DNA from: an uncultured Thermoleophilia bacterium
GTDB lineage: Bacteria > Actinomycetota > Thermoleophilia > UBA2241
Assembly: GCA_963777895.1 (NCBI GenBank)
Contig: CAVZSF010000003.1
Location: forward strand, 124,989 to 188,988
Reading direction: 5' to 3'
Length of the DNA stretch: 64,000 bases
Shown here: positions 1 through 64,000 of the stretch, piece after piece
Layout of the letters: every line of letters starts with the position of its first letter
Position numbering within the stretch: the first letter of the stretch is position 1
Made by a program: the position numbers and the translations under genes
Notes under the pieces: model-generated
The model's input: only the letters and a program-made list of their open reading frames with translations
Database searches by the model: none
What the model was told of the DNA's origin: nothing

Positions 1-2831
1 CCATGTGCAGGCCGCGGGCCGCGTTGCCCATGTTGTCGCCCAGGTCGATCGACATCGCCATGCGGAAGTCGACTTCCGCCGCCTCCATGTCGCCGATGCG
101 TGCGGCCACCGCCCCGTACATCGCCGGCGAGAGCGACGAACCGTGGCTCGTGATCGGCTCGTAGTAGCGGTAGTTGGCCGCCATCGTCTCCTTGTCGATC
201 TCGTTGGACAGCACGTAGCAGAGCATCACCGCATCGGCCTGTTTCACCACCTTGGACCGCAGCGTGACCTCGCGGCCCAAGAGCAGGTCGGCGGCCATGG
301 GCCGCGGCCGCAGCTTCTCGGGCGGGACGTCGTCGAGGCCGTGGAAGCCGGCGAACTGTTCGAAGACCTGGGTCGCCGGGTCCATGCCGTCCACGAGGTT
401 GTCGGCCACCTCGCGCCAGCCCGCCAGCTCCCGGGCGGTCACCTTGAGACGTTCGCGCAAGCGTGCCGCCGCGCGCCGATCAGTCGCCTCGAGCCAGCGC
501 AGCGCCTCGATGCCGTGCCGGATGTTCCAGCGCGCCAGGCCGTTCGTATAGGCGTTGTCGTCGACGCCCTCGTGATACTCGTCCGGACCCACGACCATCC
601 TGATGTGGTAGCGGCCCTCGGCGTCGCGTGACGAGCGCGACGCCCAGAACCGCCCCGTTTCCAATAGCAGCTCCACGCCCATGCTCTTCATGAACTCGTC
701 GTCGCCGGTGACCTTCCAGTACTCCCACGCCGCCCAAGCCACGTCGGCCGAGATGTGGTGCTCGAGCAGACCGGAGAGGATGGGGATGATCTCCCCGTCT
801 GGCCCGTAGCCGTAGGGCGGCGTCGTCTCGACGCCCCTGTCCGCCGACTCCCAAGGGAAGAGGGCGCCCTTGTGGCCCATCTGCCGGGCCTTCTCGCGCG
901 CCCCCGGGAGGTTGCGGTACCGGTAGGCGAGCAACGTGCGCGCCGTCTCAGGATGCGAGTACATGAAGAACGGCAGCACGAAGATCTCGGTGTCCCAGAA
1001 GACATGGAGGAAGTAGGACATCCCGCTCAGGCCGCGCGCGCCGACGGAGACGGCGTCGTTGGTGGGATGCGCCGTGCTGATGAGGTGGAAGATCGAGAAG
1101 CGCAGCGCCTGCTGCGCCTCGGCGTCGCCTTCGATGACGAGGTCGGCGTCGCGCCAGCGCTGCCGCCAGGCGGCGCGCTGGCGCCGCAGCAGCTCGTCGA
1201 AGCCGAGGCGCTCGGCCCGCTCGAGCGCGCTGCGCGCGCTCTGCACGGACGGAACGCGGCTGCGGCCGGCGGCGATGGCGGCGAACCGGTCCACCGTGGC
1301 CGGTTCGCCGGCCTCCAGCCGCCCGCCGATCACGTCGCGGGCCTGTTCCACCCGCCGCGACACCGGCGAGCCCGAGGCCGGCCTGGTCGTCACCGCCAGG
1401 ACGTGGCCGCCCCCGTTGCGCCCCTTCGAGAGGGCGACGAAGCCGGGCTGGTCGCCGAGCGTCTCGAACGTGGTCTCGCGCAGCGGTCCGCCGGCGTAGC
1501 TGACGCCGACCAGCCCTTCCCAGATGAGATGGGCGCCGGCGTCGACCGGGACGGCCTCGGCGCGGATGGCCATCAGACGCCCGGTCGTCGAGCGAGGCGA
1601 ACCGGGCGGTGCGCACCCGCAGGATGCGGTCGGCCCGGTCACGCTGCGTCCAGAAGCGGTAGACGACCCCGTCCTTCATGTCGAGCACGCGGTGCTGCTC
1701 GAGCAGCTCGCCGTTGGCGAGCGTCAGGTACATGTCGCCGGCCTTGAGGCGCAGGCCGAGCCAGTCGGGCGCCGCCACGGGCTGCCGGAAGCGCGGCTCT
1801 CCCGTGCCGTCGCCGTAGACGCCGGCGACCAGGGTCGCCGGCGTCGACACGGCCGAGCCTTCCTCCAGAGCGCCGCGCGTGCCCGTGGCCCCGTTGGCCA
1901 CCGTCAGCCACGTCTCGACCTCGCGCTCGCGGTAGGGGTCGAAGCCGTGCACCTCGAAGCGCCACGCCGCATCGCTCGTCGGTTGCGGGAACTGCTCGCG
2001 CGCTTCGCGGCCGCGGCGCTGGATCTGCTGCTCGAGGACGGCGATGAGACCGGAGGGGCCGCCGCCCAGGACGCGGACGCGCGGCGGCACATGGTCGCCG
2101 CCCTCGCCGACCGACACGAGGGCGGCGCGGCGCATGTCGGGCACGAGCAGCGCCCGTTCGGGCGTGGCCCGCCCGTTGACCAGGCCGAACTCGTGCCCGA
2201 CCAGCAGCAGATCGCGCGGGTCCCGGTCGCGGTCGGCGACGAGGCGGCGCAGGACGTAGCGCATGGCGTCCGCCTCGTCGGTGAGACCTATCTCGATGCT
2301 CTGCGACGTCCAGGAGATCGAAGGGTGCGCGAGACCGGCGTTGACGGCGAGCCGTTCGGCCACGTCCACCCAGGCCGTCGCGAGGTCGATGACGGCGTCC
2401 TCTACGCGCACCAGGCGCCGGTTCGTGCGGTACTCGATGCGGGCCGTGTGCCCTGAGTCGGCCAGATCCTGGCGGAGCTCTTCCGCCGCCGCCGTCAGCG
2501 CCGCCTCCTCGCGCTCACTCGCCTGCCGGCGCTCCAGCAGGCGGGCGCCGTTCGGGCCGACGACGTAGACCTCGGAACCCTGCGAGAGCAGCAGGAAGAG
2601 GCGGCCCTCGACACCCGGCCGCGCGCGCAACTGCCCGTCGATGCGGCGCACGTCGCCGCGCGCGACGATGGCGACGTCCACGCCGAGCGACGTGAGCCGC
2701 TCGACGGCGCTCCGCACGGCGCGCGCGGCCGCTCTCGGGCCGCTCACGGCGGTGCCCTCCCACGTGAAGGTCACCACCGCGAAGTCGCGCTCGAGGTCGC
2801 GGGGAAGGTCGTCGATGCGTCGCTGTGCCAT
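1..2831 (-). CDS. HAD-family phosphatase fused to glycoside hydrolase family 65 (trehalose-6-phosphate phosphatase OtsB1-like). 5' partial at the window edge, with an apparent frameshift near 1565-1590.
   Basis: Minus-strand translation gives an N-terminal HAD/TPP-like domain (start ATG at 2831, MAQRRIDDLPRDLERDF...) followed by a GH65 N-terminal domain (WRFEVHGFDPYREREVETWLTVANG...). After ...RFASLDD the sensible frame shifts: it continues ...RLMAIRAEAVPVDAGAHLIWEGLVGVSYAGG... and, in frame 1021 mod 3, the GH65 catalytic motif FHLISTAHPTNDAVSVGARGLSGMSYFLHVFWDTEIFVLPFFMYSHPETARTLLAYRYRNLPGAREKARQMGHKGALFPWESADRG. That frame is open to position 1. The ORF-track 1223-aa ORF is a chimera of this gene and antisense of the next. 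Confidence 0.7.
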
Positions 2832-2996
2832 GCCGGTCTGCGCTTGAGCCGCGCGCTCCTTCGCCTCGCGATAGACTTGTGGCGTCCGGCCGGGCCGACG
2901 GCCCGGAGTGTCCGGACGGTTATGGTACAGGCTCGGCTCGCAGAGAGAGCATTCCCCCTCCTCTCCGAGCCGCACGCGTAGGATGCCGCCCTGGAG

Positions 2997-4280
2997 GTGA
3001 GCCCCGTGGACCGGTTCGACGTCGACTACGTCCGCAGGCAGTTCCCCGCGCTCGCGCGCTCGATCGCCGGCCACCCCGTCGCGTATCTGGACGGTCCCGG
3101 CGGGACTCAAACACCGGAGCGCGTCCTCGACGCCGTCCGCGACTACCTCGTCAACCACAACAGCAACACTCACGGCTTCTTTGCGACCACGGAAGAGACC
3201 GACCAGGTGATCCTCGAGGCACGCATGGCGATGGCCGACTTCTTCGGCTGCGACTGGAGCGAGGTCTCCTTCGGCGCCAACATGACCACCCTGTGCTTCC
3301 TCCTCGCCCAATCGGTGGGCCGTGACCTGAAGGCCGGCGACCAGATCCTCATCACCGAGATCGACCACGAAGGCAACCGCGGTCCCTGGCTGCACCTTGC
3401 GGAACGCGGCGTGCTGGTGCGCGAGGTCCCCGTCCACCCGGCGACCTGCACGCTCGACTTCGAGGCCTTCGAGAAGATGGCGACGGAGGGCAGGACGAAG
3501 GTCGTTGCGGTCAACTACGCCTCGAACGCGGTGGGGACGATCACCGACGTGAAGCGGGCCTGCGAGATCGCCCGCAGGGTCGGGGCGCTCTCGGTCGTCG
3601 ACGCCGTGCATTACGCCCTGCACGGCCCGATCGACGTCCACGAGATCGGCTGTGACGTACTGCTCTGCTCGGCCTACAAGTTCTTCGGACCACACGTCGG
3701 CGTGCAGTACACGCGCCTCGGCGTCGGCGAGCGCATCCGCGCCCTGCGGCTGCGCACGCAGGAGGAGGAGCCGCCGTACAGGTTCGAGACCGGAACCTTG
3801 TGCCAGGAAGGTCTCGCAGGGGTCACGGCGGCGGTCGACTTCATCGCCGACATGGGCCGTCATCACGAGGGGCTGGTGGCTGAGCGGCTGCCCTACGGGC
3901 TGGCCGGCCGGCGCCGCGACGTGATCGCCGGGATGCTCGCCAACGAGCTGTACGAGCAGCCGCTCGCGCGGCGCCTCATGGAGGAGCTCGCCGAGATCCC
4001 CGGCGTCACCCTCTACGGCCCGCCGGCCGGCCATCCCCGCACCTCGACCGTGTCGTTCACGATCGACGGGGTGCGGCCCGAGCAGGCCTGCCGGCAGCTC
4101 GGCGACCAGGGCCTCTTCCTGTGGGACGGACACTTCTATGCGGTGCGGCTGGTGGAGCGCCTCGGCTTGATGGAAGCCGGCGGGCTCGTGCGGGTCGGAC
4201 TGTGCCCGTACACCACGTGGGACGAGCTGGCGCGGCTCGTGGACGGGGTCGCCAGACTCGCGGAGGCGGCGCGGCGATGA
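2997..4280 (+). CDS. Cysteine desulfurase-family aminotransferase class V (SufS/CsdA-like)
   Basis: 427-aa ORF with class V aminotransferase architecture (…NHNSNTHGFFATTEE…, …SAYKFFGPHVG…). GGAGG lies just upstream. GTG at 2997 or, more likely, 3006. Divergent from the GH65 gene. Confidence 0.8.
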   Translation: MSPVDRFDVDYVRRQFPALARSIAGHPVAYLDGPGGTQTPERVLDAVRDYLVNHNSNTHGFFATTEETDQVILEARMAMADFFGCDWSEVSFGANMTTLCFLLAQSVGRDLKAGDQILITEIDHEGNRGPWLHLAERGVLVREVPVHPATCTLDFEAFEKMATEGRTKVVAVNYASNAVGTITDVKRACEIARRVGALSVVDAVHYALHGPIDVHEIGCDVLLCSAYKFFGPHVGVQYTRLGVGERIRALRLRTQEEEPPYRFETGTLCQEGLAGVTAAVDFIADMGRHHEGLVAERLPYGLAGRRRDVIAGMLANELYEQPLARRLMEELAEIPGVTLYGPPAGHPRTSTVSFTIDGVRPEQACRQLGDQGLFLWDGHFYAVRLVERLGLMEAGGLVRVGLCPYTTWDELARLVDGVARLAEAARR

Positions 4281-4320
4281 CGGGCGCACGGCACGCCGTC
4301 GCGCCCGTCCGCGCGCCGTC

Positions 4321-5376
4321 ATGAGCGACCTCCGCACCGTCAAGCTCTGCCTGCTGGGCTTCGGCAGCGTCGCGCGCGCGACCTGCGAGCTGCTGGAGCG
4401 GCAGGAGGCGGCGCTCGCGGAGCGCCACGGCCTGCGCTTCGTCGTGACCGGCGCCGGCACCCGCCGCGGCAGCCTGCTGGCGCCGGACGGTATGCGGCCG
4501 GCCGAAGCGCTGGCGGCCGCCGGCCGCGGCGCCGAGGGCCGGCTCCCCGAGCCGCCGCGGCCGGCGGCCGACCTCCTGCGCGCCTCGGACGCCGACGTCC
4601 TGCTCGAGCTCACCGTCATGGAAGAGGACTTCGCGCCCCTGGCGACCGGTCACATCGAGACGGCCTTCGACCTCGGCATGGACGTTGTGACCGCGAACAA
4701 AGGCCCCATCGCCTGGAACTGGCGCCGCGTCGCCGCGAAGGCGGCGGCGACCGGGCGCCACATCCGCTTCGAGAGCACGGTCATGGACGGCCTGCCGGTC
4801 TTCAGCCTGCTCGAGTTCGCGCTGCCGGACTGCCGGCTGCTCGGCTTCGACGCCGTGTTCAACAGCACCACCAACTTCATCATCGATGCGATGGCGCGCG
4901 GCGAGAGCTTCGAGAGCGCCCTGGGCTACGCGCAGACCGAGGGGTTCGCCGAGGCCGACCCGGCCCACGACCTCGACGGCTGGGACGCGGCCTGCAAGGC
5001 GGCGGCGCTGGCCAACGTGGCGATGGACGCCGGCATCACGCCGGCAGGCGTCGACAAGCAGCGCCTCGACGAGGTCCCGCTGGACCAGATCAAGTCGGCG
5101 CGGGCGGCCGGCAAGCGCCTGCGGCTCGTGACGAGCGTGTGGCGCGACGGCGGCGCGGACGGCGCCGGCGTTGCCGCCGGCGCCGTCCGCGCCCAGGTGC
5201 GCGCCACCGAGCTCGACATCGACCACCCGCTGGCGCCGCTGAATGCCGAGTCGCTCGGCGTCGTGCTCCACACCGACCTGATGGGCGATGTCGTCGTCGC
5301 CGAGATGGGCGCGCTCGTGCCCCAGACCGCCTACGGGGTGTACGCCGACCTGCTTCACCTGTGCCGGAGGAACTGA
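4321..5376 (+). CDS. Homoserine dehydrogenase-family protein (NAD-binding plus catalytic domains, no ACT domain)
   Basis: N-terminal GFGSVA Rossmann motif and the TANKGPIA catalytic-domain motif. 351 aa. Confidence 0.7.
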   Translation: MSDLRTVKLCLLGFGSVARATCELLERQEAALAERHGLRFVVTGAGTRRGSLLAPDGMRPAEALAAAGRGAEGRLPEPPRPAADLLRASDADVLLELTVMEEDFAPLATGHIETAFDLGMDVVTANKGPIAWNWRRVAAKAAATGRHIRFESTVMDGLPVFSLLEFALPDCRLLGFDAVFNSTTNFIIDAMARGESFESALGYAQTEGFAEADPAHDLDGWDAACKAAALANVAMDAGITPAGVDKQRLDEVPLDQIKSARAAGKRLRLVTSVWRDGGADGAGVAAGAVRAQVRATELDIDHPLAPLNAESLGVVLHTDLMGDVVVAEMGALVPQTAYGVYADLLHLCRRN

Positions 5377-6452
5377 GCACCCTCCCTGCGCCCCTCGCCG
5401 TCGCGCCCGTCACGGCGCCGCCGGCATCTCGACGTCCGTTTTGGCGCCGGCCGCTCGTCGTCGCGCTGCTCGTTTTCGTCGCCGGCGCCGCGCTGGGCGC
5501 CGCCGCCTTCACCGCCGAGCAGCGCTTCATCGTCTGGCGGCCGAACGTCTCCCGCACGGCGGATGGCTGGCACGTCACGGGCGCCTCCGGACTCCGGCCG
5601 GCGGCCCCCGCTATCGCCGGCGACCATATCGCCTGGGGTCAGGGGCTCTACACCTGCGTCATGGATCTCGGCACGGGCGAGACCCACGTCATCGGCTTCG
5701 CCGCGACGGGAACTTCCATCTGGCCGCCTTCCATGAACGGTCGCTACGTGGCCTGGATGGAGACGCCGAAGGCGTCGGGCGGCCGCGGTCTCGTCTGGAC
5801 CTACGACATCGAACGCGGCCGGCGCCTCTCCCATGGCGCCGGCGCCAATGGGGCGACGACGGCCCTGAGCGACGACCGGGTCATCTGGTACGAGGGGGGC
5901 GACGCGACCAGGGTCGTGGGCGTCGACCTCGCCTATGGCACCCGCTCCGTGCAGTCGAGCGCCGCTGATCTGGACTACCCCGTGCTCGGGGCCGGCCACC
6001 TCATCGGCTGGCTGCTCCACTCCGACGCGCGCGGCGTGCTCGCTCAGCTCAAGGACATCGCCCGGGGCACGCTCGTCGAGGTGCCGCTCGTCGCACCCGG
6101 CAGCGGGCTCACGGTGGGGGATATCCAGCTCGCCGGGAGCTGGCTGCTGTGGACGGTCCAGTCCGCGACGTCCACCACCGTGCTGGTCTACGACGCGGCA
6201 GCAGGGACGACGCGGACCGTCGTCCGTGGTGACGTCCTGATGCCGGCCACGGACGGCCGGACGGTCGTCTGGGCGACGCCCAGCGAGTCCGGCTCGGGCG
6301 CCGCCGTCCGCGGCGCGACCGCTTCGGGGGATCCCTTCATCGTCACCCGCCTCGCGACGTGGCCGTCGGCCCTTGCCATCGGCGGCGGCCGGGTAGCGTG
6401 GACGGGTGAGGACGAGAGCGGGCCCTTCCTGCAGACCGCTGACCTGCCGTGA
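5361..6452 (+). CDS. Membrane-anchored hypothetical protein with predicted beta-propeller-like repeats
   Basis: The ORF-track N-terminus (Arg-rich) is an overlap artefact. The plausible start is GTG 5361, giving VPEELSTLP…, then a single TM helix (RRPLVVALLVFVAGAALGAAAF) and repeated W/G-rich segments. No confident family assignment. Confidence 0.45.
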   Translation: MPEELSTLPAPLAVAPVTAPPASRRPFWRRPLVVALLVFVAGAALGAAAFTAEQRFIVWRPNVSRTADGWHVTGASGLRPAAPAIAGDHIAWGQGLYTCVMDLGTGETHVIGFAATGTSIWPPSMNGRYVAWMETPKASGGRGLVWTYDIERGRRLSHGAGANGATTALSDDRVIWYEGGDATRVVGVDLAYGTRSVQSSAADLDYPVLGAGHLIGWLLHSDARGVLAQLKDIARGTLVEVPLVAPGSGLTVGDIQLAGSWLLWTVQSATSTTVLVYDAAAGTTRTVVRGDVLMPATDGRTVVWATPSESGSGAAVRGATASGDPFIVTRLATWPSALAIGGGRVAWTGEDESGPFLQTADLP

Positions 6453-6522
6453 TGACTCTCACTGAACGTCCCGGACAGTGCAGGGCCCGCAAGGTGGCCG
6501 TGGCGATGCGCGCCGGGAGGAG

Positions 6523-6867
6523 GTGAGCGCGACGCGCCGCTACATCCCACCGCCCCTCGGCGCCTACGGCCAGCGCGTGCTGCTCCTGGTGCTCGTCGAG
6601 TTGTGCCTGCTCAACGTGGCCGACTTCGTCCTCACCAGCTACGCGATGTGGCTCGGGTTCGCCACAGAGTCGAACGGCGTGATGGACTTCTTCTTCCGCC
6701 AGGGGACCGTCGCCGCCGCCGTGTTCAAGTTCAGCATCGTGACGGGCGGCGCGGTAGCGCTCTGGCTGCTCCGCCGCTACCGCGCCGCGCTGCTCGCCGG
6801 CGTGCTGCTCACCGGCGTCTTCTCGGCCGTGGTCGTCTATCAGCTGCTGTGGATCGCGAGCCTCTGA
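6523..6867 (+). CDS. Small integral membrane protein (DUF5658-like)
   Basis: GGAGG-N2-GTG start at 6523 in frame with the listed ORF. Three hydrophobic helices. The LNVADFVLTSYAM…GF.E.N motif resembles DUF5658. Confidence 0.5.
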   Translation: MSATRRYIPPPLGAYGQRVLLLVLVELCLLNVADFVLTSYAMWLGFATESNGVMDFFFRQGTVAAAVFKFSIVTGGAVALWLLRRYRAALLAGVLLTGVFSAVVVYQLLWIASL

Positions 6868-6913
6868 GACGGGAGGGCTCGGTCCTGGACCCAAGGGCGG
6901 GAAGGAAGAAGGC

Positions 6914-7717
6914 ATGATTCACGACCTGCCGATCGCCACCGACTGGTTCGCCGTCACGTGGGTGACGGCAAGCGTCGCACTGCTCAACGAGCCTCATGTC
7001 GACGCCTTCCTGCAGGGCAACATCTGGTACGTGCGCGGTCGGGAGCGCGATCTGCTGATCGACGCCGGCAACGGGATCGCGCCGCTGCGGCCGGTCCTCG
7101 AACGGTTCTCGCACGGTAAGAGGCGCGAGATCGTCGCGCTCGCGACCCATGCGCACGCCGACCACATCGGGGGTCTGCACGAGTTCGAGCGCCGCCTGCT
7201 GCACCCGAAAGAGGCGCAGGCGGCGCGGCACCTGGACGACGAGGCCCCGCTGGTCGCCGCGACGTGGCATGACAAGCTCGCGGATGCGCTCGAAGAGGAG
7301 GGCTTCATCATCCCTCCCATACTGATCGACGCACGGCCGTCCGAGGATTTCGACCCAGCCGCCTTCCGCATCGCGCCGGTCGCCGCCACGCACAATGTGC
7401 AGGGCGGCGACCTCGTCGACCTCGGCGACCGGCAGCTCCAGGTCGTCGACCTGCCGGGCCATACGCCCGGCAGCATCGGCGTCTGGGACGAACGTGACGG
7501 CGCGCTCTACTCCGGCGACGCCGTCTACGAGGAGGGCCTCATCGACACCCTGCCCGAGTCGAGCATCGAGGACTACCTGCACACGATGCGCCGGCTCCGC
7601 GACCTGACCGCCGAGGTCGTCTACCCAGGTCACGACGCCCCCTTCGGACGCGAGCGCCTGCAGGAGATCGCCGGCGAGTATCTGCGCCGGCGCGGCGAGA
7701 ACGCTCAGGGCTCGTAG
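6914..7717 (+). CDS. MBL-fold metallo-hydrolase
   Basis: HxHxDH motif (ATHAHADHIGG) and downstream His/Asp ligands. Ends with a TAG stop at 7715-7717. Confidence 0.8.
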   Translation: MIHDLPIATDWFAVTWVTASVALLNEPHVDAFLQGNIWYVRGRERDLLIDAGNGIAPLRPVLERFSHGKRREIVALATHAHADHIGGLHEFERRLLHPKEAQAARHLDDEAPLVAATWHDKLADALEEEGFIIPPILIDARPSEDFDPAAFRIAPVAATHNVQGGDLVDLGDRQLQVVDLPGHTPGSIGVWDERDGALYSGDAVYEEGLIDTLPESSIEDYLHTMRRLRDLTAEVVYPGHDAPFGRERLQEIAGEYLRRRGENAQGS

Positions 7718-7814
7718 CGTCCGGGACGGCGGCGCGCCGCGCAACGAGGCCCGCCTGATCCTCAGAGCGTCGGCCGGCGCGGGAGGTCTAAGATCGCCGG
7801 CCGCGCGGCAGGCT

Positions 7815-8657
7815 TCAGCCGGCCGGCACGAACGCGCCCAGGATCGTCACGCCGACGATGGTGGCCGCGACGCCCGCCAATTGGTGTGGTCGCGGCCGCT
7901 CCCTGAGCACGACGACGCCGAGCAGCAGCGCGAAGGTCGCGAACTGCGAGGCGGTGACGCCGGCGACGGCGAGCGGCCCGAGGGCCACCGAGACGGTGAG
8001 TGTGAACACCCCGGCGAGCTCGAGCAGCCCCGAGCCCACGGCGAGCGGCTGCAGCCGCCGTGGGATCGCCATCCCGCCAAGGATGAGGGCCAGCGGTACG
8101 GCGATCGCGAACGAGGTCAGCCGCGAGACCGCGGCGACCGAGATCCACGAGATGTCGCCCGCCTGGCCGTAGAGCGTCACGACGACGCCGAAGAGGACGG
8201 CGGAGAGGAGCGCCCACCCCGCGCCCGCCGTGCTCCTGGCGCGGTCCTGCACGGCGGCGAGGACGGCGCCGACCACGGTCAGCGCCAGGCCGGCGCCGAT
8301 CAACGGCGTGACCTGCTCGCCGAGGGCGATGGCGGCCGCGGCCGTGAAGGCGCCCTGCAGGGAGCTGAGCGCGGCGACCAGCGACAGGTCGCCTTTGGCA
8401 AAGCCCGAGAGCAGCGCGAAGTAGGCGCCCACGTACAGCACGCCGGCGGAGGCCGCCCATGCCGCCGCTTTCCATTCCGCGGCGCCGCTCGGAAGCCCGT
8501 CGATGATCAGCATCGCCGGTACCGCGATGACCAGGCCGATGGTGAGCGTCCACGCAACCATGCGCAGCGCGCTCGACGCCCGCGTGACGTACTGCGCCAT
8601 CATGTCGCTGACGGCGTACGAGAAGGACGAGGCGAGACCGAAGAGGACGGTCAGCAT
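7815..8657 (-). CDS. EamA/DMT-superfamily transporter
   Basis: 280-aa, 10-TM hydrophobic protein with two EamA-like halves. Confidence 0.7.
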   Translation of the reverse strand: MLTVLFGLASSFSYAVSDMMAQYVTRASSALRMVAWTLTIGLVIAVPAMLIIDGLPSGAAEWKAAAWAASAGVLYVGAYFALLSGFAKGDLSLVAALSSLQGAFTAAAAIALGEQVTPLIGAGLALTVVGAVLAAVQDRARSTAGAGWALLSAVLFGVVVTLYGQAGDISWISVAAVSRLTSFAIAVPLALILGGMAIPRRLQPLAVGSGLLELAGVFTLTVSVALGPLAVAGVTASQFATFALLLGVVVLRERPRPHQLAGVAATIVGVTILGAFVPAG

Positions 8658-8699
8658 CTGCGGGCGGACCGTCCGATCATCTGTCTCGCGGCGAAGGCG

Positions 8700-9914
8700 T
8701 CAGGACTGGTCCGGCCGGCGGGCCGCAAGGTCGGCGAAGCTGCGCGTCCGCAGCCCCGCGTGCTTCTCGGCGATCGTCACCGCCAGCGCATCCAGCGCCG
8801 CGAAGTCGGCCGCGCGCGGCAGCCCCTTGGCCAGCACTGGCTCAAGGAACTCGACCTTGAGCTTGTCCATCATGCCGACGAGTGTCTCGACGGTCTTGCC
8901 GGCCCAGCCGTAGGAGCCGATCACCGTCGCGTACTTGGTGCGCGGCTTGAGCGCGTTCGCGAGGAAGGCCGCGTGGGCGGCCAGCGGATGCGGCCCGGTG
9001 AGCACCGTGGGCGTCCCGATCACAACGGTGCCGGCGTGCACCAGCGAGCTGGCGAGCTCGCCGGCATCCAGGGTCGTGAGGTCGAAGCGCTCGACGGCTA
9101 CGCCCCGGTCCGTCAGGGCCGCCGTCAGGTGATCCACCATGAGCAACGTGCTGTCGTGCATCGAGACGAACGGCAGGCAGACGATGTTCTGCGGGTCCCC
9201 GGTCGCCCAGTCCCGGTAGGCCTCGATGATGAAGCTGGGGTCGTCGTACACAGGACCGTGGCTCGGTCCGATCAGCGCGATCGGGTACTTCGTCACCTTC
9301 TCGATGTTCTTCGTCACCTGACCACCGAACGGCATCATGATCTCGGCGTAGTAACGCTTCGCCCCGTCGTAGACCTCGTGCCTGTCGGCGAAGACGTCGT
9401 TGGTCGCGTAGTGAGAGCCGAAGAAGTCGCAGCTGAAGAGCATCCTGTCTTCGGCGAGCCAGGTGCTCATCGTCTCGGGCCAGTGGACCCAGGGCGTGAG
9501 GACGAAGGTGAGGGTCTTGTCGCCGAGGCTGAGGGTGTCGCCGTCGGCGACCACCTGGAAGCGCGCGTCGTCTACGTGCAGATGGTCGATCAGCATCCCC
9601 CTCGCCTTCTCATTGCAGACGATGGTGAGGTCGGGGAAACGCTCGAGCAGCATCGGGGTCGAGCCTGAATGGTCCTGCTCGACGTGGTGGATGACGAGGA
9701 AGTCGGGGGCGGGCAGGTCGTCGAGCTGGGCGCTCAGGGTGGGCCACTTCGCGGGGTCGACCGTGTCGATGAGAACGCTCTTCTCGCTGCCCTTGACGAA
9801 GTAACTGTTGTAGCTGGTGCCGTGGGGCAGCGGGATGAGCGCGTCGAACAGGCGGCGATCCCAGTCGACGGCGCCGATGAGGTAGACATTCGGGACGATC
9901 TCGCGTGGCTTCAT
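8700..9914 (-). CDS. Flavodiiron protein (FprA / A-type flavoprotein: MBL-like di-iron domain plus flavodoxin domain)
   Basis: Di-iron ligand motifs HHVEQDHSGS and PWVHWPETM, with a C-terminal flavodoxin-like domain (TVVIGTPTV…). ATG at 9914 is preceded by GAGGGG. Confidence 0.8.
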   Translation of the reverse strand: MKPREIVPNVYLIGAVDWDRRLFDALIPLPHGTSYNSYFVKGSEKSVLIDTVDPAKWPTLSAQLDDLPAPDFLVIHHVEQDHSGSTPMLLERFPDLTIVCNEKARGMLIDHLHVDDARFQVVADGDTLSLGDKTLTFVLTPWVHWPETMSTWLAEDRMLFSCDFFGSHYATNDVFADRHEVYDGAKRYYAEIMMPFGGQVTKNIEKVTKYPIALIGPSHGPVYDDPSFIIEAYRDWATGDPQNIVCLPFVSMHDSTLLMVDHLTAALTDRGVAVERFDLTTLDAGELASSLVHAGTVVIGTPTVLTGPHPLAAHAAFLANALKPRTKYATVIGSYGWAGKTVETLVGMMDKLKVEFLEPVLAKGLPRAADFAALDALAVTIAEKHAGLRTRSFADLAARRPDQS

Positions 9915-9993
9915 GACACCCCTCGGGATGTAGCAGGCGAACGGCTGGCGGCAGGGATTATATCCACGCCGCACGCGCGGCTACCGCGCTGGC

Positions 9994-11319
9994 TTGGCCG
10001 GCACGACCGCTCGCTATACTGCCGCCATGAGTCCCTTCGCCCGAGACCGTCCGACTGCGCGCAGTGACCGCCGCAGGATGGTCCTCGTGTTGTTGCTGGT
10101 CGCCGCCGTCGCTTTGTGCGTGCGCTTCGCCTACGTCGCCCGCGCCGGCGGCCCGGCCGAAGACTACGTGCACGACGACCACGACGTGATCGGCATCAAC
10201 GTCGTGACCGGCCACGGGTTCAGCTACCAGGCGGGCAAGGACACGCCCACCATCACACGCGCACCCCTCTTCCCCCTGGTGCTGGGCGTGACCTATCTGG
10301 CCGCGGGACATCAAAGGGATTTCACCCTGTGGCGTTCCGTCGAGGCGGTCGTGGAGGCGGCCACCGCCGTCCTGCTCGCCCTCCTGGTACTGCAGGCCGC
10401 GCCCGGGGTGCCGCGAAACCTCCATATTGCCGGCGTTGCCGGCACTCTCTACGCCCTGAACCCGCAGGCAGCACAGTGGGCCACGAGGCTCACGCCTGAG
10501 ACGTGGATGACGTTCTTCGCGGTTCTGGCGGCGCTGGCGTTCGTCGTCTGGCTCCGCCGGGCGAGTTACGCCAGCGCCGCCCTCCTGGGCCTGACCCTGG
10601 GCCTCCTGATCCTGACGAAGAGCGTGTCGCTGGGCGTGCCCGTCATCGCCGCCGTCGCCGGCGCCCTGCTGGTGCGCCGCGACGGGGCCCCGGCCCGACG
10701 CGCCGTCCTGTGCGGCGTGCTCGTCCTCGTCGTGGCGTACAGCGTGGTCGCGCCCTGGACGATCCGCAACTATCGGGTGTCGCACGCGTTCGTCCCCGTC
10801 CAGACCCTGACTTGGTACAACTTCTGGATGGGGATGGAGGCTGGACGAGGTCCCTCGCCCGGCTACGACCCTCTCTCCGTGGAGTACCAGACGCGGCCGT
10901 TCTCTATAGAGCAGAAGACGCCCGCGCAGGATCTGCAGCGAGAGGCCATGTTGCGCGACCACGCCTTGACGTTCGTTCGTGAGCATCCTGGTGGCATGGC
11001 TCGGAAGATCGGCGACGACCTCGTCGCCTTCTGGTACGAGTGGAACGCGGCGACCTTGAGGACCCCCGCAGCCGCCGCCTATCTGCTACAGCTTGCCTTG
11101 GCGGTCGCGGGCGTCGTCATCGGGCTGCGACGGCCAGGCCTGCGCCGGCTCGCCGGCGTGTGCCTGGCCTTCCCGGTCTACTACGTCGTCGCGTACTCAC
11201 CGTTCTTCGCGCACTTCCGCTTCTCCCTGCCGACGATCCCGTTCACGGCCGCGCTCGCGGCCATCGCGCTGGTGGCGGCTGCCCGGTGGGGGCGGACTCT
11301 GACGCGGCCGTCGTCGTAG
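9994..11319 (+). CDS. Membrane glycosyltransferase, GT39/GT83 (ArnT / PMT_2-like)
   Basis: Multi-TM protein with an N-terminal D-rich loop (EDYVHDDHDVIG) and PMT_2-like topology. The start could be 9994 or 10027. TAG stop at 11317-11319. Confidence 0.65.
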   Translation: MAGTTARYTAAMSPFARDRPTARSDRRRMVLVLLLVAAVALCVRFAYVARAGGPAEDYVHDDHDVIGINVVTGHGFSYQAGKDTPTITRAPLFPLVLGVTYLAAGHQRDFTLWRSVEAVVEAATAVLLALLVLQAAPGVPRNLHIAGVAGTLYALNPQAAQWATRLTPETWMTFFAVLAALAFVVWLRRASYASAALLGLTLGLLILTKSVSLGVPVIAAVAGALLVRRDGAPARRAVLCGVLVLVVAYSVVAPWTIRNYRVSHAFVPVQTLTWYNFWMGMEAGRGPSPGYDPLSVEYQTRPFSIEQKTPAQDLQREAMLRDHALTFVREHPGGMARKIGDDLVAFWYEWNAATLRTPAAAAYLLQLALAVAGVVIGLRRPGLRRLAGVCLAFPVYYVVAYSPFFAHFRFSLPTIPFTAALAAIALVAAARWGRTLTRPSS

Positions 11320-11406
11320 CCTCCCACTCCTAGCCGCTTCCACTTGCGGTCAGAAGTGACCGCGACGACCGTGGGTCTCTACCAGGCCGTCAGCGACGGC
11401 TGCGCC

Positions 11407-12636
11407 TCAGCCTCGGCGCTCCAGCTCGTCGGCGAGCTGCTCCACGAACAGGCCGACGTCGGTGACGATACCGATGGCCTGGAAGCTGCCGCGGTCGGCC
11501 AGCTTCGTCACGACCGCGGGGTTGATGTCGACGCACACCGTGCGCACGGCAGCCGGCAGCAGGTTGCCCGTGGCGATGCTGTGCAGCATCGTCGAGAGCA
11601 TCAGGCAGGCGCCGGCGCGCTGCGCGTACTCGCGCATCGTCACCTGCGCCTCGATCACGTCAGTGATGACCTCCGGCAACGGTCCGTCATCGCGGATGCT
11701 GCCCGCCAGCACGAAGGGCGTCCCGGTCTTCACGAGCGTGTGCATCAGACCCTTGGTGAGCACGCCTTGCTCGACCGCGTCCTTGATCGAGCCGCAACGG
11801 CGTATCGTGTTGATGGCGCGCAGATGGTGCTCGTGGCCGCCGGGGATCGGCGTGCCCTCTGTCAAGCTGATGCCGAGCGAGGTCCCGAACAGGGCCGACT
11901 CGATGTCGTGGGTGGCGACCGCGTTGCCGCCGAAGACGGCGCCGACGTAGCCCGCCTCGATGAGGCGGGCCAGGTGCGGCGCCGCCCCCGTGTGGATGAC
12001 CGCCGGGCCGACCACGGCGATGGTCAGCTTCCCTTCATCCCTCACGTGCCGCAGCAGGCGTGCCACCTCGTGGACGATCTGCGCCTTGGGTTTCTCGCTC
12101 GAGACCGCCGACGCCATGAACTCGAAGGGCTGGCTCTCGCGCGGCCGCTCGAGCGGCAGCACGCGCAGCCCGTGGTGTCCGGCCACGTAGAGCTCGCCGG
12201 CCGAGACCTCGCCCATGGGCACGGTCTCGGCCGTCCCCGCCCCCACGTCGACGCGCACGCCGCAGTCCATCTCGGGCCTCTCGACGCGCACCCACTCGCC
12301 CTTGAGGCGCACGTACGTCTCCAGGTTGGTGGTCGAGTAGAAGTCGTCGGGGAAGACGCCGTCCTTGGGCGCCGGCTCGAGCTGCGCGTCCTCCGGCGAC
12401 ACCGCCACGACGCCGTGCTCGGTGATGACCGTGAGGATCTCCTCGAGGTGCGCGCGGTCGCGCCCGTACACGCGCATCACCGCGGTCGAGATGTCGTTCT
12501 GCGTGCGGCCCACGCGGAAGTCGAGGACCTCGAACTCGCCCTCGAGGTCCATGATCGCGTCCCAGACCTGGGGCAGCATCAGCGAGTCGATGAGGTGGCC
12601 CTGAAGCTGGACGTCTTCGTAAGGCTTGTCGGGCAT
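11407..12636 (-). CDS. TIGR00300-family protein (archaeal-type ornithine cyclodeaminase-like, LOR/SDH conserved-domain family)
   Basis: From ATG 12636 (GGAGG upstream): MPDKPYEDVQLQGHLIDSLMLPQVWD… and a C-terminal GGNAVATHDIE… region typical of this family. The ORF-track N-terminal 47 aa are an upstream extension. Confidence 0.5.
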   Translation of the reverse strand: MPDKPYEDVQLQGHLIDSLMLPQVWDAIMDLEGEFEVLDFRVGRTQNDISTAVMRVYGRDRAHLEEILTVITEHGVVAVSPEDAQLEPAPKDGVFPDDFYSTTNLETYVRLKGEWVRVERPEMDCGVRVDVGAGTAETVPMGEVSAGELYVAGHHGLRVLPLERPRESQPFEFMASAVSSEKPKAQIVHEVARLLRHVRDEGKLTIAVVGPAVIHTGAAPHLARLIEAGYVGAVFGGNAVATHDIESALFGTSLGISLTEGTPIPGGHEHHLRAINTIRRCGSIKDAVEQGVLTKGLMHTLVKTGTPFVLAGSIRDDGPLPEVITDVIEAQVTMREYAQRAGACLMLSTMLHSIATGNLLPAAVRTVCVDINPAVVTKLADRGSFQAIGIVTDVGLFVEQLADELERRG

Positions 12637-12739
12637 CGGCGCCTCCACCGCACCTGGGTTGGCGAACACAGGATAGCAGCAGGCACACGAGCCCGAGAGG
12701 CGCGATCCGCCGGAGGCAGACCAGTCAGGTCCCGGTGCG

Positions 12740-12753
12740 TTGACTAAGGTCAA
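12740..12753 (+). promoter_or_regulatory. FNR/CRP-family (Dnr/NnrR-type) binding box TTGACTAAGGTCAA upstream of the qNOR gene
   Basis: Perfect inverted repeat TTGAC-N4-GTCAA about 85 nt upstream of the qNOR ATG, followed by AT-rich TAAATAT at about 12783-12789. Confidence 0.4.
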
Positions 12754-12836
12754 CGCCCCAGTAAACGGCGCTTCCATAGTGTAAATATCCTAGACTGGCC
12801 ACGATCGTGGGGGTCACCGTGCACAAAGGGGGAGTC

Positions 12837-15200
12837 ATGAGTGGTCGCGTTGAGGATCCACGCCGTCCGTTGATCCTTTCGCGGCGCTGGGTCCAGGTCT
12901 CGCTGCTGGTCTTCGTACTCGGCTTCTTCGGTCTTGGCCTGGCCGGCTACCTCAACTACCGGGACGAGCCGCCGATGCCGGCGAAGGTCGTGGACGCCTC
13001 GGGCCAGACGCTCTTCACGCACGACGACGTGATCGCCGGCCAGAGGCGTCTTTCTCGGCAACGGTCTGATGCAGTACGGCAGCATCTTCGGGCACGGCGC
13101 CTACCTCGGCCCCGACTTCACGGCCGACTATCTGCACCGGCAGATCGGCTCGATGCGCGCGCGGGCGGCGGTGGGGACGGCGCCGCGGGCGCAGCCCATC
13201 CCGGCGCCGCCGCCGTGGCCGCATCCGACGGCGCCGCGGCGCAGATCGCCGCGGCCATCACCAGCGACCTCAAGACCAATCGCTACGACGCCGCCACCGA
13301 CACCCTTACGCTTCACCGCCGCCCAGACGGCCGCCTTCGACGATCTCGTGCGCTACTACACAGGCTACTTCTCGACGCCCACCACCAAGTTCGGTCTGCG
13401 TCGCGACGCCATCACCAAGGCGCAGGAGCTGCGCGACCTGACCGCCTTCTTCGCGTGGACGGCGTGGGCCGCGGCGGCCAACCGGCCCGGCAAGCAGTAC
13501 TCGTACACCAACAACTGGCCGAGCGAGACGGCGATCGGCAACACGCCGACCGCCGACGCCCTGCTGTGGAGCGCGCTCTCGCTCATCGCCCTCATCGGCG
13601 GCACCGGCCTCCTGCTCGCGCATCTTCGGGCGCTACGACTGGCTCGGCTGGCACCGGCGCGAGCAGCAGCAGCTCGACTTCCGCAGCGCCCGACGCCGTG
13701 ACGATCACGCCGGCACAGCGCGCCACCGGCTGGTTCTTCTTCGTGATGGCGCTGCTGTTCGTCCTGCAGACGCTGGTCGGCGCGCTGACGCAGCACTACC
13801 GCGCCGACCTCGCCAGCTTCTTCGGCGTCGACGTCGGCCGCCTGCTGCCCTACAACCTCTCCCGCACCTGGCACGTCCAGCTCACGATCTTCTGGGTGGC
13901 GACCTCGTTCCTCGCGGCCGGCATCTTCCTGCTGCCGCTGATCACGAGGCGCGAGCCGCAAGCGCCAGGGCCTGCTGTCGTACGCGCTGCTCGGCGCGCT
14001 CGCGGTCGTCGTCTTCGGCAGCCTGTTCGGCGAGTTCGCCGGCCAGCGCGGCTGGTTCGGCAGCCTGTGGCCATGGTTGGGCAGACCAGGGGCTCGAGTA
14101 CGTCGACCTCGGCCGCTTCTGGCAGATACTGCTCATCGTCGGCATGCTCCTCTGGGTGTTCATCGTCGTCCGCGGCCTGCGCCGCCGGCTCGCCGGCGAG
14201 AGCTTCGGCAACATGCCCTGGCTCTTCCTCTACGCCGCTCTCGCGATCCCCGCCTTCTACGCGGTCTCGCTGCTCGCCAGCCCCAGCGGTCACACCACCA
14301 TCAACGACTACTGGCGCTTCTGGATGGTGCACCTCTGGGTCGAGGACTTCCTCGAGCTGTTCACGACCGCGATGGTGGCCTACGTCTTCGTGCTGCTCGG
14401 TGTCGTCCACGAGCGCACCGCGCTGCGCGTCATCTACCTCGACATCATCATCTACTCGGTGGGCGGCGTGATCGGCACCATGCACCACCTGTACTTCTCG
14501 GGGACGCCGGCGGCGACCATGGCGCTGGGCGCGCTGTTCAGCGCCGCCGAGATCATCCCGCTCACGCTGCTCACGGTCGAAGCGTGGAGCTTCGTGCGGC
14601 TGGGGGCGCGCGAGACCGCAGGCTTCGCGCGCGCCTTCCCGCACTACTGGGCCGTCATGTTCCTCATCGCCGTGGGCTTCTGGAACTTCCTCGGCGCCGG
14701 CGTCTTCGGCTTCCTCATCAACCTGCCGATCGTGAGCTACTTCGAGATCGGCACCGGGCTGACGGCAAACCACGCGCACACCGCGATGATGGGCGTCTAC
14801 GGGATGCTCGCCGCCGGACTCGCGATCTTCTGCCTGCGCTATCTCGTGCCCGAGAAGCAGCTGGTCCGACCGCGCCGCGCGGATCTCGTTCTGGTCGCTC
14901 AACGTCGGCCTCGCCTGGATGGCGTTCGCCAGCCTCTTCCCGCTCGGCGTGCTGCAGCTCTACCACTCGGTGGCCGACGGCTACTGGCAGGCGCGCACGC
15001 TCGACTATCTGGGCAACACACGAACACGGTGCTCGAGTGGGTGCGCCTGCCCGGCGACGTGCTCTTCATCCTCGGCGGGCGCGCTGCCGCTGCTGTGGCT
15101 TGCTTTCTGGGCGATCGCCGGCCGCAAGGGCGTGGCGATCGCCGACGACTACGACGCGACGCTCTACTCCGAGCTGCCGGCGGAGGTTGCCGAGGCCTGA
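12837..15200 (+). pseudogene. norZ: Quinol-dependent nitric oxide reductase (qNOR, NorZ/NorB family, heme-copper oxidase superfamily). Full length (~788 codons) but interrupted by about 10 frameshifts.
   Basis: Conserved qNOR segments sit in alternating frames: …FTHDDVIAGQ | VFLGNGLMQYGSIFGHGAYLGPDFTADYLHRQ | …AAITSDLKTNRYDAATDTLT | FTAAQTAAFDDLVRYYTGYF… | ITPAQRATGWFFFVMALLFVLQTLVGALTQHYRADL…HVQLTIFWVATSFLAAGIFLLPLI | KRQGLLSYALLGALAVVVFGSLFGEFAGQ | …HLWVEDFLELFTT…IGTMHHLYFSG…GHHAY-type His ligands… | …LGVLQLYHSVADGYWQARTLDY. GGGGGAG RBS before ATG 12837. Ends TGA 15198-15200. Confidence 0.75.
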
Positions 15201-15206
15201 CGCCGG

Positions 15207-16109
15207 CTACGACGCCGTGGGGATGACGGGCCGGCCCTCGTCGACGGGCCGGCCCTCCGGGCCTCGCCTCGACGGCAACGTCTCGATGATGAGGATGCCG
15301 CTGAAGATCAGGGCGGCGCCGGTCACGAGGCGCCACGTGATCGTGTCCATCCCGAAGATGATCCCGAACACGGCGCTCGACACACTCTCGAGGCAGAGCA
15401 GGACCGCGGCGTGCGTGGACGTCGTGCGGCGCTGTGCCCACGACTGCAGGAAGAAGGCGTAGATCGTGCCGCTCAGCGCCGTCCACACGACGGCCGCCCA
15501 GACCTCCCACGGCAACGAGAAGCTGATGTCGGTCGTCAGAACCGCGATCACCGTCGCCAGCACGGCGCTGACCGCGATCTGCGTGACGGCCAGCGTCGCC
15601 GGCGGCACCTTGGGCGCGAAGAACCCGGTGGCCATGATGTGCAGCGCGTAGCCGAGGGCGCCCAACAGGGTGAGGGCGTCGCCCCAGCTGATCGTGAGGT
15701 CGCCGCGCAGCGAGAGGACGCCGAGACCGGCGGTCGCCACGATGGCGCCGAGCACCTGCGTCCAGCCGGGTGAGCGGCGAGCCACCATCCAGTAGAGGAA
15801 GGGCACCATGGCCACGCTCAGACCGGTGATGAAGCCTGACTTGCCCGGGGTGGTGTACTGCAGGCCGATCGTCTGGACGATGAGGGCGGTGCAGTAGAAG
15901 ACGCCGAGGATCCCGCCCATGAGCCAGTAGCTCTTCGTGCTGCGCGTGAGGCTGCGCGGCATGATGGCGGCGAAGATCGCCGTCGCCACGAGGTAACGCA
16001 GCATGATGTAGAGCATCGGGTCGACACGCCCGATGACGTCCTTGATGACGACGAAGTTGAAACCCCAGACGACGGCGATCGAGAAGAGCGCCGCATCGGC
16101 CACGAGCAT
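15207..16109 (-). CDS. EamA/DMT-superfamily transporter
   Basis: Start at the internal ATG (MLVADAALFSIAVVWGFNFVV…). 10-TM EamA-like protein. Confidence 0.7.
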   Translation of the reverse strand: MLVADAALFSIAVVWGFNFVVIKDVIGRVDPMLYIMLRYLVATAIFAAIMPRSLTRSTKSYWLMGGILGVFYCTALIVQTIGLQYTTPGKSGFITGLSVAMVPFLYWMVARRSPGWTQVLGAIVATAGLGVLSLRGDLTISWGDALTLLGALGYALHIMATGFFAPKVPPATLAVTQIAVSAVLATVIAVLTTDISFSLPWEVWAAVVWTALSGTIYAFFLQSWAQRRTTSTHAAVLLCLESVSSAVFGIIFGMDTITWRLVTGAALIFSGILIIETLPSRRGPEGRPVDEGRPVIPTAS

Positions 16110-16164
16110 CTGGCGGCGCTCGCCCCGGTCGCGGGCCACCGCGGCGTCTTCCACGTCACCTCCA

Positions 16165-16190
16165 GCGCGCCCGAGCCTGGTCGGGCGCGG
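16165..16190 (-). terminator. GC-rich hairpin downstream of the ABM monooxygenase gene
   Basis: CGCGCCCGA-GCCTGG-TCGGGCGCG inverted repeat. Confidence 0.4.
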
Positions 16191-16261
16191 CACCGCAGGC
16201 GCCGCGCCCCCTCCACGGCACTGAGTCTACGCTGCGGCTCGCCGGGGACGCATCCCGACGG

Positions 16262-16543
16262 TCACACCTCCACGAGGGCGAAGCCTTCCGGGTCTCGCTC
16301 TTCCCACTCGTCGAAGGGGTCGTCCTTGACCGCCGCACGCATCGCCTCGACGCCCGACCGCCAGCTCGCCTCGTCCTCCCAGATGGCGAGACCGACGAGC
16401 CTGCCGCTGCGCAGGTCTTTGAGCGTGTGCAGCTCGCGCAGGCCGGCCGCCCCGGACGCGGCTCTCCCATAGCGGTGCATGGAGTCGATCAGGTCCGGTT
16501 CCCGCCCCGGCTTCGGCTGATGGATCGACATGTGGACGAACAT
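16262..16543 (-). CDS. Antibiotic-biosynthesis-monooxygenase (ABM/Dabb) family small protein
   Basis: 93 aa with a ferredoxin-like ABM fold signature (…LAIWEDEASW…). Confidence 0.6.
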   Translation of the reverse strand: MFVHMSIHQPKPGREPDLIDSMHRYGRAASGAAGLRELHTLKDLRSGRLVGLAIWEDEASWRSGVEAMRAAVKDDPFDEWEERDPEGFALVEV

Positions 16544-16593
16544 GGGGCCTCCTTACGGCGTGATGCTCCTCACATCACCGCCGCGTCACGTGC

Positions 16594-17910
16594 TCACACC
16601 GCCAAGCCGCACCAGCGCATCGCCGCCAGGGCGTAGACCGCGGCCGCGTCGACGAGCTCGTCCTCGACGATCCACTCGTCGATCGTGTGCGCCGTCGCAA
16701 GCGCATCAGGTCCATAGGAGAAGGTCGGGGTCCCGCCACGCAGCGTGAAGGTGGCGGCGTCATGCCACGAGTCGAGACCGCCGGGCCTGCCCTGACGGCC
16801 CAGCCCGGCCCCGGCATCGAGCGTCGCCACGACCAGCGGATGGTCGGCCGGCATCTCGGCGGGCACGATGTCTGAGTGCCAGTCGTAGGTGAGCGGGTGC
16901 TCGTCAAACCAGGGATCGGTCGCCGCCGCGGCCTCGAAGGCCTGCCGGATCTCCGCCTCGACGGCCTTGCCGGTGCCCTCCTCGTCGAGGCGGCCGGGCA
17001 GGTACATCGAATCGAAGCAGATCGTGCAGCTCGCCGGATACGTGACCTCCCAGGTGCCGCCGCTGATGATGGTCGGCACGATATCGCCCGGCGAGAGCAG
17101 CGGATGCTGCTGGTCCGGGCGGTCACGCCACTCGTCACGGAGGCGCTGCGCCGCCTGGATGATCGGCAGCGCCTTCTCAATGGCGTTCACGGCCCCGCCC
17201 TCGCGCCAGTGAGGCTGGCGCACCTCGGCGTGGCCCGGGCGCCCCTCGACCGTCACGAAGGGCGTGAGGGTGCCGCGGCAGGCCACCCAGGCGTCGAAGC
17301 CCGTAGGCTCGGCGCAGATGCCCGCGTCGGCCTTCACGCCCCGCGCGACGCAGGCGAAGCCGCCCGCGCCCGAGGACTCCTCGTCGGTGTTGGTGCAGAA
17401 CACGACGTCGCCGGCAAGGCGGACGCCGGCGCGCGCCAGCGCTTCGAGGGCGACCACCAGGGCGGCCACGCCGCCCTTCATGTCGCCCACGCCGCGGGCG
17501 TACAGCCGGGCGTCACGCCGCGTCAGCGTGAACGGGTCGCTGGTCCACTTCTCGCGCGGCTCGACGTCGACGGCGTCGATGTGGCCGTTGAGCAGCAGGC
17601 TGCGCCCGCCGCCCCCGCCGCGCAGCCGCGCGGCGAGCTGCGGGCGCCCGTTGAAGTCGAGCTCATCGGGCACGTGCCGATTGCCGCTCCCCGTGGCCTC
17701 GGGCTCCCAGAGGTCCGTCTCGGCGCCCAGCGCGATCAGCCGCCGTTCGAGGATCCGCTGCAGCTTCTCCTCGTCGCGCGCCGGCATCCCCACGGTGCGT
17801 GCGGTGGTGTCGCAGGCGACGAGCTCGGCCGTCAGGCCGAGGAGCTCGTCGCGCGCCTCCCGCACGCCGGCCACGACCTTCTCCTCGAGCGCTGAACGCA
17901 CGTCTGACAC
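16594..17910 (-). CDS. M20-family metallopeptidase / deacylase (ArgE/DapE-like)
   Basis: LLNGHIDAVDV, GVGDMKGG and TDEESSGAGG motifs of the M20 family. Confidence 0.8.
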   Translation of the reverse strand: MSDVRSALEEKVVAGVREARDELLGLTAELVACDTTARTVGMPARDEEKLQRILERRLIALGAETDLWEPEATGSGNRHVPDELDFNGRPQLAARLRGGGGGRSLLLNGHIDAVDVEPREKWTSDPFTLTRRDARLYARGVGDMKGGVAALVVALEALARAGVRLAGDVVFCTNTDEESSGAGGFACVARGVKADAGICAEPTGFDAWVACRGTLTPFVTVEGRPGHAEVRQPHWREGGAVNAIEKALPIIQAAQRLRDEWRDRPDQQHPLLSPGDIVPTIISGGTWEVTYPASCTICFDSMYLPGRLDEEGTGKAVEAEIRQAFEAAAATDPWFDEHPLTYDWHSDIVPAEMPADHPLVVATLDAGAGLGRQGRPGGLDSWHDAATFTLRGGTPTFSYGPDALATAHTIDEWIVEDELVDAAAVYALAAMRWCGLAV

Positions 17911-18189
17911 CTCGGCCTCCTCGGCTCACGCTGCCGGAGCAGCGAACGCTTGCTGGCGGACCGGCCGGACGGCGCCGACCGGGCCTCGCGCTGATTCTAC
18001 GGCGCGAGGCCCGGCCTCCGCCGATCCGCGCCTTCGCTGCGCACGTACCGCGCTCGCCCGCCAAGGCGCAGTCGACCACCCTTGCGCGCCTCGAGCCGAT
18101 GTGCTTCTGTCAGCGAGATGACAGCAGGGGGTGCCCGCGCTCGGCCGTCCCCGCGACGGCCCGCCAGGCCCGCCCATCGAGGAGGAGAC

Positions 18190-18588
18190 ATGGAGGACAT
18201 CAGCACCAAGCGAGTCCGCGTCGTCAAGCCTGAGGACGTCGCCTGGGAGCCGGCGGCCGTCTATCCCGAAGAGCAGGACCCGCCCGGGAAGGAATACACC
18301 GCGGCGCAATCGTTCGACGAGAAGTTCAGCTTCGGCCTGTGGCAGCGCGACGTGCAGCGTCGCTACTTCGAGCGGCCCTACCACGAGATCGCCTACATCA
18401 TCGAAGGCCAGGTCGAGATCACCGAGGACGACGGCACGATCGTCATCGCCGGCCCGGGCGACGTCCTCATCACTCCCCGCGGCTCCAAGGGTTTCTGGAA
18501 GAACCTCACGCCGGTGAAGAAGGTCTGGGGCATCTACGAGGAGCCGAGCGGCGACATAGAGGCGTACAAGGGGCCGGGAGCGTTCTGA
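18190..18588 (+). CDS. Cupin-domain protein
   Basis: GGAGG-N4-ATG at 18190 (MEDISTKRV…). The conserved-barrel segment YHEIAYIIEGQVEITEDDGTIVIAGPGDVLITPRG fits a cupin. Confidence 0.6.
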   Translation: MEDISTKRVRVVKPEDVAWEPAAVYPEEQDPPGKEYTAAQSFDEKFSFGLWQRDVQRRYFERPYHEIAYIIEGQVEITEDDGTIVIAGPGDVLITPRGSKGFWKNLTPVKKVWGIYEEPSGDIEAYKGPGAF

Positions 18589-18614
18589 GAGGTCCCGGCG
18601 CCTGAGCTGCCGGG

Positions 18615-18728
18615 GCGCGCGTGACCAGCGGTCCCCAGCACTACCCAGAGCACGGACCCAACTGCGCCGTCTCCTTCGAGGACCCGAGCGGCAACGGTCT
18701 CGAGGTGGTGCACCGCTCCAGGGAATGA
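18615..18728 (+). pseudogene. Remnant of the C-terminus of a VOC/glyoxalase-family gene
   Basis: A 37-codon frame with no start, …QHYPEHGPNCAVSFEDPSGNGLEVVHRSRE*, typical of a VOC C-terminal beta-strand region (DPDGN.LEL). Confidence 0.3.
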
Positions 18729-18766
18729 GCGGCTCGGGGGCTCGGCGGGCGGTATAGCATCAGCTT

Positions 18767-19984
18767 ATGGCCACGCCCGCCGAGCCCCCCGCCCCCCTGC
18801 GCGATCGCCTGCGCGCCCTCGACCCCAACGTCAGGGGCATGGGCTGGGTCAGCTTCGTGGCCGATCTCAGCAGCGAGATCGTCTACCCCCTCTTCCCGCT
18901 CTTCATCACGAGCATCCTGGGCGCGCCGGTCGCCGTGCTCGGCGTGATCGAGGGCATCGCCGAGGGGACGGCGACCTTCCTCCGCTATCCGTTCGGCATC
19001 CTGTCGGACCGGCTCGGCAGACGACGCCCGTTCGTCTTCGTCGGCTACGGCCTCAGCGCCGTCGGCAAGCTCTTCATCGCGCTGGCGGGCGTCTGGGGCA
19101 TCGCTCTGCTCGGCCGCGTCGTCGACCGCGCCGGCAAGGGCATCCGGACGGCGCCCCGCGACGCGCTGATCGGCGCCGGCACGCCCCCAGAACAGCAGGG
19201 CCTCGCCTTCGGCCTGCACCGCACCATGGACACGATGGGGGCGGCCATCGGTCCCCTGATCGCCTTGGCCGCCCTCGAGCTGGGGCTGCCGTTTCGCTGG
19301 GTGCTCGGCCTGGCGGTCGTGCCGGCGCTGCTCAGCGTGGTCGTGATCGCGCTGGCCGTGCGCGAGCGCCGTCAGGCGCCCTCGCCGGCCGCCTTCCGCT
19401 TGCGGCTGCCGGCCTCGCCGGCCTATCGCTGGCTGCTCGCCGGCTCGCTCGTCTTCGGCCTCGGCAACTCCAGCGACATGTTCATCTTGCTGCGCGCGCA
19501 GGACGTCGGCCTGGGCGCGAGCGGGATCATCCTCGTCTACGTGCTCTACAACGTGGTCTACGCGGCCGCCTCGCTGCCGCTCGGCGGCCTCTCCGACCGT
19601 ATCGGGCAGTTCCCTCTCGTGATCGCCGGCTACGTCGTCTTCGCCGCCGTGTATCTCGGGTTCGCGGTGGCAGGGTCGATCGCGGGGGTCACCGTGCTGT
19701 TCGCGGTGTACGGCCTGTACATCGCCGCCACGGAGGGCACAAGCAAGGCGCTGATCAGCCGGGCGACGCCGCTGAGCGAGCGGGCCTCAGCCATCGGACT
19801 GCAGGCCACGCTCGGCGGCGTCGCCACTCTGCTCGCCAGTTCCCTCGGCGGCGTCCTCTGGTCGGCGGCCGGCCCCTGGGCGACCTTTGCCCTCGGCGCC
19901 GCCTGCGCTCTCGCCGCGGCCGCCCTCATGACACTGGGCCGCGGCGCGGTCCGACGCAGCCTCGCGCCGGCGACTTCCGTATGA
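18767..19984 (+). CDS. MFS transporter
   Basis: 405 aa, 12 predicted TM segments, with an MFS loop motif (GILSDRLGRRRP). Confidence 0.75.
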   Translation: MATPAEPPAPLRDRLRALDPNVRGMGWVSFVADLSSEIVYPLFPLFITSILGAPVAVLGVIEGIAEGTATFLRYPFGILSDRLGRRRPFVFVGYGLSAVGKLFIALAGVWGIALLGRVVDRAGKGIRTAPRDALIGAGTPPEQQGLAFGLHRTMDTMGAAIGPLIALAALELGLPFRWVLGLAVVPALLSVVVIALAVRERRQAPSPAAFRLRLPASPAYRWLLAGSLVFGLGNSSDMFILLRAQDVGLGASGIILVYVLYNVVYAAASLPLGGLSDRIGQFPLVIAGYVVFAAVYLGFAVAGSIAGVTVLFAVYGLYIAATEGTSKALISRATPLSERASAIGLQATLGGVATLLASSLGGVLWSAAGPWATFALGAACALAAAALMTLGRGAVRRSLAPATSV

Positions 19985-20050
19985 TGGGGACAGGTGGATC
20001 CACCCGGCTCCCGGCGGCCGCCGGGAGCCGGGTGACAAAGGCGAGCGAAC

Positions 20051-21031
20051 GTGAGGTTGGCCATGGCAACGTCTGAACATCGTCTGCGGAAGCTTGCCGG
20101 CGTCGTCGCTGCTCCCGAGTTCGTCGTCCCCTGGCTCGACCGCATCTACGACCCCATCGAGATCGACCTGGTGTTCGCGCTGGCGGATGGACCGCTCTCG
20201 CGGGCAGCGCTGGCCGAGCGTCTCGGGCTTGCGCCGGCTGACCTCGCGCCGATCGTCTCGCGGGGCTACCGTCGTGCCGTCCTGGCCGGCGACGGCGACG
20301 AGCTCGCCGCCGACACCTTCTACGAGCGCTCCGCCATGTGGGCCCGCTCCGCGGGCCGCGGCAGCGTGCCGGACGACGTCCACAAAGCGCTCGCCGACTG
20401 GTGGCTCGACGCCTACGTCGACTCGGTGCGCGATGGTCTAGCGAAGCTCCAGGGCGGGGCCCCCGAGCCCGGCGGCGACGCCGACTACGCCTACCTTCTG
20501 CTCAGCGAGGCGGAAGAGATGGTGCGCCGCGAGGAGCACGTCTACCTGTGGCGCTGCGACTGCCGCACGCTCATGCGCGCCTGCGACCAGTCCGTGGACA
20601 ACTGCCTCCGCTTCCACAACGACCGCGACGTCGGGCTCGAGATCTCGAAGGAGCTCGCCATCGACATCCTGCGCGAAGCCGACGCCGCAGGGCTCATGCA
20701 CTGCGACTACGTCGGCTTCGGTGGGCCGACCGACCCGCACGCGATCTGCAACTGCTGCACAGACTGCTGCCAGCCCCAGCTCGCGTCGCAGCGTCTGGGG
20801 GTGAGCGACGTCTGGCCCCGGCGCCGGTACCTCGCGAGCGTGTCAGCAGACGCCTGCACTCTGTGCGGCACCTGCACCGAGCGATGCCCCTTCGGCGCCC
20901 TGAGCGTCGCGGCCACCGGCGCCGACGAGAGCCTCGTCCTTGCCGAGGATGAGTGCCGCGGCTGCGGCCTGTGCGCGACGACCTGTCTGGAAGCGGCCAT
21001 CCAGATGGTGGCGCGGCCCGGCGCGGCCTGA
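20051..21031 (+). CDS. Cys-rich iron-sulfur protein with two C-terminal 4Fe-4S ferredoxin motifs. Uncharacterised family; paralog of 22834..23796.
   Basis: CDCR…C…C, CNCCTDCC, then CTLCGTCTERCP and CRGCGLCATTC (CxxCxxCxxxCP-type). Confidence 0.6.
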   Translation: MRLAMATSEHRLRKLAGVVAAPEFVVPWLDRIYDPIEIDLVFALADGPLSRAALAERLGLAPADLAPIVSRGYRRAVLAGDGDELAADTFYERSAMWARSAGRGSVPDDVHKALADWWLDAYVDSVRDGLAKLQGGAPEPGGDADYAYLLLSEAEEMVRREEHVYLWRCDCRTLMRACDQSVDNCLRFHNDRDVGLEISKELAIDILREADAAGLMHCDYVGFGGPTDPHAICNCCTDCCQPQLASQRLGVSDVWPRRRYLASVSADACTLCGTCTERCPFGALSVAATGADESLVLAEDECRGCGLCATTCLEAAIQMVARPGAA

Positions 21032-21398
21032 GTGGCGCAGACACAAGGCGCGTGAGCGGCCATGGCCCGCCGCGCGGCCCGAGGGACGCAGACACCTCAC
21101 CCGCCGCGCGCGCCTGCTTGCCGACACCCGGGCGCGTGACTATCATCGAGAGTGCCGCACAGTCCCGAGGAGCGCCGCCATGCAGCCACTCATGAAGCCT
21201 CAGCCGCTCGGAGCGCTGGACTTCGTCATGCGCTGGCGCCCCAACTGTCACTGCTGGACAAGCGAGCCGCTCTTCCACGGCTAGACCCGGGCCGCGAGTC
21301 CGGCGTCGGCCCGACCGGCCGCCGCCCTCAGCCTCCGCGGCGCCAAGGTCCTGCACGGCGCCGCGCCTTCCCCTTCACCATGACGCCTGGGAGGCGCA

Positions 21399-22841
21399 GT
21401 GACAGACACCACCTCGAAAGTCGGCCGGCTGGCCTTTCTGAGCGAGGACGACAAGGGCCGCGTCTACGACGCCGCCCTGACGATCCTCGCCGACATCGGT
21501 ATGCGCGTGCATCACGACGAAGGCCGCGCGATCATGCTCGCGGCGGGCTGCACCCTGGACGACGACAAACGCGTGCACGTGCCCCGAGAGCTCGTCGCTC
21601 GGGCTCGCGAGACGGCGCCGGCGAGCTTCATTCTGCACGACAGGACCGGCGCTCCCGCCTTTACCGTCGGCGGCTACGCGGCCGTCTTCGGAACCGGCTC
21701 TGACCTCATGCATCTCTACGATCTGGAGAGCGGCGAGCGACGGCGCACGTCGCTCGCCGACGTCGCGACGTGCGCCCGTCTCTGCGACGCGCTCGACAAC
21801 ATCGACTTCGTCATGTCGAGCGCGTATCCGCACGAGGTCGAGTCGCACCGCGCGTACCTCGAGGAGTTCCGCGCGATGGTGCTCGGCACGACGAAGCCGC
21901 TCGTCATGACGGCCGAGGGCGGCCGCGACCTCGAGCGCATGTGGGCCGCCGCCTGCGAGCTGCGCGACGGCCCCGAGCAACTCCGCGCCCGACCGTACTT
22001 CGTCGTCTACGACCAGCCGAGCAGTCCGCTGGACCATCCGACGGACAGCGTCGACAAGCTGCTCTTCTGCGCCGACGCCGGCATCCCCGTGATCTACTCC
22101 CCCGCCCCCCTGGCCGGAGGCACCGCGCCGATCACCGTGGCCGGGCACGTGGCGCAAGGCGTCGCCGAGTCGCTTTTCGGGCTCGTGCTGCACCAGCTCC
22201 ACCGGGCGGGATCCCCGTTCCTCACGGGGATGGGCCCGGCCGTCCTCGACATGGCCACCGCCCAGTCCTCCTACAACGCCCCGGAGTACCTGCAGGCCTA
22301 CGCCTGCTTCGTGGAAATGGCGCGCTGGCTGGACCTGCCGAACTGGGGCTACGGCGGCACGACGGACGCGCAGCTCGTCGACGCGCAAGCCGGCATGGAG
22401 ATCGCCGAGCTGACGCTGCTCAGCATGCTGCTCGGCTCCAACCTCAACCACGACGTCGGCTACCTCGACTTCGGCATGACGGGGTCGCTCGAGCAGATCG
22501 TCATCGTCGACGAGTACATCGCCATGAACCGCCGCCTGCTCGGCGGCGTCGAGGTGAGCGACGACACCCTGGCCCTTAACGTCATCGCCGACATCGGTCC
22601 GGGCGGCGACGCGCTCAGCCACCGGCACACTGCCAAGCACCTGCGCACCGCACAGTGGCGGCCACGCATCCTCAACCGCAAGGGCCACGAACGCTGGATC
22701 GAGGACGGCGCGCCGGATCTCCGCGAAGCGGCCCGCCGGCGCGCCCTGCAGGTCCTCGACGCGCACGTCCCGGCGCCGCTCGACGAGCACGCCAGGACGC
22801 GCATCGACGAGATCGTCGAGGGGTTCCAGACAGATGGCTGA
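21399..22841 (+). CDS. MttB-superfamily methyltransferase with no internal amber codon (presumed non-pyrrolysine; quaternary-amine or methylamine:corrinoid methyltransferase family)
   Basis: 480 aa. GGGAGG before GTG. TMA-methyltransferase-family N-terminus (…YDAALTILADIGMRV…) and C-terminus (…DDTLALNVIADIGPGG…HRHTAKH…). No internal stop. Confidence 0.85.
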   Translation: MTDTTSKVGRLAFLSEDDKGRVYDAALTILADIGMRVHHDEGRAIMLAAGCTLDDDKRVHVPRELVARARETAPASFILHDRTGAPAFTVGGYAAVFGTGSDLMHLYDLESGERRRTSLADVATCARLCDALDNIDFVMSSAYPHEVESHRAYLEEFRAMVLGTTKPLVMTAEGGRDLERMWAAACELRDGPEQLRARPYFVVYDQPSSPLDHPTDSVDKLLFCADAGIPVIYSPAPLAGGTAPITVAGHVAQGVAESLFGLVLHQLHRAGSPFLTGMGPAVLDMATAQSSYNAPEYLQAYACFVEMARWLDLPNWGYGGTTDAQLVDAQAGMEIAELTLLSMLLGSNLNHDVGYLDFGMTGSLEQIVIVDEYIAMNRRLLGGVEVSDDTLALNVIADIGPGGDALSHRHTAKHLRTAQWRPRILNRKGHERWIEDGAPDLREAARRRALQVLDAHVPAPLDEHARTRIDEIVEGFQTDG

Positions 22842-23796
22842 GCGCCCGGCGGCAGTCCAGGGCTCGTGCAACGACCGCCTCGAGAAACGCCTCGAGAGAC
22901 TCGCGGCCATCGTGGGCGCGCCGCCCTTCATGCTCCCCTGGCTCGACCGCTTCTACGAGGAGACCGAGGTCGACCTCGCCTTCGAGGCCGCGGAAGGGCT
23001 GCTGCCGGGGACGCACCCGGAGGACGCGCTCAACCGGTCGTATCGCCGTGCGGTGCTCGACCGTGACGGGGAGGCCTGGTCGCCGGCGAGCTTCCATGCG
23101 CGCTACGAGCTGTGGGCCCTCTACGAAGACTGGCGCGACATCCCGCAGAGCGTGCGCGACGAGCTCAACGTGTGGGAGCTCGACGACTACCTCGTCGAGG
23201 TCGGTGACGGCATCGCCTCGGTGCGCGAGGGACGGAGCACCGAGGGCGACCAGCTGGACTACACCTTCCTGCTGCTCGAGGAGGCGGAGGAGCTGCTCCG
23301 CGCCCGTCCGGCGGTCTACCTCTGGCCCTGCAACTGCCGCGCCATGATGGGCCGGTGCGAGCACTCGCACGCGGTCTGCCTGCGCTTCGACAACAACCGC
23401 GGCATCGGCTGGGAGATAAGCCCGGAACGCGCCGTCCAGATCCTGCGCCAGGCAGATCACGAAGGGCTCGCGCACACCGCGTATCTCATGAGCACCCACG
23501 GTCACCACGGCATCTGCAACTGCTGCAGCGACTGCTGCTTTCCGATCCTCGCCGGCGAGAAGCTCGGAGCGGCCGACGTGTGGCCCGTGCGCCGCTATCT
23601 TGCCGTGATCGACGACGCCGAGTGCACACGATGCCGCCGCTGCGAGAAACGCTGCCCCTTCGGCGCCATCTCGTTCGGCGGGAAGGGAAGACCCATGCAG
23701 ATCGACCCTCACGTGTGCCGAGGCTGCGGCCTGTGCTCCACCGGCTGCGAAGAAGAATCGATCCTGATGGAAGCGCGGGCGCCTGTTCCGGCCTGA
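22834..23796 (+). CDS. Cys-rich iron-sulfur protein, paralog of 20051..21031. Translationally coupled to the upstream MttB-family gene.
   Basis: ATGGCTGA start/stop overlap with the MttB gene. Same Cys pattern as its paralog (CNCR…C, CNCCSDCC, CTRCRRCEKRCP, CRGCGLCSTGC). The N-terminal regions align with the paralog (…PWLDR.Y…DL.F…). Confidence 0.6.
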   Translation: MAERPAAVQGSCNDRLEKRLERLAAIVGAPPFMLPWLDRFYEETEVDLAFEAAEGLLPGTHPEDALNRSYRRAVLDRDGEAWSPASFHARYELWALYEDWRDIPQSVRDELNVWELDDYLVEVGDGIASVREGRSTEGDQLDYTFLLLEEAEELLRARPAVYLWPCNCRAMMGRCEHSHAVCLRFDNNRGIGWEISPERAVQILRQADHEGLAHTAYLMSTHGHHGICNCCSDCCFPILAGEKLGAADVWPVRRYLAVIDDAECTRCRRCEKRCPFGAISFGGKGRPMQIDPHVCRGCGLCSTGCEEESILMEARAPVPA

Positions 23797-23850
23797 GAGC
23801 GCCCGCAGGCCGCGGGGTCGCGACGTCGTGATGGCGGGTCAGAGAAAGAG

Positions 23851-23927
23851 TGGCGGGAGCGACGAGACTCGAACTCGCGACCTCCGGCGTGACAGGCCGG
23901 CGTTCTAACCAGCTGAACTACGCCCCC
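23851..23927 (-). tRNA. tRNA-Asp (anticodon GTC), CCA encoded
   Basis: Reverse complement: GGGGGCGTAGTTCAGCTGGTTAGAACGCCGGCCTGTCACGCCGGAGGTCGCGAGTTCGAGTCTCGTCGCTCCCGCCA. 7-bp acceptor, anticodon loop CTGTCAC, discriminator G73. Confidence 0.85.
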
Positions 23928-24009
23928 GCGACAGGGCGCCTGCGCACGGCCGGCGGCGCCGGCCCTCGCGGGCGGAACGGCAGTGTAGCACAGCGTCGAC
24001 AGGCCCACA

Positions 24010-24048
24010 AAGCGAGGCCGGCGGCGGCGACCACGGTCGCCGCCGCCG
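24010..24048 (-). terminator. Perfect 17-bp GC hairpin downstream of the CHRD-domain gene
   Basis: GGCCGGCGGCGGCGACC-ACG-GTCGCCGCCGCCGGCC. Confidence 0.5.
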
Positions 24049-24073
24049 GCCCGCGACGCTCAGCAGAAAGCTC

Positions 24074-24652
24074 TCAGCGCTTCCGTCCCAGATTGTCGCT
24101 CTGCATCACGATCTTGCCCGCCGCCACGGGCAGCAGGGCGTCGTACTTCCGCAACCCGTAGTAAGGCGTCTGCCAGTAGCCCCCGTGCACCATGACCACC
24201 CGGCGGGTCAGGTCCGTGCCGAAGGGGTCCAGCTGCGTCAGGGCCGAGCCCTGGTACACCGTGGTGAACACGTAGAACCGCATCGGGTTGGCCTTGGGAT
24301 ACGGCGTCAGCGCGAGCAGCACCGGTCCCGTGTACTTCACGGCCTCGTCGAGCTGAACGAAGCCGTCGTGGTCGGTGTCGGCAGCGTCGCCCGGAAGCAC
24401 CGCCGGCGTGCCGTCGGCGAAGCCGTGGATGTGCTGGGCATGCTGCTTTTGCGGCACGAGGCCGTATGCCCACACGCTCACCTTCAGCTGGCCGGGCAGC
24501 TTGGTGATCGCGACCATGCCCGTCACCCCCGAGCCGTTCAGCTCGGTGAGGGCGGCGCGATACCCCCTGACGACCCCTCGCGCCGAGGCCGTCCCTGCGA
24601 TGCCCAAAGCGAACACCGCGACGAGCACAACAAGTGCGATGACTCTCTTCAT
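24074..24652 (-). CDS. Secreted CHRD-domain-like protein
   Basis: Start at MKRVIALVVLVAVFALGIAGTASA (signal peptide). GSGVTGMVAI…HIHG segments resemble a CHRD domain. Confidence 0.45.
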   Translation of the reverse strand: MKRVIALVVLVAVFALGIAGTASARGVVRGYRAALTELNGSGVTGMVAITKLPGQLKVSVWAYGLVPQKQHAQHIHGFADGTPAVLPGDAADTDHDGFVQLDEAVKYTGPVLLALTPYPKANPMRFYVFTTVYQGSALTQLDPFGTDLTRRVVMVHGGYWQTPYYGLRKYDALLPVAAGKIVMQSDNLGRKR

Positions 24653-24751
24653 CCATACCCCCTTCGATGACCGGGATCCCCCCACCGCAGGACGCGGTGA
24701 AACCCCACACTACTCAGCCGTACCCAAGACAGTCAACGCATTGCGTGAGGA

Positions 24752-24767
24752 AGTTTGTATACAAACT
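24752..24767. promoter_or_regulatory. Perfect 16-bp AT-rich palindrome AGTTTGTATACAAACT, a candidate operator
   Basis: About 100 nt upstream of the CHRD gene start, in an otherwise GC-rich intergenic region. Confidence 0.35.
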
Positions 24768-25004
24768 GGAGAACGCTCGGCGCAGGAACGAGGGCGAACG
24801 CGCAAGGTCGATGAACCCGTCCACGAGGAAGGCCGATCGCCTCGCACGGCCTCGGCCGGAGCCGGCCCTACGTCGAGGCGCGGCGCGGCACTCCGTGCGG
24901 CAGCTGTGACCCGAGGAAGAGCGTGTGCTTACCCGAGGGCCGCTCTTCGACGGAAGCGCGACTTGCCCAGAGCGGGCACGTTCGCCGGCCCGAGGACGCG
25001 ACTT

Positions 25005-25814
25005 TCAGACGGTGACGGCCGGCAGCGTGACGACCACCGTCGTCCCCCTGCCGGTCTCACTCTCCAGCGTCACGGAGCCGCCCGCCTCCTCGACGAAGGC
25101 GCGCGTCACGGCCAGCCCCAGTCCTAGGCCCCGGTCCGGCAGTTCCCGGGCGGCCGCCCCTTGGTAGCCGAGGTCGAACACTTTCGGCAGCTCGTCGGCC
25201 GGGATCCCACAGCCGTTGTCCCTGATCTCGATGACGACGCAGCCGCCCTCGGCACCCGCAGCGGCCGTCACGATCCCGGCCGCCGGCGTGAACGTGCAGG
25301 CGTTGATCAGGATGTTGCGCACGGCGAGGCGCAGCCGGTGCGGATCGGCGAGGACGAAGAGGCGTCCGGTACCGGGCGACGCGTCGGGGCCCGACACGTC
25401 CACCTGCGGCGAGCCGTCGAGCTGCGCCGGCACCAGCCTCGCCAGCTCGCGGAGCAGCGGCACGACCTCGACGCTCTGGTCGGCAGGTGGGAGCCGCGCC
25501 ACCTCGAGCCATCCCGTCTCCACCAGGCTCGAGATCATGCCGCCCAAACGGGCAGCGTTCCGCTCGAGCATCGCGACGTAGTCGCGCTGGCGCGGCTCGA
25601 GCTCGCCGGCCGTGCCGTCGAGCAGCATGTCGAGCACCGGCTGCAGCACGGCGAGCGGCGTGCGCAGCTCGTGACGCACGAAGGACTGGGCCGTGGCCGC
25701 CCGCCCGCGGGCGTCGTCCTCGCCGCCCATCGCGGCCGGCGGACTCGTCTGGCCGCTGTCGCCTTCGCCGCCCGGTGTCGCCGGCGGAATCTGGCCATCG
25801 GGTGACATGGACAC
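25005..25814 (-). CDS. Soluble sensor histidine kinase (HisKA plus HATPase_c), no partner response regulator adjacent
   Basis: H-box FVRHELRTPL. N/G1/G2 boxes (…RNILINACTFT…, EIRDNGCGIP, GLGLGLAV). Confidence 0.75.
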   Translation of the reverse strand: MSMSPDGQIPPATPGGEGDSGQTSPPAAMGGEDDARGRAATAQSFVRHELRTPLAVLQPVLDMLLDGTAGELEPRQRDYVAMLERNAARLGGMISSLVETGWLEVARLPPADQSVEVVPLLRELARLVPAQLDGSPQVDVSGPDASPGTGRLFVLADPHRLRLAVRNILINACTFTPAAGIVTAAAGAEGGCVVIEIRDNGCGIPADELPKVFDLGYQGAAARELPDRGLGLGLAVTRAFVEEAGGSVTLESETGRGTTVVVTLPAVTV

Positions 25815-25986
25815 ACCCTATCGCACGATGAGGAGGTCATGGACGCGTGCTGCAACGGACCTGCGGGCGGTGCTGCGTGCGCACTGCCGGCGGCTCGTCG
25901 TTCGAGCAGCGCGAATGGGATGGCATGGACCGGTAGAGACGGAAGTCCGGGAGGTAGGGGCCGGGGGATCGCAGCGAGCGCCGGCG

Positions 25987-26061
25987 TGGTGGGCGATGTT
26001 GGATTTGAACCAACGACCCCCTGCTTGTAAGGCAGGTGCTCTTCCCCTGAGCTAATCGCCC
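25987..26061 (-). tRNA. tRNA-Val (anticodon TAC), CCA encoded
   Basis: Reverse complement: GGGCGATTAGCTCAGGGGAAGAGCACCTGCCTTACAAGCAGGGGGTCGTTGGTTCAAATCCAACATCGCCCACCA. Anticodon loop CTTACAA. Confidence 0.85.
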
Positions 26062-26151
26062 GCTCGTGAGCGTCGGCAGTATATACCTCTCGCTGTCGGG
26101 GTACGCTGGCGGCAGGATGAGTGGACATTCACGGAGGGCGACGGCGAGCAC

Positions 26152-27045
26152 GTGAGCCATCCGCCGGACGGCAAGCTCGTCGTCGAGCACATCGGCTTCG
26201 TCGCCCCACACCGTCCCCCACGGCGCACCGAGTCGCCGCCTGACGGGCGTGCGCACACGCGCGCCATCCTCACCGACGTTTCCTTTGTCGTCAGGGCCCA
26301 CCACGTGTTCACGGTGCTGGGGCCCTCGGGCTCGGGCAAGTCCACCCTACTGCGCATCATCAACCGCCTGATCGAGCCGACGGAGGGCAGCGTTCTGCTC
26401 GACGGCCGGCCGGTGTCCGAGCTCCCCGTGCAGACGTTGCGGCGGCGGGTCGGCATGGTCTTCCAGGCGCCCGCGCTCTTCGACGGCACGGTCATGGACA
26501 ACGTTCTGTACGGCCCGCGGCTCCGGGGCGCGATGAGCGCTGAGACGCCCGGTGCGGGGACGGCCGGCAGGAGGCGGGCCGGCGCGGGGCCGAGCGGCGC
26601 AGTGCGGACCCGCGCGGAGCAGGCCGGCGCGGCACGCGAGCGCTCCTGCGAGCTGCTGCGCCGCGTCGGCCTGCCAGACTCCTTCTGCGACAAGCCGGCC
26701 CACGAGCTTTCCGGAGGCGAGGCGCAGCGGGTCTGCCTGGCGCGCGCCCTCGCCAACGACCCCGAGGTCCTCCTGCTCGACGAACCGACCGCCTCGCTCG
26801 ATCCCACGGCGGCGCGCCACGTCGAGGAGTTGCTGGCGCGACTGGCCGGCGAGACCGACCTGACCTTCGTCTTCGTCACGCACGACCTGCACCAGGCGCG
26901 CCGCATCGGCGACCGCGGCCTGCTGCTGGTCGACGGGAGGGTCGTCGAAGAAGGTCCGTTGCCCGAGCTGCTCGACGACCCCGACGCCGAGGTCACGCGC
27001 CTCTTCGTCGAAGGCCGCCTCGGGTCGCAGGTCGCCCGAGGATGA
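26152..27045 (+). CDS. ABC transporter ATP-binding protein (FetA/YbbL-like)
   Basis: Walker [10 protein letters not shown], signature LSGGEAQR, Walker B LLLDEP. Unusual low-complexity insert between the Q-loop region and the signature motif. Confidence 0.75.
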   Translation: MSHPPDGKLVVEHIGFVAPHRPPRRTESPPDGRAHTRAILTDVSFVVRAHHVFTVLGPSGSGKSTLLRIINRLIEPTEGSVLLDGRPVSELPVQTLRRRVGMVFQAPALFDGTVMDNVLYGPRLRGAMSAETPGAGTAGRRRAGAGPSGAVRTRAEQAGAARERSCELLRRVGLPDSFCDKPAHELSGGEAQRVCLARALANDPEVLLLDEPTASLDPTAARHVEELLARLAGETDLTFVFVTHDLHQARRIGDRGLLLVDGRVVEEGPLPELLDDPDAEVTRLFVEGRLGSQVARG

Positions 27046-27144
27046 GGCCGCACTACCGGCGGACCAAGGCTCCGAGAGCCCGCCCAGCACGGAAGGGCCA
27101 TCCGCCGTCGCCGAAGCGGCGACGATACCCCAGGCGGAGAACGG

Positions 27145-27931
27145 TTGATGCCCATCGCCGCTCAGTTCACCTACTGGAACGTGGCTGCCGCGCTCGCCCT
27201 CCTGGCGATCGCCCTTCTGCTGTCCTGGCGGCAGGGCCTCGGCGTCGAACGTGACCTCGTCGTGGCCGCCGTCCGCTCGTTCGTCCAACTCATGGCGATC
27301 GGCTACGTGATCGACCTCATTTTCGGCACGGAGCACATCGCCTACGTCCTGCTCATGGTCGTGGCCATGGTGGTCTTCGCTGCGATCACGTCCGCCCGCC
27401 GCCTGCGAGACCTGCCGCGCTCCTGGCTCGTCATGCTCCTCGCCATCGGTGGCGCCGCCGCTGCTGACGCTCGTGATGATGCTCGTCCTCGACATCATCC
27501 CGAGCACGGCGCGCTACGTGATCCCGATCGCCGGCATGGTGATCGGCAACACCATGAACGTGGCCTCGGTGACGGGGCTCCGGCTCCTGGAGGACACGCA
27601 GGCACAACGGCCACGCATCGAGGCGGCCCTGGCCCTGGGGGCCAGCCCGAGCCAGGCGACGCACGGCATCGTCCGCGGGTCGGTGCGGCTCGCGATGGTG
27701 CCGGTCATAGACAGCACGAAGACGATGGGCATCGTCTTCCTGCCCGGGGCGATGACCGGCATGATCCTCGCCGGCGCCGACCCTCTCGAGGCCGTGCGCC
27801 TGCAGGTCGTCGTGATGTACATGCTGCTGGCGGCGGTCGCCATGACGGCTTCGGCCGTCGCCCTGCTCGTCCCGCGCGAGCTCTTCACGCCGCAGCAGCA
27901 GCTGCGACGCCTGGAGAGCGAAGGGACCTGA
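27145..27931 (+). CDS. ABC transporter permease (FetB/YbbM-family iron-export permease-like), with an apparent frameshift near 27450-27460
   Basis: The N-terminal half in frame 27145 (…LLAIGG) continues in the 27449 frame (APPLLTLVMMLVLDIIPSTARYVIPIAGMVIGNTMN…). A one-base change at GGTGGCG rejoins the frames. Confidence 0.65.
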
Positions 27932-28108
27932 GAGCCTCCGAGAAGGACATTGAAAGGCGCAGGGACCGTGGGGGGCGGGACTTGGGTGCGGTTGGAGAGG
28001 ACCTTGGGCGCCGTTGGAGCAGGCTGGGCGCCACGAGCCTCAAACGAAACGGGCGGGGCGGCGCTTCCGCGCCGCCCCGCCCGTTGTCCCCTCACGGGGT
28101 TGTGGGCC

Positions 28109-29257
28109 TCAGTTGTACACGGGCTGGATCTCGCGCCACGTACCGCCCACGACACGCACGTGCAGCGCCACGATCCTGTCGAGCGCGTACAGGACGCCCG
28201 GGTCGAACATGATGGTCTGGTCGCCCTTGAGGACCACGTCCCCCTTGGCGATCAACATACCGTGCACGACGAAGCCGCCGTTGTTCGTGAAGGGCCCGTC
28301 CGTGTAGATGAGGCCGTAGAAGTCGCCGTTGCCACCCACGGTCAGCCCCCCGCCGCCCTCGAGGATGAGGATGCCCGGGAGCTTGGGGAGAGCAATCGTT
28401 CCGGCGCCGTTCGTGGTGCCGTTCGGCAGGTTGCTCAGGCCGTTCGTCTTGATGTACGTGATCCCCTCGAGTGCCGAGTTTGCCCAGCTCGCCACGGAAG
28501 GGGTCGTGTACTTGTGGGTGGCGGAGTCCTTGAGGATGGCCAGCACGTCCGGAGACAGGATCGTATCGGCGGAGGGCGTGGAACTGCCCGTCTGGCCACT
28601 GACGTTCGTGTCCAGCACGTCACCCCACTGGCTCGCGGGCAGGAGCCCGCTCGTGCTGTAGAAGCCCCCGGCGACTTCGGCCACGGCGGGGTCACCCGTC
28701 GTCGCCACATCCGCCTTCCAGTTGTTGATGGTCACTGTGCCGGGCGTGTTCAGGGCCACGTTACGGCGCAGCAGCGGGCTGAGGTTCACCAACTGCAGCT
28801 GCGCTTGGACGCGCGAAGCGCTGTTCCCGACACCCGCCTGTGCCTCGACATACAGCAGGCCGTCCTTGTTGGCGTCATACGGCACGCCGTCGGCACGGGT
28901 GACCTGTCCGTCTTCGTTGGTGTCCGCGTTGTCGAAGTACACGACGCTCACGAACGGCCCCTTGCCGGTCTTGGGGTCCGGGAAGTCCGTCGTGCTGAAG
29001 CTGTTCCTGAACGCGGTCGTGTCGAAGGTCGGGGCGGTCGTCGTCGGCCACTTGGCCGGAGCGCTCAAGTCGTACATCACCCGGTCGAGCGCAGCCTCCG
29101 CCACGTTGAACGATTTCGCCCTGTTCCGGTCCGTGCGCGTGTTGCTCTGTGCGTTCACTACGAGGATCACGAGCGACGAAGCAAGGATGGCGAGCGCGGC
29201 GACGATGCCGATCACCAGCACCAGGCTCGCGCCTCTCTGTGACTTAGCTCTGCGCAT
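28109..29257 (-). CDS. Type IV pilus minor pilin / pilus assembly protein with a PilX-N-terminal-like domain
   Basis: N-terminal TM (GASLVLVIGIVAALAILASSLVILVV) followed by …RAKSFNVAEAALD, characteristic of PilX_N. Confidence 0.6.
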   Translation of the reverse strand: MRRAKSQRGASLVLVIGIVAALAILASSLVILVVNAQSNTRTDRNRAKSFNVAEAALDRVMYDLSAPAKWPTTTAPTFDTTAFRNSFSTTDFPDPKTGKGPFVSVVYFDNADTNEDGQVTRADGVPYDANKDGLLYVEAQAGVGNSASRVQAQLQLVNLSPLLRRNVALNTPGTVTINNWKADVATTGDPAVAEVAGGFYSTSGLLPASQWGDVLDTNVSGQTGSSTPSADTILSPDVLAILKDSATHKYTTPSVASWANSALEGITYIKTNGLSNLPNGTTNGAGTIALPKLPGILILEGGGGLTVGGNGDFYGLIYTDGPFTNNGGFVVHGMLIAKGDVVLKGDQTIMFDPGVLYALDRIVALHVRVVGGTWREIQPVYN

Positions 29258-29266
29258 GCTTGCCCC

Positions 29267-29917
29267 CTAGAATTGCCGCGAGTTTCGCGGTTGGACCGTC
29301 GTCACGATCTCCGTGCGATTGGGCGAGTGGCCTGGGTTCAGGTCGATCAGCATCCTGATCTTCACCGATACGATCGAGCTCGTCGAGACGCCGTCCCACG
29401 CCGCCAGGCGTCCCGCGCTGTCGTACATGTAGTACTCGAACAAGGGGGCGCTCCCATCGGTCGGGCGGACGCAGTTCGTCGCCACCTTCATCTTCCTGTC
29501 GGTGTAGAAGGAGAGGCCCGCGGCGCCGTCGCTGTCTTCCACGCGGTAGAGGTCGTAGGTGCCCGAGGACGCCACGTATCGCATCAGGTAGCCGATGAGG
29601 ACAGGCGAGGTATTCGCCGCGTTGGCCGCGTCCGAGTCATTGAACAGCGTCGTGAAGTAGAGGCGATACGGCCTCGCCGTGCGGATCGATGCATAGCCCG
29701 GGACGGGCTGAGCGTCCCTGATCTCGCGGCTCAGCCGCCTCGTCGCGTCACGCGCGTACTCTCTCGCCTTCGTGTCCTTCGTCGTGAAGGAGTACGAGTC
29801 GCTGAGCGCGATCCACGAGGTGATGAGCATGGCGGATATCACCGTCGTGATGGTCATGCCCACGAGCAGCTCGATGAGGGTGATGCCGGCCTGTCGCTTG
29901 TCGCGTCTTCCTGTCAT
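29267..29917 (-). CDS. Prepilin-type N-terminal cleavage/methylation-domain protein (pseudopilin, PilW-like)
   Basis: GITLIELLVGMTITTVISAMLI class III signal peptide motif. Confidence 0.7.
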   Translation of the reverse strand: MTGRRDKRQAGITLIELLVGMTITTVISAMLITSWIALSDSYSFTTKDTKAREYARDATRRLSREIRDAQPVPGYASIRTARPYRLYFTTLFNDSDAANAANTSPVLIGYLMRYVASSGTYDLYRVEDSDGAAGLSFYTDRKMKVATNCVRPTDGSAPLFEYYMYDSAGRLAAWDGVSTSSIVSVKIRMLIDLNPGHSPNRTEIVTTVQPRNSRQF

Positions 29918-29933
29918 CGCAGCCCCCTCGCCC

Positions 29934-31669
29934 TCAGAAGACGAAGTCGATGGTTGTGGCGTTCGTGAGCATGGTGGTCTGTGACTTGGTCACCTGTACC
30001 GTCCCGACGTAGGCGACCGCGGTGACCCGGTAGGAGCCATAGGGCATGGGAACGGACGCCAGCCAGATCGCCGTGCCGTTGCTCGCGATGGACTTCGCCC
30101 CCTTACTGACGTCGGGGTCCGGATCGAGATAGGTGACCGTCACGGTGGCGTTGGCGTTGTAGACGCGCACGGTCAGAGAGTAGTTCTGCGCGGTGCCAGT
30201 CGTGGCCGTCACCGCGGCGCTGGCCGCAGACGTGTTCAGCGCCCCATCGACCGCCTTGAGATAGTAGCTGCGCGGCGACGTCGACCACCCGGGGACGTCG
30301 TTGTAGCTCGTCTGTCCTGGTCCCACGGTCGCGAGCAGGCTGCCGTCCCGGTAGATCTGATAGGCGAAGACGCCCGTCACCGGTTCGCCGACCGCGCCGG
30401 ACGGATCGGAGGCAGCCGCCCAGGTGAGCCGGACGTTCGGCCCCTGCGCCGTCGCGGCAAGCGATGCAGGCGCAGTGGGCGCGGTCTTGTCGGCCGACGA
30501 GACCAGGGGTGTGAGCGCCACGACGTTGCTGTTGGCGCTGCGCAGACCGAACGTGTCGACGACCTGCACGCGATACTCATAGGCCGTGCCGGCCACGACG
30601 CCCCGGTCGATGAAGAAGGTCGACAAGGCGCCGGCGGCGGCGTACGGGTCGGTCGGCCATGTGGTGCTGCTCGCTTCCTTGCGGAAGACGTCGTAGTGGT
30701 CGATGTCGGTGTCGCTCGGGGCCGCCCACGAGAGACTTGCCCCGCCGACGCCCGCCACACCGCTGACGATCACCGTCCCCGGCGCCCCCTTGTCGAGTGC
30801 AAAGGTCAGCTGCCAGACGTTGCCTGGCTGTCCGGCGACGATGCCCAGGGTCGGACTCGGGCTTGGGGTCGGCGCGGGGGTCGGCCCGACGAGGGTGCTG
30901 CCGGTGTAGGCGACCGCGGAGAAGGTGTAGGTGCCGTCGGGTGCCCCTGCAGCCACCGTCCAGGTCGTCGTGAACACCCCGTTCACGTGCTCACTGTTGG
31001 CTGCGTTGTAGCTCACCGTGGACGTGTAGGAGCCTGTGCCGCCCACCCTGTTGATGCGGAACTCGACGCGTCCCACACGCTGGCGGTCGGCGGCGGAGAT
31101 CGTCGCCGTCAGGGTAACGGTGGTGGCCGAAGAAGCGGACGTGTGGATATAGGAGCCCTCGTGGTCTACGTCCGACGCCAGTGGCGTCACCGCGAGGTTG
31201 GTGATCTGCGGTCCGGAGTCTTGGCGCGTAATGTTCGTACGGAGCACGACGCGCCTGCCAGCCGCGGAGCCCGAGCCAAGCCAAGTCACCGTGACGGTCA
31301 CCTGCTTGTAGGCGAGCACGCCGGTCGTGCTGCCGGTCGGCTTTACCTCGGTGACGCCGTAGTCGACGGTGAAGTTCTTCGAGGCGCTGCCCACCTGCGT
31401 CGTGACGGTGGGGCCGAACTGTCCCGCTGAGAAGCTGGGGTTGTAGAGGTTCGGCGTGGAGGCCGGAGTGGCCGAGTCCGCGACGATCTCGTCGTAGTCG
31501 AGCGTCCGGATCCTCTCGAGCTTGTCCTGCGCGATGTTGACCGCAACGGTCTTGGCACGGTCCTCCGAGCCCTTGCCGGCCGCCTGCACGAACAACGGCA
31601 CCATCGCCGCGAACGCGATGCCGGCGATGACGATGGTGACGAGCAGTTCGACGATGCTGAATCCCGCAT
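29934..31669 (-). CDS. Large pilin-like protein: prepilin N-terminus plus fibronectin-III/Ig-like repeats and a Pro/Thr/Ser linker. Apparent one-base deletion in the start region.
   Basis: With a GGG->GGGG correction the N-terminus reads MRGFSIVELLVTIVIAGIAFAAMVPLF…, a canonical prepilin leader. Downstream are TPAPTPSPSPT and FN3-like segments (…WAAPSDTDIDHYDVFRK…, …TWAAASDPSG…YQIYRDGS). Confidence 0.6.
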
Positions 31670-31984
31670 GGCCTCGCCGGGAGGCCTGTTCATGCCCTGC
31701 CTCCGGATAGCGAGGGGAACGTCTCCTCGTTCTATCGGCCGCACGCCGGAGAGCATGAGCGTCCGGGCCGATTTTCGTTGCCGCCGATGGCAGCGTCGTT
31801 AAGGCTTCTCCCTAGGCTCACTTTCCCTGTGGGCTCAGTACGAGCAGATGCGTGGCGGGTCGCTCGAGTCTGGATCCGGGCTCCGGGACGGGACTAGAAC
31901 ATTCGTCTAGCTGAGGAGAGGCGCGCGGCAGCGGAGGATCTGCCGGCATGCCGGCGCGGCGCGGACGGTGCGCCGCAGGACTCG

Positions 31985-34903
31985 CTACTGCAGCTGCTGG
32001 AGTTGGCTCAGCGTGTTCTGCAGGGCCTGGATCTGGCGGCCGTACTCGGCCCAATCGCCGTTCTGCTGGGCCTGCTGGGCCGCCTCGAACTGCTGGTTCG
32101 CCCGCTGGACGAGCTTCAGGGCCTGCGCGCTCAAGTTGCCGGTCGTGCCGCCTTGGCCGCCGGTGCCGCCCTGGCCGCCGGTGCCGCCCGTGCCTCCCTG
32201 GCCGCCCGTGCCCGGCGGCTGCACGTTCGGGACATTGCCGAAGGCCTGGGCGAGCGCCTCGCCCAACGTCGGCTGCATCACGACGATCTGCTCGCCCGCC
32301 GTCCCTTCGGCGGTCGTCGGCGTCTGGTAGAAGACGATGACCCGCTTCATCTGCGGCAGTTGGGTCTGCTCGCCCTCGAGGTAGAGCGGCTGCACGTAGA
32401 GCAGCGAGTCCTCGATCGGGATGACCAGCAGGTTCCCCATGATCACTCTCGAGCCTTGCTGGCCCCACAGCGAGCGCTGCGCCGAGATGGTCGGGTCCTG
32501 GTTGATGGCGGCCTCGACCTGGCTCGGTCCGTAGACGCTGGTGCCCTTGGCGAACTGGAAGGCGACGGCCTTGCCGTAGTCCTGGCCGTCGCTCAACGCC
32601 GCCAGCCACGCCACCATGTTGGGCCGCGTGTTCGGCACGAACGGGATCATGAGGAGGAACTCCTCCTGCTCCGTCTTCGGGAGGCTCATGATCACGTAGT
32701 ACGCCGCCATCCTGCCCGGCCCGCTCAACGCGACGTTGTCGGGGATCTGCCACTGGTCGCCCTTGTTGTAGAGCACCGCGGGATCGTCAACGTGGTAGGT
32801 CGCGTACACCTCGGACTGCACGTTGAAGAGCTGCTCCGGGTAGCGGATGTGATCCAGCAGAGCCGCCGGCATCTCGCTCCTCGGCGTGAAGAGGTCGGGG
32901 TAGATCTTCTCGTAGGTCTGCAGGATCGGGTCCTGCTCGTCGAAGGCGTAGAAGCGCATGGTGCCGTTGTAGGCGTCGATGACGGCCTTGACCGAGTTGC
33001 GGATGTAACTGACACCCGCCTCGGGCGTCGAGTACGGATACCGTCGAGTCGTCGTATAGGCGTCGGCGACCCAGTAGAGGCGGCCGTCCGAGATCACCAT
33101 GTACGGGTCCGGGTCGAAGGAGAGGAACGGGGCCGCCGCCTGCAGCCGCTCCACGATGTTGTTGCGGATGATCACGCGACTGTCGGCGTCGATGGCCGAC
33201 GACGTGAAGAACTTGATGGTGCCGAAGCGCCAGGCGAAGGCCAGCTTCGGCAGGAAGGACCCGATGCCGATCCCGCCGCTGCCGCTGTAGTTGCGGTAGA
33301 CATCGGCTCCGCCGGCGCCCGGGTAGTCGAACTCGCGGTCCTTGGTCTTCACCAGCGTGTAGTCGGTGCCGATCTCACCGTAGTAGATCCGGGGTTCCTT
33401 GATCTCGAGCCCCTGCACCGACCGGGGCGGGACGTCCTGCACGAGGAAGTCCGGGGACCCATCGGTCGTGACCTGGTTCACGGCGCTGACGACGGCCCCG
33501 AAGCCGTGGGTGTAGGTGATGTGCTGGTTGACCCAGGTCTGCGCCTGCGCGGGCAGGCCGGAGATATCGAGCTCGCGCGCGGAGAGCATCGTCTGCGTGT
33601 ACTCCCCCGCCACCGTGTACCGGTCGACGTCGGCGTCGACGAAGGAGTAGTAGGGGCGCAACTGCTGCAGCTGGCGATAGCTGCGCGTCAGGGTGTCGGG
33701 ATCCCACAGCCGGATGTTGCGAAGCGTCGCTTCGTTCTGCCGCAGGACACTCCCGGTGATCGCGGTCTTCATGGCGAGCGGCTGAGAGTCGACCTTGTCG
33801 AGATCGTAGGCGGCCTTCGTCGCGTCGATGTTGTGCTGGATGTACTGCTCTTCCTTGTCCAGCTGGTTCGGGTTCACGATCAGCGACTGGTAGGCCGCGG
33901 GGACGACCCCGCGCAGCACGATGAGGGCGATGACCCAGATGGCGATGGCGGCCGGCCACCAGCGGTGCCGCCGCCAGATGTTGTAGACGAGGGCGGCGGC
34001 CAGCGCGAAGGCCAGCACCATCGTCACGCGCGTGAGCGGCAGGCGGATGTGGACGTCGGTGTAGCCGGCGCCGAACACGGCGCCGGCCGTCGAGTAGAGC
34101 AGGTTCCAGGCACGGAAGAGCTGGCCGATGCCGACCGCGACGAAGATCGCGGCGAGCACTGCCGAGAGGTGGGCGATCGCGGGGCCGGAGAGATGGAGCT
34201 CGACCCGGGAGCGCACGTACTGGGCCGCCTCGCTGGGGCTCGTCGGCCCGCGGAACGGCCCTCCCTCGGCCCCGGCGGGCGGCGGGGCAGCAGTGTACTC
34301 GATGCCGCCCAGCACCAGATGGACGATGGCGGCCGCGATGAGCGACGCGATCAGCGCGGCCAGCACGAAGTTCTGCACGGCCTGCCACGCCGGCATGGTG
34401 AAGACATAGAAGCCGAGGTCGCGCCCGAACACGGCGTCCTTCTCGCCGAAGCTGGTGGCGTTGAGGGCGCGCAGGAAGAGCAGCCAGGCGCCCGAGGCGC
34501 CGAACCCGGCGATCACGGCGACGATGCCCGCCACGATCAAGCCGATGCGTCCCACGTAGCGCCGCACCGTCTCGCTGCGTGGCTCGATCACGCCTTCGAT
34601 GCTCGACCGGAAGTCGGGCGCGAGGCGGCGAGCCAGCAGGATGTTGGCCGCCACGACCACGAAGAACACGGCCGCCGCAGCGGCGCCGAGCGCGAGGCGC
34701 GACCACACCCTGGTCCAGAACACCGACCGCAGCCCCACCTCGCCGAACCACAGCCAATCCACGTACATCCCGACGAGACGGCCGAGCAGCGAGGCGATGA
34801 CGACCACGAGGACGACGACGATCGCGATGACGACGGTGCGCAGCCTGCGGCGAGGATCGGGACGCGGGGGACGGCGCGCGCGGAGCGGCGTGACATTGTC
34901 CAT
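31985..34903 (-). CDS. UPF0182-family membrane protein
   Basis: 972 aa, N-terminal multi-TM region then a large extracytoplasmic domain. Ends in a Gly/Thr/Gln-rich and Q-rich tail. Architecture typical of UPF0182. Confidence 0.8.
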   Translation of the reverse strand: MDNVTPLRARRPPRPDPRRRLRTVVIAIVVVLVVVIASLLGRLVGMYVDWLWFGEVGLRSVFWTRVWSRLALGAAAAAVFFVVVAANILLARRLAPDFRSSIEGVIEPRSETVRRYVGRIGLIVAGIVAVIAGFGASGAWLLFLRALNATSFGEKDAVFGRDLGFYVFTMPAWQAVQNFVLAALIASLIAAAIVHLVLGGIEYTAAPPPAGAEGGPFRGPTSPSEAAQYVRSRVELHLSGPAIAHLSAVLAAIFVAVGIGQLFRAWNLLYSTAGAVFGAGYTDVHIRLPLTRVTMVLAFALAAALVYNIWRRHRWWPAAIAIWVIALIVLRGVVPAAYQSLIVNPNQLDKEEQYIQHNIDATKAAYDLDKVDSQPLAMKTAITGSVLRQNEATLRNIRLWDPDTLTRSYRQLQQLRPYYSFVDADVDRYTVAGEYTQTMLSARELDISGLPAQAQTWVNQHITYTHGFGAVVSAVNQVTTDGSPDFLVQDVPPRSVQGLEIKEPRIYYGEIGTDYTLVKTKDREFDYPGAGGADVYRNYSGSGGIGIGSFLPKLAFAWRFGTIKFFTSSAIDADSRVIIRNNIVERLQAAAPFLSFDPDPYMVISDGRLYWVADAYTTTRRYPYSTPEAGVSYIRNSVKAVIDAYNGTMRFYAFDEQDPILQTYEKIYPDLFTPRSEMPAALLDHIRYPEQLFNVQSEVYATYHVDDPAVLYNKGDQWQIPDNVALSGPGRMAAYYVIMSLPKTEQEEFLLMIPFVPNTRPNMVAWLAALSDGQDYGKAVAFQFAKGTSVYGPSQVEAAINQDPTISAQRSLWGQQGSRVIMGNLLVIPIEDSLLYVQPLYLEGEQTQLPQMKRVIVFYQTPTTAEGTAGEQIVVMQPTLGEALAQAFGNVPNVQPPGTGGQGGTGGTGGQGGTGGQGGTTGNLSAQALKLVQRANQQFEAAQQAQQNGDWAEYGRQIQALQNTLSQLQQLQ

Positions 34904-35078
34904 GAGAGCAGTATGCCACAGCGGAGGGCGCGACTGTCGTCTGCCACGCGCAGTGGAGCCCCCGGACCGCCAGCCCCGGGGGGCCGAGGTGGTCTTGCGG
35001 CGGCGCGCGGAGCGGCGGGCGCGCAGGCGGCGCCTGTAGGCGGGCGGATGTCAGGCGGCGGGCGTCAGGCGGAGGGCG

Positions 35079-37187
35079 TCAGGCGGCGGGCGTGCGTGCG
35101 CTGTCCGAGTCGCCGCGCAGCATCGCCACGAACCGCTGGACCATACGCGGATCGAGGGCGCGCGCCGACTCGCCCCGCAGCCGCTCCAGCGCCTCGTGGC
35201 CGCCGCGTCCGTACTCGCGGCAGACGGCGAAGGCGCGGGCGACGCGCGGGATGCGGGCCCCGCGCCGTCCCTCCGGGTAGCCGCTGCCGTCCCAGCTCTC
35301 GCTGCCGTACAGCAGCGCCTCGACGGCCTGCCGCCGGACGTCGTACTTGCCGCCGCCGTTGTGGCCGTTGCCGTTGGTGCCGTTGCCGCCGCCGAGGATC
35401 GCCTGCACGTCGTCGCCCAGGGACGCGCCGGCCTCGTAGACGGCGAGAGCCGTGACCAGGCCGGCCGTCTCGAACTCGCTGAGCGCGAGCTGCGCGGCGA
35501 AACGGCGGCCCACGTCGGCCAGGTCGCCGGCGATCATCGCCGCCATCCTGGCGGTGTCTTCGCCGGCGAGACAGACCCGGTTGCGACCACGCGCCTTGGC
35601 GCGCAGCAGGGCGGCGTCGGCCGCCGCCAGCACGCCGTCGCTGTCGCTCGCCGACTCGGGGAAGGCGGCGACGCCGATCGACATCGTCACCTTGACCGCG
35701 TCGGCGTCGATCTGCGCAACCTGTTCGCGCACGCGTTCGGCCAGCGTCGCCGCCTCGGCCAGCCCGGTTTGCGGCAGGATCATGACGAACTCCTCGCCAC
35801 CGTAACGGGCCTGATAGTCCGACTCGCGGGAGCACGAACGCAGTACGTCCGCCACGTCGCGCAGGACCTCGTCGCCCGCCTGGTGTCCGATGGTGTCGTT
35901 GACCGTCTTGAAGTGATCGAGATCCATCATCAGGAGGCAGAACGTCTCCTCGTAGCGCTCGGCCCGGCTGACCGTCGCCTTCAGCGTGTCGTGGAAGTGA
36001 CGGTAGTTGTGGATCCCGGTCAGGCCGTCGCTGATCGCCTGACGTTCCATGTCCTCGTAGCTGCGCGCGTTCTGGATGGCGATGGCCGCCATATTAGCGA
36101 ACAGCTTCGCCGGCTCGAGCTCCTCCTCGGCGAAGGTCCCGCCGCCGAGGCGGTCGATCGAGAGTACTCCCGTCACCTTGCCGCGCACGTTCAGCGGCAC
36201 GATGATGCTCGCCTGCGGCTCGCCTTCCTCCGTGCCCGGGATGAAGACGCCGCGCGGGTCGGTGTTCATGTCGTTGACGAGCTGCGCCTCGTTGTGGCTC
36301 ACCACCCATCCGGTGACGCCCTCGTCGAGCGCGCTCCTGAAGTCGAGCATCTGCTCGGCGCTCTCGTCGCGCGCGTAGATCGCGACCAGCTCGTTCGTGT
36401 CCTCGTCCACGAGGCGAATGTCCATGGTGTCGTAGTCGACGATCTGCTTCAGCATCGTCGTGATCAGCTGGAAGACGTCGCGCTGGTCGAGGGTCGACAG
36501 AAGAGCGGTGCTCAGGTTCAGGAGTTGGTGCCGAGTGGCGAGCTCCCGTTCGAGCTCGGTGCCCGTCGCCTCGAGCTGCTCCTGCTGGCGGGCGCTCTCG
36601 ACCGCCACCGCGGCGTGGGCGGCGAACACTTCCAGCGCCTTGACCTGTTCGAGCGTGGGGATCGCCTTGTCCTCCGGATCGTACAGGTCGACGACGCCCA
36701 TGAGCTGGTGGCGCTTGTCGTAGAACGGGACGAACAGGTCGTCGTCCTGGTCCCACTCGCCGGGACGACGCGGGCCCAGCGGCAGAGGCGGCAGGTAGTA
36801 GAGCTGCTCCTCCGTCCATTCATGCCGGCGATGATCGATAAAGAACGACGAGCCGATCTGATGACGCTCGACCAGGAGCTCGTCCCAGATGTGGCTGGGG
36901 ACCGGCCGCGCGAAGACGTCGGCGTCGTAGTCGGGGTGTTCGCCCACGGTCGCCCACGCCCGGTACTTCGCGCCGTCCGGTTCTACCAGGTAGACGGTGG
37001 ACTCACGGTAGCCGAAGGTACTCGTCACGGTGCTGACGATGGCACGGACGATGCCCTCGAGGTCGGAGCCGGACTGGATCTCGCTGGCGAGCCGCACGAG
37101 GCCATGCAGCAGCTCGCTCTCGCCGCGCTCCGCCTTGCGGTTCTTGCCGCCGAACACCACTCGTGCTCCCTGGTCGGGGTTCCTCAC
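35079..37187 (-). CDS. GAF-GAF-GGDEF diguanylate cyclase with a C-terminal extension
   Basis: Two GAF-like regions, a GGEEF active-site motif (ARYGGEEFVMIL) and an RxxD-type region. The C-terminal ~150 aa are of unclear function. Confidence 0.8.
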   Translation of the reverse strand: MRNPDQGARVVFGGKNRKAERGESELLHGLVRLASEIQSGSDLEGIVRAIVSTVTSTFGYRESTVYLVEPDGAKYRAWATVGEHPDYDADVFARPVPSHIWDELLVERHQIGSSFFIDHRRHEWTEEQLYYLPPLPLGPRRPGEWDQDDDLFVPFYDKRHQLMGVVDLYDPEDKAIPTLEQVKALEVFAAHAAVAVESARQQEQLEATGTELERELATRHQLLNLSTALLSTLDQRDVFQLITTMLKQIVDYDTMDIRLVDEDTNELVAIYARDESAEQMLDFRSALDEGVTGWVVSHNEAQLVNDMNTDPRGVFIPGTEEGEPQASIIVPLNVRGKVTGVLSIDRLGGGTFAEEELEPAKLFANMAAIAIQNARSYEDMERQAISDGLTGIHNYRHFHDTLKATVSRAERYEETFCLLMMDLDHFKTVNDTIGHQAGDEVLRDVADVLRSCSRESDYQARYGGEEFVMILPQTGLAEAATLAERVREQVAQIDADAVKVTMSIGVAAFPESASDSDGVLAAADAALLRAKARGRNRVCLAGEDTARMAAMIAGDLADVGRRFAAQLALSEFETAGLVTALAVYEAGASLGDDVQAILGGGNGTNGNGHNGGGKYDVRRQAVEALLYGSESWDGSGYPEGRRGARIPRVARAFAVCREYGRGGHEALERLRGESARALDPRMVQRFVAMLRGDSDSARTPAA

Positions 37188-37357
37188 CCCTTAGCTCGGC
37201 AGTAGTGTACCCCCGGCTTGAGCTTGAGCGGCCGTACGTAGCCAATAGGGTTGTCAGACTTGTGGACGCTCCCGAGGCGCCGCGGAGGCGCGCAGCGGCG
37301 TCATCCGGCGCCGGGGTTGGGCGGTCCTCAGCCGGGAGGCGGATCCTGGTGAGACGC

Positions 37358-37400
37358 GGGACGGGCGGCGGGCCGGTGCCGCCGGCCCGCCGCCCGTCCC
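37358..37400 (-). terminator. Perfect 19-bp GC hairpin downstream of the Kce gene
   Basis: GGGACGGGCGGCGGGCCGG-TGCCG-CCGGCCCGCCGCCCGTCCC. Confidence 0.5.
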
Positions 37401-37466
37401 AAGCTCTTCCCGCACGTCAGCCGGCCCTCGACCGTCCGCCGAGACCCGCGGCGTCAGGTCACGACT

Positions 37467-38300
37467 TCAGGAGCCGGCCGCCGCCACGCCCAGCTGCAGG
37501 ATCTCGCGCGCCTCGTCGGGGGTGGCGCACTCGCGCCCCCACTCCGCGGCGAGGCGCGCCACGCGGCCGGTCAGCTGGGCGTTGCCGTCCGTCAGCACGC
37601 CCTTGTGGTAGTAGATATTGTCCTCGAGCCCGAGGCGCACGTTGCCGCCCAGGGCGAGCGCGGTCATGGTGACCGGCATGTGCCAGCGGCCGATGCCGGT
37701 CGCCGTCCACGTCGAGCCCTCGGGGAGACGGTCGACGAGGAAGGCGACGTTGCGCGGCTCGCCGCTCATACTGCCGGGCACGCCCAGCACGAAGTCCCAG
37801 TGCATGAGCGGGCCGGCCGGACCGAGCTGCTTGACCAGCCGCACGGCGTTATCGATCTGGCCGGCCTCGAAGATCTCGAACTCGGGCCGCACGCCCTTCG
37901 CCTGCATGCGCGTGTAGAACTCCTTCATCAGGGCGGTGTCGTTGAAGAACACCTCGTCGCCGAAGTTGGCCGTGCCGGTCGTCAGCGACGCCACCTCGGG
38001 GTTCAGCTCCAGCGGCTGCAGGCGTTCGTCGGCGGTCATGCCCATGGCCCCGCCGGTCGAGGCCTGGATAATGACGTCGGTCCGCTCGCGGATGGCGGCA
38101 ACTGCGGCCGCGAAAACGTCCCTGTCCTGGGTCGGCGTGCCGTCCGGCCGCCGCACGTGCAGGTGATAGACGCTGGCGCCGGCCTCGCGGCAGCGGGCCG
38201 CGTCCTCGCCGATCTCCTGCGCCGAGATCGGCAGGGCCGGCTGCGCCTCCCTGGTCGTCTCGGCGCCCACGCCCGCGACAGTGATGATGAGCTTGTCCAT
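37467..38300 (-). CDS. kce: BKACE-family beta-keto-acid cleavage enzyme (3-keto-5-aminohexanoate cleavage enzyme Kce-like, DUF849)
   Basis: 277 aa TIM-barrel family signature (MDKLIITVAGVGAETTREAQPALPISAQEI…HLHVRRPDG…, …GLEDNIYY…). Confidence 0.8.
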   Translation of the reverse strand: MDKLIITVAGVGAETTREAQPALPISAQEIGEDAARCREAGASVYHLHVRRPDGTPTQDRDVFAAAVAAIRERTDVIIQASTGGAMGMTADERLQPLELNPEVASLTTGTANFGDEVFFNDTALMKEFYTRMQAKGVRPEFEIFEAGQIDNAVRLVKQLGPAGPLMHWDFVLGVPGSMSGEPRNVAFLVDRLPEGSTWTATGIGRWHMPVTMTALALGGNVRLGLEDNIYYHKGVLTDGNAQLTGRVARLAAEWGRECATPDEAREILQLGVAAAGS

Positions 38301-38315
38301 CGAGCCTCCCCCCGG

Positions 38316-39584
38316 CTACTTGCTGTACGGGTACTCCTGCGCCACGTAGGCGAGACTCTCCTCCACGACGTCCAGCGCCCTGGTGAGGTCCTCCTCGGTG
38401 TGGCGGTAGGCGATGTACCAGTGATGATACGGCTGCACGAAGAGGCCGCGGCGGATGCACTGCGTGTAGAACTCGGTCCGCCGCTCCTTGTAGTGGTCGT
38501 CCGCGTGGTCGAAGGTGAGGAAGGGCATCGGCGGGATCCCGCTCTTCGTGACCGGCACGCCGCTCTTGTCGACGATGTCGCCGAGCCGCTCCAAGAAGCG
38601 CGTGCCGCGCTCCCAGATCGTGTCCTGCACCTTCTCGCGCTCGAGCACCTCGAGGCACTTCATGCTGGCCGCCATCTCGAGGCTGTTGGGGAAGTACGTC
38701 GAGCTGAGGAAGGCGCCCTTGACGTAGACGCTCATGATCTCGCGCCTGCCCACGAGGGCCGCGATCGAGTAGCCGTTGGCCATGGCCTTGCCCACCGTGG
38801 TCATGTCCGGCGTGACGCCGTAGCGCTCGCTCGCGCCGCCCATCGCCACACGAAAGCCAGTCCGGATCTCGTCGAACGTGACCACCGCGCCGTTCTTGTG
38901 CGCGAGGTCGACGACCGCCTGGAGGTAGCCTGGCGGCGGCGCGATGATCGGCTTGGCCATGGGGTGACCGACCGGCGTGATGACGACCCCGGCGACCTCG
39001 CCGGGGTTCTCGGCGAAGACGCGCTCGAGGTCGGCGATGTCGCCGTACTCGAACTCCTTGGTGAGCTCCCACACGGCCTGAGGGACGCCGCCGTGGTGCT
39101 CCACGCACCAGTCGCCCCAGCCGTGGTAGCCGCAGCGCGCGATCTTGTCGCGGCCGGTGTAGGCGCGCATCGCGCGCACGGCCGCGTTGGTCGCGTCCGA
39201 GCCGGTCTTCACGAGGATCGTCTGCTCGCCGCACGGCATGATGTCGGCAAGGCGCTGCTCGAGCTCGTTCTGCAACGGCTGGACCAGGCTGAAGCAGAAG
39301 CCCTTGTCCATCTGCGCCTTGGCGGCGTCGTTGATCTCCGGCTCGACGTATCCGAGGATGATCGGCCCGTAAGCGCAGAGCATGTCGATGTACTCGTTGC
39401 CGTCGACGTCGAAGATGTGGCCACCCTTGCCATGCGTGATGAACACGGGGTACTCGCCGACCACGAAGTTGTAGGGCCGGCGGATGCCGCCGACGCCCCC
39501 CGGCGTCAGGCGCTGGGCGTCGTCGAGCATCGCCATCGATCTGGACAGCTCGAGCTTGGGCGCGCTTTCCACTTTGTTGACCAT
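38316..39584 (-). CDS. Class III (PLP fold-type I) aminotransferase / aminomutase
   Basis: Glutamate-1-semialdehyde-aminotransferase-like layout with the PLP lysine region TTVGKAMANGYSIAAL and DEIRTGFR. Directly upstream of and co-oriented with the Kce-like gene. Confidence 0.8.
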   Translation of the reverse strand: MVNKVESAPKLELSRSMAMLDDAQRLTPGGVGGIRRPYNFVVGEYPVFITHGKGGHIFDVDGNEYIDMLCAYGPIILGYVEPEINDAAKAQMDKGFCFSLVQPLQNELEQRLADIMPCGEQTILVKTGSDATNAAVRAMRAYTGRDKIARCGYHGWGDWCVEHHGGVPQAVWELTKEFEYGDIADLERVFAENPGEVAGVVITPVGHPMAKPIIAPPPGYLQAVVDLAHKNGAVVTFDEIRTGFRVAMGGASERYGVTPDMTTVGKAMANGYSIAALVGRREIMSVYVKGAFLSSTYFPNSLEMAASMKCLEVLEREKVQDTIWERGTRFLERLGDIVDKSGVPVTKSGIPPMPFLTFDHADDHYKERRTEFYTQCIRRGLFVQPYHHWYIAYRHTEEDLTRALDVVEESLAYVAQEYPYSK

Positions 39585-39771
39585 CGGGGCTCCTTTCAGC
39601 GCGGTGCGCGGGTGATCGTAAAGATGCTAGGGAAGGACGGACCCGGCGGGACGCGGGTCAGAGGGATGCCGCAGTGAGACGTGTCGTACAGCCATGGTCG
39701 CCTCCCCCAGAAGCCTATCCGAAAGGCGGCCGGACGGCATCCCGCAGCGTCGTCCCGCCGCGGAGAGGGCA

Positions 39772-40677
39772 TCAGGCGGGCGGCTCCGGCACGGCCCCTT
39801 CGCGCTCGCCGTAGAGGACCACGAGGAGGCCGGCGACCACGATGAGGGCGCCGCCGGCGATCGTCCAGCCAGAGATGCTCTGACCCAGCAGGACGAGCGC
39901 GTAAAGCGGCGCCGTCACCGGCTCGAGGTACCCGAGGATGGACGAGTGCTGCACGCGGATCCGGCCGACGCCCTCGGTCCACATCGTGTAAGCAATGGCG
40001 GTGCACACCACGCCGAGCAGCAGCCCCGACACGAGGTCGGTCCTCGTGAGCTGGTACCCGGCGCCGACCGTCTGCCAGAGGGCGAGCGGAAGCAGGATGA
40101 CCGCGTTCAGGCCGCACTCCGCCATGACGATGCCGACGCTCGACACGCGCGTCGTCAGATCCTTGACCGTGAGCTGGAAACCGGCGTAGCCGACGCCGGC
40201 GCCAAGACCGGCCGCGACGCCCCACCACGACAGCCTGATGGTCTCGCCCAGCAGCGACGGCGCGAGGATCACAACGAGGCCGCCCAGCGCCAGGCCCAGG
40301 GCCGGGTACACGATGCGGTCGGTCGGCGTCCCGAAGATGCGCGGGGCGGCGAGGGCGACCCAGACCGGCGCCATGAACTGAAGGAACATGCCGATGGCGA
40401 CGTTCGTCTCGCGCATCGCGATGAAGAAGAGCAGCAGCGAGAACGCGTCGATGAAGCCCATGAGGAGGAGGCGCGGCCAGACGGCGCGGTCGCGGGCGCC
40501 GGCCAGCGGCCGGCGCCGCGCGAAGACCGCGCCGAGCACGAGTCCCGCCGTCACGAAGCGAACGACGAGCAGGGCGCTCTCCGGCGCAGAGGCCCAAGCG
40601 ACCAGCGTGCCGATGAGGCCCATGATCACGAACGAGGAGGCGACCAGAGCGTAGCCCTGGGTGGAGCGGCTCCTCAT
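39772..40677 (-). CDS. EamA/DMT transporter paralog 1 of a four-gene tandem array
   Basis: 301 aa, 10 TM segments. Shared motifs with the other paralogs (…GMFLQFMAPVWVAL…, …VQHSSILGYLEPVTAPLYALVLLGQ…). Confidence 0.7.
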   Translation of the reverse strand: MRSRSTQGYALVASSFVIMGLIGTLVAWASAPESALLVVRFVTAGLVLGAVFARRRPLAGARDRAVWPRLLLMGFIDAFSLLLFFIAMRETNVAIGMFLQFMAPVWVALAAPRIFGTPTDRIVYPALGLALGGLVVILAPSLLGETIRLSWWGVAAGLGAGVGYAGFQLTVKDLTTRVSSVGIVMAECGLNAVILLPLALWQTVGAGYQLTRTDLVSGLLLGVVCTAIAYTMWTEGVGRIRVQHSSILGYLEPVTAPLYALVLLGQSISGWTIAGGALIVVAGLLVVLYGEREGAVPEPPA

Positions 40678-41675
40678 GAGTCGCCATCCGGCCGCACGGA
40701 GACTGGCACGGGCTCTTCGCCGGCGAGGCCGGCGAGCGACGCCGCGCTATCGTGACCGGGCTCGGCGATCGCCTCCGGTGCGCCGAAGACCACGACGAGG
40801 ACGCCGGCGACGACGATCAGGGCTCCGCCCGCGATCGTCGCCGGCGACGGCCGCTCGCCCAGCAGCAGCAGGGCGTAGAGCGGCGCGCTCACCGGCTCGA
40901 CAAAGCCCAGGATCGAGGCGTGCTCGACGCGGATGCGCCGCAGGCCCTCCGGGTAGAGCACGTAGGGGATCGCCGTGCAGAACACGCCGAGCGCGAGGCC
41001 GGCCACAATGTCGTCGCGTGTGAACTGGTAGCCGCTGCCGAACACCTGCCACGCGGCAAGCGGCAGCAGGATGAGCGCGTCGAGCGCCATCTCCGCGAGG
41101 CCGATCGTGGAGCTGCGCGCCTTCCGCGTCAGCCGCTTCGTGGTCAGCGCGTAGGCGGCGTAGAGAAGGCCGGTGGTCACTCCGCAAGCCACACCGAGCA
41201 GGGAGAGTTGCTCCGCGCCGACCAGGCCCGGCACGAGGATCACGGCCATGCCCCCCAAGGCGATCGCCAGCGCCGGGTAGACGATGCGGTCGGGGCGTTC
41301 CCCCATCAACCGCGGCGCGAGCAGCGCGACGTAGACCGGGCCCGTGAACAGCAGGAACATCCCGACGGCGACATCGGTGAGGCGCAGGGCCAGGAAGAAC
41401 AGCAGCAGCGTGCCGGCGCTGAAGAGGCCCATGAGCAGCAGGCCGGGGGCGACACCGGGACGACGCACGTCGTCGAGCGTCGCCCGCCGCGCGAAGATGG
41501 CCCCTACGAGCGCCGTGCCGATGACCATGCGGAACACGATGAGGGCGCTCTCGGGCATCGTGGCGATGCGCACCAAGGCCCCGATCGCACCCCAGATCAG
41601 GAAGCTGATGGAGACGAGCAGATAGCCGCTGAGGTCTCGCGAGGCCGTGGTCGATCCGCCTCCGCGGGAGCTCAT
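40674..41675 (-). CDS. EamA/DMT transporter paralog 2
   Basis: Start at MSSRGGGSTTASRDLSGYLLV…. The stop overlaps the start of paralog 1. The upper part of the ORF-track 571-aa ORF is read-through noise. Confidence 0.7.
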   Translation of the reverse strand: MSSRGGGSTTASRDLSGYLLVSISFLIWGAIGALVRIATMPESALIVFRMVIGTALVGAIFARRATLDDVRRPGVAPGLLLMGLFSAGTLLLFFLALRLTDVAVGMFLLFTGPVYVALLAPRLMGERPDRIVYPALAIALGGMAVILVPGLVGAEQLSLLGVACGVTTGLLYAAYALTTKRLTRKARSSTIGLAEMALDALILLPLAAWQVFGSGYQFTRDDIVAGLALGVFCTAIPYVLYPEGLRRIRVEHASILGFVEPVSAPLYALLLLGERPSPATIAGGALIVVAGVLVVVFGAPEAIAEPGHDSAASLAGLAGEEPVPVSVRPDGDS

Positions 41676-42557
41676 CCGTACACCTCCTCCTCCGCCTTGC
41701 CCAGCGCCACGACGAGGACGCCGGCGGCGACGATGAGGGCGCCGCCGGCAAGGGTCCAGCCCGAGGGCCGCTGGCCGAGCAGGACGAAGGCGTACAAAGG
41801 CGCGCTCACCGGTTCGATGTAGCCCATGATGGAGGCGTGCTGCACCTTGATGTAGTGCAGGCCGTCGATGAACAGGCTGAAGCTGAGGGCCGTCGTCACC
41901 ACGCCGAGCAGGGCGGCCATGAAGACGTTGAGGACGGTGAAGTCCGCAGCCGTGCTCTCGGCGAGGCCCCAGGGCAGCAGGACGATGGCGGTGATGGCCG
42001 CGATGACGAAGACGATGCCCGTGCCCTCGAGGCCACGCTGACGCAAATCCTTGCTGAGCATCAGGTAGCCGGCGTAGAAGACGCCGGCGGCGATGCCGGC
42101 GGCGAGGCCGCCGGCATCCAGCCCGGCGCCGCTCAGCCCCGGCACGAGGATGATCGCCATCCCGGCCAGGGCGAGTGCCAGCGCAACGACCACGACGCGC
42201 TCCGTCTTGTCGCCCGACAGCCGCGGAGCGATCACGGCGACGTAGACGGGCGCGAGGTACGACGTGAAGATCGCGATGGCCACGCCCGTCTCGCGGATGG
42301 CGATGAAGTAGCACGTCAGGTTGGCGGCGAGCACGAGCCCGAGCAGACCGAGGCGTAAGGCGGTGGCGCGGTCTCGAGGCCTCGGCCACCGGTGGCGCGG
42401 GCCGAGCACCAGGGCGAGGGCTCCCGTCGCGAACGCCATGCGCAGCGAGACGAGCATGACCACGGGCATGGTCGCATAGCTCACGATCGTCCCGATGGAC
42501 CCGTTGATCAGCGCCGCGGCGAAGGTCCCGCCGTAGCCGCGCAGACGGTCGCTCATG
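41672..42557 (-). CDS. EamA/DMT transporter paralog 3
   Basis: Start at MSDRLRGYGG…. ATGA overlap with the paralog 2 start. Confidence 0.7.
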
Positions 42558-43458
42558 CCGGCAGCTCGTCGTCGGCCTTGCCGAGGGCGACGACGCTCAT
42601 GCCGGCGAACAGGATCAAGGCGCCGCCGGCGAGCGTTGCGAGCGACGGGCGCTCCGCCACCAGCAGGAACGCCCAGAGCGGCGCCGTGACTGGTTCGAGG
42701 TAGCCGAGGATCCCGGTGTGCTCGACACGCACGAAGCGCATCCCATCGATGAAGAGGCTGAAGCAGAGCGCCGTGTAGACGAGTCCGAACACCACGACGA
42801 TCCAGGCGTCCTGAGCCGTGAGGTGGTAGCCGGTCCGGGCCGTCTGTGCGACGGCGAGCGGCGTTATGAGCACGACGACCGCAAGGCAGTGGAAGAGCGT
42901 GATCGTGTCGCCGTGCAGGCTCCGGTCCAGGGTCTTCACAAGCATCAGGGCGGTGGCGTACAGGCCGCCGGCGACGATGCCGCAGAGGATACCGGGCAGC
43001 ACGCTCTCGGCCCCGCTCAACGACAGCGACGGGATCACGATGAGGGCCATGCCGGCCGCCGCGACCGCGACCGCAGCCATGTCGGTCCATTCACGCCGCG
43101 TATGCAGGAGCCACGGTGCGACCAGCGCGATGTAGACCGGCGCCATGTACTCGAGCGAGATGCCGATGGCGACGTTCGCGAGACGGATGGCGCCGAAGTA
43201 GAAGAGCAGCTCGCCGGCCACTACGACGCCGATGAGGACGAGGCGCCGCAGCTGGCCCGAGAGACGGATCTCGGCGAAGCCGCCGCGCGCGGCGAGGAAG
43301 GCGGCCAGGACGATGCCGGCCAGCCCCATGCGGACCACGAGCAGCAGGGTGGCCGGCATCGTCGAGAGCTGCAGGAGCGCTCCCGAGGTACCCAGGATGA
43401 GGGAGGCGCCTCCGATCTCGGCGTAGCCCCGCCAGCGCGTCTGCGTCCACGCCGCCAC
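42553..43458 (-). CDS. EamA/DMT transporter paralog 4
   Basis: GTG start (VAAWTQTRWRGYAEIGGASLILG…). ATGA overlap with the paralog 3 start. Immediately downstream of the RACE-like gene. Confidence 0.65.
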   Translation of the reverse strand: MAAWTQTRWRGYAEIGGASLILGTSGALLQLSTMPATLLLVVRMGLAGIVLAAFLAARGGFAEIRLSGQLRRLVLIGVVVAGELLFYFGAIRLANVAIGISLEYMAPVYIALVAPWLLHTRREWTDMAAVAVAAAGMALIVIPSLSLSGAESVLPGILCGIVAGGLYATALMLVKTLDRSLHGDTITLFHCLAVVVLITPLAVAQTARTGYHLTAQDAWIVVVFGLVYTALCFSLFIDGMRFVRVEHTGILGYLEPVTAPLWAFLLVAERPSLATLAGGALILFAGMSVVALGKADDELPA

Positions 43459-43475
43459 AGACCCGCCCCGCGCCC

Positions 43476-45261
43476 TCAGGCCTGCGTCGCGAACCCGAGC
43501 CGGGCGGCGAACTGCGCCTGGAAGTCCTTGTTCGTGGCGAGCTCGAGGAAGGAGATGCGGCGGCGCAGGCGCGCCATGCGACGGCGCGCGAGCACGTCGA
43601 TGAGGGCCATCTGGGCGCCCACCCCGGCGGCGTTGCCCACGAACAGGACGCGGTCCGTGGGCACCGGCGGCAGCAGGTCTATGTACAGCGAGTTGCCCAG
43701 GTCGAGGTAGTTGCCGAAGGCGCCGGCGACGTACACCCGATGCAGGTCGGCCACGCTCACCCCCAGGCTCTCGAGCAGCAGGGTCCAGCCTGTCGCGATC
43801 GCGCCTTTGGCCAACTGCAGGTTGCGCACGTCGTGCTGCGTGAAGACGATCTCGCCGTTGGGACCGCTGGTCAGCAGGTACTCGGACGATCCCGACTCGC
43901 CCTTGCGGACCAGCGGGTGCGACAGCATGCGTCCGCTGCGGTCCACGACGCCGCTGCGCACCAGACCGGCGAGCAGGTCGACCACGCCCGAGCCGCACAT
44001 GCCGAGCGGGGCGCCGTTCCCGATGGTCTGGATGCTCGCGGGGTGGCCGGCGGCATCGATCGTGACCTTCTCGATCGCGCCGGCGACCGCCTTCATGCCG
44101 TGGGTGATCTGGTAGCCCTCGAAGGCGGGGCCCGAGGCGCAGCTCGTCACGGTGACCTCGCCGTCGTGCACGAGGGCGATCTCGGTGTTGGTGCCGATGT
44201 CGATGGCGAGCGACGGGCGGCGGCGCGTCGCGAGCCGCGTCGCGGCGATCACGGCGAGCGCGTCCGAGCCGACGAACCCGGCGATCGGCGGCGGGAAGTA
44301 GACGCCGCCCTCGGGGTTCATGTCGATGCCGAGGTCGGCGCCGCGCACGAGCACCGGCTCGGCTGCAGCCGGCGCGTAGGGCGCGGCGCCGAGCCCCTGG
44401 GCCGGCAGGCCCAGGACCAGATGATGCATCGCCGTGTTGCCGACGACCGTCATGTCGTAGAGGTGCTTCGCCGCGATGCCCTGACGCTGATACAGGGCGG
44501 CCAGGCACTCGTTGACGCCCGACCTGGCCGCCTCCGCCAGCTCCGCGCGGTGCTCGCCCGACTGCGCGATGCGGCTCACGACGTCCTCGCCGTAGCGCAT
44601 CTGGGGGTTCTCCACGGCCTCGGAGTCGACGTGCTCGCCGCGTTCCAGGTCGAACAGGTACGTCACGATCTTCGAGGTGCCGATGTCGACCGCGGCGCCG
44701 TGGGCGACGCCCGCCGCCTCCGGCGCCTCGACATCGATCAGGCGCCGCCCGTACCGCGTGAACGTCGCGCGCCAGCCGTTGCCGCGGAGCACGTCCGGCG
44801 CCTCCCGCAGTGCCTGGTACGGGACCTCGACCCCGTGCAGCACGGCCTGCACGCGCTCGAGGTCGCTGCGGGCGTCGCCGATCACGGGCGGGTCGAGCTG
44901 CTCGGTCACGCGCGTCACCGCCGGATGGGCGGCGCCGTGCCGCAGCCGGCTCGTGGTCAGGATGCGCCTGCGTGCCGCTGGTCTCGCGCACCTCGATGCT
45001 GACACGGGAGGACACCGGCCGCGCCTGACAGGCGAGCCGCCAGCCCGTGGCGCGCAGCTTCTCCGGGACCTTGCGGATCTCGACCTCGGTCGGCTCCGTG
45101 AGCTCGCCGGCCCCGAGGCGCACGAGGCACTTGCCGCACGTGCCCCGTCCGGCGCACACGTTGGGGACGTCGATACCGACCCGCAGGAGGGCGTCCAGCA
45201 AGGTCTCGTCCTGGCCGACCTCGAGGGTCACGCCGATGGGCTCGACGAAGACTTTGGTCAC
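43476..45261 (-). CDS. Corrinoid reductive activase (RamA/RACE family: N-terminal 2Fe-2S ferredoxin domain plus ASKHA ATPase domain), with an apparent frameshift near 44900-45005
   Basis: N-terminal plant-type ferredoxin (MTKVFVEPIGVTLEVGQDETLLDALLRVGIDVPNVCAGRGTCGKCLV…) in one frame. The ASKHA/DUF4445 body (…AAVDIGTSKIV…, …AIDIGTNTEIALV…, …CGSGVVDLLAGL…) is in the adjacent frame (ORF 43476..45005). Confidence 0.7.
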
Positions 45262-45283
45262 GGCTCAGTCCTTGTCAGGTCCG

Positions 45284-45318
45284 CCGGCGGCGGGCGACCA
45301 GGGGTCGCCCGCCGCCGG
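45284..45318 (-). terminator. Perfect 16-bp GC hairpin between the KamA stop and the RACE start
   Basis: CCGGCGGCGGGCGACC-AGG-GGTCGCCCGCCGCCGG. Confidence 0.45.
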
Positions 45319-45391
45319 CGCGGCGCGGCCGCCGTCAGGCAGTCGCGCCGGGTCTTCATGCCGCCAGGCGATCGCGCCGGGCGTCACACCG

Positions 45392-46690
45392 TCAGTGCGG
45401 CACGTGGAACGGCTCGGTGTGGATGTCCGCCATGAGCGCCTTGCGGTCGGCCACCTTCTGCCAGCGGGCCGCCCACACGTCGCCCAGCACCACGTCCTTG
45501 CTGTCGAAGATGCCCGCGACACCCTTGCGGGGCCCCTTCTCGCATTCCTCGCAGTGACACTCGAAGTGGTAGTCGTCCGGCTCGGTGTACTTGCTGATGA
45601 CGCCCTCGTAGTTGCGCAGGATGATCTCCTTGTCGCCCATGGAGATCAGGTACTGCGGGATCACCGGCGTCTTCCCGCCACCGCCGATGGCGTCGATGAT
45701 GTACATCGGCACGGCGAAGCCGGTGGTGTGGCCGCGGAGGCTCTCGTAGATCTCGATGCCCTTGGCCACCGACGTGCGGAAGTGACCCGTCCCGTTGGCC
45801 AGGTCGCACTGGTAGTAGTAGTAGGGCTTCACGCGGATCTTCACGAGCCCCTGCACCAGCTTCTTCATGACCTTGGCGCAGTCGTTGATGCCGTTCATCA
45901 GCACGCTCTGGTTGCCCAGGTTGATGCCGGCGTCGGCGAGCATGGCGCAGGCGGCGGCGGACTCGGGCGTGATCTCGTTCGGGTGGTTGAAGTGCGTGTT
46001 GAAGTACAGCGGGTGGTACTTCTTGAGCATCTCGCAGAGCTCGGGCGTGATGCGCTGCGGGCACACCACCGGCATCCTCGAGCCGAGGCGCACGATCTCG
46101 ACGTGATCGATGGCCCGCACGCGCTGCAGGATCCACTCGAGCTTGTCGTCGGAGAGCGTCAGGGGGTCGCCGCCCGAGATCAGCACGTCGCGGACTTCCT
46201 TGTTACGCTCGATGTACGTGAAGGCGGCCTCGTAGTCCTCGTTCGACGCGGCGCCTTCGGACTCGCCCACGATGCGGCGCCGCGTGCAGTGGCGGCAGTA
46301 CATGGAGCACATCTCGGTCACGAGGAAGAGCACGCGATCCGGGTAGCGGTGCGTGATGAGCGGCGTGGGGGAGTCGATCGTCTCGGCGATCGCATCCTCC
46401 ATGTCGGCCTCGCCGACGATCAGCTCCGCCGTCGTCGGCACGGCCTGCCAGCGCACGGGGTCGTTCTTGTCGTCGGGGTCGATGAGCGAGCAGTAGTAGG
46501 GCGTTGCCGCGACGCGGAACTTGCCCATGCATGCCTGCAGGTCCTTGCGGTCCTGATCGTCCAGATGGAGGACCTGCTCGAAGTCCTCGACCGTGCTGAG
46601 ACGGTGCCGGACCTGCCAGCGCCAGTCGTTCCACTGCTCGTCGGTCACGTCTTTGAAGAGCGGTATGTCGCGGAAGTGTCGAGCCATCAA
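45392..46690 (-). CDS. kamA: Lysine 2,3-aminomutase (radical SAM, KamA family)
   Basis: 432 aa. CSMYCRHCTRRR radical-SAM cluster motif plus KamA-specific flanks (…RYPDRVLFLVTEMC…, …GGDPLTLSD…, …PYYYYQCD…). Strong AAGGAG RBS. Confidence 0.9.
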   Translation of the reverse strand: MMARHFRDIPLFKDVTDEQWNDWRWQVRHRLSTVEDFEQVLHLDDQDRKDLQACMGKFRVAATPYYCSLIDPDDKNDPVRWQAVPTTAELIVGEADMEDAIAETIDSPTPLITHRYPDRVLFLVTEMCSMYCRHCTRRRIVGESEGAASNEDYEAAFTYIERNKEVRDVLISGGDPLTLSDDKLEWILQRVRAIDHVEIVRLGSRMPVVCPQRITPELCEMLKKYHPLYFNTHFNHPNEITPESAAACAMLADAGINLGNQSVLMNGINDCAKVMKKLVQGLVKIRVKPYYYYQCDLANGTGHFRTSVAKGIEIYESLRGHTTGFAVPMYIIDAIGGGGKTPVIPQYLISMGDKEIILRNYEGVISKYTEPDDYHFECHCEECEKGPRKGVAGIFDSKDVVLGDVWAARWQKVADRKALMADIHTEPFHVPH

Positions 46691-46804
46691 CCTTCATCTC
46701 CTTCGTGGGGGCCCCCAGGCGCCCCATGGTCTACGGTCTCATGAGACGGGACGACGCCCGCCGGCGCAGCCGGGCGGGCGCGCATTCAGCGCTGCATCAG
46801 CTTA

Positions 46805-48263
46805 TTACAGACCGGCGGTCGCGATGATCCGCTGCAGGATGGCCGCACGCTCGTCGTCGAGCGGTTCCACCTCGTGCTTCGCGAGCAGCTCGGCGGCGAG
46901 GCCGGCCGCGTTGTCGGCCGCGTCGCGGCGGCCGCCCGCGACCCACGCCTCCCAGGGGGAGCGGTCAAGCAGGCGGGGGCGCCACACGTCCTTCATGTGC
47001 TGCCGCGTGTGGCGCTGTCCGAGGAAGTTCCCACAGATGTCGACCTGCTTGATGGCCTCGAGGGCCAGGGTCTCGTCGTCCACGGTGATGCCCTGCGCGA
47101 TCGTCGCCGACCAGGAGAAGAGCTCCGTGTCGGCCACGAGTTGAGCCTGCGAGTAGACGCGGCCGCCGGCAAGCGCGCCCGCGCCGCAGGCAAGGGGCAC
47201 GCCGGCAAGGGCGGCCGTGAGCGCGGCGAACGAGCCGTCGGTGGAGGCCTCCCAGTCGACGGTCTCGGCGTCGGTGCGCAGCACGTCCGCGACGGCCGGC
47301 AGCCCGGCGCGGGCGGCGAGCTGCGCGGCGGCCAGCGTGAAGAGCTGGGCGGCCGCGCCGGTCGCCGCGACGCCGGCGAGCGCCGGCCGCACGGGCACGA
47401 AGAACGCGGCTCCCGGCGCGAGCGCCTGCAGGGCGGCGTTGGCAGCCAGGGCGCGCGCGAAAAAGGACACGATGGCGGCGGTCAGGTCTGGGCCGCCGGT
47501 GACGCCGAAGGCCGGGCATGCCTGCGGAGCGGGCGCGGCCGGTACGCCGACCGGCAGGCCGGCCGCCGCGAACACGCCCGCGGCGGCGAAGGCGCCCGGT
47601 CCGGCGAACAGGGAGAGTGGCGGCCTCGCGCGCCGCTCGTCCGTCGGCGTCCCGAAGAGCCGTGGCCATGGCCACGGCGGCCTCCGCCTCCTCGACCGCG
47701 GCCGGCGTCGTGAGCAGGACATGCTTCGTCGTGGAGCCCACGGCGATCTCGATCTCGGTCAGCAGCCGCAGGCCGCGCTCGACGTCGAGCGCGCGCAACG
47801 GCGGCCCGGCGACGACGGCGACCTCGGGGAGAGCGTCGGCGAGCCGCACGGCCGCTTCGAGCTGCCCCGCGGTCGCCCGGACCGGCTGGTCCGCACCGGC
47901 GGGGAGCGCCTCCGGCGCCGGCTCGCCGCCGGCGGCCAGCAGACACGCACCGGCCGCGAGGACGACGTCCTGGGCCGCCGCGCGGGCACCCAGCAGGAAC
48001 TCCTTGGGCGCCCGCGCGGCGGCCTCTTCGGCCAGCCCACGCGGCACGGCCAGGGCGCCGGTGTCGGTGACGCGTGCGCCTGCGCCGGCCAGCGCCTCAC
48101 GCGCGCGCACGTCCGGAACGGTCACGCCCTCGGTCTCGAGCAGTGTCAGCGCGGCATCGTAGAGAAGCTCCGCGTCTTCTTGCGCGAGCACGCGCAGGGC
48201 GACGTCCGTCCGCCACGTCAGTGGGGGTCGGGGTGTGTCGATGGTGGGGGTTGTCCCGGTCAC
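46805..48263 (-). CDS. Divergent Ala-rich MttB-superfamily methyltransferase homolog, with an apparent frameshift near 47600-47720
   Basis: The N-terminal part (GGAGG-N8-GTG at 48263; …ALRVLAQEDAELLYDAALTLLETEGVTV…) is in the frame of ORF 46965..48311. The C-terminal part (…ETLALEAIKQVDICGNFLGQRHTRQHMKDVWRPRLLDRSPWEAWV…PLDDERAAILQRI…) is in ORF 46805..47722. Confidence 0.6.
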
Positions 48264-48438
48264 GTCGTCACTGCCTCCGAGGGACGAGAGGCGGCAGGCC
48301 GCCGCGGCCACTCTACATCACCCTCGCTGGCCCCGCAGCCGGACCCCGGTCGCCCCGCCGGCCCACCGCGTCGTACAGTAGCCGCACAGGGCGGCAGGCC
48401 GTCCGCCGGGGAACGAGCGCGAGGAGGATCGCCCCGCC

Positions 48439-49560
48439 ATGAGGATCGAAGTCGACTGCGAACGTATCCGCGCCAACGCCGAAGCGGTGACGAAGCTCTG
48501 TGCACGACACGGCATCGAGGTCGCCGGCGTCACGAAGTGCTGCTGCGGCGAACCCGAGATCGGCCAAGCCATGCTCGCCGGCGGCTGCACGATGCTCGCG
48601 GATTCGCGCCTCGACAACGTCGCGCGCCTGCGCGCGGCCGGCATCGAGGCGCCCATCCTCCTGCTGCGCCTGCCGGCGATCAGCGAAGCCGCCCAGGTGG
48701 TCGAGCTCTGCGACATGAGCCTGAACAGCGAGGTCGACACGGTGAGGGCCCTGTCGGCCGCCGCCGTCGCGCGGGGCGTGGTCCACCAGGTCCTGTTCAT
48801 GGTCGACACCGGCGACCGCCGCGAGGGCGTCATGCCGGAGGAGGCCGGCGCAGCCTGCCGGCAGATCATGGATCTGCCGGGCATCGACCTCGCCGGCCTC
48901 GGCACCAGCCTCAACTGCCTCTGCGGCGTCATGCCGACCCCTGAGAACCAGCAGGAGTTCGCCGACATCGTCGAGCGGGTCGAAGCCGAGTTGGGCGTGA
49001 CCTTCCGTCTCGTGTCGGGCGGTCACACCGCCAACCTCCACCTCGTGCAGTCCGGCCAGGTGCCGGCGCGCTTCAACCACTTCCGCGTCGGCGAAGGCAT
49101 CCTCACCGGCACCGATTTCTCGACATGGGCTGAGCTGCCTATGCCGTACACCGACGCCTTCAAGGTCTACGCCGAGGTGATCGAGCTCAAGGACAAGCCC
49201 TCGGCGCCGGACGGCACCTGCGGCCCCGACGCCTTCATGGAGGTCCATGAGTGGCCCGACCTCGGCATCCGGCGTCGCGCCATCGTCGCGCTCGGCGAGA
49301 TCGACCTGCGCACCTCGAGCCTCAGGCCCATGCGCCCCGGGGTCACGGTGGTAGGAGCCTCCTCCGATCACCTCGTGCTCGACGTGACCGAGGCCGATCC
49401 CCCGGTCACACTGGGCGAGGAGCTCGGCTTCGACACGGTCTACCCGGCGGTCTCGACCTGCTGGTCCGGGTCGTGCTCGATGAAGGTGGTGCATCCCCTC
49501 ACGGCAGCGGCAGTCGTAAGAGCGGGCCGCTCCGATCTCTGCATAAGGTCGCAGCAGAGT
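48439..49560 (+). CDS. Alanine-racemase-fold PLP protein (putative amino-acid racemase, YhfX/ornithine-racemase-like). 3' end uncertain.
   Basis: GAGGAGG RBS. The N-terminal region (…GIEVAGVTKCCCGEPEIGQAMLAGGCTMLADSRL…) and overall layout resemble YhfX-like racemases. The listed frame has no stop before it overlaps the convergent MttB gene, so a frameshift or uncertain end lies near 49500-49560. Confidence 0.55.
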
Positions 49561-49562
49561 GT

Positions 49563-49599
49563 GACGGGGCGGGCGGCACCTGGTGCCGCCCGCCCCGTC
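49563..49599. terminator. 18-bp GC hairpin between convergent genes (bidirectional terminator)
   Basis: GACGGGGCGGGCGGCACC-T-GGTGCCGCCCGCCCCGTC. Confidence 0.5.
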
Positions 49600-49624
49600 T
49601 CGAGCATTCCGTCCTGCGCCACTG

Positions 49625-51081
49625 TCAGCTGCCGGCGAGCTCCCTGTCGGCGCGCGTCACGATGGCGCGCAGCTCCGCGGTCACGTCTTCCGGGAGCGGC
49701 TGCGGCTCGTAGGTCGCAAGGATCTCGTCGGCCATCTCCGTCGCCTTCTCGAGGGCGCCCTTCTTGCCCTCGCGCAGCCACACGTCGTACGGCGTGCGGT
49801 CCCAGACGGTCGGCCGCCAGATCTCCTTCATGTGCTGACGGGTGTGTCTCTCGGCCAGATACGTCCCGTTGGGGCCGACCCGCTTGATCACGTCCAGCGC
49901 CAGCGTTTCGTCGTCGACCTGCACCCCGCCGGCGACCTTCTGCACGATGCCGTAGATCTCGGTCTCCATGATCATGTGCGGGTAGCTCAGGATCTTCGAC
50001 CCGTTGAGCAGGCCGCAGCCGTTCATCATGTCGGCACACGTCATCACGCTCGCGAAGGTGCTCAGGGAGTCGTCGATGGCGGCCTGCCAGTCGGGCTCCT
50101 TGGCGCCGGTGGCCATGGTGCCCATCGCCATCGGGATGCCGTAGAAATGGGCGAGCTGGGTGGAGGCGGCGGCGAGCAGGTAGTCCTCGGGCGAGCCGCC
50201 CGTGTAGCCGCCGGTCTTGAGGTCGATCACGCTCGGGGCGCCGGCGAAGAAGCAGGGTACGCCCGGGAAGGCGAGCTGCAGCATGACGACGCCGCTGAGG
50301 GCCTCGGCGTTCTGGACGACGAGGTTGCCCGCGATCGTGGCCGGCCCCGTGCCGGCGCTGAGCGGCATCGGCATGAAGCCGCTCGCGAGGCCGTGCTCGG
50401 CGGCGACAAGGTTGGCCTCGAGGTTGGGGCCGTCGTGCGCGAGCGGGTCCACGGCGCACTGCATGAAGCTGACGATCGGGCGGCGGCGCAGCTCGTCGGT
50501 CCCGCCGACGATCGCCGCCGCCATCTCAACGAGGTAGCGCGCCGCCTTCTCGCCGACCGTCGTCACCGCCTGGTAGTGCTTGCTCGTGTTGGTGAGCACG
50601 GCCTCAGAGTCGTGGAGCGCCTTGCTCGCGGGCGGCACATCCTGCGACGTGACGACCGGCCCCCAGTAGTAGCTGACGGCCGGGAGCGCGTCGACGAAGC
50701 GGGCGGAGGTGGCGGCGTCGGCCTTGGTCGAGGGCCGCTTCTCGCCGGTGTGGTGGTCGTAGACGAACACGCCGGAGCCGTCGTTCGAGAGGTAACAGTG
50801 GCGCCGGTCGATGAGCATGTCGGCGGCCGCGTCGCGGCCGGCGAGCACGTACTCCTCCGGCGCCTGCTTGACCGCCTCCATGACGACGGCGCGCGGGAAG
50901 CGGACGACCTGCGTCGCCCTGTCGACCGCGCAGCCGCCCTTCTCGAGGACGTCCAGGGCGCGTGCGCTCGGGAAGCGCACGCCCGTCTCCTCCATCACCT
51001 CGAGCGTGGCTTCGTGGATGCGTTCGAGCTCGGACGGCGAGAGCACGTCCCAGCGGAGCTTCGGTTCGATGGGGTTGATCC
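49625..51081 (-). CDS. MttB-superfamily methyltransferase with no internal amber codon (presumed non-pyrrolysine), tandem copy B
   Basis: Start MTARINPIEPKLRWDVLSPSELERIHEATLEVMEETGV… (GAGG before ATG). C-terminal …DDETLALDVIKRVGPNGTYLAERHTRQHM…PLPEDVTAELRAIV. Confidence 0.85.
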
Positions 51082-51126
51082 TTGCAGTCATCTGGACCTC
51101 ACGATGGGTACTTGTCTGGGACGTTC

Positions 51127-52540
51127 TCAGGCGGTCGGGCGGGACGCCTCCACCTCGGCGAGGATGCGGTCGAGTCCGGCCTTCACCTCGTCGCCCAGCT
51201 CGAAGGCGCGCGGCTCGGCGCGAAGCGCCGCCACGCGCGCCCGCAGGCGGTCGACCAGGGTCGGACGACCCTTCCTCCACCCAGTGGGCGTGGCGCGAGG
51301 TGTCGAAGAGGTCGCTCTGCCAGATCCCGCGGAAGTGCTTGCGCGTGTACGGCCGGGCCAGGTGGCTGCCGCCCGGCCCCACCGCCGCGATCTCTTCGAG
51401 GGCGAGCGCGTCGTCGTCGACCGGCAGCGGCGCCATGAACGCCTTGGCGTACCCGATGAGCTCGTTGCCGAAGAGGATCGACTCGTAGCTGCTCTGCAGC
51501 CCTGCCTCGAGGTAGCCCACGTCGTGGAGCAGCGTCGCCCGCGAGAGCAGGCCGGTGACGGCGGTGATCGCGGCCTCGGCGCTCCACTGCCCGTCGAGCG
51601 ACTTGCTGTCGCTGTGCGCGGCGTAGCTGAAGCTCGGCAGGTCGTACCAGCGGGCGAGGTCGGTCTGCGCCTGATAGCCCTGGATCGGGCCGGCGGACGC
51701 GTACACCTCGTTCATCGTGCGCATGTTCATGGCGCCGACGCCGACACCCCACACGAAGGGAGCGCCGGGCTTGACCGCCTGGCTCAGCACGAGGCCCGCC
51801 AGGGTCTCGGCGTTGGCGACCACGATGACGGCCGCGATGCTGGCCGGCGCCGTCGTGCCCGCGTTCGGCGCCGGCGCCCAGATCAGCGGGATGTCGAGCT
51901 CGGCGCACGCCATGACCTTGCTGGCGCCGTCCTCGTCGAACATGAGCGGCGGCACGGGCATGGCGTAGATGCCGAAGCTGCCCGCCTCTCCAGCCAGGGC
52001 GCACATCTCCTTCATCCGGCCCAGGATGTGGCCGTCGCGCGGCGCCACCAGGAGCGGCTTGCGCGTGCCGCGCACCATGGCGTCCACCTGCGCCAGGTCG
52101 TCGATCGCCTGGGGCACGTCCTCCGGCAGTCCCATGCTCATCACGAAGTCGATGTTAGGCAGCTTCTCGCAGAGCGCCGCCTGGCCCTCGACGTCGGCCT
52201 TCACGACGCGGCGGCGCTCACGCGTGTCGGGGTCGCAGATATAGAGCACGTCGGAGCCGGTGCCGCAGTAGGTATGACGGGCGTCCAGCACGAGCGGCTC
52301 GGTCGTGCCGCCGCGCGGCTTCAGCTGACAGCCCCGCGACGCGCTCTTGAGGGCCGCCTCGACGAGGTCGGCCGGGATGCGCACGCGTGTCCCGTCGACG
52401 CGCGCGCCGGCGCGCGCGAAGGTCTCGACCGCCGGCGCATAGCGCACCTCGATGCCCGTCTCGGCGAGCACCTGCAGGGTGGCCTCGTGCGCCCGGCGAC
52501 AGGCGTCGTCGCCCCAGATGGTCAGGCGAGCTTCGTTCAC
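51127..52540 (-). CDS. MttB-superfamily methyltransferase with no internal amber codon (presumed non-pyrrolysine), tandem copy A. Apparent one-base insertion in the GGG run at 51269-51271.
   Basis: MNEARLTIWGDDACRRAHEATLQVLAETGIEV… through …DDALALEEIAAVGPGGSHLARPYTRKHF…HAHWVEEG, then a frame change to …RPTLVDRLRARVAALRAEPRAFELGDEVKAGLDRILAEVEA*, a plausible family C-terminus. In the unshifted frame the ORF reads through into copy B. Confidence 0.75.
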
Positions 52541-52819
52541 CGTGCACCTCCTCCAGTGTGGGCGACCCCGCCGTCGCTGACGCGGCGAGGTTCACCTCAG
52601 GATCGTCGGATCGAAAACAGCGGCGGGCCGCCGGCCGCCGGCGCGCTGCGCCGGCCGCGGCGGCCTTAGTGGCCGAACGTGAAGTAGATGTGACTGACCG
52701 TCCCCCGGCTCACGGGGCGACTCTAGCACGGAAGCTTGGGCGAAGTTCGCGCGTGCGACGCCGAGGCCTTTACGCCGCACGCCCCTCGGCCATAGCCTCT
52801 GCTGCGCAGACCGAAGGGA

Positions 52820-54316
52820 GTGCCGATGAAGCGCAACCTGCACGCCGGCCACCCGCGGAGGGGTGGCCTCAGCCTCAACGTCTTCACCGAGGCAGAGCTC
52901 GACGACATCCACCTCGCGTCCCTCGAGGTGCTGGAGCGCACCGGGATGTGGGTCGAGGACGACGAGGCGCTCGCCATCTTCGCGGACGGCGGCTGCCGCG
53001 TGGACCGCGAGAGCCGGATGGTCCGGATCCCGCCGCACGTCGTCGAGGACGCGATACGCAGCGCGCCACCGCTCTTCGTGCTCGCCGGGCGCGACCCGGC
53101 CAACGACATCGTGCTCGAGCCCAGCCGCGTGTCGTTCTGCAACTTCGACGAAGGCATCATGGTCAACGACCTGCGCAGCGGCGAGCATCGCGAGCCCACT
53201 CTGAGCGACATCGCCGAGTTCGCCCGCCTGGTGGACGCGCTGCCGCACATCGACTGCTACGAGCCCGCCGCGGGACCGTCCGACGTGCCGCACGAGACAG
53301 CGGTCCTGCACGGCACCGAGGCCGCCCTGCACAACTGCACGAAGTGCGTCGGCACCGAGGCCATTTCGGCGTGGGAGGTCCGCAAGGTCCTCGAGATGGC
53401 GGTCGCCGTCATGGGTAGCGAAGATGCCCTCCGCGAACGGCCGATCGTAGGCTTCGGCTGCTGCCCCGTGAGCCCGCTGAAGCTGCCGCACGACGCCACC
53501 GAGGTGATCGTCGAGACGGCACGCCGGGGCATCCCCTGCGGCGTGCTCTCGATGGCGATGTCCGGCGGGTCTTCCCCCGTAACGCTGGACGGCACGCTCG
53601 TGCTGCACAACGCGGAGGTCCTTGCCGGCATCACACTCTCGCAGCTCACAGAACGGGGCGCCCCGGTCGACTACGGGACCTCGACCACGGCCATGGACAT
53701 GAAGCTGGCGGCGGCGAGTGTCGGGTCGCCGGAGCTGGCCCTGTTCAGCGCCGCCGTGGCGCAGATGGCGCGACGGTACCTGATCCCGAGCTTCGTGGCG
53801 GGGTTGTAGGCGGATTCGAAGCTCGGTGACGCGCAGACCGGTCACGAGAAGACCCTCACCGGCCTGATGGCTGCGTTGGCAGGGGCCAACCAGATCTACG
53901 GGGCGGGGATGATCGAGTCGGGCGTCACCTTCGACGGAGCGCAGCTCGTTATGGACGACGAGATCGCCGGGATGATCAAGCACTGTGTCATGGGCATTTC
54001 TGTGAGCGACCCCACCATGGCGGTGGAGGACATCGCCGAGGTCGGACCGTTCGGGGACTTCTTGAGCCTGGACGCGACACTGCGGCACATGCGGGCACTC
54101 AGCCAGCCGGCGCTGCTCGACCGTCGCGTGCGCGAGGACTGGGAGGAGCGCGGCGCCAGCGACCTGTACGCGAGGGCGCAGGCGAAGGCCCTCGAGATCG
54201 TCGAGGGCCACAAGCCCGCGCCGCTCGACCCCGACGCGGCGCGGCAGATCCGCGCCATCGTCGAGACCGCCGACCGTGAACGCGGCGTGGTCGCCCCGCC
54301 CGTCCAGTACACCTAG
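52820..54316 (+). CDS. mttB: Trimethylamine methyltransferase MttB of the pyrrolysine type, with an in-frame amber codon (TAG 53807-53809) at the position expected for pyrrolysine
   Basis: GGGAG RBS. Continuous frame over 498 codons, interrupted only by TAG at codon ~330. Flanking sequence …LSMAMSGGSSPVTLDGTLVLHNAEVLAGITLSQLT…[70 protein letters not shown]… closely matches archaeal and bacterial Pyl-containing MttB around Pyl334 (495-aa M. barkeri protein), as far as I can recall without an alignment. The gene also terminates with TAG. Confidence 0.75.
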
Positions 54317-54419
54317 AAGGGGCAGGCGTCCGGGTGACGCACGGGCGGGCACACGTCGACACGCGGGCGATGGGTTGCTCGCCGATCCGACGCCATTGCG
54401 CGCGAAGGCTCGAGCGGTC

Positions 54420-54475
54420 CAGAACGGCGACGGGGCGGACGGCGCTGATGCGCCGCCCGCCCCGTCGCCGTTCTG
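54420..54475. terminator. Long GC hairpin between convergent mttB and the ABC ATPase gene
   Basis: CAGAACGGCGACGGGGCGG…CCGCCCGCCCCGTCGCCGTTCTG with a ~14-nt loop. Confidence 0.5.
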
Positions 54476-54493
54476 CGGCTGCGCCCGCCGCGC

Positions 54494-55579
54494 TCAGTCG
54501 GTATCGTTCGGGTCGGGCAGGTACGTCGTCGTGTGCGGAGGCTGCGGCGATGTGCCGTGCGGGGGGATCTCCGCCGAGGTAGGCTGGCGCCCCTCGGCGC
54601 CCGCGAGGTCCGCTTCCGGCGCCTCGCCGGTCCCCACGTCCACGAGCTCGTCGCCGCGGTCGAGCGGCATCTCACCGCCCGGGCCGGGGCCTGTCGGCAT
54701 CTTGGGCAGGTCCGTCCCGGCCTCCGCGATCGGACTGTCGCCCCCCGGCTCCGTGATCCCGAGCTCGGCCGCGTGCCGGGGGTCGACCTCGGGGAGGATG
54801 TGGCGCAGGAACTGGCGGGTGCGCGGGTCCTTGGGGTTGAAGAAGACCTCGTCCGGCCGGCCCTGCTCGATGAAGAGGCCGTCGTCCATGTAGACGACGC
54901 GGTCCGCCACGTCGCGCGCGAAGCCCATCTCGTGACTCACGACGATCATCGTCATGCCGCCCTCGGCGAGCTCCTTCATGACCTTGAGGACCTCACCGAT
55001 CAGCTCGGGGTCGAGGGCGCTGGTCGGCTCGTCGAAGAGCATCAGCAGCGGGTCCATCGCCAGCGCGCGGGCGATGGCCACCCGCTGCTTCTGGCCGCCC
55101 GAGAGCTGGCTCGGGAAGTAGTCGACGCGCTCGGCGAGGCCGACCTTTCCCAGCAGCTCGCGGGCACGCTTGACGGCCGCTTCCTTGTTCTCGCCCTTCA
55201 CGAGGATCGGCCCCTCGACCACGTTCTCGGTGGCGTCCTTGTGAGGGAAGAGGTTGAACTCCTGGAAGACCATGCCGCACTTCAGGCGGATCTCGCGAAC
55301 GGCGTGCTGGAAGGCCTTGCCGTGATCGCCGCACTTGGCGTGCACGCCGCCGATGGTGATGTCGCCGGTCGTCGGGTCCTCGAGGAAGTTCAGGCAGCGC
55401 AGGAAGGTGCTCTTGCCCGAGCCGGACGGCCCGATGAGGACCACCACCTCGCCGCGCCGCACCTCGAGGTCGACGCCCTTGAGGACGTGGTTCTTGCCGA
55501 AGTACTTCTGCAGCCCTTCGACCTTGACGACGAGCTCGTCGCCGGCGCGCGGGGCGCTCGAGGGAGACGGTGTGGCCAT
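54494..55579 (-). CDS. Polar amino-acid ABC transporter ATP-binding protein (GlnQ/HisP-like) with an acidic/Pro-rich C-terminal tail
   Basis: Walker [25 protein letters not shown], and the H-loop region. Confidence 0.85.
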
Positions 55580-55580
55580 G

Positions 55581-56795
55581 TTACTGCCCCCTTGTCTTGT
55601 CGCGCTCCATGCGGCGCTCGAGCTTCGCCTGCCAGAAGCTGAAGAAGATGGTCAGCGCCCAGTAGAAGGCGGCGGCGACCACGAGCGTCGAAAGGAAGTT
55701 GAAGGTCGCCGCCCCGGCGAGCTGAGAGCGCCGCAGCAGCTCCTCGACGGTGATCACCGACACGAGCGACGTGTCCTTGATGAGGGCGATGAAGTCGTTG
55801 CCCACGGCGGGGATCACGATCTTGAACGCCTGCGGCAGCACGATCCGGCGGCTGGTCTGCCAGCTGCTCAGGCCCAGCGCCCAAGCGGCTTCGGTCTGGC
55901 CTTTCGGCACGGCCTGGATGCCGGCGCGGAAGACCTCGGTGAGATAGGCCCCGTAGTTCAGCGACAGGGCCGCGACACCGGCCCAGAACGCCGGCGGGTT
56001 GTAGCTCTCGGAAAGACCGAGACGCTGCACGACCTCGGGCGTCACCTGGTAGATGAAGATGATCTGCAGGAGCAGCGGCGTGCCGCGAAAGAGTGACGTG
56101 TAGAAGGTCGCGGTCCAGTAGGGGATTCGTCCCAGGACCATGCGCCACATGTAGCCCCAGCTCTGGTACCGCGCCCACGCCTGCTTGAAGCTCATCTTCT
56201 TGGAAAGCCGCCCAAGCGCGCCCAGCAAAGCGAGGATGCAAGCCAGAAGGATCGAGACCACCGTCAGGGCGACGGTGTTGATCGCTCCTTGCGCGATGAA
56301 GCGGAACCACGTGCGCATGATGTCCAGGCTGAAGAGCTTGCCGCCCCCGGCCTCACCCTGTGAGGCAAAGCTCCAGGAGTACTCGACGGTCTCACCAGTC
56401 GTGGTCACCAGAATGACTTTGAAGTCGTAGTCGCCCTCGGGATAGCTCTGGTCCAACTTGAACATGATCCCGGAGGTGGCCCGCGAGATGGCCGGCACCT
56501 CGCTGGGCGGCTTCGTGAGCGCCTGCTGCTTCCCGTTGATGAACAGCTGGCACTTTTCGAACGCGAGGGCGGCGCCGTTCGGGTCGTAGTTGACGATGAC
56601 CTGGTCGCCCGTCCAGTTCTCGCCACCCTTGGGGTCGTCGGGGTTCGGGATCACGCCCGTGACCTCGGGCACGCCCGAGCCCTTGACAGGGGCCGGCGAG
56701 GGCGAGTCGGCAGCCATCGCCGTGGCCGCCGTCATGAGCGCGAGCGTCAGGAGGACGGCCAGGAGAACGGCGAACGCTGAGCGTCGTCTGTGCAT
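55581..56795 (-). CDS. Amino-acid ABC transporter permease (HisM/GlnP-like) with a ~170-aa N-terminal extracytoplasmic domain
   Basis: Signal peptide plus a secreted domain, then a permease core with an EAA-like loop (…[26 protein letters not shown]…). Confidence 0.8.
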
Positions 56796-56906
56796 CGGCG
56801 ATGACCTCTTCTCGTCACGTGAGGACTGCGGCGGGGGTCCAGTGCAGACCCCCGCCGCAGCCAGCTCGATGGTTCAACCGGCCGCAGGCCGGAGCATCGG
56901 TCCCTG

Positions 56907-57785
56907 CTACTTGACCGTCAGATCGAGGCCGTTGTACCACTTCTTGGACATCTCGGTCAGCGACCCATCTTCGTGCATGGTCGTGATCGAGTAGTCCAGG
57001 AGCTTCACCCAGTCGGCTTCGCCCTCCGCGACGGCGAAGGCGAGGTCCTCGTAGTACAGCGGCTTGCCGGAGAACTCGAAGGGCTTGCCCTCGAGGATCG
57101 CCTGCTGACCGGTCGGACCGGCCGTCATCACGAAGTCCAGGTTGCCGTTCTGCAGGTCCGGGAAGGCGCTCGCGTCGGTGTCGTACGTCCTTACCTTGGC
57201 GTCGCTCTCGCTCTTGAGGTAGTCGTAGTACGTCGTGGCGGCGCCGACGCCGACGCTCTTGCCGGCGAGGTCGGCGAGGCCGGCGATCTGCGGGCCGCCC
57301 TCCTTCACGAAGACCTGACCGGAGGCGTAATAGTACGGCTGCGTGAAGTCAAGGGTCTTGTCGCGTGCGGGGGTGATCGTCATCGAGCCGATCGAGACGT
57401 CGTAGCGCCCCTGGTTGAGGGCGGCGGGGATGGTCTCCCACGCGGGGTTCTCGAACTGCACCTGGAGGCCGAGGAGCTCGGCCATCTTCTTGGCGACGTC
57501 GACGTCGAACCCGACGAGATCGCCGGTGGCCTCATCGATGGAGCTCTGCGGAGCATAGTTGGCGTCGTTCGCCACGACGACCGTGCCCTTGTCCACGATC
57601 TCCTTCGCAACGCCCGTCGGCTCATGGCCGAGGATGGTCGCGGCGCGCTCGGCCGCGGAGCCGCTCACGGCCGTTGCGGCCGCGTCGGCGGTATCGTCGC
57701 TGCTGCTGCCGCACGCAGCCAAACCGAACGCCAGCGCCAGTGCGAGCACAAGCAGCGCCGCGACGAGAGTCTTCCCCTTGCTCAT
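56907..57785 (-). CDS. Amino-acid ABC transporter substrate-binding lipoprotein (SBP family 3)
   Basis: Start MSKGKTLVAALLVLALALAFGLAACGSS (lipobox). PBP type 2 fold motifs. Confidence 0.8.
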   Translation of the reverse strand: MSKGKTLVAALLVLALALAFGLAACGSSSDDTADAAATAVSGSAAERAATILGHEPTGVAKEIVDKGTVVVANDANYAPQSSIDEATGDLVGFDVDVAKKMAELLGLQVQFENPAWETIPAALNQGRYDVSIGSMTITPARDKTLDFTQPYYYASGQVFVKEGGPQIAGLADLAGKSVGVGAATTYYDYLKSESDAKVRTYDTDASAFPDLQNGNLDFVMTAGPTGQQAILEGKPFEFSGKPLYYEDLAFAVAEGEADWVKLLDYSITTMHEDGSLTEMSKKWYNGLDLTVK

Positions 57786-57992
57786 CTGACCGTCCTTTTT
57801 CGGAGTTCCCCTGGTGGCCACCGACACTGCCGCGGATGAGCGCTTCGCACCGTCTGGCGACGGGTCGTCGATCGCGCCCTTACGGCTGCTGTCGCTTCGC
57901 TTTATACAGCACGCCAGATGGATTACAACCGGGGTCCAGCGGCCAAGACGCTACGCGCACGGCCATTTGGTTTGAGGCTAATCTTCCGGATA

Positions 57993-59384
57993 CTACGAGC
58001 GCGAGCGTACGTGCAACGCTATGAAGATATGCAGGCGAGCCGCTTGAAGTTCGTGATCGACGGCGGCGGGCAGTCGCGGGGGCTGGTGGGTGGCGAGGAT
58101 CGCCGCGACGCGGGCGTGCGCCGCGGCGACAGAGGACCCGCCTGCGCGCCTGGGACCTCGCAACGGCGGGCCGGCGACCGGCGCCGCAGGCGCCGCGGGC
58201 CGGCCCAGCCCCGTGAGATCGAGGCCCGCCACCACCTCGCGCGCCTGCGTCAGCGCGTCGGCCGCCAGGGCCATCTCCTCGTAGCTGAAGATGCGGCCAC
58301 CGGAGACCATGCCGACACCAGTGAGCATGTCGACGCCGGCCACGACCGAGAGGAAGGTCGTCGTCGTGTCGTCGAGGGCCGACTGCCAGGACGGCGCCTT
58401 CGCCCCGGATGAGTTCACCCCGCACTGCGTCGGCAGGCCGTAGAAGCGGCCGATCTGGCCGACGGCGGCGGCCATGAGGGTGTCTTCCGGGGCGCCGCCC
58501 GTGAAGTCGCCCGTCTTCAGGTCCATGACGCTCGGGATGAAGCAGATGAAGACCGGGGCGCCGGGCACGGCGGCCTCGATGACGGCGACCGCGCTGAGCG
58601 CCTCGGCGATGCCGACCACGAGAGAGCCGGCCATGGTGATCGGCGTGGTCGAGCCGCCCATCGGCATGGTGACGAAGCCGATGGGCACGCCGGCCGCCGC
58701 GAACTCGAGACCGGCCTCGAGGGTGCCGGCGTCGTTCCCCAGTGGTGTGACCGTTCCGAGCAGCGCCGAGATAGGCGGCTCCCTGCGCAGCCGCTCTTCG
58801 TCGCCCTCGCAGAGCGCCAGCGCCATCGCCACCGCCGTGCGCGCCATCCCGGGCTCGACGACCGTGACGGTCTGCACGTGCTTGCCGGTGTTGGCCAGAG
58901 CGAGGTAGAGCTCGTGCAGGCCGCGCACCTCCGCCGGCCTGTCCTGCGCGCTGACCGCCGGCCAGCAGAAGTCGATCTCCGGCATCGCGTCCACGACCCG
59001 CGCGATCGCCGCGACGTCCTCCGCGGTCGTGCTCCGCTTTCCGCCATCAGTGACGTCGTAGATCTCGACGCAGCAGCCGTCGCTGGTCATGAGCGAGCGA
59101 TGGCCGGTCTCGAGAGGCGCCGCCGCGCGCGCGCCGAGCGTGAACCGCGGCGGCGCAAGGCCGACCAGACGCCGCACCAGCTCGGCCGGCAACCAGACCC
59201 GCTGCTCTTCGGCCTTCGCCCCCTGCGCCACGAGCGCCGCCCGGGCACGTTCAGAGGGGATGAAGACGCCGACCTCGGCAAGCACCTCGAGGGCGGCCTC
59301 GTCGAGCCGCCGCAGATCGTCGCCCGTGAAGAGCGGCGCGGGCACGGCCGTGCCCGCCTTGTGTCCCTGGGTCGTCATCGCCAC
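57993..59384 (-). CDS. Divergent MttB-superfamily homolog with a shortened, low-complexity C-terminal region
   Basis: MTTQGHKAGTAVPAPLFTGDDLRRLDEAALEVLAEVGVFIP… and …VTMPMGGSTTPITMAGSLVVGIAEALSAVAVIEAAVPGAPV…. The C-terminus lacks about 35-80 residues of the canonical VGPGG…HT region and contains PAAPAAPVAGPP. Confidence 0.6.
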   Translation of the reverse strand: MAMTTQGHKAGTAVPAPLFTGDDLRRLDEAALEVLAEVGVFIPSERARAALVAQGAKAEEQRVWLPAELVRRLVGLAPPRFTLGARAAAPLETGHRSLMTSDGCCVEIYDVTDGGKRSTTAEDVAAIARVVDAMPEIDFCWPAVSAQDRPAEVRGLHELYLALANTGKHVQTVTVVEPGMARTAVAMALALCEGDEERLRREPPISALLGTVTPLGNDAGTLEAGLEFAAAGVPIGFVTMPMGGSTTPITMAGSLVVGIAEALSAVAVIEAAVPGAPVFICFIPSVMDLKTGDFTGGAPEDTLMAAAVGQIGRFYGLPTQCGVNSSGAKAPSWQSALDDTTTTFLSVVAGVDMLTGVGMVSGGRIFSYEEMALAADALTQAREVVAGLDLTGLGRPAAPAAPVAGPPLRGPRRAGGSSVAAAHARVAAILATHQPPRLPAAVDHELQAARLHIFIALHVRSRS

Positions 59385-59427
59385 CGTCCGCCTGTCGTCT
59401 GGCGGGGCCTGGTCGCCCCGGCCCCGC

Positions 59428-59934
59428 TCACCAGTCCCGCTTCGCGATCTCGACCACCAGCGGTCGCACGACCTCCCGCAGGTCGGCCGCGCGGATCTTG
59501 AGCATCGTGGTCGTGTCGCCGCCGCCACAGTAGACGACGGACGGCACGAACGCATCCGGGTCGGCGACGCAAGGGATGTCCTGGGCCAGGGCGCAGGGAG
59601 GCACGGCGCCGACGCGGTAACCGGTCGTCTCCAGCACCTGCTGGCCCTTCGCGAGAGCCGCGCGCTCGGCGCCAAGGCGTTGCGCAAGCAGCGCGGTGTC
59701 CACGGCGAGGTGCCCCGGAACGAGAACGAGATACGGCGCGTCGTCGACGAGGAACACCAGCGACTTGACCACGTCGGACTCGGGGACACCGAGCTGCGCC
59801 GCGGCCCGCGCGACGGTCGACGACCGCGCGGGCAGATGCAGGATCTCGTGGGCGACGCCGAGACCGAGCAGGTAGTTGTGGACGTCGCTGGAGGACAGCA
59901 TGAGCACCTCCCGGGAGCCGCCGAAGTCTAGCAC
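59428..59934 (-). CDS. YbaK/ProX-family aminoacyl-tRNA deacylase domain protein
   Basis: …VKSLVFLVDDAPYLVLVPGHLAVD… plus …GAVPPCAL… and a C-terminal …VYCGGG…. The start may be the internal Met at 59901. Confidence 0.65.
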   Translation of the reverse strand: MLDFGGSREVLMLSSSDVHNYLLGLGVAHEILHLPARSSTVARAAAQLGVPESDVVKSLVFLVDDAPYLVLVPGHLAVDTALLAQRLGAERAALAKGQQVLETTGYRVGAVPPCALAQDIPCVADPDAFVPSVVYCGGGDTTTMLKIRAADLREVVRPLVVEIAKRDW

Positions 59935-59973
59935 CCGGAGGTCTGGTCCCGTTCCCGTCGAAGGACCGGTACC

Positions 59974-60726
59974 ATGGCAGGCATGACTGCTGAGGAAGGC
60001 TCGCCCCGACCCAGAGCGACCCGCCGCGTGCGCGCGCGGCGCCTGGCCGCCGACCTGTTGCTCGTCGTCGGCGGCCTGATCCTCGCCTTCCCGCTCTGGT
60101 CCGGCCTGTACACGAGCTGGCAGCAGAGCAGGCTCACCGACGCCTACGCCCAGCGCAGTACGTCCTTCGCCGCGTCCCAGGGCCTCTCCCAGGATGCCCG
60201 GCCCTCACACGGTCTCGCCGACGAGGTCGTCGTCAGGCGGCTGGCCCGGCTGTACGGCGACGAGCTCGAGCCGGGCGATCCGGTCGGCCGGCTCACGATC
60301 CCCCGCATCGGGGTGGACGAGGTCGTCCAGCAGGGAGCGGCCGGGCAGGCGTCGCTTGACCCGGCCGTCGACAAGGAGTTGCTGCGCAACGGCCCCGTTC
60401 ATTACGGGATCACCCCGCTGCCGGGCGCCGGGGAGCCGTTCGCGGTGTCCGGCCATCGCACCACGTACGGCGCCCCATTCTCCCGGCTGGACGCGCTGAG
60501 GCGCGGCGACAAGCTGTACGTGGAGACGCCGTACGCCCGCTTCGAGTACGAGGTCGGCAAGACCACCGTCGTCCTGCCGACCGACGTCACGGTGCTCGCC
60601 GACCGCGGCTACGGTCTCGTCTTGACCACCTGCACGCCGCGGTACAGCGCGAGCCACCGCCTGATCGTCTGGGGCAAGCTGGCCGGAGTGACGATCAAGG
60701 GCGCCGGCGTCCCGGCGCACGACTGA
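59974..60726 (+). CDS. Class E sortase
   Basis: N-terminal TM, a catalytic His region (…VSGHRTTYG…) and the TLTTCTP Cys motif. Confidence 0.75.
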   Translation: MAGMTAEEGSPRPRATRRVRARRLAADLLLVVGGLILAFPLWSGLYTSWQQSRLTDAYAQRSTSFAASQGLSQDARPSHGLADEVVVRRLARLYGDELEPGDPVGRLTIPRIGVDEVVQQGAAGQASLDPAVDKELLRNGPVHYGITPLPGAGEPFAVSGHRTTYGAPFSRLDALRRGDKLYVETPYARFEYEVGKTTVVLPTDVTVLADRGYGLVLTTCTPRYSASHRLIVWGKLAGVTIKGAGVPAHD

Positions 60727-60856
60727 CGCCGCCGGCGCGGCGGCGACACCCTCGGCGCCGGCCATGCAACTTGGCCTGCTGCGACGCTGTTCATCCGCGG
60801 CCCGTGCAGCACGAGCCGCTGCAGCCCGCGGTCACACGCCCCCGCGTCGTCCGCTC

Positions 60857-62107
60857 CTAAGGCCCTGGAGTGCTGCCCGGATATGGGGGCCGCTCCGCCG
60901 AGCTCCCCTCAAGCAGCAGCACCATGAACTGCGCGCCGGGGTCCGCACCGGCGAAGCCGGCGGGCACGAGGGCGAGCCCGTCCGCCAGAGCCATCGAACG
61001 CAGGATCCCGGAGCCCTGCGGGCCGGTCGTCGTGAAGACCCAGCCGCCATCTCGATGCAGCAGCCGGCAGCGGCGCGCCTCCGTGCGTTCCTTGGTGCGC
61101 TCCACGGGTTCCCTCGCGGCCGCGACGACGTAGGGACGATAGAGGTCCGCCCGGCCCTGCAGCGCGAGCAGCGCCGGCCGCACGTACAGCTCGAAGCTGA
61201 CCATGGCGGCCACGGGGTTCCCCGGCACGCCGAAGACGAGCGTCTCGCCGCGCACGCCGAAGGCGAGCGGCTTGCCGGGCTTCGTCGCGACGCCCCAGAA
61301 GCGCCGCTCGACGCCGAGCTCCTCCTGCACCTGCTTGACGAAGTCGAACTCCCCGACGGAGACGCCCCCGCTCGTGATCACGACGTCGTGCTCCAGCGCC
61401 AGGCCGAGCAGGCGGCGCGTCTCGTCCGGGTCGTCGCGGGCGATGCCGAGCAGCACCGGCTCGGCGCCGGCGGCGAGCACCTGCCCGTAGGCCGTGTACG
61501 AGTTCGAGTTGCGGATCTGTCCCGGAGCGAGGGACTCGCCCAGCGGGACGAGCTCGCTTCCGGTCGCCAGGATCGCCACCCACGGCCGGCGCGCGACCGG
61601 CACCCGCTCGTGGCCTGTCGATGCGAGCAGACCGATCTCGGCCGGGCCCAGGTGGGCGCCGCGCGGCAGCACCACGTCGCCGGCGGCGACGTCCTCGCCC
61701 GCGCGGCGCACGTTGGCGCCCGGCGAGACCGCCTCGCGCACCACCAGGGTGTCGCCCTCCTGGGCGGTCAGCTCGACCGGCACCACCGTGTCCACCCCGG
61801 GCGGCAACGGCGCGCCCGTCATGATCTTGGCCGCCGCCCCGGGAGGGACCTTGTCGGCGACGTAGCGTCCGGCCGGGATCTCTACCGTGACGGTGTAGCG
61901 CGTGCGTCCCGAGGCGAGCTCATCGCCGCGCACCGCGTAGCCGTCCATGGCCGAGTTGTCGAACGACGGCACAGGGTCGGTGGCAGTGAGATCCGCGGCG
62001 GCGGTGCGGCCTAGCGCGTCGAGTAACGGCACGCGCTCGACGCCGAGCGGCCGCGCCGCCGCCAGCACCTTGTCCAACGCCTCGTCTATTGTGATCAGCG
62101 GGGTCAT
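60857..62107 (-). CDS. moeA: Molybdopterin molybdotransferase MoeA
   Basis: …SAMDGYAV…, GGVSVG and GLPGNPVAA-type motifs (GVPGNPVAAMVSF). Confidence 0.85.
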   Translation of the reverse strand: MTPLITIDEALDKVLAAARPLGVERVPLLDALGRTAAADLTATDPVPSFDNSAMDGYAVRGDELASGRTRYTVTVEIPAGRYVADKVPPGAAAKIMTGAPLPPGVDTVVPVELTAQEGDTLVVREAVSPGANVRRAGEDVAAGDVVLPRGAHLGPAEIGLLASTGHERVPVARRPWVAILATGSELVPLGESLAPGQIRNSNSYTAYGQVLAAGAEPVLLGIARDDPDETRRLLGLALEHDVVITSGGVSVGEFDFVKQVQEELGVERRFWGVATKPGKPLAFGVRGETLVFGVPGNPVAAMVSFELYVRPALLALQGRADLYRPYVVAAAREPVERTKERTEARRCRLLHRDGGWVFTTTGPQGSGILRSMALADGLALVPAGFAGADPGAQFMVLLLEGSSAERPPYPGSTPGP

Positions 62108-62141
62108 CGCCGGTGAAGTCTCAACTGTTTACGCCACTTAG

Positions 62142-62168
62142 TAAACTCCCCCTGTTGCGAGTCCGATA
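62142..62168 (+). promoter_or_regulatory. Sigma-28 (FliA/WhiG)-type promoter: TAAA-N16-CCGATA
   Basis: gTAAActccccctgttgcgagtCCGATAg lies about 35 nt upstream of a strong AAGGAG RBS and the FlgM-like ORF. The consensus is TAAA-N15-GCCGATAA. Confidence 0.45.
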
Positions 62169-62200
62169 GCGCTAGCAGGAAGCAGGCGAAGGAGCCCGAC

Positions 62201-62389
62201 ATGACCTTCCCCGACGAGCAGCGCAGCATCACCCAGGGACCGCCCTCAGGAGCGACACCCCAGCGCATCGAGACGCTGAAGCAGCTTGTGCGTCACAGCG
62301 CCTACGACGTCCCGGCGGACGAGGTCGCGGCACGCATCATTCGCTACGCCTTCGGCCTTCCCATGCCCATCGCGCGCGGGCGCAACTGA
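62201..62389 (+). CDS. FlgM-family anti-sigma-28 factor-like small protein
   Basis: 62 aa. The C-terminal segment QRIETLKQLVRHSAYDVPADEVAARII resembles the FlgM C-terminal helix region. Strong AAGGAG-N7-ATG start. Its 3' end overlaps the convergent VanZ-like ORF by about 50 nt, which lowers confidence. Confidence 0.45.
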   Translation: MTFPDEQRSITQGPPSGATPQRIETLKQLVRHSAYDVPADEVAARIIRYAFGLPMPIARGRN

Positions 62390-62750
62390 GCACCACCAGG
62401 CCGGCGATCCCGCCGGCCACGTCCGTCGCGAGATCGCCGAGCTGCATGTCCCGGTAGGGCAGCGGCCCCTGCACGAGTTCGACGACCCCGCCCAGCGCCG
62501 CGGTCATGGCGAGCGCCACCACGGCCGCCTTGAGGAAGCTGGGCTGGCCGCGCCGTGCGAGCAGCCAGTCGCCTGCGAGGAACGCGAACACGGCGAACTC
62601 GGCGAAGTGGCCGACGACCGTCGACAGGCTCTCCTCCTCGCCGACCACGGCCTGCAGTGTGTCGTGGGTGGGCACGACGCCGAAGACGAGCACGACCGCC
62701 CCCCATCCGAGCAGCAGCACTGCTCTCCGCCCGGGATCAGGGTCCACGGC
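62337..62750 (-). CDS. VanZ-family membrane protein
   Basis: …VGHFAEFAVFAFLAG… and …LVQGPLPYRDMQLGDLATDVAGGIAG… are VanZ-like. The start is likely an internal GTG near 62750, since the ORF-track N-terminus overlaps the TPK gene. Confidence 0.45.
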   Translation of the reverse strand, partial: AVDPDPGRRAVLLLGWGAVVLVFGVVPTHDTLQAVVGEEESLSTVVGHFAEFAVFAFLAGDWLLARRGQPSFLKAAVVALAMTAALGGVVELVQGPLPYRDMQLGDLATDVAGGIAGLVVLSCARARWAWEGRRRSE

Positions 62751-63537
62751 GCGCCCCGCGGCGATGCGCCCCGAACGTCTCGCCGCCGTCGAAGACGAGG
62801 ACCGCAACGACCCCCTCGTGGACAGCGACGGTGGCTCCAGGTGCGCCGCTGGGCCCGGACGCGGCGGCGCCTCTGGCCACAACGGTGGCCCCGCCTTCCA
62901 CGATGGCCGCGGGCGCGACGCTGTTGCCTAACCCGAGGGTCGCGTCGCACGGGATCGTTTCGTGGGTCAGCCCGTACTCGAACCGCTCGAGCGTGACCAC
63001 CGCGTCACCCGCCAGCGGCAGCAGCGAGACCCTGGCCCCTGGATGCGCGTCGAGGGTCACGGTCTCGCGTGCGACCAGGACGCGGACGACAAGGCTCGGC
63101 GAGGCCAACCGCGCCGGCACGCCGCGCTCGGCGGCGCGGCGCAGCAGGACCAGGTGACCCCACGTGTGGTCGAGGGCGCCGAGGGCGCCGGCGAGGATCA
63201 CCTCGCCGGCGCCGCGGCGCAGCACTTCATCGAGCGCCAGCTCGCCGTCGGTCGCGTCCTTCCTGACAGGGTGGCGGAGGACCTCGGCGCCGGCGCCCGC
63301 CAGGGCGCTGAGGTCCTCTGCTGGAAGCGAGTCGAAGTCGCCGACGAGCAGGCTGGGAACGACGCCGATGCGGCGCAGGAAGCGGGCGCCGCCGTCCGCG
63401 GCGGCGACCACGTTGACGGCCGCCGCGACGGCGGCGTAGTAGGCGTCGTCTTCGTACGTCCCGTCGAGGAAGATCGCCGCCGACACCGGGCCGCCTTCCG
63501 CGCCGCCGCCGCCTCCGTCCGCCGCCACCGCTGGCAC
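62737..63537 (-). CDS. Thiamine pyrophosphokinase
   Basis: …VGDFDS… catalytic motif and TPK-like layout. Gly/Ala-rich N-terminal extension. Confidence 0.7.
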   Translation of the reverse strand: MPAVAADGGGGGAEGGPVSAAIFLDGTYEDDAYYAAVAAAVNVVAAADGGARFLRRIGVVPSLLVGDFDSLPAEDLSALAGAGAEVLRHPVRKDATDGELALDEVLRRGAGEVILAGALGALDHTWGHLVLLRRAAERGVPARLASPSLVVRVLVARETVTLDAHPGARVSLLPLAGDAVVTLERFEYGLTHETIPCDATLGLGNSVAPAAIVEGGATVVARGAAASGPSGAPGATVAVHEGVVAVLVFDGGETFGAHRRGARRGP

Positions 63538-63558
63538 GCGGGCCGCGTGCTGCCGCCC

Positions 63559-63622
63559 AGTCCCCGCGCGCCTCCTCCCGCTCCCCGCGCGCCTCCTCCT
63601 GCTCCCCGCGCGCCCTCACCGG
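63559..63622. repeat. 21-bp direct tandem repeat x3 (GTCCCCGCGCGCCTCCTCCCG / CTCCCCGCGCGCCTCCTCCTG / CTCCCCGCGCGCCCTCACCGG)
   Basis: Located between the partial ThiT-like gene stop and the TPK start. The third unit overlaps the upstream gene's stop. Confidence 0.6.
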
Positions 63623-64000
63623 CCGTCCCCCGGGAAGGCTGCGTCATAGGCGCGCAACAGCGGCGAAAGGAGCAGTGCGGTGACGATCGCCGAGGGCACG
63701 AGATACAGCAGGTTGTACGTGAGGGAGTAGAGCCACGCGGCCTCCCACGCGGGGGCGTATTCGGCGAAGAACAGGAGGCCTGAGAGGAAGTGGAAGAGGA
63801 GACGGGCGCCTGCACCGACGGCGACTGCCGCGACCAGCCGCCAGGCGGCGCCGGGCGCGCCCGGGACCACGCGGACGAGGCCCGCCAGCCCCAAGGCCCC
63901 AAAGGCGAGTGGGTAGTCGAGGGCCGCTTGCACGGGGTGATAGATGTAGGGAGCACCGCCCACGCCGAGCAGCTGCAGGCCGCCGAACAGGGCGCCGGCG
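63616..64000 (-). CDS. ThiT/YuaJ-like thiamine transporter S-component, 5' partial at the window edge
   Basis: The hydrophobic C-terminal region …FHFLSGLLFFAEYAPAWEAAWLYSLTYNLLYLVP… resembles the ThiT family. Adjacent to thiamine pyrophosphokinase. Confidence 0.4.
   Translation of the reverse strand, partial: AGALFGGLQLLGVGGAPYIYHPVQAALDYPLAFGALGLAGLVRVVPGAPGAAWRLVAAVAVGAGARLLFHFLSGLLFFAEYAPAWEAAWLYSLTYNLLYLVPSAIVTALLLSPLLRAYDAAFPGDGR

What the first reader, a model, noticed from the sequence alone, without database searches (positions are those of the whole stretch)
1565..51275. Recurrent one-base frameshifts in otherwise intact genes, several at G/C homopolymers
Besides qNOR, apparent single-base indels disrupt these genes:
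- the GH65 gene (~1575),
- the FetB permease (~27455, GGTGGCG),
- the large pilin start (~31660, ATGCGGGATTC, expected ATGCGGGGATTC),
- the RACE gene (~44950),
- the Ala-rich MttB homolog (~47650),
- MttB copy A (51269-51271, extra G in a GGG run).

In each case conserved protein sequence continues in the adjacent frame. The pattern is characteristic of homopolymer indel errors, such as those from nanopore-only assemblies. It could also reflect a genome undergoing pseudogenisation. The distinction matters for every functional inference here, including whether the tandem MttB copy A is functional.
Basis: seen in the sequence. Interest (0 to 1): 0.5.

Follow-up and report, generated by a model that had tools for sequence, protein, structure and literature searches.

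The report
Frameshifts are long-read assembly errors
The one-base frameshifts are really in the sequence, but almost all look like consensus errors of a long-read-only metagenome assembly, not decaying genes, so the affected genes should be treated as intact.

Summary
All six listed genes, plus qNOR, do carry one-base frame breaks. None lies in a G/C homopolymer. The pilin lesion is a missing base at 31683, 23 nt upstream of the proposed site. The MttB-A lesion is an extra T (gene strand) at 51265, not an extra G.

A 99%-identical contig from another assembly (ERZ25039545:contig_53806) has every one of these genes intact except MttB-A. It carries its own one-base breaks in genes that are intact here.

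Repairing the window's indels gives full-length proteins with no internal stops, including qNOR (10 indels, 8 amino-acid differences). pN/pS stays at 0-0.21, as in intact neighbours. Frame-breaking events are mostly insertions, 30 of 40 are outside any base run, and all unambiguous insertions sit next to the wobble base.

In the same gene neighbourhood, Nanopore-only MAG loci show 1.03 frameshifts per 10 kb against 0.06 in loci whose contig names indicate short-read assemblers.

Verdict: assembly artefacts, but not homopolymer-type. Only the MttB-A insertion, shared by both contigs, stays open (about 65% artefact).

Two further lesions were missed: the Alr-like gene (49506) and an MttB C-terminus (58040). 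A conserved in-frame TAG at 53807 is a genuine, separate feature.

The parts
1..2975 (-). GH65 glycoside hydrolase/phosphorylase gene, which runs off the window's left end. It is broken by an extra C at 1578 (+ strand; gene strand GC[G]T).
   Evidence: Pfam GH65N 3-131 lies upstream of the break and GH65m downstream. The sister contig has an intact 1091-aa gene. The indel was located. The repaired protein has no stops.
12837..15200 (+). qNOR nitric-oxide reductase gene with 10 one-base indels: 13043, 13170, 13313, 13620, 13687, 13962, 14082, 14860, 15018 and 15076 (8 insertions, 2 deletions).
   Evidence: The sister contig has an intact 785-aa NorB_cyt_c-like + COX1 gene. Indels were located. 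The repaired protein is 785 aa with 0 stops and 8 aa differences. pN/pS is 0.12.
27148..27931 (+). FetB/UPF0014 permease gene, broken by an extra T at 27465 (GC[T]G).
   Evidence: Pfam UPF0014 matches 2-94, then 99-242. The sister gene is 260 aa and intact. The indel was located.
29934..31693 (-). Large type IV pilin-like gene. The true ATG is at 31693-31691. One base (A of codon 4, CAC) is missing at 31683, so the leader peptide is out of frame with GFSIVELLV.
   Evidence: Alignment with the sister and translation give MNRHSRRGHAGFSMVELLV. No in-frame start codon lies upstream of the N-methyl motif. The sister gene matches N_methyl.
43476..45261 (-). RACE/RACo corrinoid activase gene, broken by one extra base at 44969-44973 inside a small cluster of substitutions.
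   Evidence: Fer2 lies upstream and RACo_linker/middle/C-ter downstream. It is intact at 592-594 aa in the sister and in L082. Orthologous ORFs from short-read-named loci L003 and L007 split at 44963/44974. 26 loci support the break.
46805..48263 (-). Ala-rich MttB-family gene, broken by an extra C at 47643 (gene strand GA[C]G).
   Evidence: Pfam MTTB matches 26-210, then 265-493. It is intact at 485 aa in the sister and in L082. The indel was located.
48439..49887 (+). An extra base at 49506, three codons before the true stop, extends it to 482 aa instead of 359-360.
   Evidence: The sister gene is 359 aa and the L082 gene 360 aa. The indel was located. The C-terminal tails were compared.
51127..52540 (-). 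MttB copy A. An extra T at 51265 (gene strand TCG[T]CCG) shifts the last 43 codons. The ORF then reads on into copy B, giving a 971-aa fusion.
   Evidence: Alignment with five orthologs shows a single extra base in the window and the sister only. Removing it gives 470 aa, the length of more than 100 orthologs at 100% coverage. The 971-aa product is called in both contigs.
49625..51091 (-). MttB copy B, intact at 488 aa. It is fused to copy A only through the lesion at 51265.
   Evidence: It has the same length as the separate 488-aa gene in L082.
57993..59378 (-). An extra base at 58040 (plus one missing at 58016, after the true stop) changes the last 6 residues and extends the ORF.
   Evidence: The sister gene is 452 aa and ends ...ELQALACISS*. 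The window ends ...ELQAARLHIFIALHVRSRS*.

Best explanation
The window comes from a high-GC Thermoleophilia contig of a long-read-only metagenome assembly. By inference this is Nanopore, Flye plus one round of Medaka, of the Microflora Danica type.

Its recurrent one-base frame breaks are consensus errors left in or introduced during assembly and polishing. They are not mutations of the organism.

The errors are mostly single G/C/T insertions placed next to the third codon position. They lie outside homopolymers and are concentrated in stretches where co-occurring strains differ. This points to low coverage combined with microdiversity confusing the consensus.

The genes concerned (GH65, qNOR, FetB, pilin, RACE, Ala-rich MttB, Alr-like, one MttB C-terminus) should be read as intact.

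Shown here: the lesions, their absence from a 99%-identical assembly, the selection pattern and the link to technology. Inferred: the platform of this particular contig and the exact step that generates the errors.
For: 1. A contig from another assembly, 98-99.4% identical over the whole window, has intact GH65 (1091 aa), qNOR (785 aa), FetB (260 aa), RACE (594 aa), Ala-MttB (485 aa) and Alr-like (359 aa) genes.

2. That contig has its own one-base breaks where the window is intact: MTTB 21399-22841, the GGDEF gene, MoeA, minor pilins and the pilin body.

3. Repairing only the indels yields full-length proteins with 0 internal stops. For qNOR, 10 fixes leave 8 amino-acid differences.

4. pN/pS of the repaired broken genes is 0-0.21, the same range as 12 intact control genes. 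Ten frameshifts beside 22 synonymous and 8 non-synonymous substitutions is not neutral decay.

5. Frame-breaking events across both contigs comprise about 26 insertions and 7 deletions.

6. 30 of 40 one-base differences lie in no base run.

7. All 20-21 unambiguously placed insertions touch the wobble base (simple null p = 3e-4, context-corrected p = 1.6e-4).

8. Breaks concentrate in genes with pS above 0.03 (Fisher p = 0.013) and near mismatches (p = 0.007-0.02).

9. In the same syntenic neighbourhood, 21 Nanopore-only MFD MAG loci carry 42 well-supported frameshifts in 408 kb. Nine loci with short-read assembler names carry 1 in 167 kb (p = 8e-6).

10. MFD MAGs are Nanopore-only, assembled with Flye and polished with one Medaka round (PMC12313526). 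R10.4 needs about 40x coverage for near-finished consensus (PMC9262707).
Against: - No reads are available, so no lesion is directly shown to be absent from the DNA.
- The window's own record could not be retrieved, so its platform is inferred from relatives and contig naming.
- The MttB-A insertion is shared by both 99%-identical contigs. Independent random errors do not predict that.
- The simplest micro-mechanism, both alleles of a strain SNP being emitted, does not fit well. The inserted-base/wobble pairs are 16 transversions to 4 transitions, against 171:235 among real mismatches.
- Some SNP-rich stretches have no indels at all.
Confidence: 0.85

Rival explanations
1. Classic Nanopore homopolymer-length errors. 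Bases are lost or gained within G or C runs during basecalling.
For: A minority of differences between the two contigs do sit in short runs, for example GGGGG[C]CCCC at 46711, CGGG[G] at 6299 and CAC[G]GGGG at 28096. Homopolymer indels are the best known Nanopore consensus error (PMC9262707).
Against: None of the lesions in the listed genes lies in a run of 3 or more bases. 30 of 40 one-base differences are in run length 1. The window has no run longer than 6, and none of its 14 six-base runs differs. Errors are biased towards insertions, not deletions.
Confidence: 0.05
2. Genuine pseudogenisation. The organism is losing these genes through real frameshift mutations.
For: Nine of about 55 genes are disrupted. 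qNOR has many lesions, as an old pseudogene would. One lesion (MttB-A) is shared by two related contigs.
Against: - A 99%-identical strain has all these genes intact, while being broken elsewhere.
- There are no nonsense codons or larger deletions after repair.
- pN/pS is 0-0.21, as in intact genes.
- The indel-to-substitution ratio in qNOR is 10:30.
- Insertions outnumber deletions and avoid repeats. By my own knowledge, this is the opposite of the usual bacterial mutational bias.
- Wobble adjacency has no mutational rationale.
- The lesion rate follows the sequencing platform.
Confidence: 0.04
3. Only the MttB-A lesion is real. A recent +1 insertion in the common ancestor of the two strains truncated copy A and fused it in frame to copy B, giving a 971-aa product.
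For: The same extra base is present in both contigs, which otherwise differ at 15 positions in this gene pair and appear to come from different assemblies. About one real pseudogene per 55 genes is not unusual (my own estimate).
Against: - The lesion has the same signature as the artefacts: a single insertion, no repeat context, next to the wobble base.
- The shifted tail is still conserved in its original frame, with its stop codon at the ancestral position. Differences from L082 are mostly at third positions.
- The ortholog family is almost uniformly 470 aa, including this tail.
- If errors arise at sites polymorphic in both samples, a fraction of a coincidence is expected by chance (my estimate, 0.05-0.2).
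Confidence: 0.35
4. Programmed ribosomal frameshifting or another recoding mechanism restores the reading frames.
For: The cluster does contain one genuine recoding signal, a conserved in-frame TAG in an MttB gene.
Against: None of the frameshift sites is conserved in orthologs, not even in the 99%-identical contig. No shared slippery motif is present. qNOR would need ten events.
Confidence: 0.01

Closest known systems
Frameshift (indel) consensus errors in Nanopore-only genome and metagenome assemblies, the truncated-protein problem measured by IDEEL
   Same: One-base indels split otherwise conserved ORFs. The rate is about 1-3 per 10 kb. They are absent from related short-read assemblies and present at different sites in each long-read assembly of the same clade.
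   Different: The textbook form is length miscalling, mostly deletions, in homopolymers. Here 75% of events are outside any run, insertions dominate, and they sit beside the wobble base.
Genuine bacterial pseudogenes from reductive evolution (for example Mycobacterium leprae, recent host-restricted pathogens)
   Same: Multiple disrupted ORFs whose conserved sequence continues in another frame.
   Different: There are no nonsense mutations, no relaxed selection, and the genes are intact in a 99%-identical strain. The lesion spectrum is opposite to a deletion bias.
Programmed +1/-1 ribosomal frameshifting (prfB, dnaX, IS elements)
   Same: The protein continues in an adjacent frame.
   Different: There is no conservation of the site among orthologs and no slippery sequence or stimulatory element. 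Ten sites fall in one gene.
Pyrrolysine-type in-frame UAG in trimethylamine methyltransferase MttB
   Same: It is also an apparent ORF disruption in this same gene cluster (53807-53809).
   Different: It is a stop codon, not a frameshift, and it is conserved as TAG at the identical position in all 18 orthologs examined, including those from short-read-named loci. This is how a genuine feature behaves, in contrast to the frameshifts.

Membership tests
Nanopore homopolymer indel error | The indel lies within a homopolymer run (typically 4-5 bases or more) and changes its length. | tested here: not met
   The listed lesions are at run length 1 (one at length 2). 30 of 40 one-base differences are in no run. 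None of the 14 six-base runs differs.
Nanopore homopolymer indel error | Deletions predominate. | tested here: not met
   About 26 insertions against 7 deletions among frame-breaking events in the two contigs.
Long-read-only assembly consensus artefact (general) | The lesion is absent from an independent assembly of the same species or strain. | tested here: met
   contig_53806 (99% identical) is intact at all window-specific lesions. The exception is MttB-A, which is shared.
Long-read-only assembly consensus artefact (general) | Lesion frequency depends on the sequencing platform, not the lineage. | tested here: met
   1.03 per 10 kb in 21 MFD Nanopore loci against 0.06 per 10 kb in 9 short-read-named loci of the same neighbourhood, p = 8e-6. 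Platform was assigned from contig-name conventions and PMC12313526.
Long-read-only assembly consensus artefact (general) | The majority of raw reads, or independent short reads, do not support the indel. | not testable with these tools
   No reads are available. Exact look-ups of the repaired proteins found no independent copy. The nearest other MttB-A homolog is 89% identical.
Long-read-only assembly consensus artefact (general) | The window itself derives from a long-read-only assembly. | tested here: inconclusive
   The window's proteins are recorded on one 332,283-bp contig (NCBI + ENA), but the record could not be fetched. The closest contigs carry Flye-style names, and the nearest GTDB relatives are MFD Nanopore MAGs.
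Genuine pseudogene | Relaxed selection (pN/pS approaching 1) after the inactivating lesion. | tested here: not met
   pN/pS is 0-0.21 in repaired broken genes, the same as in intact controls.
Genuine pseudogene | The lesion is inherited, that is, shared by close relatives. | tested here: not met
   Not shared for GH65, qNOR, FetB, pilin, RACE, Ala-MttB, Alr-like or MttB452. Shared only for MttB-A.
Genuine pseudogene | A mixed lesion spectrum (nonsense codons, larger deletions) in multiply hit genes. | tested here: not met
   qNOR has 10 one-base indels and no stop codon after repair.
Programmed ribosomal frameshift | The shift site and frame structure are conserved in orthologs. | tested here: not met
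   Orthologs in L003, L005, L007, L008, L082 and the sister contig are single ORFs.

The most novel reading that the evidence does not exclude
The +1 insertion at 51265, shared by the window and the 99%-identical contig, is real. These Thermoleophilia strains would then carry a recent natural fusion or inactivation of tandem MttB-family methyltransferases (a 971-aa A::B product), inside a cluster that also encodes a UAG (pyrrolysine-type) MttB. All other frameshifts remain artefacts.
Probability: 0.3. Interest if true: 0.3.

Novelty: not a real feature. Interest (0 to 1): 0.15.

Why it matters
It matters mainly as quality control. About one gene in six in this window is split, truncated or fused in the deposited sequence. 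The public protein collection already holds the spurious 971-aa MttB 'fusion' and the gene fragments.

Functional inferences should use the repaired reading frames. This applies to qNOR and nitric-oxide reduction, the RACE activase, the MttB paralogs, FetB, GH65 and the pilin.

The error signature is single insertions beside wobble positions, outside homopolymers, enriched where strains differ. Homopolymer-aware checks would therefore miss these errors. The signature could help flag similar errors in other high-GC long-read MAGs.

The conserved in-frame TAG shows how a genuine interruption behaves by comparison.

Tried and rejected
- Exact-protein look-ups of the KamA-like gene (two candidate starts) and of an ABC ATPase did not retrieve the window's own record. 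The source sample and platform therefore remain inferred.
- Exact look-ups of the repaired FetB, RACE, Ala-MttB, qNOR, MttB-A and MttB-B proteins found no independent copy. A homolog search with repaired MttB-A found nothing closer than 89% identity. No third vote on the shared lesion is available. A metagenome DNA scan was therefore not spent.
- Deciding which contig is broken by ORF length failed. At 70% GC, shifted frames stay open, as in the GGDEF gene (2124 vs 2109 nt). GC3-phase continuity and outgroup homology were used instead.
- The micro-mechanism 'both alleles of a strain SNP are emitted side by side' was tested. Wobble adjacency and enrichment in divergent genes fit it. The inserted/wobble base pairs do not: 16 transversions to 4 transitions, against 171:235 for real mismatches. 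By my reading of the codon contexts, four of six cases in two-fold or unique codons would be non-synonymous. It is kept only as a partial explanation.
- The break at 59400-59490 that I first took for qNOR is just a gene boundary between a YbaK-like gene and an MttB gene. qNOR is at 12837-15200.
- Two one-base differences at 6299/6304 and two at 29899/29914 could not be assigned to either contig.
Full report
**What the window is**

The sequence is 70% GC. The coding frame can therefore be read from third-position GC content. The closest genomes in the species-representative collection are Thermoleophilia (Actinomycetota) MAGs at 77-82% protein identity. Many of them are Microflora Danica (MFD) MAGs.

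The window's own proteins are on record on a single 332,283-bp contig held by NCBI and ENA. That record could not be fetched.

A contig from another assembly could be fetched in four overlapping pieces (L085, L083, L084, L081). This is ena:ERZ25039545:contig_53806, 326,213 bp. It is 97.7-99.4% identical to the window over its full length. I call it the sister contig. A second contig of that assembly (contig_42841, L082) is 76-89% identical where it aligns.

**Checking the observation**

- Pfam profile coordinates run on across each break.
- ORFs from relatives in loci with short-read assembler names (L003, L007) align to the window as two adjacent pieces in different frames. RACE, for example, breaks between 44963 and 44974.
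- Base-level alignment to the sister contig pins the lesions:

| Gene | Lesion |
|---|---|
| GH65 | extra C at 1578 |
| FetB | extra T at 27465 |
| RACE | extra base at 44969-44973 |
| Ala-rich MttB | extra C at 47643 |
| qNOR | ten one-base indels from 13043 to 15076 |
| Pilin | one base missing at 31683 |
| MttB copy A | extra T on the gene strand at 51265 |

- The true pilin start is the ATG at 31693. It follows a GGAGG motif and encodes MNRHSRRGHAG|FSIVELLV.
- The MttB-A lesion is TCG[T]CCG, not an extra G in GGG.
- None of the lesions is in a G/C homopolymer.

Two further lesions were not listed.

- An extra base at 49506 sits three codons before the stop of the alanine-racemase-like gene. 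It extends that gene from 359-360 aa to 482 aa.
- An extra base at 58040 alters the last residues of another MttB gene.

**Real mutations or artefacts**

The sister contig has intact copies of these genes:

- GH65, 1091 aa
- qNOR, 785 aa
- FetB, 260 aa
- RACE, 594 aa
- Ala-MttB, 485 aa
- Alr-like, 359 aa

Conversely, the sister carries one-base breaks where the window is intact. These affect the MTTB gene at 21399-22841 (three to four extra bases), the GGDEF gene, MoeA, minor pilins and the pilin body.

Repairing only the frame-breaking indels in the window gives full-length proteins with no internal stop. For qNOR, ten repairs leave just eight amino-acid differences from the sister.

Substitutions between the two contigs in the repaired genes are overwhelmingly synonymous. 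pN/pS is 0-0.21, the same range as twelve intact control genes. qNOR has 10 indels beside 30 substitutions, of which 22 are synonymous. A gene that had drifted long enough to collect ten frameshifts would not look like this.

**The lesion spectrum**

- Over both contigs, frame-breaking events comprise about 26 insertions and 7 deletions.
- 30 of 40 one-base differences involve a base that is in no run.
- All 20-21 insertions that can be placed unambiguously lie directly beside the wobble base, and none lies between codon positions 1 and 2. The simple null gives p = 3e-4. A null corrected for the flanking dinucleotide gives p = 1.6e-4.
- Breaks are concentrated in genes with higher synonymous divergence between the contigs (Fisher p = 0.013).
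- They lie closer to mismatches than random positions do (p = 0.007-0.02).

Neither replication slippage nor random decay predicts this pattern. A consensus process troubled by mixed strains does predict it qualitatively.

The simplest version of that idea fits only in part. That version has both alleles of a SNP written side by side. The implied allele pairs are 16 transversions to 4 transitions, against 171:235 among the real mismatches. I therefore commit to 'consensus artefact linked to local strain variation and probably low coverage'. The exact generating step stays open.

**Technology control**

I used ORFs from all related loci as mutual queries. I counted frame switches supported by at least five other loci in the same syntenic neighbourhood.

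- 21 MFD loci: 42 events in 408 kb, or 1.03 per 10 kb.
- Nine loci with MEGAHIT, SPAdes or IDBA-style contig names: 1 event in 167 kb, or 0.06 per 10 kb.
- The difference has p = 8e-6.
- The window has about 1.1 per 10 kb in the comparable stretch.

MFD MAGs are Nanopore-only, assembled with Flye and polished with one round of Medaka (PMC12313526). The same group showed that R10.4 needs roughly 40-fold coverage for near-finished consensus (PMC9262707).

The assignment of the short-read loci to a platform rests on contig-name conventions. That the window itself is of MFD type is inferred from its relatives.

**The exception, MttB copy A**

The window and the sister share the extra T at 51265. 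Both give a 971-aa ORF that runs from copy A through the intergenic spacer into copy B. L082 and four other relatives lack the base and have separate genes of 470 and 488 aa.

Removing the base restores a 470-aa protein that matches more than 100 orthologs end to end, nearly all of them exactly 470 aa. The shifted tail keeps its ancestral stop codon and differs from L082 mostly at third positions. The lesion is therefore either very recent or not real.

Its signature matches the artefacts: a single insertion, no repeat, beside the wobble base. But independent errors should rarely coincide. No closer relative or short-read copy exists in the collections searched. I put it at roughly 65% artefact and 35% real. 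It needs reads.

**Comparison with known categories**

- This is the familiar problem of frameshift errors in long-read-only assemblies, but not in its textbook homopolymer form. That defining feature was tested and not met.
- It is not pseudogenisation. There is no relaxed selection, no inheritance and no mixed lesion spectrum.
- It is not programmed frameshifting. The sites are not conserved in orthologs.

One interruption in the same cluster behaves as a genuine feature should. The MttB gene at 52820-54316 has an in-frame TAG at 53807-53809. TAG is conserved at the identical position in all 18 orthologs examined, including short-read-named loci. Paralogs have His, Val, Cys, Ser or Ala there.

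**Verdict**

The affected genes should be read as intact. The MttB-A/B 'fusion' should be treated as unresolved. Interest is low apart from the quality-control lesson and the unusual error signature.

Noticed in passing
window 52820-54316 (+), TAG at 53807-53809: An MttB-family gene has an in-frame amber codon (…PSFVAGL-TAG-ADSKLGDAQTGHEK…). From memory, this is the position of pyrrolysine in true trimethylamine methyltransferases. TAG is conserved at the same site in all 18 orthologs examined, including short-read-named MAG loci. Paralogs have H, V, C, S or A there. No tRNA-Pyl was found in the window or in 32 related loci. A 2022 survey found PylRS in only two Actinobacteria (PMC9630628). 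No paper in the library links pyrrolysine to Thermoleophilia.
   Followed up: partly
window 29950-31600 (-), body of the large pilin gene: This stretch is extremely divergent between two contigs that are otherwise 99% identical. The 30-32 kb bin holds 227 mismatches and 62 alignment gaps. It looks like a hypervariable pilin domain, with some consensus errors mixed in. The sister copy is split into 169 + 366 aa.
   Followed up: no
L004, L005, L013, L021, L023, L026, L028, L032, L035, L037, L038 and other MFD loci; also L081-L084, L082: Frameshifted genes are a property of the whole set of long-read MAG loci of this clade, at about 1 well-supported event per 10 kb. They occur at different sites in each assembly. 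Protein fragments and spurious fusions from these contigs are already in the public protein collection.
   Followed up: yes
window 37467-59378: Dense methyl-transfer/amine cluster. It holds at least five MttB-family genes (one of the TAG type), a RACE/RACo activase, a KamA-like radical-SAM aminomutase (LAM_C), a BKACE enzyme, a class III aminotransferase, an Alr-like PLP enzyme, four tandem EamA transporters and an amino-acid-type ABC transporter. The substrate is not identified.
   Followed up: no
window 25840-25980, upstream of tRNA-Val (25987-26061): A short intergenic stretch with about ten small indels and many substitutions between the two 99%-identical contigs. It looks like real hypervariability rather than single-base error.
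   Followed up: no
window 6299-6304 and 29899-29914: Pairs of one-base differences between the contigs, near the 3' end of a 368-aa hypothetical gene and near a pilin-operon gene boundary. It could not be decided which contig is correct.
   Followed up: partly
window 20051-21031 (+): The ferredoxin-like (Fer4) gene is 326 aa in the window but only 201 aa in the sister contig, which has an extra C at the position matching 20369. GC3 phase indicates that the sister is the broken copy.
   Followed up: partly

What the first reader, a model, noticed from the sequence alone, without database searches (positions are those of the whole stretch)
12837..15200. Full-length qNOR riddled with about 10 frameshifts, far denser than in neighbouring genes
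Every conserved qNOR block is present in order and the locus keeps native length (~788 codons) with start, RBS and stop intact. The reading frame nonetheless changes about 10 times.

Neighbouring large genes (UPF0182, 2.9 kb; GGDEF, 2.1 kb; MoeA; KamA) have none. This non-uniformity argues against simple random sequencing error. The alternatives are a recently inactivated gene accumulating indels, or a locally low-quality or low-coverage assembly region.

The upstream TTGAC-N4-GTCAA box and AT-rich -10 are preserved. I cannot tell from sequence alone whether the locus is dead or mis-sequenced.
Basis: seen in the sequence. Interest (0 to 1): 0.55.

Follow-up and report, generated by a model that had tools for sequence, protein, structure and literature searches.

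The report
Assembly artefact in a nitric-oxide reductase gene
The ten frameshifts in this nitric-oxide reductase gene are almost certainly consensus errors made when a metagenome assembler merged two co-occurring strain variants, so the gene is very probably intact and the finding is ordinary.

Summary
The qNOR gene at 12837-15200 (+) changes frame exactly 10 times: 8 single extra bases and 2 missing bases.

The cause is almost certainly not gene decay. A same-species contig (ENA ERZ25039545 contig_53806) is 98.8% identical over the locus. It has the same gene order and carries an intact 785-aa qNOR. It differs from the window by those 10 single-base indels plus 30 substitutions.

- The substitutions show strong purifying selection: 23 synonymous, 7 non-synonymous, dN/dS 0.10.
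- Only 3 substitutions are derived on the window's branch, against 10 indels.
- All 8 insertions place a second base next to the relative's base, and that base is a natural allele of the same column in other qNOR sequences (null 0.23 per event, P = 9e-6). Both deletions hit variable columns.
- The same two-alleles-in-tandem +1 events occur in other genes of the relative contig, and again in qNOR of a third contig.

This is the signature of a haploid consensus built over mixed strains. Three more frameshifts lie elsewhere in the window (GH65, RACo, an MttB-like gene).

Verdict: not a real feature. Interest is low.

The parts
12837..15200 (+). Quinol-dependent nitric oxide reductase (qNOR/NorZ) gene, broken into 11 frame segments in the deposited sequence
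   Evidence: Searches give the frame map; the corrected protein hits PF22085 (residues 48-228) and PF00115 (295-740). E = 7e-162 to the solved qNOR 3AYF over residues 23-755.
13043..13043 (+). Extra G. The window reads CAGAGGC, a merge of the alleles CAAGGC (L082, L081) and CAGAGG (L087).
13169..13170 (+). Missing base. It is the third position of an Ala codon (GCT in L082 and L087, GCG in L001), a variable column.
13311..13312 (+). Extra base. The window reads ACG-C-TTC, which holds both first-position alleles: CTC (L082) and TTC (L087, L081, L001).
13620..13620 (+). Extra G. The window reads GCGC, which holds the Ala alleles GCC (L082, L087, L081) and GCG (L001) in tandem.
13685..13687 (+). 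Extra base. The window reads AGCG, a merge of AGG (L082) and GCG (L087, L081).
13959..13962 (+). Extra base. The window reads CCG-C-AAG. The column is A in L082 and L087 and C in L081 and L001. The alignment here is ambiguous, so this is the least clean of the ten sites.
14082..14082 (+). Extra C. The window reads GGCA, which holds the Gly alleles GGC (L081) and GGA (L082); L001 has GGT. The same GGCA tandem is present in contig L087, which comes from another sample.
14860..14860 (+). Extra G. The window reads CAGC, against CAC in L082 and CGC in the outgroups. The same CAGC string occurs in L087.
15016..15017 (+). Missing C at the AAC|CAC codon boundary. The adjacent column is variable (C, T and A among relatives).
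15076..15076 (+). Extra C. The window reads GGCG, which holds the Gly alleles GGC (L087, L081, L001) and GGG (L082) in tandem.
12740..12753 (+). TTGACTAAGGTCAA inverted repeat about 100 nt upstream of the ATG. It is a likely binding site for a CRP/FNR-type regulator; the function is inferred, not tested.
   Evidence: single match in the window, 0.02 expected by chance; the box sits at the same distance in L082 (identical), L081 (TTGACTTAGGTCAA) and L001 (TTGACCTTCGTCAA).
12824..12833 (+). Shine-Dalgarno-like AAAGGGGGAG, ending 3 nt before the ATG
   Evidence: Read directly from the sequence. Identical in L082.
44969..44969 (-). Extra base that splits the RACo gene (Fer2 domain plus RACo domains) into two frames. 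The relative's gene is an intact 594 aa.
47643..47643 (-). Extra base that splits an MttB-like gene. On the coding strand the window reads GACG, where the relative reads GAG. The relative's gene is an intact 485 aa.
1575..1600 (-). Probable +1 frameshift in a GH65 glycoside hydrolase/phosphorylase gene. No relative sequence covers this site.
   Evidence: the GH65 N-terminal domain stops at profile position 131 of 233 in one frame, and the GH65 catalytic domain follows in another frame.

Best explanation
The locus is an ordinary, functional, regulated qNOR (norZ-type) gene. Its deposited sequence is a faulty haploid consensus.

The contig was very probably assembled from a metagenome in which at least two strains of the same species carried qNOR alleles differing at about 40 positions (1.7%). 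One allele resembles the relative contig L082 and the other is closer to the ancestral state.

The consensus or polishing step resolved about 30 of these sites to one allele. At 8 sites it wrote both alleles one after the other, giving a +1 frameshift. At 2 sites it wrote neither, giving a -1 frameshift.

Shown here:
- the ten indels;
- the intact orthologue;
- purifying selection on the substitutions;
- the coincidence of every indel with a natural polymorphism, carrying the matching allele;
- the recurrence of the same error type in other genes and other contigs.

Inferred:
- the window contig is a long-read (Flye/Medaka-style, Nanopore-only) metagenome assembly;
- two haplotypes were present in its reads.
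For: 1. Intact orthologue. Contig ERZ25039545:contig_53806 has the same gene order (M20 peptidase, EamA, qNOR, ArgZ-like) and a continuous 785-aa qNOR. It is 98.8% identical to the window over 2.8 kb and differs by exactly ten 1-nt indels.

2. No indels in the flanks. None in window 6588-13042 or in 15077-20369.

3. No sign of decay. 23 synonymous against 7 non-synonymous codon differences, with 22 of the 30 differing positions at codon position 3. dS is 0.040, dN 0.004, dN/dS 0.10. Outgroups place only 3 substitutions on the window branch, against 10 indels.

4. Indels sit on natural alleles. All 8 insertions put an alternative allele of that same column, seen in L087, L081 or L001, next to the relative's base. 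The null probability is 0.235 per event, so P = 9.2e-6. Both deletions fall on variable columns.

5. Same error type elsewhere.
- The relative contig has three +1 insertions in its MttB gene (window 21992, 22199, 22648), where the window's ORF is intact.
- Contig L087, from another sample, has 8 single-base insertions in qNOR relative to L082 (7 net, with one nearby 1-nt deletion). An example is CGGC, which combines CGG (L082) and CGC (window). Two of these events match the window's own.

6. Indels track diversity. Single-base indels between the two assemblies correlate with SNP density (Spearman rho 0.58, P = 3e-6). qNOR has 12.7 SNPs/kb against 2.2 and 4.5 in its flanks.

7. Assembly context. 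Contig names of the form contig_NNNNN are Flye-style. A large soil MAG project describes Flye --meta plus one round of Medaka on Nanopore-only data (PMC12313526). Flye collapses strains of about 98.65% identity into one consensus (PMC8302730). Polishers are haploid, and heterozygous sites contribute to their residual errors (PMC7483855).
Against: - No reads or coverage data could be inspected, so the presence of two haplotypes in the window's own sample is inferred.
- The window's own record could not be retrieved. Its sequencing technology and pipeline are therefore not documented here.
- I found no paper describing the exact both-alleles-in-tandem failure of a polisher.
- Site 13959 fits the model less cleanly than the others.
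- The codon-position test on its own is only weakly significant (P about 0.01-0.05).
- Mis-calling about a quarter of heterogeneous sites as indels is a high rate.
Confidence: 0.9

Rival explanations
1. Genuine pseudogene: the strain really carries ten frameshift mutations in a recently inactivated qNOR.
For: The sequence as deposited has 10 frame changes. qNOR looks like an accessory gene at this locus, because contig L086 lacks it between the EamA and ArgZ-like genes, so its loss would be tolerable. A second contig, L087, also has a broken qNOR.
Against: - dN/dS is 0.10, and only 3 substitutions are derived on the window branch against 10 indels. From general knowledge, in real bacterial pseudogenes substitutions greatly outnumber indels, and deletions outnumber insertions. 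Here 8 of 10 events are insertions.
- There is no premature stop in the corrected frame and no larger deletion.
- All 8 insertions duplicate a natural polymorphic column with the alternative allele (P = 9e-6). A mutation process blind to polymorphism would not do this.
- A 98.8%-identical relative is intact.
- The same kind of +1 event hits different genes in different assemblies.
Confidence: 0.04
2. Random sequencing or consensus error in a locally low-coverage or low-quality stretch, unrelated to strain polymorphism.
For: The window and its relative also differ by homopolymer-length indels typical of long-read consensus errors, for example at 20370, 21387, 24934, 28099 and 46711. Three isolated frameshifts occur elsewhere in the window.
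Against: None of the eight qNOR insertions is a simple extension of a long homopolymer run; apart from 13312, which reads as T to TT when aligned to L082 alone, each adds a base different from its neighbours. All eight coincide with natural variable columns and carry the matching alternative allele, whereas random events would do so 23% of the time. The errors stop at the edges of the SNP-dense gene, and more than 5 kb on either side is clean.
Confidence: 0.05
3. Biological recoding: programmed frameshifting or transcript editing restores the reading frame.
For: The net shift is 0 modulo 3, and the start and stop codons are in the same frame.
Against: Ten recoding sites in one gene would be unprecedented. 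Orthologues at 98.8%, 87% and 85% identity have one continuous ORF with no shift at these positions. The sites share no common motif. A net shift of 0 is expected by chance one time in three.
Confidence: 0.01

Closest known systems
Quinol-dependent nitric oxide reductase (qNOR/NorZ), e.g. the Geobacillus stearothermophilus structure PDB 3AYF/3AYG
   Same: The corrected protein aligns over residues 23-755 with E = 7e-162. It has the fused N-terminal cytochrome-c-like domain (PF22085) and the haem-copper oxidase catalytic domain (PF00115). The His-containing motifs WHVQL, HLWVE, MHHLYFSG and NHAHTAMMGVYG line up with the solved enzyme in the alignment.
   Different: Nothing biologically unusual was found. 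The only difference is that the deposited DNA has ten 1-nt indels.
Frameshift (indel) errors in long-read, Nanopore-only genome and metagenome assemblies
   Same: Single-base indels fragment gene calls in an otherwise well conserved gene. The literature describes such errors as a known cause of truncated proteins in MAGs (PMC9262707; PMC8302730).
   Different: The classic errors are homopolymer-length miscalls scattered over the genome. Here they are mostly non-homopolymer insertions, clustered in one SNP-dense gene, and each consists of two natural alleles in tandem.
Strain-collapsed (strain-oblivious) consensus in metagenome assembly; haploid polishing of heterozygous sites
   Same: Flye collapses strains of about 98.65% identity into one consensus (PMC8302730). 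The two qNOR alleles inferred here differ by about 1.7%. Polishers such as MarginPolish and Medaka are haploid, and heterozygous variation contributes to their residual errors (PMC7483855).
   Different: The papers I read do not describe the specific outcome in which both alleles are emitted as an insertion. That step is inferred from the sequence pattern.
Multiply frameshifted true pseudogenes of genomes undergoing reductive evolution (e.g. Mycobacterium leprae; from general knowledge)
   Same: A full-length gene remnant with many frame disruptions.
   Different: True remnants also accumulate stop codons, non-synonymous changes and deletions. This locus shows none of those: dN/dS is 0.10 and only 3 substitutions are lineage-specific.

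Membership tests
qNOR (quinol-dependent nitric oxide reductase, NorZ type) | Haem-copper oxidase subunit I-like catalytic domain | tested here: met
   PF00115, E = 3.3e-54, residues 295-740 of the corrected protein
qNOR (quinol-dependent nitric oxide reductase, NorZ type) | N-terminal cytochrome-c-like domain fused to the catalytic domain in a single polypeptide of about 760-800 aa | tested here: met
   PF22085, E = 1.8e-57, residues 48-228. Full-length match to 3AYF and to other solved qNORs.
qNOR (quinol-dependent nitric oxide reductase, NorZ type) | Conserved His ligands of haem b, haem b3 and FeB | tested here: met
   The alignment to 3AYF shows identical His residues in WHVQL/YHLQL, HLWVE/HLWVE, MHHLY/GHHYY and NHAHTAMMGVYG/AHGHAAMMGVYG. 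Assigning each His to its metal rests on general knowledge of qNOR.
qNOR (quinol-dependent nitric oxide reductase, NorZ type) | One continuous open reading frame | tested here: not met
   Not met in the window as deposited: 10 frame changes. Met in the 98.8%-identical relative: 785 aa.
Decaying pseudogene | Relaxed selection: dN/dS approaching 1 and an excess of lineage-specific substitutions | tested here: not met
   dN/dS is 0.10. Three substitutions are derived on the window branch, 22 on the relative's branch and 5 are ambiguous.
Decaying pseudogene | Disruptions independent of population polymorphism, with deletion bias, stop codons or larger deletions | tested here: not met
   8 insertions against 2 deletions, no stop in the corrected frame and no indel longer than 1 nt. 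All 8 insertions equal natural alternative alleles (P = 9e-6).
Consensus artefact from collapsed strain variants | Indels coincide with polymorphic sites and contain both alleles, or neither | tested here: met
Consensus artefact from collapsed strain variants | A near-identical genome has the undisrupted sequence | tested here: met
Consensus artefact from collapsed strain variants | The same error type recurs in other genes or contigs of similar assemblies and tracks SNP density | tested here: met
   The relative's MttB gene has three +1 insertions and its MoeA gene has one (window 61402; the relative's MoeA call is only 174 aa). L087's qNOR has 8 single-base insertions relative to L082. Spearman rho is 0.58.
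Consensus artefact from collapsed strain variants | Reads of the sample fall into two haplotypes, each with a single allele per site | not testable with these tools
   No reads were available, and the window's own record was not retrievable.
Programmed ribosomal frameshifting | The shift site is conserved in orthologues and has a slippery motif | tested here: not met
   Orthologues read straight through all ten positions. The sites share no motif.

The most novel reading that the evidence does not exclude
The ten indels are real and sit on single DNA molecules. That would imply an unknown mutational process, for example error-prone repair of heteroduplex DNA after recombination between two qNOR alleles, which converts mismatches into one-base insertions that retain both alleles. 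It would also mean a qNOR inactivated in a burst rather than by slow decay.
Probability: 0.03. Interest if true: 0.6.

Novelty: not a real feature. Interest (0 to 1): 0.08.

Why it matters
There is no new biology here. The organism is probably an uncultured Thermoleophilia-like actinobacterium, judged from the closest named hit, L001. It most likely has a working qNOR under a conserved FNR-like box.

The practical value is in quality control.
- A gene that looks riddled with frameshifts in a long-read MAG can be an artefact of strain mixing rather than a pseudogene.
- Such artefacts cluster in locally diverse genes, so non-uniformity is not an argument against sequencing error.
- Pseudogene counts, metabolic reconstructions (here, denitrification or NO detoxification) and gene-loss inferences drawn from such MAGs would be wrong at loci like this one.
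- The two-alleles-in-tandem signature offers a simple read-free test when a close relative is available.

Tried and rejected
**Led nowhere**
- Exact-protein look-ups for the window's own contig returned nothing, although cluster look-up shows the proteins exist on a 332,283-bp NCBI/ENA contig. The record name, sample and sequencing method therefore remain unknown.
- The genome-contig scan and the protein search returned nothing closer than 85-86% identity. The 98.8% relative was reached only through cluster members of a neighbouring gene.
- Literature searches found background on strain collapse and haploid polishing, but no explicit description of tandem-allele insertions.

**Too weak on its own**
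- A test of whether indels favour codon position 3 became weak once alignment ambiguity was allowed for (P about 0.01-0.05). I replaced it with the allele-coincidence test.

**Considered and rejected**
- Homopolymer-type error: the insertions are not extensions of long homopolymer runs.
- Periodic or motif-linked error such as methylation sites: the sites share no motif, and the relative, with the same sequence context, lacks them.
- Programmed frameshifting: orthologues have a continuous ORF.
- Ancient pseudogene: dN/dS is 0.10.

**Method caveats**
- The GC3-based frame HMM sees only 8 of the 10 switches, because the last two lie 58 nt apart. It also gave one false blip at 51147-51259 inside a continuous ORF.

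Full report
**1. The observation**

The window is about 70% G+C. Translating 12700-15300 in three frames shows pieces of a qNOR-like protein that hop between frames.

I aligned three full-length homologues (P0001, P0002, P0004; 785-794 aa) to the DNA with my own frameshift-aware dynamic programme. All three give the same result:
- ten frame changes, of which eight consume one extra base and two lack one base;
- about 87% amino-acid identity over the whole length;
- no stop codon in the corrected reading;
- start (ATG 12837) and stop (15198-15200) in the same frame.

A GC3-based frame HMM run over the whole window finds eight of the ten switches independently. The corrected protein carries PF22085 plus PF00115 and matches the solved Geobacillus qNOR 3AYF at E = 7e-162, with the His motifs conserved.

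**2. The rest of the window**

I checked every same-strand frame switch of the HMM against stop codons and then read the translations. This turned up three more +1 frameshifts, all on the minus strand:
- a GH65 gene at about 1575-1600, where the Pfam N-terminal domain ends at the switch and the catalytic domain follows in another frame;
- a RACo gene at about 44969;
- an MttB-like gene at about 47643.

The claim that neighbours have none is therefore only partly true. The contrast is still extreme: 10 frameshifts in 2.36 kb against 3 in about 61.6 kb. The binomial test on the 12 window-side frameshifts in the ~57 kb covered by the relative gives P about 1e-12.

**3. A same-species relative with an intact gene**

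Exact-sequence look-up of neighbouring proteins showed two things. The window's proteins sit on a 332,283-bp NCBI/ENA contig. Proteins more than 90% identical to them sit on a 326,213-bp ENA contig, ERZ25039545:contig_53806.

Fetching that contig around the M20 peptidase gene (locus L082) revealed the same gene order and a continuous 785-aa qNOR. The DNA alignment over window 12600-15400 is 98.8% identical, and its only internal gaps are ten single-base indels, exactly the ten frameshifts.

Four loci of the relative (L082-L085) cover window 6588-34599 and 35392-64000.
- There is no indel at all in 6588-13042 or in 15077-20369.
- The relative's RACo (594 aa) and MttB-like (485 aa) genes are intact, which confirms two of the window's extra frameshifts.
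- The relative has its own cluster of three +1 insertions in another MttB gene (window 21992, 22199, 22648). That gene is intact in the window (21399-22841).
- The relative also has an extra base in MoeA (window 61402), and its MoeA gene call is only 174 aa.

Both assemblies therefore carry the same kind of defect, but in different genes.

**4. Decay or artefact?**

With the indels removed, the window and the relative differ at 30 codons in qNOR: 23 synonymous, 7 non-synonymous, and 22 of the 30 differing positions at codon position 3. Nei-Gojobori estimates are dS 0.040, dN 0.004 and dN/dS 0.10.

Polarising with two outgroups (L081, L001) puts 22 substitutions on the relative's branch, 5 ambiguous, and only 3 on the window's branch. 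A gene that had drifted long enough to collect ten independent indels should show many lineage-specific substitutions, stop codons and deletions. It shows 3 substitutions, no stops and no deletion longer than 1 nt, and 8 of the 10 events are insertions.

**5. What the indels are made of**

None of the inserted bases extends a long homopolymer run. Several instead split a run: AA becomes AGA, CC becomes CGC, GG becomes GCG, and GGGGG becomes GGCGGG.

I aligned the window with L082, with a third related contig (L087, ERZ25039513:contig_14412, 91.7% identical) and with two outgroups of about 83% identity. At every insertion the window carries two natural alleles of one column side by side. Examples:
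- AGCG at 13685-13688 combines AGG (L082) and GCG (L087, L081).
- C+TTC at 13311-13314 combines CTC (L082) and TTC (the other three).
- GGCG at 15074-15077 combines GGG (L082) and GGC (the other three).
- GGCA at 14080-14083 combines GGA (L082) and GGC (L081).
- CAGAGGC at 13040-13046 merges CAAGGC (L082, L081) and CAGAGG (L087).

Both deletions remove a base at a variable column.

In a simulation, a random insertion places an alternative natural allele next to the resident base 23.5% of the time. The observed count is 8 of 8, so P = 9.2e-6. A simpler codon-position test was only weakly significant.

L087's own qNOR has 8 single-base insertions relative to L082 (7 net, with one nearby 1-nt deletion), built the same way. 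One of them, CGGC, combines CGG (the L082 allele) and CGC (the window allele). Two others coincide with the window's events at 14082 and 14860.

**6. Why qNOR?**

Against the relative, qNOR has 12.7 SNPs/kb, versus 2.2 and 4.5 SNPs/kb in its flanks (P = 1.3e-7). The relative's damaged MttB gene is similarly SNP-dense.

Across 55 one-kb bins, single-base indels between the two assemblies track SNP density (rho 0.58, P = 3e-6). There are 31 indels in 17.9 kb of SNP-dense bins and 11 in 36.2 kb of SNP-poor bins. Natural indels in variable intergenic DNA contribute to this trend as well.

qNOR also appears to be an accessory gene at this site. Contig L086 has EamA directly followed by the ArgZ-like gene. 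A locally diverse, exchangeable gene is where co-occurring strains would differ while their flanks stay identical.

**7. Mechanism**

The best-supported reading is a haploid consensus computed over reads from two strain variants. This step is inferred.
- The contig names (contig_NNNNN) are Flye-style.
- A large soil and sediment MAG project used Flye --meta --nano-hq plus one round of Medaka on Nanopore-only data (PMC12313526).
- Flye is documented to collapse strains of about 98.65% identity into one consensus (PMC8302730).
- Polishers are haploid, and heterozygous variation contributes to their residual errors (PMC7483855).

I could not confirm that the window belongs to that project, and I could not inspect reads.

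**8. Comparison with the known, and verdict**

The gene is a standard qNOR with a conserved TTGAC-N4-GTCAA box about 100 nt upstream. The box is identical in the relative and conserved in two outgroups.

The frameshifts are not a biological feature. I put the collapsed-strain artefact at 0.90, random low-coverage error at 0.05, a genuine pseudogene at 0.04 and recoding at 0.01. Interest is low. The residual value is as a caution for pseudogene and pathway calls in long-read MAGs.

Noticed in passing
window 52826-54316 (+), in-frame TAG at 53807-53809: An MttB-family methyltransferase gene has a single in-frame TAG at codon 328 (context ...IPSFVAGL*ADSKLGDAQ...), and the coding frame continues through it. 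The relative contig has TAG at the same codon, and its gene is called as 327 + 149 aa. This is a candidate pyrrolysine codon in a probable Thermoleophilia-like actinobacterium. No tRNA-Pyl lies in the window, and pyl genes were not searched.
   Followed up: partly
window 1575-1600 (-), 44969 (-), 47643 (-): Three further single +1 frameshifts lie in a GH65 gene, a RACo (Fer2 plus RACo domains) gene and an MttB-like gene. The last two are intact in the relative contig (594 aa and 485 aa). They are likely the same kind of consensus error.
   Followed up: yes
L082 5494-6730 (= window 21399-22841); L085 4198-4722 (= window ~61402): The relative contig has its own frameshifts. Three +1 insertions sit in an MttB gene that is intact in the window, and an extra base sits in MoeA, which is called as only 174 aa. 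Each assembly is damaged in different genes.
   Followed up: yes
L087 12858-15240 (ERZ25039513 contig_14412): A third related contig from another sample also has a fragmented qNOR, with 8 single-base insertions relative to L082 (7 net, with one nearby 1-nt deletion). Two of the events are identical to the window's (GGCA at window 14082 and CAGC at 14860). Many other genes on this contig are also called as short fragments.
   Followed up: partly
L086 11746-14037 (ERZ25039513 contig_1771): In a more distant relative (about 81-88% nucleotide identity over the aligned stretches) the EamA gene is followed directly by the ArgZ-like gene, with no qNOR between them. qNOR therefore seems to be an accessory insertion at this locus. 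This contig also carries an MtmB gene with B12-binding genes.
   Followed up: no
window 12740-12753: A TTGACTAAGGTCAA palindrome lies about 100 nt upstream of the qNOR ATG, in the divergent intergenic region shared with the ArgZ-like gene. It is conserved at the same distance in qNOR loci of only about 83% identity (L081, L001). It is probably a CRP/FNR-family (NO- or oxygen-responsive) regulator site.
   Followed up: partly
window 29890-31960 and 25840-25980: Two stretches are far more divergent from the relative than the ~99% background, with dozens of indels and mismatches. The first spans the junction of two minus-strand coding segments (28112-29903 and 29904-31660) and covers nearly all of the second. 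This looks like real strain-variable sequence rather than consensus error.
   Followed up: no
window 21399-22841, 46805-48311, 49625-52540, 52826-54316; RACo 43476-45261; KamA-like 45392-46687: The window holds an unusual concentration of MttB-family paralogues, including a double-length 971-aa form. They sit with a corrinoid-activation (RACo) gene, a lysine 2,3-aminomutase-like gene, a BKACE gene, an aminotransferase gene and several EamA transporter genes. This suggests a methylated-amine or quaternary-amine and lysine catabolic island.
   Followed up: no

Follow-up and report, generated by a model that had tools for sequence, protein, structure and literature searches.

How could six methyltransferase genes of the MttB superfamily serve a cell when no corrinoid protein and no second methyltransferase (MT2) are encoded near them? 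The question is raised by a 64-kb stretch of DNA (the window) from an uncultured high-GC, Thermoleophilia-like actinobacterium of soil or sediment. The six genes, named in a preliminary description of the locus, were confirmed by a Pfam profile search of the window, in which all of them matched PF06253 (MTTB). They lie in two islands. Island 1 (18-23.8 kb) comprises genes for a cupin, an MFS transporter, the Cys-rich Fe-S protein FeS-A, MttB protein g1 and a second Fe-S protein, FeS-B. Island 2 (37.4-59.4 kb) comprises g6, an ABC transporter, g5 (on the opposite strand), g3a, g3b, an Orr-like racemase, g2, KamA, RACo, four EamA proteins, an aminotransferase and BKACE.

The islands probably contain substrate-specific MT1 genes from conventional three-component methyltransferase systems that depend on a corrinoid. 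A shared corrinoid protein and MT2 would be encoded at other sites in the genome, the situation known from Eubacterium limosum. Each MttB paralog would demethylate its own methylated amine and load the methyl group onto Co(I) in a small corrinoid protein. The g5 protein would use trimethylamine via pyrrolysine (Pyl), and the five non-Pyl paralogs would act on substrates that are not MtgB-like. A pterin-binding MT2 would pass the methyl group to tetrahydrofolate, and RACo, consuming ATP and a low-potential electron, would reduce oxidised Co(II) back to Co(I).

The absence of partners from the 64 kb, also claimed in the preliminary description, was confirmed in several ways. A six-frame scan of the window found no DxHxxG...SxL...GG motif, tblastn with seven genuine corrinoid proteins from related loci gave nothing better than E=0.002, and a related pterin-binding MT2 had no match. 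Pfam scans of the window detected no B12-binding, Pterin_bind or MtrH families, and no corrinoid protein or MT2 occurs among the precomputed gene calls of a near-identical ENA contig.

The relatives possess canonical partners. In Thermoleophilia FR_37 (L083), one operon encodes a B12-binding corrinoid protein, three MttB proteins, an Fe-S protein, a Pterin_bind MT2 and a further B12-binding protein. Genuine corrinoid genes also accompany MttB genes at L023, L037, L038, L084 and L088. In the orthologous clusters L113 and L116, the corrinoid gene mttC stands directly beside the g5 ortholog, and in L107 a corrinoid gene stands beside KamA. At the place taken by mttC in L113 and L116, the window has a polar amino-acid-type ABC transporter (54494..57827, minus strand; Pfam ABC_tran, BPD_transp_1 and SBP_bac_3 for the ATPase, permease and family-3 solute-binding protein). 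Its solute-binding protein is nearest to cystine and Lys/Arg/Orn binding proteins, with scores under their NCBIfam cut-offs. A 208-aa corrinoid protein shows 85-95% conservation throughout a very large family (8000 matches scored) whose named members are Thermoleophilia. MT1 clusters that lack linked partners are common in the lineage; a corrinoid motif lies within 10 kb in only six of the 47 Fe-S loci that carry MttB, and L024 carries MttB, Pyl-MttB and Pyl-MtbB without one.

E. limosum offers a biochemical precedent for unlinked partners such as those proposed here: its MtpB, MtcB and MtyB share MtqC, and the genes for MT1, MtqC and MtqA/RamQ are located in separate clusters (PMC8604678). 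Partners encoded elsewhere were the first alternative put forward in the preliminary description, and this alternative is supported by the partners found in relatives, by the E. limosum system and by the activase of island 2. This RACo/RACE-type ATP-dependent reductive activase of corrinoid proteins (43476..45261, minus strand), likewise correctly recognised earlier, matches RACo_C_ter (3.8e-76), Raco_middle (7.7e-47) and RACo_linker (5e-12); in the window a frameshift affects its N-terminal [2Fe-2S] domain, and the 594-aa ENA ortholog has Fer2. Its NCBIfam scores are 376 for AcsV (cut-off 800) and 122 for the RamA subfamily (cut-off 500). Corrinoid proteins are, to our knowledge, the only known substrates of RACo-type activases, and the presence of RACo thus implies that a corrinoid protein exists in this organism.

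That protein could instead belong to a corrinoid module shared with methionine synthesis, like MtgC/MtgD of aerobic marine bacteria, for which Ruegeria pomeroyi is the precedent (PMC12478193). Such sharing would explain the lack of nearby partners in an oxygen-exposed organism; neither a dedicated corrinoid protein nor an MT2 is encoded in the window, and the genome has oxygen- or NO-related enzymes, namely an ODP/flavodiiron-like protein and qNOR. We regard this as unlikely, as MtxC-type corrinoid proteins of 208 aa are abundant and highly conserved in the lineage, which also has a stand-alone pterin MT2, a dedicated RACo is embedded in the cluster, immediately after KamA, in 43 of 45 related loci, and Pyl-type mttB and mtbB are typical of an anaerobic-type system.

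The conventional three-component reading also agrees with the conservation of island 2. The order MttB, lysine-2,3-aminomutase, RACo, EamA, aminotransferase, BKACE is found again in dozens of contigs from high-GC metagenomes, with conservation of the cluster in 71 loci; MttB-KamA synteny was found in 41 of 42 related loci, EamA after RACo in 33 of 34, and the aminotransferase (AT3) or Kce downstream of KamA in all 14 that were sufficiently long. MttB adjoins the Fe-S family in 47 of 80 genome loci from Thermoleophilia, other Actinomycetota and Desulfobacterales. [quoted passage not shown] 2023, PMC10805028). The earlier view that such a set of genes is unusual in a high-GC genome thus does not hold: an arrangement with partners apart from the MT1 genes is usual for systems of this kind and widespread in the lineage.

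The genes accompanying MttB in this cluster point to a lysine-related substrate for the non-Pyl paralogs. The radical-SAM lysine 2,3-aminomutase of the KamA/AblA type (45392..46690, minus strand; Pfam LAM_C and Radical_SAM) scores 571.3 with TIGR03820 (lys_2_3_AblA), above the cut-off of 525.4. Downstream of the RACo gene lie four tandem EamA-family transporter genes (39772..43461, minus strand; PF00892), frameshifted in the window and intact in the ENA contig (301, 294, 333 and 301 aa). They are followed by a class-III (GSA-aminomutase-like) PLP aminotransferase (38316..39584, minus strand; PF00202, E 9e-52), whose top NCBIfam matches are HemL-like and all under their cut-offs, and whose orthologs in related loci share 74-90% identity. 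The last gene of the conserved cluster encodes a Kce-like beta-keto acid cleavage enzyme of the BKACE family (37467..38300, minus strand; PF05853, E 1.3e-96), which scores 381.2 with NCBIfam Lys_ferment_KCE against a cut-off of 382 and is identical in ENA contig_53806. A probable task of KamA, the aminotransferase and BKACE is breakdown of the carbon skeleton of a substrate or product related to lysine. A PLP racemase related to ornithine racemase Orr (48439..49518, plus strand; PF01168), scoring 330 with NCBIfam racem_Orr (cut-off 480), has orthologs of 65-82% identity in seven related loci.

The one gene that had been proposed to be of the Pyl type, g5 (52826..54316, plus strand), is a pyrrolysine-type trimethylamine methyltransferase gene, mttB. 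Its in-frame TAG (53807..53809) divides the PF06253 match in two (E 1e-60 and 4e-32) and aligns to Pyl334 of Methanosarcina barkeri MttB (PDB 7xcl; 44% identity). With the Pyl residue written as K, g5 scores 665.9 with the NCBIfam MttB equivalog TIGR02369 (cut-off 525). The best 120 g5 homologs listed all stop at the TAG position (119 at 327 aa, one at 324 aa), and a short-read Logan contig agrees with the g5 sequence at 99.9%. From the TAG codon onward (53807..53906, plus strand), the sequence matches the Rfam PYLIS_3 (mttB) element with 61.3 bits (gathering score 38); this match may simply reflect conserved mttB coding sequence. As neither pylTSBCD nor tRNA-Pyl occurs in the 64-kb window, we infer Pyl decoding from the conservation of the TAG.

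In the alignment, none of the five non-Pyl paralogs has the full set of four glycine-betaine-binding residues of MtgB, which weakens the earlier suggestion that they demethylate glycine betaine, proline betaine, carnitine or butyrobetaine. The gene g1 (21399..22841, plus strand; PF06253, E 3.8e-81), intact in the window, encodes an MT1 that scores 354.8 with TIGR02369, below 525; it has Thr at the Pyl position and retains only H348 of the MtgB tetrad. The top-scoring non-Pyl copy, g3b (49625..51091, minus strand; PF06253, E 2.8e-97; TIGR02369 468.3, below 525), has Ala at the Pyl position and none of the tetrad, and its orthologs (69-86% identity) stand upstream of KamA in many loci. The divergent, Ala-rich g2 (46805..48263, minus strand; TIGR02369 216.6) matches PF06253 in two frames (E 2e-17 and 2e-31), with a mid-gene frameshift near 47650; the copy in the ENA contig is intact (485 aa).

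Such interruptions could mean that the cluster is decaying, i.e., that the frameshifts in g2, g3a, RACo, EamA and qNOR and the truncation of g6 are real pseudogenisation and the partners have been lost. The window does contain multiple frameshifts, the g3a frameshift and the g6 deletion are common to both assemblies, and mttC is missing after g5. However, in the ENA contig (97.3-99.1% identity to the window) g2, RACo, the four EamA genes and qNOR are intact, and frameshifts occur at other places, cutting g1 to 338 aa and FeS-A to 201 aa and leaving FeS-B without Fer4 matches. Because the two sets differ, the frameshifts in g2, RACo, EamA and qNOR are assembly errors, and the qNOR described as a relic is an intact protein of 785 aa in the sister contig. 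The 99-134 mostly 1-bp indels per 21 kb between window and ENA contig fit long-read error, and third-position GC is 0.87-0.95 in all these genes. Decay of the cluster is therefore very improbable.

The lesions of g3a and g6 may make one or two of the six MttB genes non-functional. In g3a (51127..52540, minus strand; PF06253, E 6.5e-66), the final ~43 codons are out of frame owing to a surplus C in a CCC run near 51258, and the gene consequently continues in frame into g3b. The resulting 971-aa ORF recurs in the ENA contig, where it differs by one amino acid. Read in the alternative frame, g3a ends with a normal C-terminal helix and a TGA at 51129..51127. Orthologs of g3a (52-89% identity) align only to a single MttB-length gene beside g3b-type genes; in the other relatives whose tandem MttB genes were inspected, each gene has an ORF of its own, although these genes are of the g5/g1 type. 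The g6 gene (57993..59384, minus strand) matches PF06253 (E 8.7e-63) only at model positions 31-406 of 500 and in both assemblies has an internal deletion of ~30 residues in its C-terminal part, including the conserved VGPGG..HT segment; no other frame restores this region. It may be degenerate; its orthologs in L124, L131 and L154 share 68-76% identity.

The preliminary description had offered, as a second alternative, that the Fe-S proteins take the place of some component of the system. FeS-A (20051..21031, plus strand) and FeS-B (22834..23796, plus strand) are paralogs (44% identity) that flank g1, and the start of FeS-B overlaps the g1 stop codon by 8 nt, which makes co-translation of the two genes probable. 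Replacement of the corrinoid protein or another canonical component by FeS-A/FeS-B, freeing at least the g1 module from dependence on a classical MtxC/MT2 pair, would be in line with this linkage, with the g1 orthologs (56-87% identity) that adjoin Fe-S homologs in many genomes, with the lack of a corrinoid motif within 10 kb of the eight g1-then-FeS-B loci and with an N-terminal region of 250 residues that has no solved structural homolog. It is nonetheless the least probable of the readings weighed here. In FeS-A, an N-terminus that is helical and resembles a winged helix precedes a middle domain, in which nine Cys are invariant (read from alignment A1), and a C-terminal 2x[4Fe-4S] ferredoxin domain (Pfam Fer4 families at residues 267-324 only). 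The structure model comprises the helical N-terminus, a Cys-cluster domain and the ferredoxin domain, with neither a B12-type Rossmann fold nor DxHxxG. In L083 and L088 a canonical B12-binding corrinoid protein is encoded in the operon or vicinity of the Fe-S gene, and a Pterin_bind MT2 is also present in the L083 operon, with a partial homolog at the L088 contig end. The occurrence of corrinoid protein, MT2 and Fe-S protein in one operon argues that the Fe-S proteins are accessories and not substitutes. All characterised MttB-family enzymes, moreover, methylate a corrinoid (general knowledge; PMC8604678, PMC13080624). Within the conventional system proposed above, FeS-A and FeS-B would be conserved redox or regulatory partners of g1-type MttB. 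In L051 and L062, FeS-A has orthologs of 58-59% identity, which come after genes for an M20 peptidase and a cupin.

All six genes that the preliminary description had placed in the MttB superfamily match PF06253 (MTTB), with E values from 1e-17 to 1e-97, as well as the PDB chains of MttB and MtgB. They are designated g1 (21399..22841(+)), g2 (46805..48263(-)), g3b (49625..51091(-)), g3a (51127..52540(-)), the pyrrolysine (Pyl)-type g5 (52826..54316(+)) and g6 (57993..59384(-)); g2 and g3a needed frame repair, and g6 covers only positions 31-406 of the 500 in the model. The G+C content of the window lies between 65% and 74% (around 70% overall), and genes were selected by third-position GC and then tested against Pfam and NCBIfam. 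On the TIGR02369 equivalog the five non-Pyl proteins score 217-468 bits, all below the cut-off of 525, and their pairwise identities range from 23% to 38%; these genes are old, functionally diverged paralogs. A scan of JGI metagenomes with g2 returned no close relatives.

The reading of several genes depends on the quality of the assembly. The protein of the BKACE gene (a Kce-like beta-keto acid cleavage enzyme) matches exactly a protein of ENA ERZ25039545 contig_53806 (326 kb), while the same look-up gave no exact match for g3b, the ABC-transporter ATPase or FeS-B, one of two Cys-rich Fe-S proteins encoded beside g1, because the window differs by 1-3% from this public contig. Three stretches of contig_53806 span 12.8-63.8 kb of the window with 97.3-99.1% identity and 17-134 indels per 21 kb, mostly of 1 bp and few within homopolymers. 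The genes for g2 (485 aa), the corrinoid activase RACo (594 aa), four EamA transporters and the quinol-dependent nitric oxide reductase qNOR (785 aa) are all intact in contig_53806, which in turn carries broken genes for g1 (338 aa), FeS-A (201 aa) and FeS-B. Hundreds of 1-bp indels, together with different genes broken in each assembly, are the signature of noisy long-read assemblies, and the frameshifts in the window are therefore assembly errors, with the exception of two features common to both assemblies. The "qNOR relic" of the preliminary description (13033..15226(+)) is accordingly a frameshift artefact, as contig_53806 (L002, 5..2362) encodes an intact NorB-type protein with NorB_cytochrome_c-like and COX1 domains. 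Like this one, most of the frameshifted genes only appear to be pseudogenes, and pseudogene calls in the window need care. The names of many related MAGs have the form "MFD...bin". Over 5377..6465 (about 1.1 kb), no ORF has the third-position GC expected of coding sequence and Rfam gives no match; this stretch may be non-coding or hold a gene with severe frameshifts.

The first of the two common features lies in g6, which has lost about 30 residues, among them the conserved VGPGG..HT segment. The second is a 971-aa ORF (49625..52540(-)), differing by one residue between the assemblies, which joins the MttB domains of g3a and g3b. A natural double-MttB fusion was judged unlikely, since the linker is out-of-frame sequence produced by a shift of one extra C, and in relatives the g3a-type orthologs align to no more than one gene of MttB length, although the frameshift itself is present in both assemblies. 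Most simply, the long ORF is explained by one extra C near 51258, within a run of CCC; read in the alternative frame, g3a gains a normal C-terminal helix and a TGA stop at 51129..51127, followed by an RBS-like GTGAGG and the ATG of g3b.

The claim that the 64 kb contain neither a corrinoid protein nor a second methyltransferase (MT2) was borne out by every approach applied. Neither the window nor the stretches of the sister contig contain the motif DxHxxG...SxL...GG in any frame, and the same scan recovered seven genuine corrinoid proteins from related loci. These seven, used as tblastn queries against the window, gave a best E value of 0.002, within an aminotransferase gene, and a related pterin-binding MT2 used as a probe found nothing there. 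Pfam scans of all plausible window genes yielded no match to B12-binding, Pterin_bind, MtrH or URO-D, and none of these families appears among the precomputed families of the sister contig. Of a three-component system, the window thus encodes the substrate:corrinoid methyltransferases (MT1) and the activase; a PF02310/PF02607 corrinoid protein and an MT2 (Pterin_bind, MtrH or URO-D) accompanying the MT1 genes were not found in the 64 kb. In the corrinoid homology search the best 120 matches all lie on contigs other than contig_53806.

This absence is no sign of a new methyl-transfer mechanism. A corrinoid gene lies within 10 kb in just 6 of the 47 related loci that carry an MttB gene near a gene of the Fe-S family, and locus L024 combines MttB, Pyl-MttB and Pyl-MtbB without a corrinoid gene; a lack of linkage is thus normal for the MT1 genes of this lineage. 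An mttC-like corrinoid gene directly adjoins the g5 ortholog in L113 and L116, two loci of the conserved cluster described below, and in L107 such a gene adjoins KamA, the lysine 2,3-aminomutase gene. The window has no mttC beside g5; the gene for an ABC-transporter ATPase comes next instead, and an amino-acid ABC transporter likewise occupies that side of g5 in L093, L124 and L151; L124 resembles the window further in having g6 on the far side of the transporter. The absence of mttC thus reflects a local rearrangement in a system that is otherwise conventional. A shared corrinoid module of the MetH-like kind, as in Ruegeria, is possible but less likely, since this lineage has corrinoid proteins of the MtxC type. 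MT1 genes without visible partners are ordinary, and the system of the window is of a known kind.

The Pyl-type gene g5 contains an in-frame TAG at 53807..53809, and the Rfam PYLIS_3 element (the mttB model) is placed exactly at this codon with 61 bits. The N-terminal piece of the protein aligns with residues 3-332 of Methanosarcina barkeri MttB (PDB 7xcl), the MAFFT alignment sets the TAG against X334, the pyrrolysine of 7xcl, and with Pyl written as K the protein reaches 665.9 bits on TIGR02369 (cut-off 525). Among the best 120 homologs listed, all end at the TAG position (119 with 327 aa and one with 324 aa), and a short-read Logan contig agrees with g5 to 99.9%; the TAG is therefore conserved and no error. 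Split ORF pairs with an in-frame TAG are also found beside Pyl-type mttB genes in related loci, namely in L003 (11045..12439, 346+109 aa), L024 (16674..18143, 372+118 aa) and L023 (17686..19698, 555+116 codons); the two pairs scanned, those of L003 and L024, match Dimeth_Pyl, the dimethylamine methyltransferase family. Pyrrolysine use in this lineage thus seems to extend beyond a single enzyme. No pyl gene (pylT, pylS, pylBCD) was found in the window, where the only tRNAs are tRNA-Asp and tRNA-Val. KamA and the Orr-like racemase were considered as Pyl biosynthesis genes and rejected, as KamA scores above the AblA equivalog cut-off and PylB belongs to a different radical-SAM family. A second candidate for read-through, the TAG at 2979..2981, was also discarded: no Pfam family matches the ORFs upstream of it, and the aminotransferase domain begins 35 residues past the stop.

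The genes around g2 form a conserved cluster, which in the window spans 37467..48263(-) in the order MttB, lysine 2,3-aminomutase, RACo, EamA, class-III aminotransferase and BKACE. KamA scores 571 bits on TIGR03820 (cut-off 525), and BKACE 381.2 bits on the Kce model, against a cut-off of 382. The activase reported at 43476..45261(-) holds up as a RACE protein with the linker, middle and C-terminal ASKHA domains (RACo_linker, Raco_middle, RACo_C_ter), and the Fer2 ([2Fe-2S]) domain is seen in its intact ENA ortholog. Its scores fall below the equivalog cut-offs of both AcsV and RamA, so it is a family member but the equivalog of neither. Scanning JGI metagenome contigs with the KamA-type aminomutase yielded 71 high-GC loci (L089-L159). 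Counting for each feature only the contigs long enough to show it, an MttB gene ends just upstream of KamA in 41 of 42 loci, RACo lies directly downstream of KamA in 43 of 45, EamA transporter genes follow RACo in 33 of 34, and a class-III aminotransferase or BKACE is found further downstream in all 14. Orthologs of g3b (69-86% identity), g3a (52-89%), g5 (60-80%) and g6 (68-76%) recur in these loci, and a minority of related loci also encode an Orr-like racemase and a binding protein of the Lys/Arg/Orn type. No description of this gene order was found in the searchable literature. The argument that such an expansion is unusual in a high-GC host no longer holds, given the 71 loci and the Actinobacteriota MAGs with Pyl mttB/mtbB reported in a published study (PMC10805028). 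The cluster is widely carried by Thermoleophilia-like bacteria and offers candidate new MttB substrates that can be tested.

By homology, each paralog would take a methyl group from a substrate of its own and place it on the Co(I) of a corrinoid protein, with g5 using trimethylamine via pyrrolysine; a pterin-binding MT2 would move the methyl group to THF, and RACo would reactivate Co(II). This scheme follows what biochemical work has established for the family (PMC8604678, PMC13080624). Functionally, the nearest precedent is Eubacterium limosum: its MtpB, MtcB and MtyB all use one corrinoid protein, MtqC, and separate clusters encode the MT1 proteins, MtqC, and MtqA/RamQ (PMC8604678). Both systems have many divergent non-Pyl MT1 paralogs of the MttB superfamily, an ATP-dependent reductive activase (RamQ in E. 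limosum) and MT1 genes unlinked from the corrinoid protein and MT2 (the shared MtqC and MtqA). However, E. limosum is a Firmicute acetogen and the host of the window a high-GC Thermoleophilia-like actinobacterium, in which the activase is of the RACo type, carries an N-terminal [2Fe-2S] domain and lies inside the MT1 cluster, one paralog is Pyl-type, and the neighbours are KamA, the aminotransferase, BKACE and a Cys-rich Fe-S protein. With the MttB/MttC system of M. barkeri, g5 shares 44% identity, the UAG at the position homologous to Pyl334 and a score above the TIGR02369 cut-off; the differences are the bacterial host, the lack of an mttC adjoining g5 (present in L113 and L116), the lack of pyl genes in the window and the methyl acceptor, which is presumably THF rather than CoM. 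Actinobacteriota MAGs from Stordalen Mire belong to the same phylum-level group and likewise combine Pyl-type and non-Pyl MT1 genes; according to Ellenbogen et al. 2023 (PMC10805028), they express Pyl mttB/mtbB as well as genes for demethylating methylated amines and methoxylated compounds, while no description of the KamA-RACo-EamA-aminotransferase-BKACE synteny or of the Fe-S family was found there.

The substrates of the five non-Pyl paralogs appear to differ from glycine betaine. Desulfitobacterium hafniense MtgB (PDB 2QNE/9YCE), which lacks pyrrolysine, belongs to the same TIM-barrel family, and the six window paralogs are 25-33% identical to it (28-33% without g2). Yet its glycine-betaine residues Y97, R312, H348 and F356 (PMC13080624) are not conserved as a full set in any of the five in a MAFFT alignment with 9yce: g1 and g3a retain H348 only, and g2, g3b and g6 none of the four. 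The fixed association with KamA, a GSA-aminomutase-like aminotransferase and the Kce-like BKACE suggests a lysine-related methylated amine, and the Orr-like racemase and the Lys/Arg/Orn-type binding protein may point the same way. KamA and BKACE recall clostridial lysine fermentation (KamA, KamDE, Kdd, Kce, Kal), but KamDE, Kdd and Kal are absent from both the window and the conserved cluster, and a class-III aminotransferase, RACo and MttB genes stand in their place. Among open-access papers, no link of MttB to an aminomutase or to trimethyllysine was found. We regard as possible, if rather improbable, a joint reading in which the MttB(s)-KamA-RACo-EamA-aminotransferase-BKACE operon, carried by at least 40 high-GC environmental contigs, encodes a previously undescribed pathway, anaerobic or microaerobic, that acts on a methylated amine derived from lysine (such as N-epsilon-trimethyllysine or a beta-lysine betaine), and in which, separately, the 320-aa Fe-S family serves g1-type MttB systems as a novel dedicated component with a redox or regulatory role. 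The radical-SAM 2,3-aminomutase, the class-III aminotransferase and the beta-keto-acid cleavage enzyme would then process the carbon chain, and the MttB paralogs would transfer the methyl groups to a corrinoid protein that they share.

FeS-A (20051..21031(+)) and FeS-B (22834..23796(+)), the Cys-rich proteins of 320 aa encoded on either side of g1, belong to one family, defined by the motifs CxCRx6Cx6C, ICNCCxDCC and a C-terminal 2x[4Fe-4S]; an alignment shows nine invariant Cys residues besides the 2x[4Fe-4S] motif. Its 613 homologs come mainly from Thermoleophilia/Actinomycetota and Desulfobacterales. A scan of GTDB genomes gave 80 loci, from MAGs of Thermoleophilia and other Actinomycetota as well as from Desulfobacterales, among them the Olavius Delta-1 symbiont; 47 of the 80 have an MttB gene within 10 kb, typically a g1-type ortholog (56-87% identity) that often lies immediately upstream, as in the window. 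In two phyla with known MttB expansions, the family thus goes together with one particular MttB subfamily. In the Thermoleophilia genome FR_37 (L083, 3317..16352) a single operon encodes, in order, a corrinoid protein, MttB, a HAL-like lyase, two further MttB proteins, the Fe-S protein, an amidohydrolase, a formiminotransferase, a Pterin_bind MT2, a GntR regulator and a B12-binding protein; this operon shows that the Fe-S protein and the canonical partners occur together. The AlphaFold model (pLDDT 90) predicts a helical N-terminus, an alpha/beta domain with the Cys cluster and a ferredoxin domain; solved structural homologs were found for the ferredoxin domain only and none for the N-terminal 250 residues, and the modelled fold is not B12-binding. 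The coexistence and the predicted fold both speak against the suggestion that the Fe-S proteins substitute for part of the system. The conserved cluster and the Fe-S family are moderately useful for understanding how methylated amines are turned over in soils and sediments.

The HAL-family lyase, amidohydrolase and formiminotransferase genes of L083, found also in L088, L078 and L064, resemble those of histidine utilisation, which hints at a substrate of the histidine-betaine type (hercynine or ergothioneine) or at a TMA-releasing lyase. Elsewhere in the window, at 28109..31811(-) and 31985..35050(-), unrelated genes with a prepilin-type N-terminal methylation motif adjoin that of a large UPF0182 membrane protein.

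Follow-up and report, generated by a model that had tools for sequence, protein, structure and literature searches.

Two genes in the 64,000-nucleotide stretch of DNA analysed here (the window) encode soluble iron-sulfur proteins of about 320 residues, FeS-A and FeS-B, that belong to an undescribed family which looks new. The family is widespread and recurs in putative anaerobic operons for the import and breakdown of N-methylated compounds, so it probably carries out a missing redox step rather than serving as a methyltransferase-specific helper. We tentatively propose, with somewhat less than even confidence, that the FeS protein works as a ferredoxin-dependent oxidoreductase on an intermediate of these pathways.

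Table 1. Genes, domains and intergenic gap of the window that bear on the FeS proteins.
Feature	Position	Strand	Remarks
EutQ-like cupin	18187..18588	+	Pfam Cupin_3, E 8e-12; opens the cupin-MFS-FeS-A unit
MFS transporter	18767..19984	+	Pfam MFS_1, E 2.9e-38; stops 66 nt 5' of FeS-A
FeS-A	20051..21031	+	326 aa, GTG start; Fer4 at residues 262-320
FeS-A/MttB intergenic gap	21032..21398	+	367 nt; promoter-like site at 21118-21146
MttB homolog, non-pyrrolysine	21399..22841	+	480 aa; Pfam MTTB, E 3.8e-81
FeS-B	22834..23796	+	320 aa, ATG start
FeS-B N-domain, residues 1-134	22834..23235	+	acidic, degenerate winged-helix-like fold plus long helix
FeS-B nine-cysteine alpha/beta domain, residues 135-250	23236..23583	+	
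FeS-B C-terminal 2x[4Fe-4S] ferredoxin domain	23584..23796	+	
RACo/RamA-type ASKHA reductive activase, canonical	43476..45227	-	RACo_C_ter, Raco_middle, RACo_linker
Pyrrolysine-type mttB	52820..54316	+	in-frame TAG at 53807; PYLIS element 53807-53906

The three open reading frames of the preliminary description, FeS-A, the MttB homolog and FeS-B, are present as it described them. It had held that both FeS genes are translationally coupled to MttB, and this stands for FeS-B, whose ATG overlaps the MttB stop codon (TGA, 22839-22841) by 8 nt in the junction cagATGGCTGAgc, with GAGGGG 10 nt upstream of the ATG. An 8-nt FeS/MttB overlap also occurs in a second genome locus (L009). The coupling does not extend to FeS-A, which ends well short of the MttB start; the gap between them matches no Rfam family and holds one promoter-like site, TTGCCG-17-TATCAT, where 0.2 would be expected. 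Nor is the bracketing of MttB by two FeS genes a conserved arrangement, as cupin-MFS-FeS-A and MttB-FeS-B are separate units in other genomes. Cupin orthologs are found directly 5' of FeS-A orthologs in L022 (72% identity) and L048 (68%), and in L048, where an MFS ortholog (80% identical) lies between the cupin and FeS genes, the whole unit occurs without MttB.

The preliminary description was unable to place the family, and our searches led to the same result. Pfam and NCBIfam match the C-terminal Fer4 part only, with all NCBIfam scores below their cut-offs, while Pfam returned nothing at E<=10 for either the N-terminal 255 residues or the nine-cysteine domain alone, apart from a weak, non-significant HTH_20 match in FeS-A. 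Among solved structures only the ferredoxin part has matches, and the nine-cysteine domain has no relative. Two identities had been set aside beforehand, rightly so. FeS-A and FeS-B are not RamA/RACE proteins, having no RACo_C_ter, Raco_middle or RACo_linker match at E<=0.1, although the same library detects all three domains in the window activase, over 43476-45005 (E 1.6e-76, 5e-47 and 4e-12, respectively). They are not CCG-domain proteins either: PF02754 has no match at E<=10 in the N-terminal 255 residues or the isolated nine-cysteine domain, and the library does detect CCG in a neighbouring gene of locus L012. We also rejected a delta subunit of PFOR or another 2-oxoacid oxidoreductase, for which TIGR02179 (PorD_KorD) gives 30.7 and 40.2 bits (cut-off 60), over the Fer4 part only; the neighbourhoods examined showed no genes for PFOR subunits, and the public (JGI) label 'PFOR delta subunit' on homologs reflects that same Fer4 part. 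A cobalamin-binding Fe-S enzyme (reductive dehalogenase/QueG type) or corrinoid protein was likewise rejected, as the proteins show neither a B12-binding domain of the DxHxxG Rossmann type nor the RDase/QueG fold.

Each protein consists of three parts: an acidic, degenerate winged-helix-like N-domain, a domain of ~115 residues with nine cysteines in the pattern CxCR-x5-C-x6-C ... CNCCxDCC, and a 2x[4Fe-4S] ferredoxin domain. We defined the family as proteins of some 300-360 aa in which the motifs W-P-C-x-C-R-x5-C-x6-C-L-R-F and I-C-N-C-C-x-D-C-C-x-P precede the ferredoxin domain. The nine cysteines (C166, C168, C175, C182, C228, C230, C231, C234 and C235 in FeS-B), which would bind Fe-S clusters, are kept together with R169, R189, N229 and D233 across 85 sequences down to 21% identity, and FeS-A and FeS-B both have every invariant residue and the standard architecture. 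That architecture is constant across 500 clusters, and fusion to a partner enzyme was never seen among them. The ferredoxin domain of both proteins belongs to the Fer4 clan, with two CxxCxxCxxxC motifs within a (beta-alpha-beta)2 fold of roughly 55 residues. Of the two CP-ending motifs reported earlier, only the first ends in this way (CTRCRRCEKRCP in FeS-B, CTLCGTCTERCP in FeS-A); the second reads CRGCGLCSTGCE in FeS-B and CRGCGLCATTCL in FeS-A. The N-domain is variable and the least conserved part, and may be absent in forms of 200-240 aa.

As previously proposed, FeS-A and FeS-B are paralogs, with 45% identity across 314 residues (E 9e-83, far beyond chance) and the common motifs PWLDR(I/F)Y, WxCxCR...C...CLRF and ICNCCxDCC. 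The nearest relatives of FeS-A are found in L022 (59%) and L048 (51%), and those of FeS-B in L009 (65-68%), L010 and L011 (about 60%). Each is closer to these copies at other loci than to its paralog in the window; the pair is an old duplication and not a local tandem.

The family is large, with over 500 genome loci, and a profile of the nine-cysteine domain alone finds 500 clusters at 50% identity; its members range over Thermoleophilia/Actinomycetota, Desulfobacterales, Clostridia and others. The gene linkage with MttB is genuine and extends across phyla: MttB lies within 10 kb in 23 of 80 related genome loci and is the immediate same-strand neighbour in seven, Syntrophaceticus among them. 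In the actinobacterial clade it is found at 17 of 23 loci, usually as an ortholog of the window MttB. The family is nevertheless not MttB-specific, as larger subsets stand elsewhere, with OpuABC-FeS-MetY operons, AOR, HAL-like lyases, Hut or unrelated genes. In about 20 Firmicutes loci the FeS gene sits between the binding-protein and ATPase genes of an OpuABC-FeS-MetY operon that otherwise lacks genes for redox enzymes, methyltransferases and corrinoid proteins. Clostridium beijerinckii metY (Cbei_3543) and the 4Fe-4S gene beside it (Cbei_3544) fall jointly with Cys/Met genes (PMC11497831). Opp/Dpp-type ABC genes adjoin the FeS gene in L045 and L023, and MFS genes in the window and L048. The transporter operons that contain or adjoin the FeS gene are thus of three unrelated kinds, and such a location is typical for the gene of an enzyme that works on what is imported.

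The window MttB homolog has the MTTB fold, an uninterrupted reading frame with no amber codon, and a TIGR02369 score of 355 bits, below the cut-off of 525, all of which assign it to the non-pyrrolysine branch of the superfamily. Among solved structures it is closest to those of the glycine betaine methyltransferase MtgB (9yce/2qne, E 1e-53), and its orthologs, 49-87% identical, lie near FeS genes in 17 loci. Judged by its sequence, it is a non-pyrrolysine methyltransferase of the FeS-linked clade. The second mttB of the window is of the pyrrolysine type; its TAG is codon 330, MttB homology continues on both sides of the read-through, and its PYLIS element scores 61.3 bits with Rfam PYLIS_3 (gathering score 38).

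According to our proposal, electrons would pass in or out by way of the two ferredoxin-type clusters and reach one or two unusual clusters in the nine-cysteine domain, where a small-molecule intermediate would be transformed. The pathways would be anaerobic ones by which N-methylated 'onium' compounds, betaines for example, are taken up and broken down. FeS-B, stoichiometric with the adjacent non-pyrrolysine MttB, would have the task of preparing the MttB substrate or of handling the demethylated product, the second of which had also been raised in the preliminary description. FeS-A would perform an analogous step on a compound brought in by the cupin-MFS unit. In this we infer the direction of electron flow, the catalytic nature of the protein and the identity of its substrate. 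The oxidoreductase reading is favoured by the strictly kept cysteines and polar residues, which exceed the need of an electron wire, and by the OpuABC-FeS-MetY operons, whose gene content rules out FeS as a mere helper of another redox enzyme, methyltransferase or corrinoid protein there. It is also favoured by tight coupling to pathway enzymes: the MttB overlap, the MttB-FeS-(MIO-less lyase) units in L027, L039 and L044 (the lyase being a trimethylammonia-lyase homolog), the FeS-TIM barrel-HutU-FTCD order in Desulfobacterales and the RidA-FeS-MttB order in Syntrophaceticus. A further argument is that a canonical RamA/RACo activase is already encoded in the window and in L045. Against it stands the great diversity of neighbouring enzymes (MttB, AOR, HAL-like lyase, MetY, RidA, TIM barrel, DAO and AAA ATPase), which also fits a generic electron-transfer helper, and the lack of any theme among FeS neighbours in many Desulfobacterales loci. 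So do two gene orders: in L007 and L010 the FeS gene ends 3 nt before a tungsten AOR gene, the position of Fe-S subunits in bacterial AOR complexes, and the FeS gene of L047 comes directly after one for a corrinoid protein.

The alternative raised by the preliminary description, that FeS is committed to the MttB/corrinoid system as its electron-transfer or activation partner, is possible yet unlikely. Low-potential electrons from FeS would keep the cognate corrinoid protein as Co(I), whether directly, via RamA or with the AAA ATPase of some loci. Translational coupling in the window and L009, the frequency of MttB in the actinobacterial clade and the gene order in L047 all speak for such a partner. 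So do Flx/Hdr-like electron-bifurcation genes near FeS in 6-8 loci and an AAA ATPase gene directly downstream of FeS, beside MttB/MttC clusters, in six Thermoleophilia loci, which could point to ATP-coupled activation. HgcB sets a precedent: it works for a corrinoid protein and is a 2x[4Fe-4S] ferredoxin with additional cysteines. However, the activation role is weakened by the activase already present in the window and L045, and by the rarity of corrinoid proteins, which occur within 10 kb of the FeS gene in only 3 of 80 loci and were not found in the 64-kb window. Neither Pfam nor NCBIfam detects an ATPase domain in FeS-A or FeS-B, MttB and corrinoid genes are absent entirely from about 20 Firmicutes operons and many Desulfobacterales loci, and the cupin-MFS-FeS-A unit of L048 manages without MttB.

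We regard it as quite improbable that FeS is a generic ferredoxin-like carrier or adaptor with no catalytic site of its own, one that would dock to any oxidoreductase encoded close by, be it tungsten AOR, an FAD-dependent amine dehydrogenase or an Flx/Hdr-like complex. The OpuABC-FeS-MetY operons offer it no oxidoreductase to serve, and the window operon has MttB only. Moreover, a carrier would not need 250 further residues that include nine invariant cysteines as well as invariant polar positions, and the single constant architecture of the family, never fused to partner enzymes, also argues against this role.

A narrower and decidedly speculative version of an enzymatic role would tie the three main contexts together, with FeS as an anaerobic ferredoxin-dependent desulfurase/reductase for 2-thioimidazole betaines. 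The reaction would be ergothioneine + 2e- + 2H+ -> hercynine (histidine betaine) + H2S. In Clostridia, the Opu-type ABC transporter would import ergothioneine, and MetY would convert the sulfide to homocysteine. In Actinomycetota of peat and soil, FeS of the MttB-FeS-(MIO-less lyase) units would make hercynine and the non-pyrrolysine MttB would remove a methyl group; the ergothionase-like lyase would then split off (tri/di)methylamine to give urocanate, and the freed methylamines would feed the pyrrolysine-type MttB/MtbB encoded nearby. In Desulfobacterales and L047, the product would pass into a complete anaerobic Hut pathway (HutH, HutU, HutI and FTCD). Were this so, the enzymes of the FeS-linked MttB clade would be methyltransferases of a hercynine type, with a substrate so far undescribed for the superfamily. 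The ergothioneine reading is tempered by the Opu binding protein, which is no closer to EgtUC than to choline/betaine binders, by the thiolate-binding Lys of ergothionase, which is seemingly not conserved in the MIO-less lyase, and by the lack of lyase, Hut and MetY genes in the window. It leaves the AOR, RidA/AcnX and DAO contexts unexplained.

Finally, a redox- or metabolite-sensing transcription factor, with a winged HTH and Fe-S sensor domains controlling the adjoining catabolic or transport genes, is very improbable: we rejected a MarR/ArsR/PadR-type winged-helix regulator as the proteins lack an intact HTH with wing, a basic surface and any significant HTH profile (FeS-A is still HTH-like, with a weak, non-significant HTH_20 match at residues 43-64, E 0.38), most members, FeS-B among them, have a deletion of the second HTH helix, the N-domain, poorly conserved and perhaps missing from short forms, is acidic (median pI 4.9; 4.3 in FeS-B, 4.5 in FeS-A; above 8 in only 5 of 82), and a regulator gene is seldom coupled translationally to one for an enzyme.

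Corrinoid-dependent demethylation of quaternary amines by the MttB superfamily controls the trimethylamine, and ultimately methane/TMAO, output of soils, sediments and guts. To our knowledge, only a handful of its substrates and accessory proteins have been described. What emerges here is a conserved family with its own nine-cysteine domain, a putative metal site with no Pfam model or solved structure, in the same putative operons as one specific MttB clade, and also with ergothionase-like lyases, histidine-utilisation genes and, in common Clostridia, betaine-type importers and MetY. Should FeS prove to be an enzyme, anaerobic betaine metabolism would include a hitherto unknown redox step, perhaps one that decides what becomes of the demethylated product or of ergothioneine sulfur; if it is an electron-transfer partner, it would be a new ATP-independent accessory of MttB systems. 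Homologs in cultivable organisms such as C. beijerinckii make the family directly testable, and the non-pyrrolysine MttB clade flagged here is one whose substrate could be guessed from context.

Among known systems, RamA, RamQ and RACo are likewise Fe-S proteins; their genes accompany those of corrinoid methyltransferases, and they act as sources of low-potential electrons, but they have an ASKHA ATPase domain that the FeS family lacks, and the true member of their group is encoded separately in the window. HgcB shares the 2x[4Fe-4S] domain and additional conserved cysteines, and its gene adjoins that of HgcA, a corrinoid-dependent methyl-transfer protein. However, it has about 95 residues and few extra cysteines, without the 250-residue N-terminal part or the nine-cysteine domain, and NCBIfam HgcB_ferredoxin scores FeS at 25 bits against a cut-off of 99. 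The Fe-S subunits of AOR (AorA, the WOR5 small subunit) and the PFOR/OOR delta subunits are polyferredoxins or have about 80 residues, again without the nine-cysteine domain. TudS thiouracil desulfidase and cysteine desulfidase are Fe-S-only, non-redox enzymes without a ferredoxin domain that free sulfide from small thio-compounds. Theirs is, by analogy only, the kind of chemistry that the MetY-linked operons would need, and FeS has no detected sequence or fold similarity to them. HdrB CCG proteins and ferredoxin:thioredoxin reductase have cysteine-rich domains with special catalytic [4Fe-4S] clusters, and, like FeS, place close or vicinal cysteines (CC, CxC) beside electron-feeding ferredoxin clusters. 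The motif spacing of FeS differs from theirs, with no CCG or solved-structure match. It is from the concept of these two enzymes that our mechanistic proposal for FeS is drawn, a resemblance that serves as a lead.

The two Fe-S proteins encoded on either side of the MttB homolog, FeS-A and FeS-B, are paralogs as originally proposed, sharing 45% identity across 314 residues (E 9e-83). The gene between them belongs to the non-pyrrolysine MttB superfamily, given that it has no internal stop and scores below the cut-off of the pyrrolysine-type equivalog, and its top solved relative is the glycine betaine methyltransferase MtgB. All of the cysteine motifs listed in the preliminary description were found, but the second ferredoxin motif lacks the terminal proline. 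Translational coupling, claimed there for both genes, holds for FeS-B, whose ATG overlaps the MttB TGA (ATGGCTGA, with GAGGGG 10 nt upstream), but not for FeS-A, which is separated from the MttB gene by a 367-nt gap, where the region's single promoter-like site lies. A 34-codon ORF (MQPLMKPQPLGALDFVMRWRPNCHCWTSEPLFHG) downstream of this site is probably spurious. Within the ~70% G+C window the paralogs are parts of two units that are found apart in other genomes: one composed of EamA, M20 peptidase, cupin, (MFS) and FeS-A genes, as in loci L022 and L048, and the other composed of MttB and FeS-B, as in L009.

Coordinates of the window genes and of selected loci encoding Fe-S family members
Feature	Source	Coordinates	Strand	Remarks
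FeS-A	window	20051-21031	+	ORF
34-codon ORF	window	21180-21284	+	in FeS-A/MttB gap
MttB homolog	window	21399-22841	+	ORF; Pfam MTTB, E 3.8e-81
FeS-B	window	22834-23796	+	ORF
Gene run with prepilin-type N-terminus	window	28109-31604	-	GITLIELLVGM at 29267-29917
Fermentation-like gene(s)	window	37467-39584	-	
Canonical RACo/RamA-type corrinoid reductive activase	window	43476-45227	-	RACo_C_ter, Raco_middle, RACo_linker; beside MttB island
Fermentation-like gene(s)	window	45392-46690	-	
Further MttB paralog ORF	window	46965-48311	-	MTTB match
Fermentation-like gene(s)	window	48439-49887	+	
Further MttB paralog ORF	window	49625-52540	-	MTTB match
mttB with in-frame amber	window	52820-54316	+	TAG 53807, codon 330 (...SFVAGL*ADSKLG...); MttB homology either side
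Rfam PYLIS_3 match	window	53807-53906		61.3 bits (gathering score 38)
Amino-acid-type ABC transporter	window	54494-57827		SBP_bac_3, permease, ATPase
Further MttB paralog ORF	window	57993-59789	-	MTTB match
Dimeth_Pyl gene	L001	9045-10439	-	in-frame TAG, codon 347 (...HVDGL*AGSGD...)
MttB-FeS-lyase unit	L027	2205-6477		
MttB-FeS-lyase unit	L039	7184-11237		
MttB-FeS-lyase unit	L044	8270-12512		
AAA+ ATPase loci	L013, L015, L016, L018, L050	~10.7-12.4 kb		beside MttB clusters
AAA+ ATPase locus	L019	12.9-14.6 kb		beside MttB clusters
Opu-FeS-MetY operon	L089	9001-15003		Clostridium beijerinckii

When the whole proteins were scanned, the C-terminal 2x[4Fe-4S] ferredoxin domain was the sole part matched by Pfam and NCBIfam, and residues 1-255 scanned alone matched nothing in either library even at E<=10. 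Every test of membership in a known family failed, in agreement with the initial view that the family could not be placed. The AlphaFold models are confident, with pLDDT 91 over the full length and 89 when only residues 1-250 are modelled, and consist of a helix-helix-helix-hairpin arrangement at residues ~30-85 followed by long helices, an alpha/beta domain at residues ~140-245, and the ferredoxin domain. In an alignment of 85 family members with identity down to 21%, none of the nine middle-domain cysteines is lost (C166, C168, C175, C182, C228, C230, C231, C234 and C235), and R169, R189, N229, D233 and the eight ferredoxin cysteines are likewise kept, while almost no position of the N-domain is kept.

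A word-indexed search returned 613 proteins, with a top match 73% identical and sources among Thermoleophilia and other Actinomycetota MAGs; these matches bear no public label beyond '4Fe-4S binding protein' or 'PFOR delta subunit'. Scanning one genome per species yielded at least 511 confirmed members among the 600 pattern matches listed, with hosts in Thermoleophilia, other Actinomycetota, Desulfobacterales, Clostridia, Chloroflexota and others. With a profile built from the nine-cysteine domain alone, 500 clusters (50% identity) were recovered, almost all of them proteins 300-360 residues long with the domain at a constant position, and the architecture survey of the profile matches found no fusion to other catalytic domains. 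Some proteins of 200-240 residues possess the nine-cysteine and ferredoxin parts only, and may be fragments from short contigs.

To describe gene context, all ORFs of 80 genome loci were clustered and families recurring within 10 kb were counted. The most frequent were an ABC ATPase (27 loci), MttB (23), an ABC permease (21), an OpuAC-type binding protein (20), a MetY-like PLP enzyme (18) and a HAL-like lyase (16), followed by an AOR-family tungsten enzyme (10), HdrA/Flx-like genes (6-8), an AAA ATPase (6) and urocanase (6). Gene context tracks the phylogeny of the Fe-S protein. The Actinomycetota/Thermoleophilia clade holds both window paralogs, and here MttB lies within 10 kb in 17 of 23 loci and is usually the ortholog of the window MttB (56-87% identity), other MttB paralogs at these loci being only ~30% identical. 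MttB is the immediate same-strand neighbor in 7 of the 80 loci, and linkage to this MttB clade is far above chance adjacency, for which we roughly estimate a rate of ~1% by assuming some twenty MttB genes among ~4000. The ATGnnTGA overlap of MttB and FeS in L009 is identical to that of the window, and in three loci (L027, L039 and L044) a HAL-like lyase gene follows the pair.

In other arrangements of this clade, an FeS-AAA pair adjoins both non-pyrrolysine and pyrrolysine-type MttB genes, with a corrinoid protein also present in L018; the AAA+ ATPase (PF00004, ~500-580 aa, N-terminal half unannotated) adjoins FeS with a median gap of 14 nt in six Thermoleophilia loci. AOR also occurs beside FeS in this clade: it is the gene directly upstream in L014 and directly downstream in L010, and in L022 a single short ORF separates FeS from an AOR gene downstream. 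In three Desulfobacterales loci (L036, L038 and L043) HutH is divergent from an FeS, TIM barrel and HutU row, which in L036 continues with FTCD and HutI; MttB and AOR are adjacent in L036 and L038, and many other Desulfobacterales loci have no neighbor theme. One co-oriented row in an Actinomycetes locus (L047) reads AOR, MttB, MttB, HutH, corrinoid protein, FeS, HutI, FTCD, cyclodeaminase and HutU. Syntrophaceticus combines OpuABC, AcnX, RidA, FeS, MttB and Fe-ADH, and a Desulfobacula locus (L045) has RamA, then AOR, MttB, a DAO-type flavoprotein, an SBP_bac_5 binding protein, FeS, permeases and an ATPase. In L001, from a Thermoleophilia-type MAG, a Dimeth_Pyl gene split by an in-frame TAG adjoins FeS, MttB and FAD_oxidored genes, and an HdrA/FlpD/CCG Flx-Hdr-like cluster lies upstream; such clusters were also seen in L007/L010, L009, L012, L013, L018, L046 and L050. 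No further conserved partner emerged among the unlabelled immediate neighbor ORFs of the 80 loci or the Firmicutes flanks, both sets being heterogeneous.

The HAL-like neighbors divide into seven with the MIO-forming Ala-Ser-Gly triad and nine without it, the latter including some from Firmicutes and all lyases of the MttB-FeS-HAL units. In a 2025 preprint (10.1101/2025.08.13.670108), loss of this triad is reported as a mark of trimethylammonia-lyases whose substrate is ergothioneine or histidine betaine. The L027 lyase has ergothionase as its top solved relative (6s7j, E 2.8e-57), with GESD versus GEGD at the MIO site. Because the lyase lacks MIO and its nearest solved relative is ergothionase, the unit of non-pyrrolysine MttB, FeS and MIO-less lyase, which is conserved in peat and soil Actinomycetota, suggests histidine betaine catabolism. 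Where ergothionase has its thiolate-binding Lys384, the L027 lyase apparently has Ile, which would favor a sulfur-free substrate, although the alignment is weak there.

The Firmicutes operons are compact, with permease, OpuAC binding protein, FeS, ATPase, permease and a MetY-like O-acetylhomoserine sulfhydrylase, or in a variant FeS and MetY followed by the transporter genes. They occur in C. beijerinckii and ~20 Firmicutes loci (L053-L075, L080), and encode neither a methyltransferase or corrinoid protein nor any further redox enzyme. Their flanks hold no additional conserved gene, and Rfam gave no riboswitch or leader match upstream, either at seven of the loci or in the leader of the C. beijerinckii operon. 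The binding protein was considered as an ergothioneine importer, but it resembles choline/betaine binders, ProX, OpuCC and EgtUC to about the same degree and therefore gives that role no specific support. In C. beijerinckii, metY (Cbei_3543) and the adjacent 4Fe-4S gene Cbei_3544 are co-regulated, falling together with Cys/Met genes (PMC11497831), which is the sole experimental trace of the family that we found in the literature; we infer from the matching gene order that Cbei_3544 is a member.

The window itself is a methylamine gene island, with at least five more MttB paralogs at 46.9-59.8 kb. One 971-aa ORF contains two complete MTTB domains with no stop between them, representing two tandem genes or a fusion, and one shorter MTTB-matching ORF looks truncated. 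One of the paralogs, the mttB gene with an in-frame amber codon, has a PYLIS_3 match starting exactly at the TAG; together with MttB homology on both sides, this sequence evidence implies a putative pyrrolysine-type TMA methyltransferase gene in a 70% G+C Thermoleophilia-like genome. Actinobacteriota MAGs, among them some of the Bog-752 lineage from which L039 derives, have already been reported to carry pyrrolysine-type mttB and mtbB (PMC10805028). No corrinoid protein was found in the 64-kb window, either by motif scanning or by tblastn with three such proteins from related loci. Some other genes recall the fermentation of lysine or beta-amino acids (BKACE beta-keto acid cleavage enzyme, class-III aminotransferase, lysine-2,3-aminomutase-like radical SAM enzyme and alanine-racemase-N-domain protein). 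Elsewhere, a prepilin-type N-terminus points to a gene cluster for a type IV pilus or pseudopilus, which has no relation to the Fe-S finding.

The common denominators of these operons are a transporter, drawn from three unrelated classes, and enzymes for N-methylated or onium compounds or for amino acids derived from them. While the function of the family is inferential overall, we tentatively favor a ferredoxin-dependent oxidoreductase of a small-molecule intermediate, based on the strict conservation of the nine-cysteine domain, a ferredoxin module of the enzyme type, an architecture that does not vary and the existence of a separate canonical activase. We rank the alternatives below it. A partner in corrinoid activation is possible but doubtful, given that activase and the equal occurrence of the family in operons without methyltransferase or corrinoid protein. 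The earlier suggestion of a methyltransferase accessory component holds in part: the family could not be placed and its linkage to one MttB clade extends across phyla, but it is found equally in operons that have no methyltransferase, corrinoid protein or additional redox enzyme. A generic role in carrying electrons for AOR or flavoproteins is unlikely in view of the operons that contain no other redox enzyme.

We consider it quite improbable that the family is a reductive ergothioneine desulfurase yielding hercynine and sulfide. If true, this would cover the MetY operons, MttB-FeS-lyase units and Hut operons together, and the co-regulation in C. beijerinckii is compatible with it. However, the binding protein is non-specific, the ergothionase lysine is apparently not kept, the 64-kb window, which also has no AOR gene, holds no HAL, Hut or MetY genes, and the AOR, RidA/AcnX and DAO contexts are left unexplained. 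Full-text literature searches gave no description of the family and no link of MttB to hercynine, ergothioneine or histidine betaines. Finally, a DNA-binding regulator is very improbable, since the N-domain has an acidic median pI of 4.9 and most members, FeS-B among them, have lost the second helix of the would-be HTH, which FeS-A retains.

The existence and conservation of the family are thus clear; it has no annotation and can be tested in cultivable hosts. What is new is an Fe-S redox protein with an undescribed putative cluster domain that is a recurrent component of quaternary-amine operons. HdrB and ferredoxin:thioredoxin reductase possess special clusters with a catalytic role, and by analogy the vicinal cysteines of the family (CxC, CNCC and DCC) recall these catalytic clusters.
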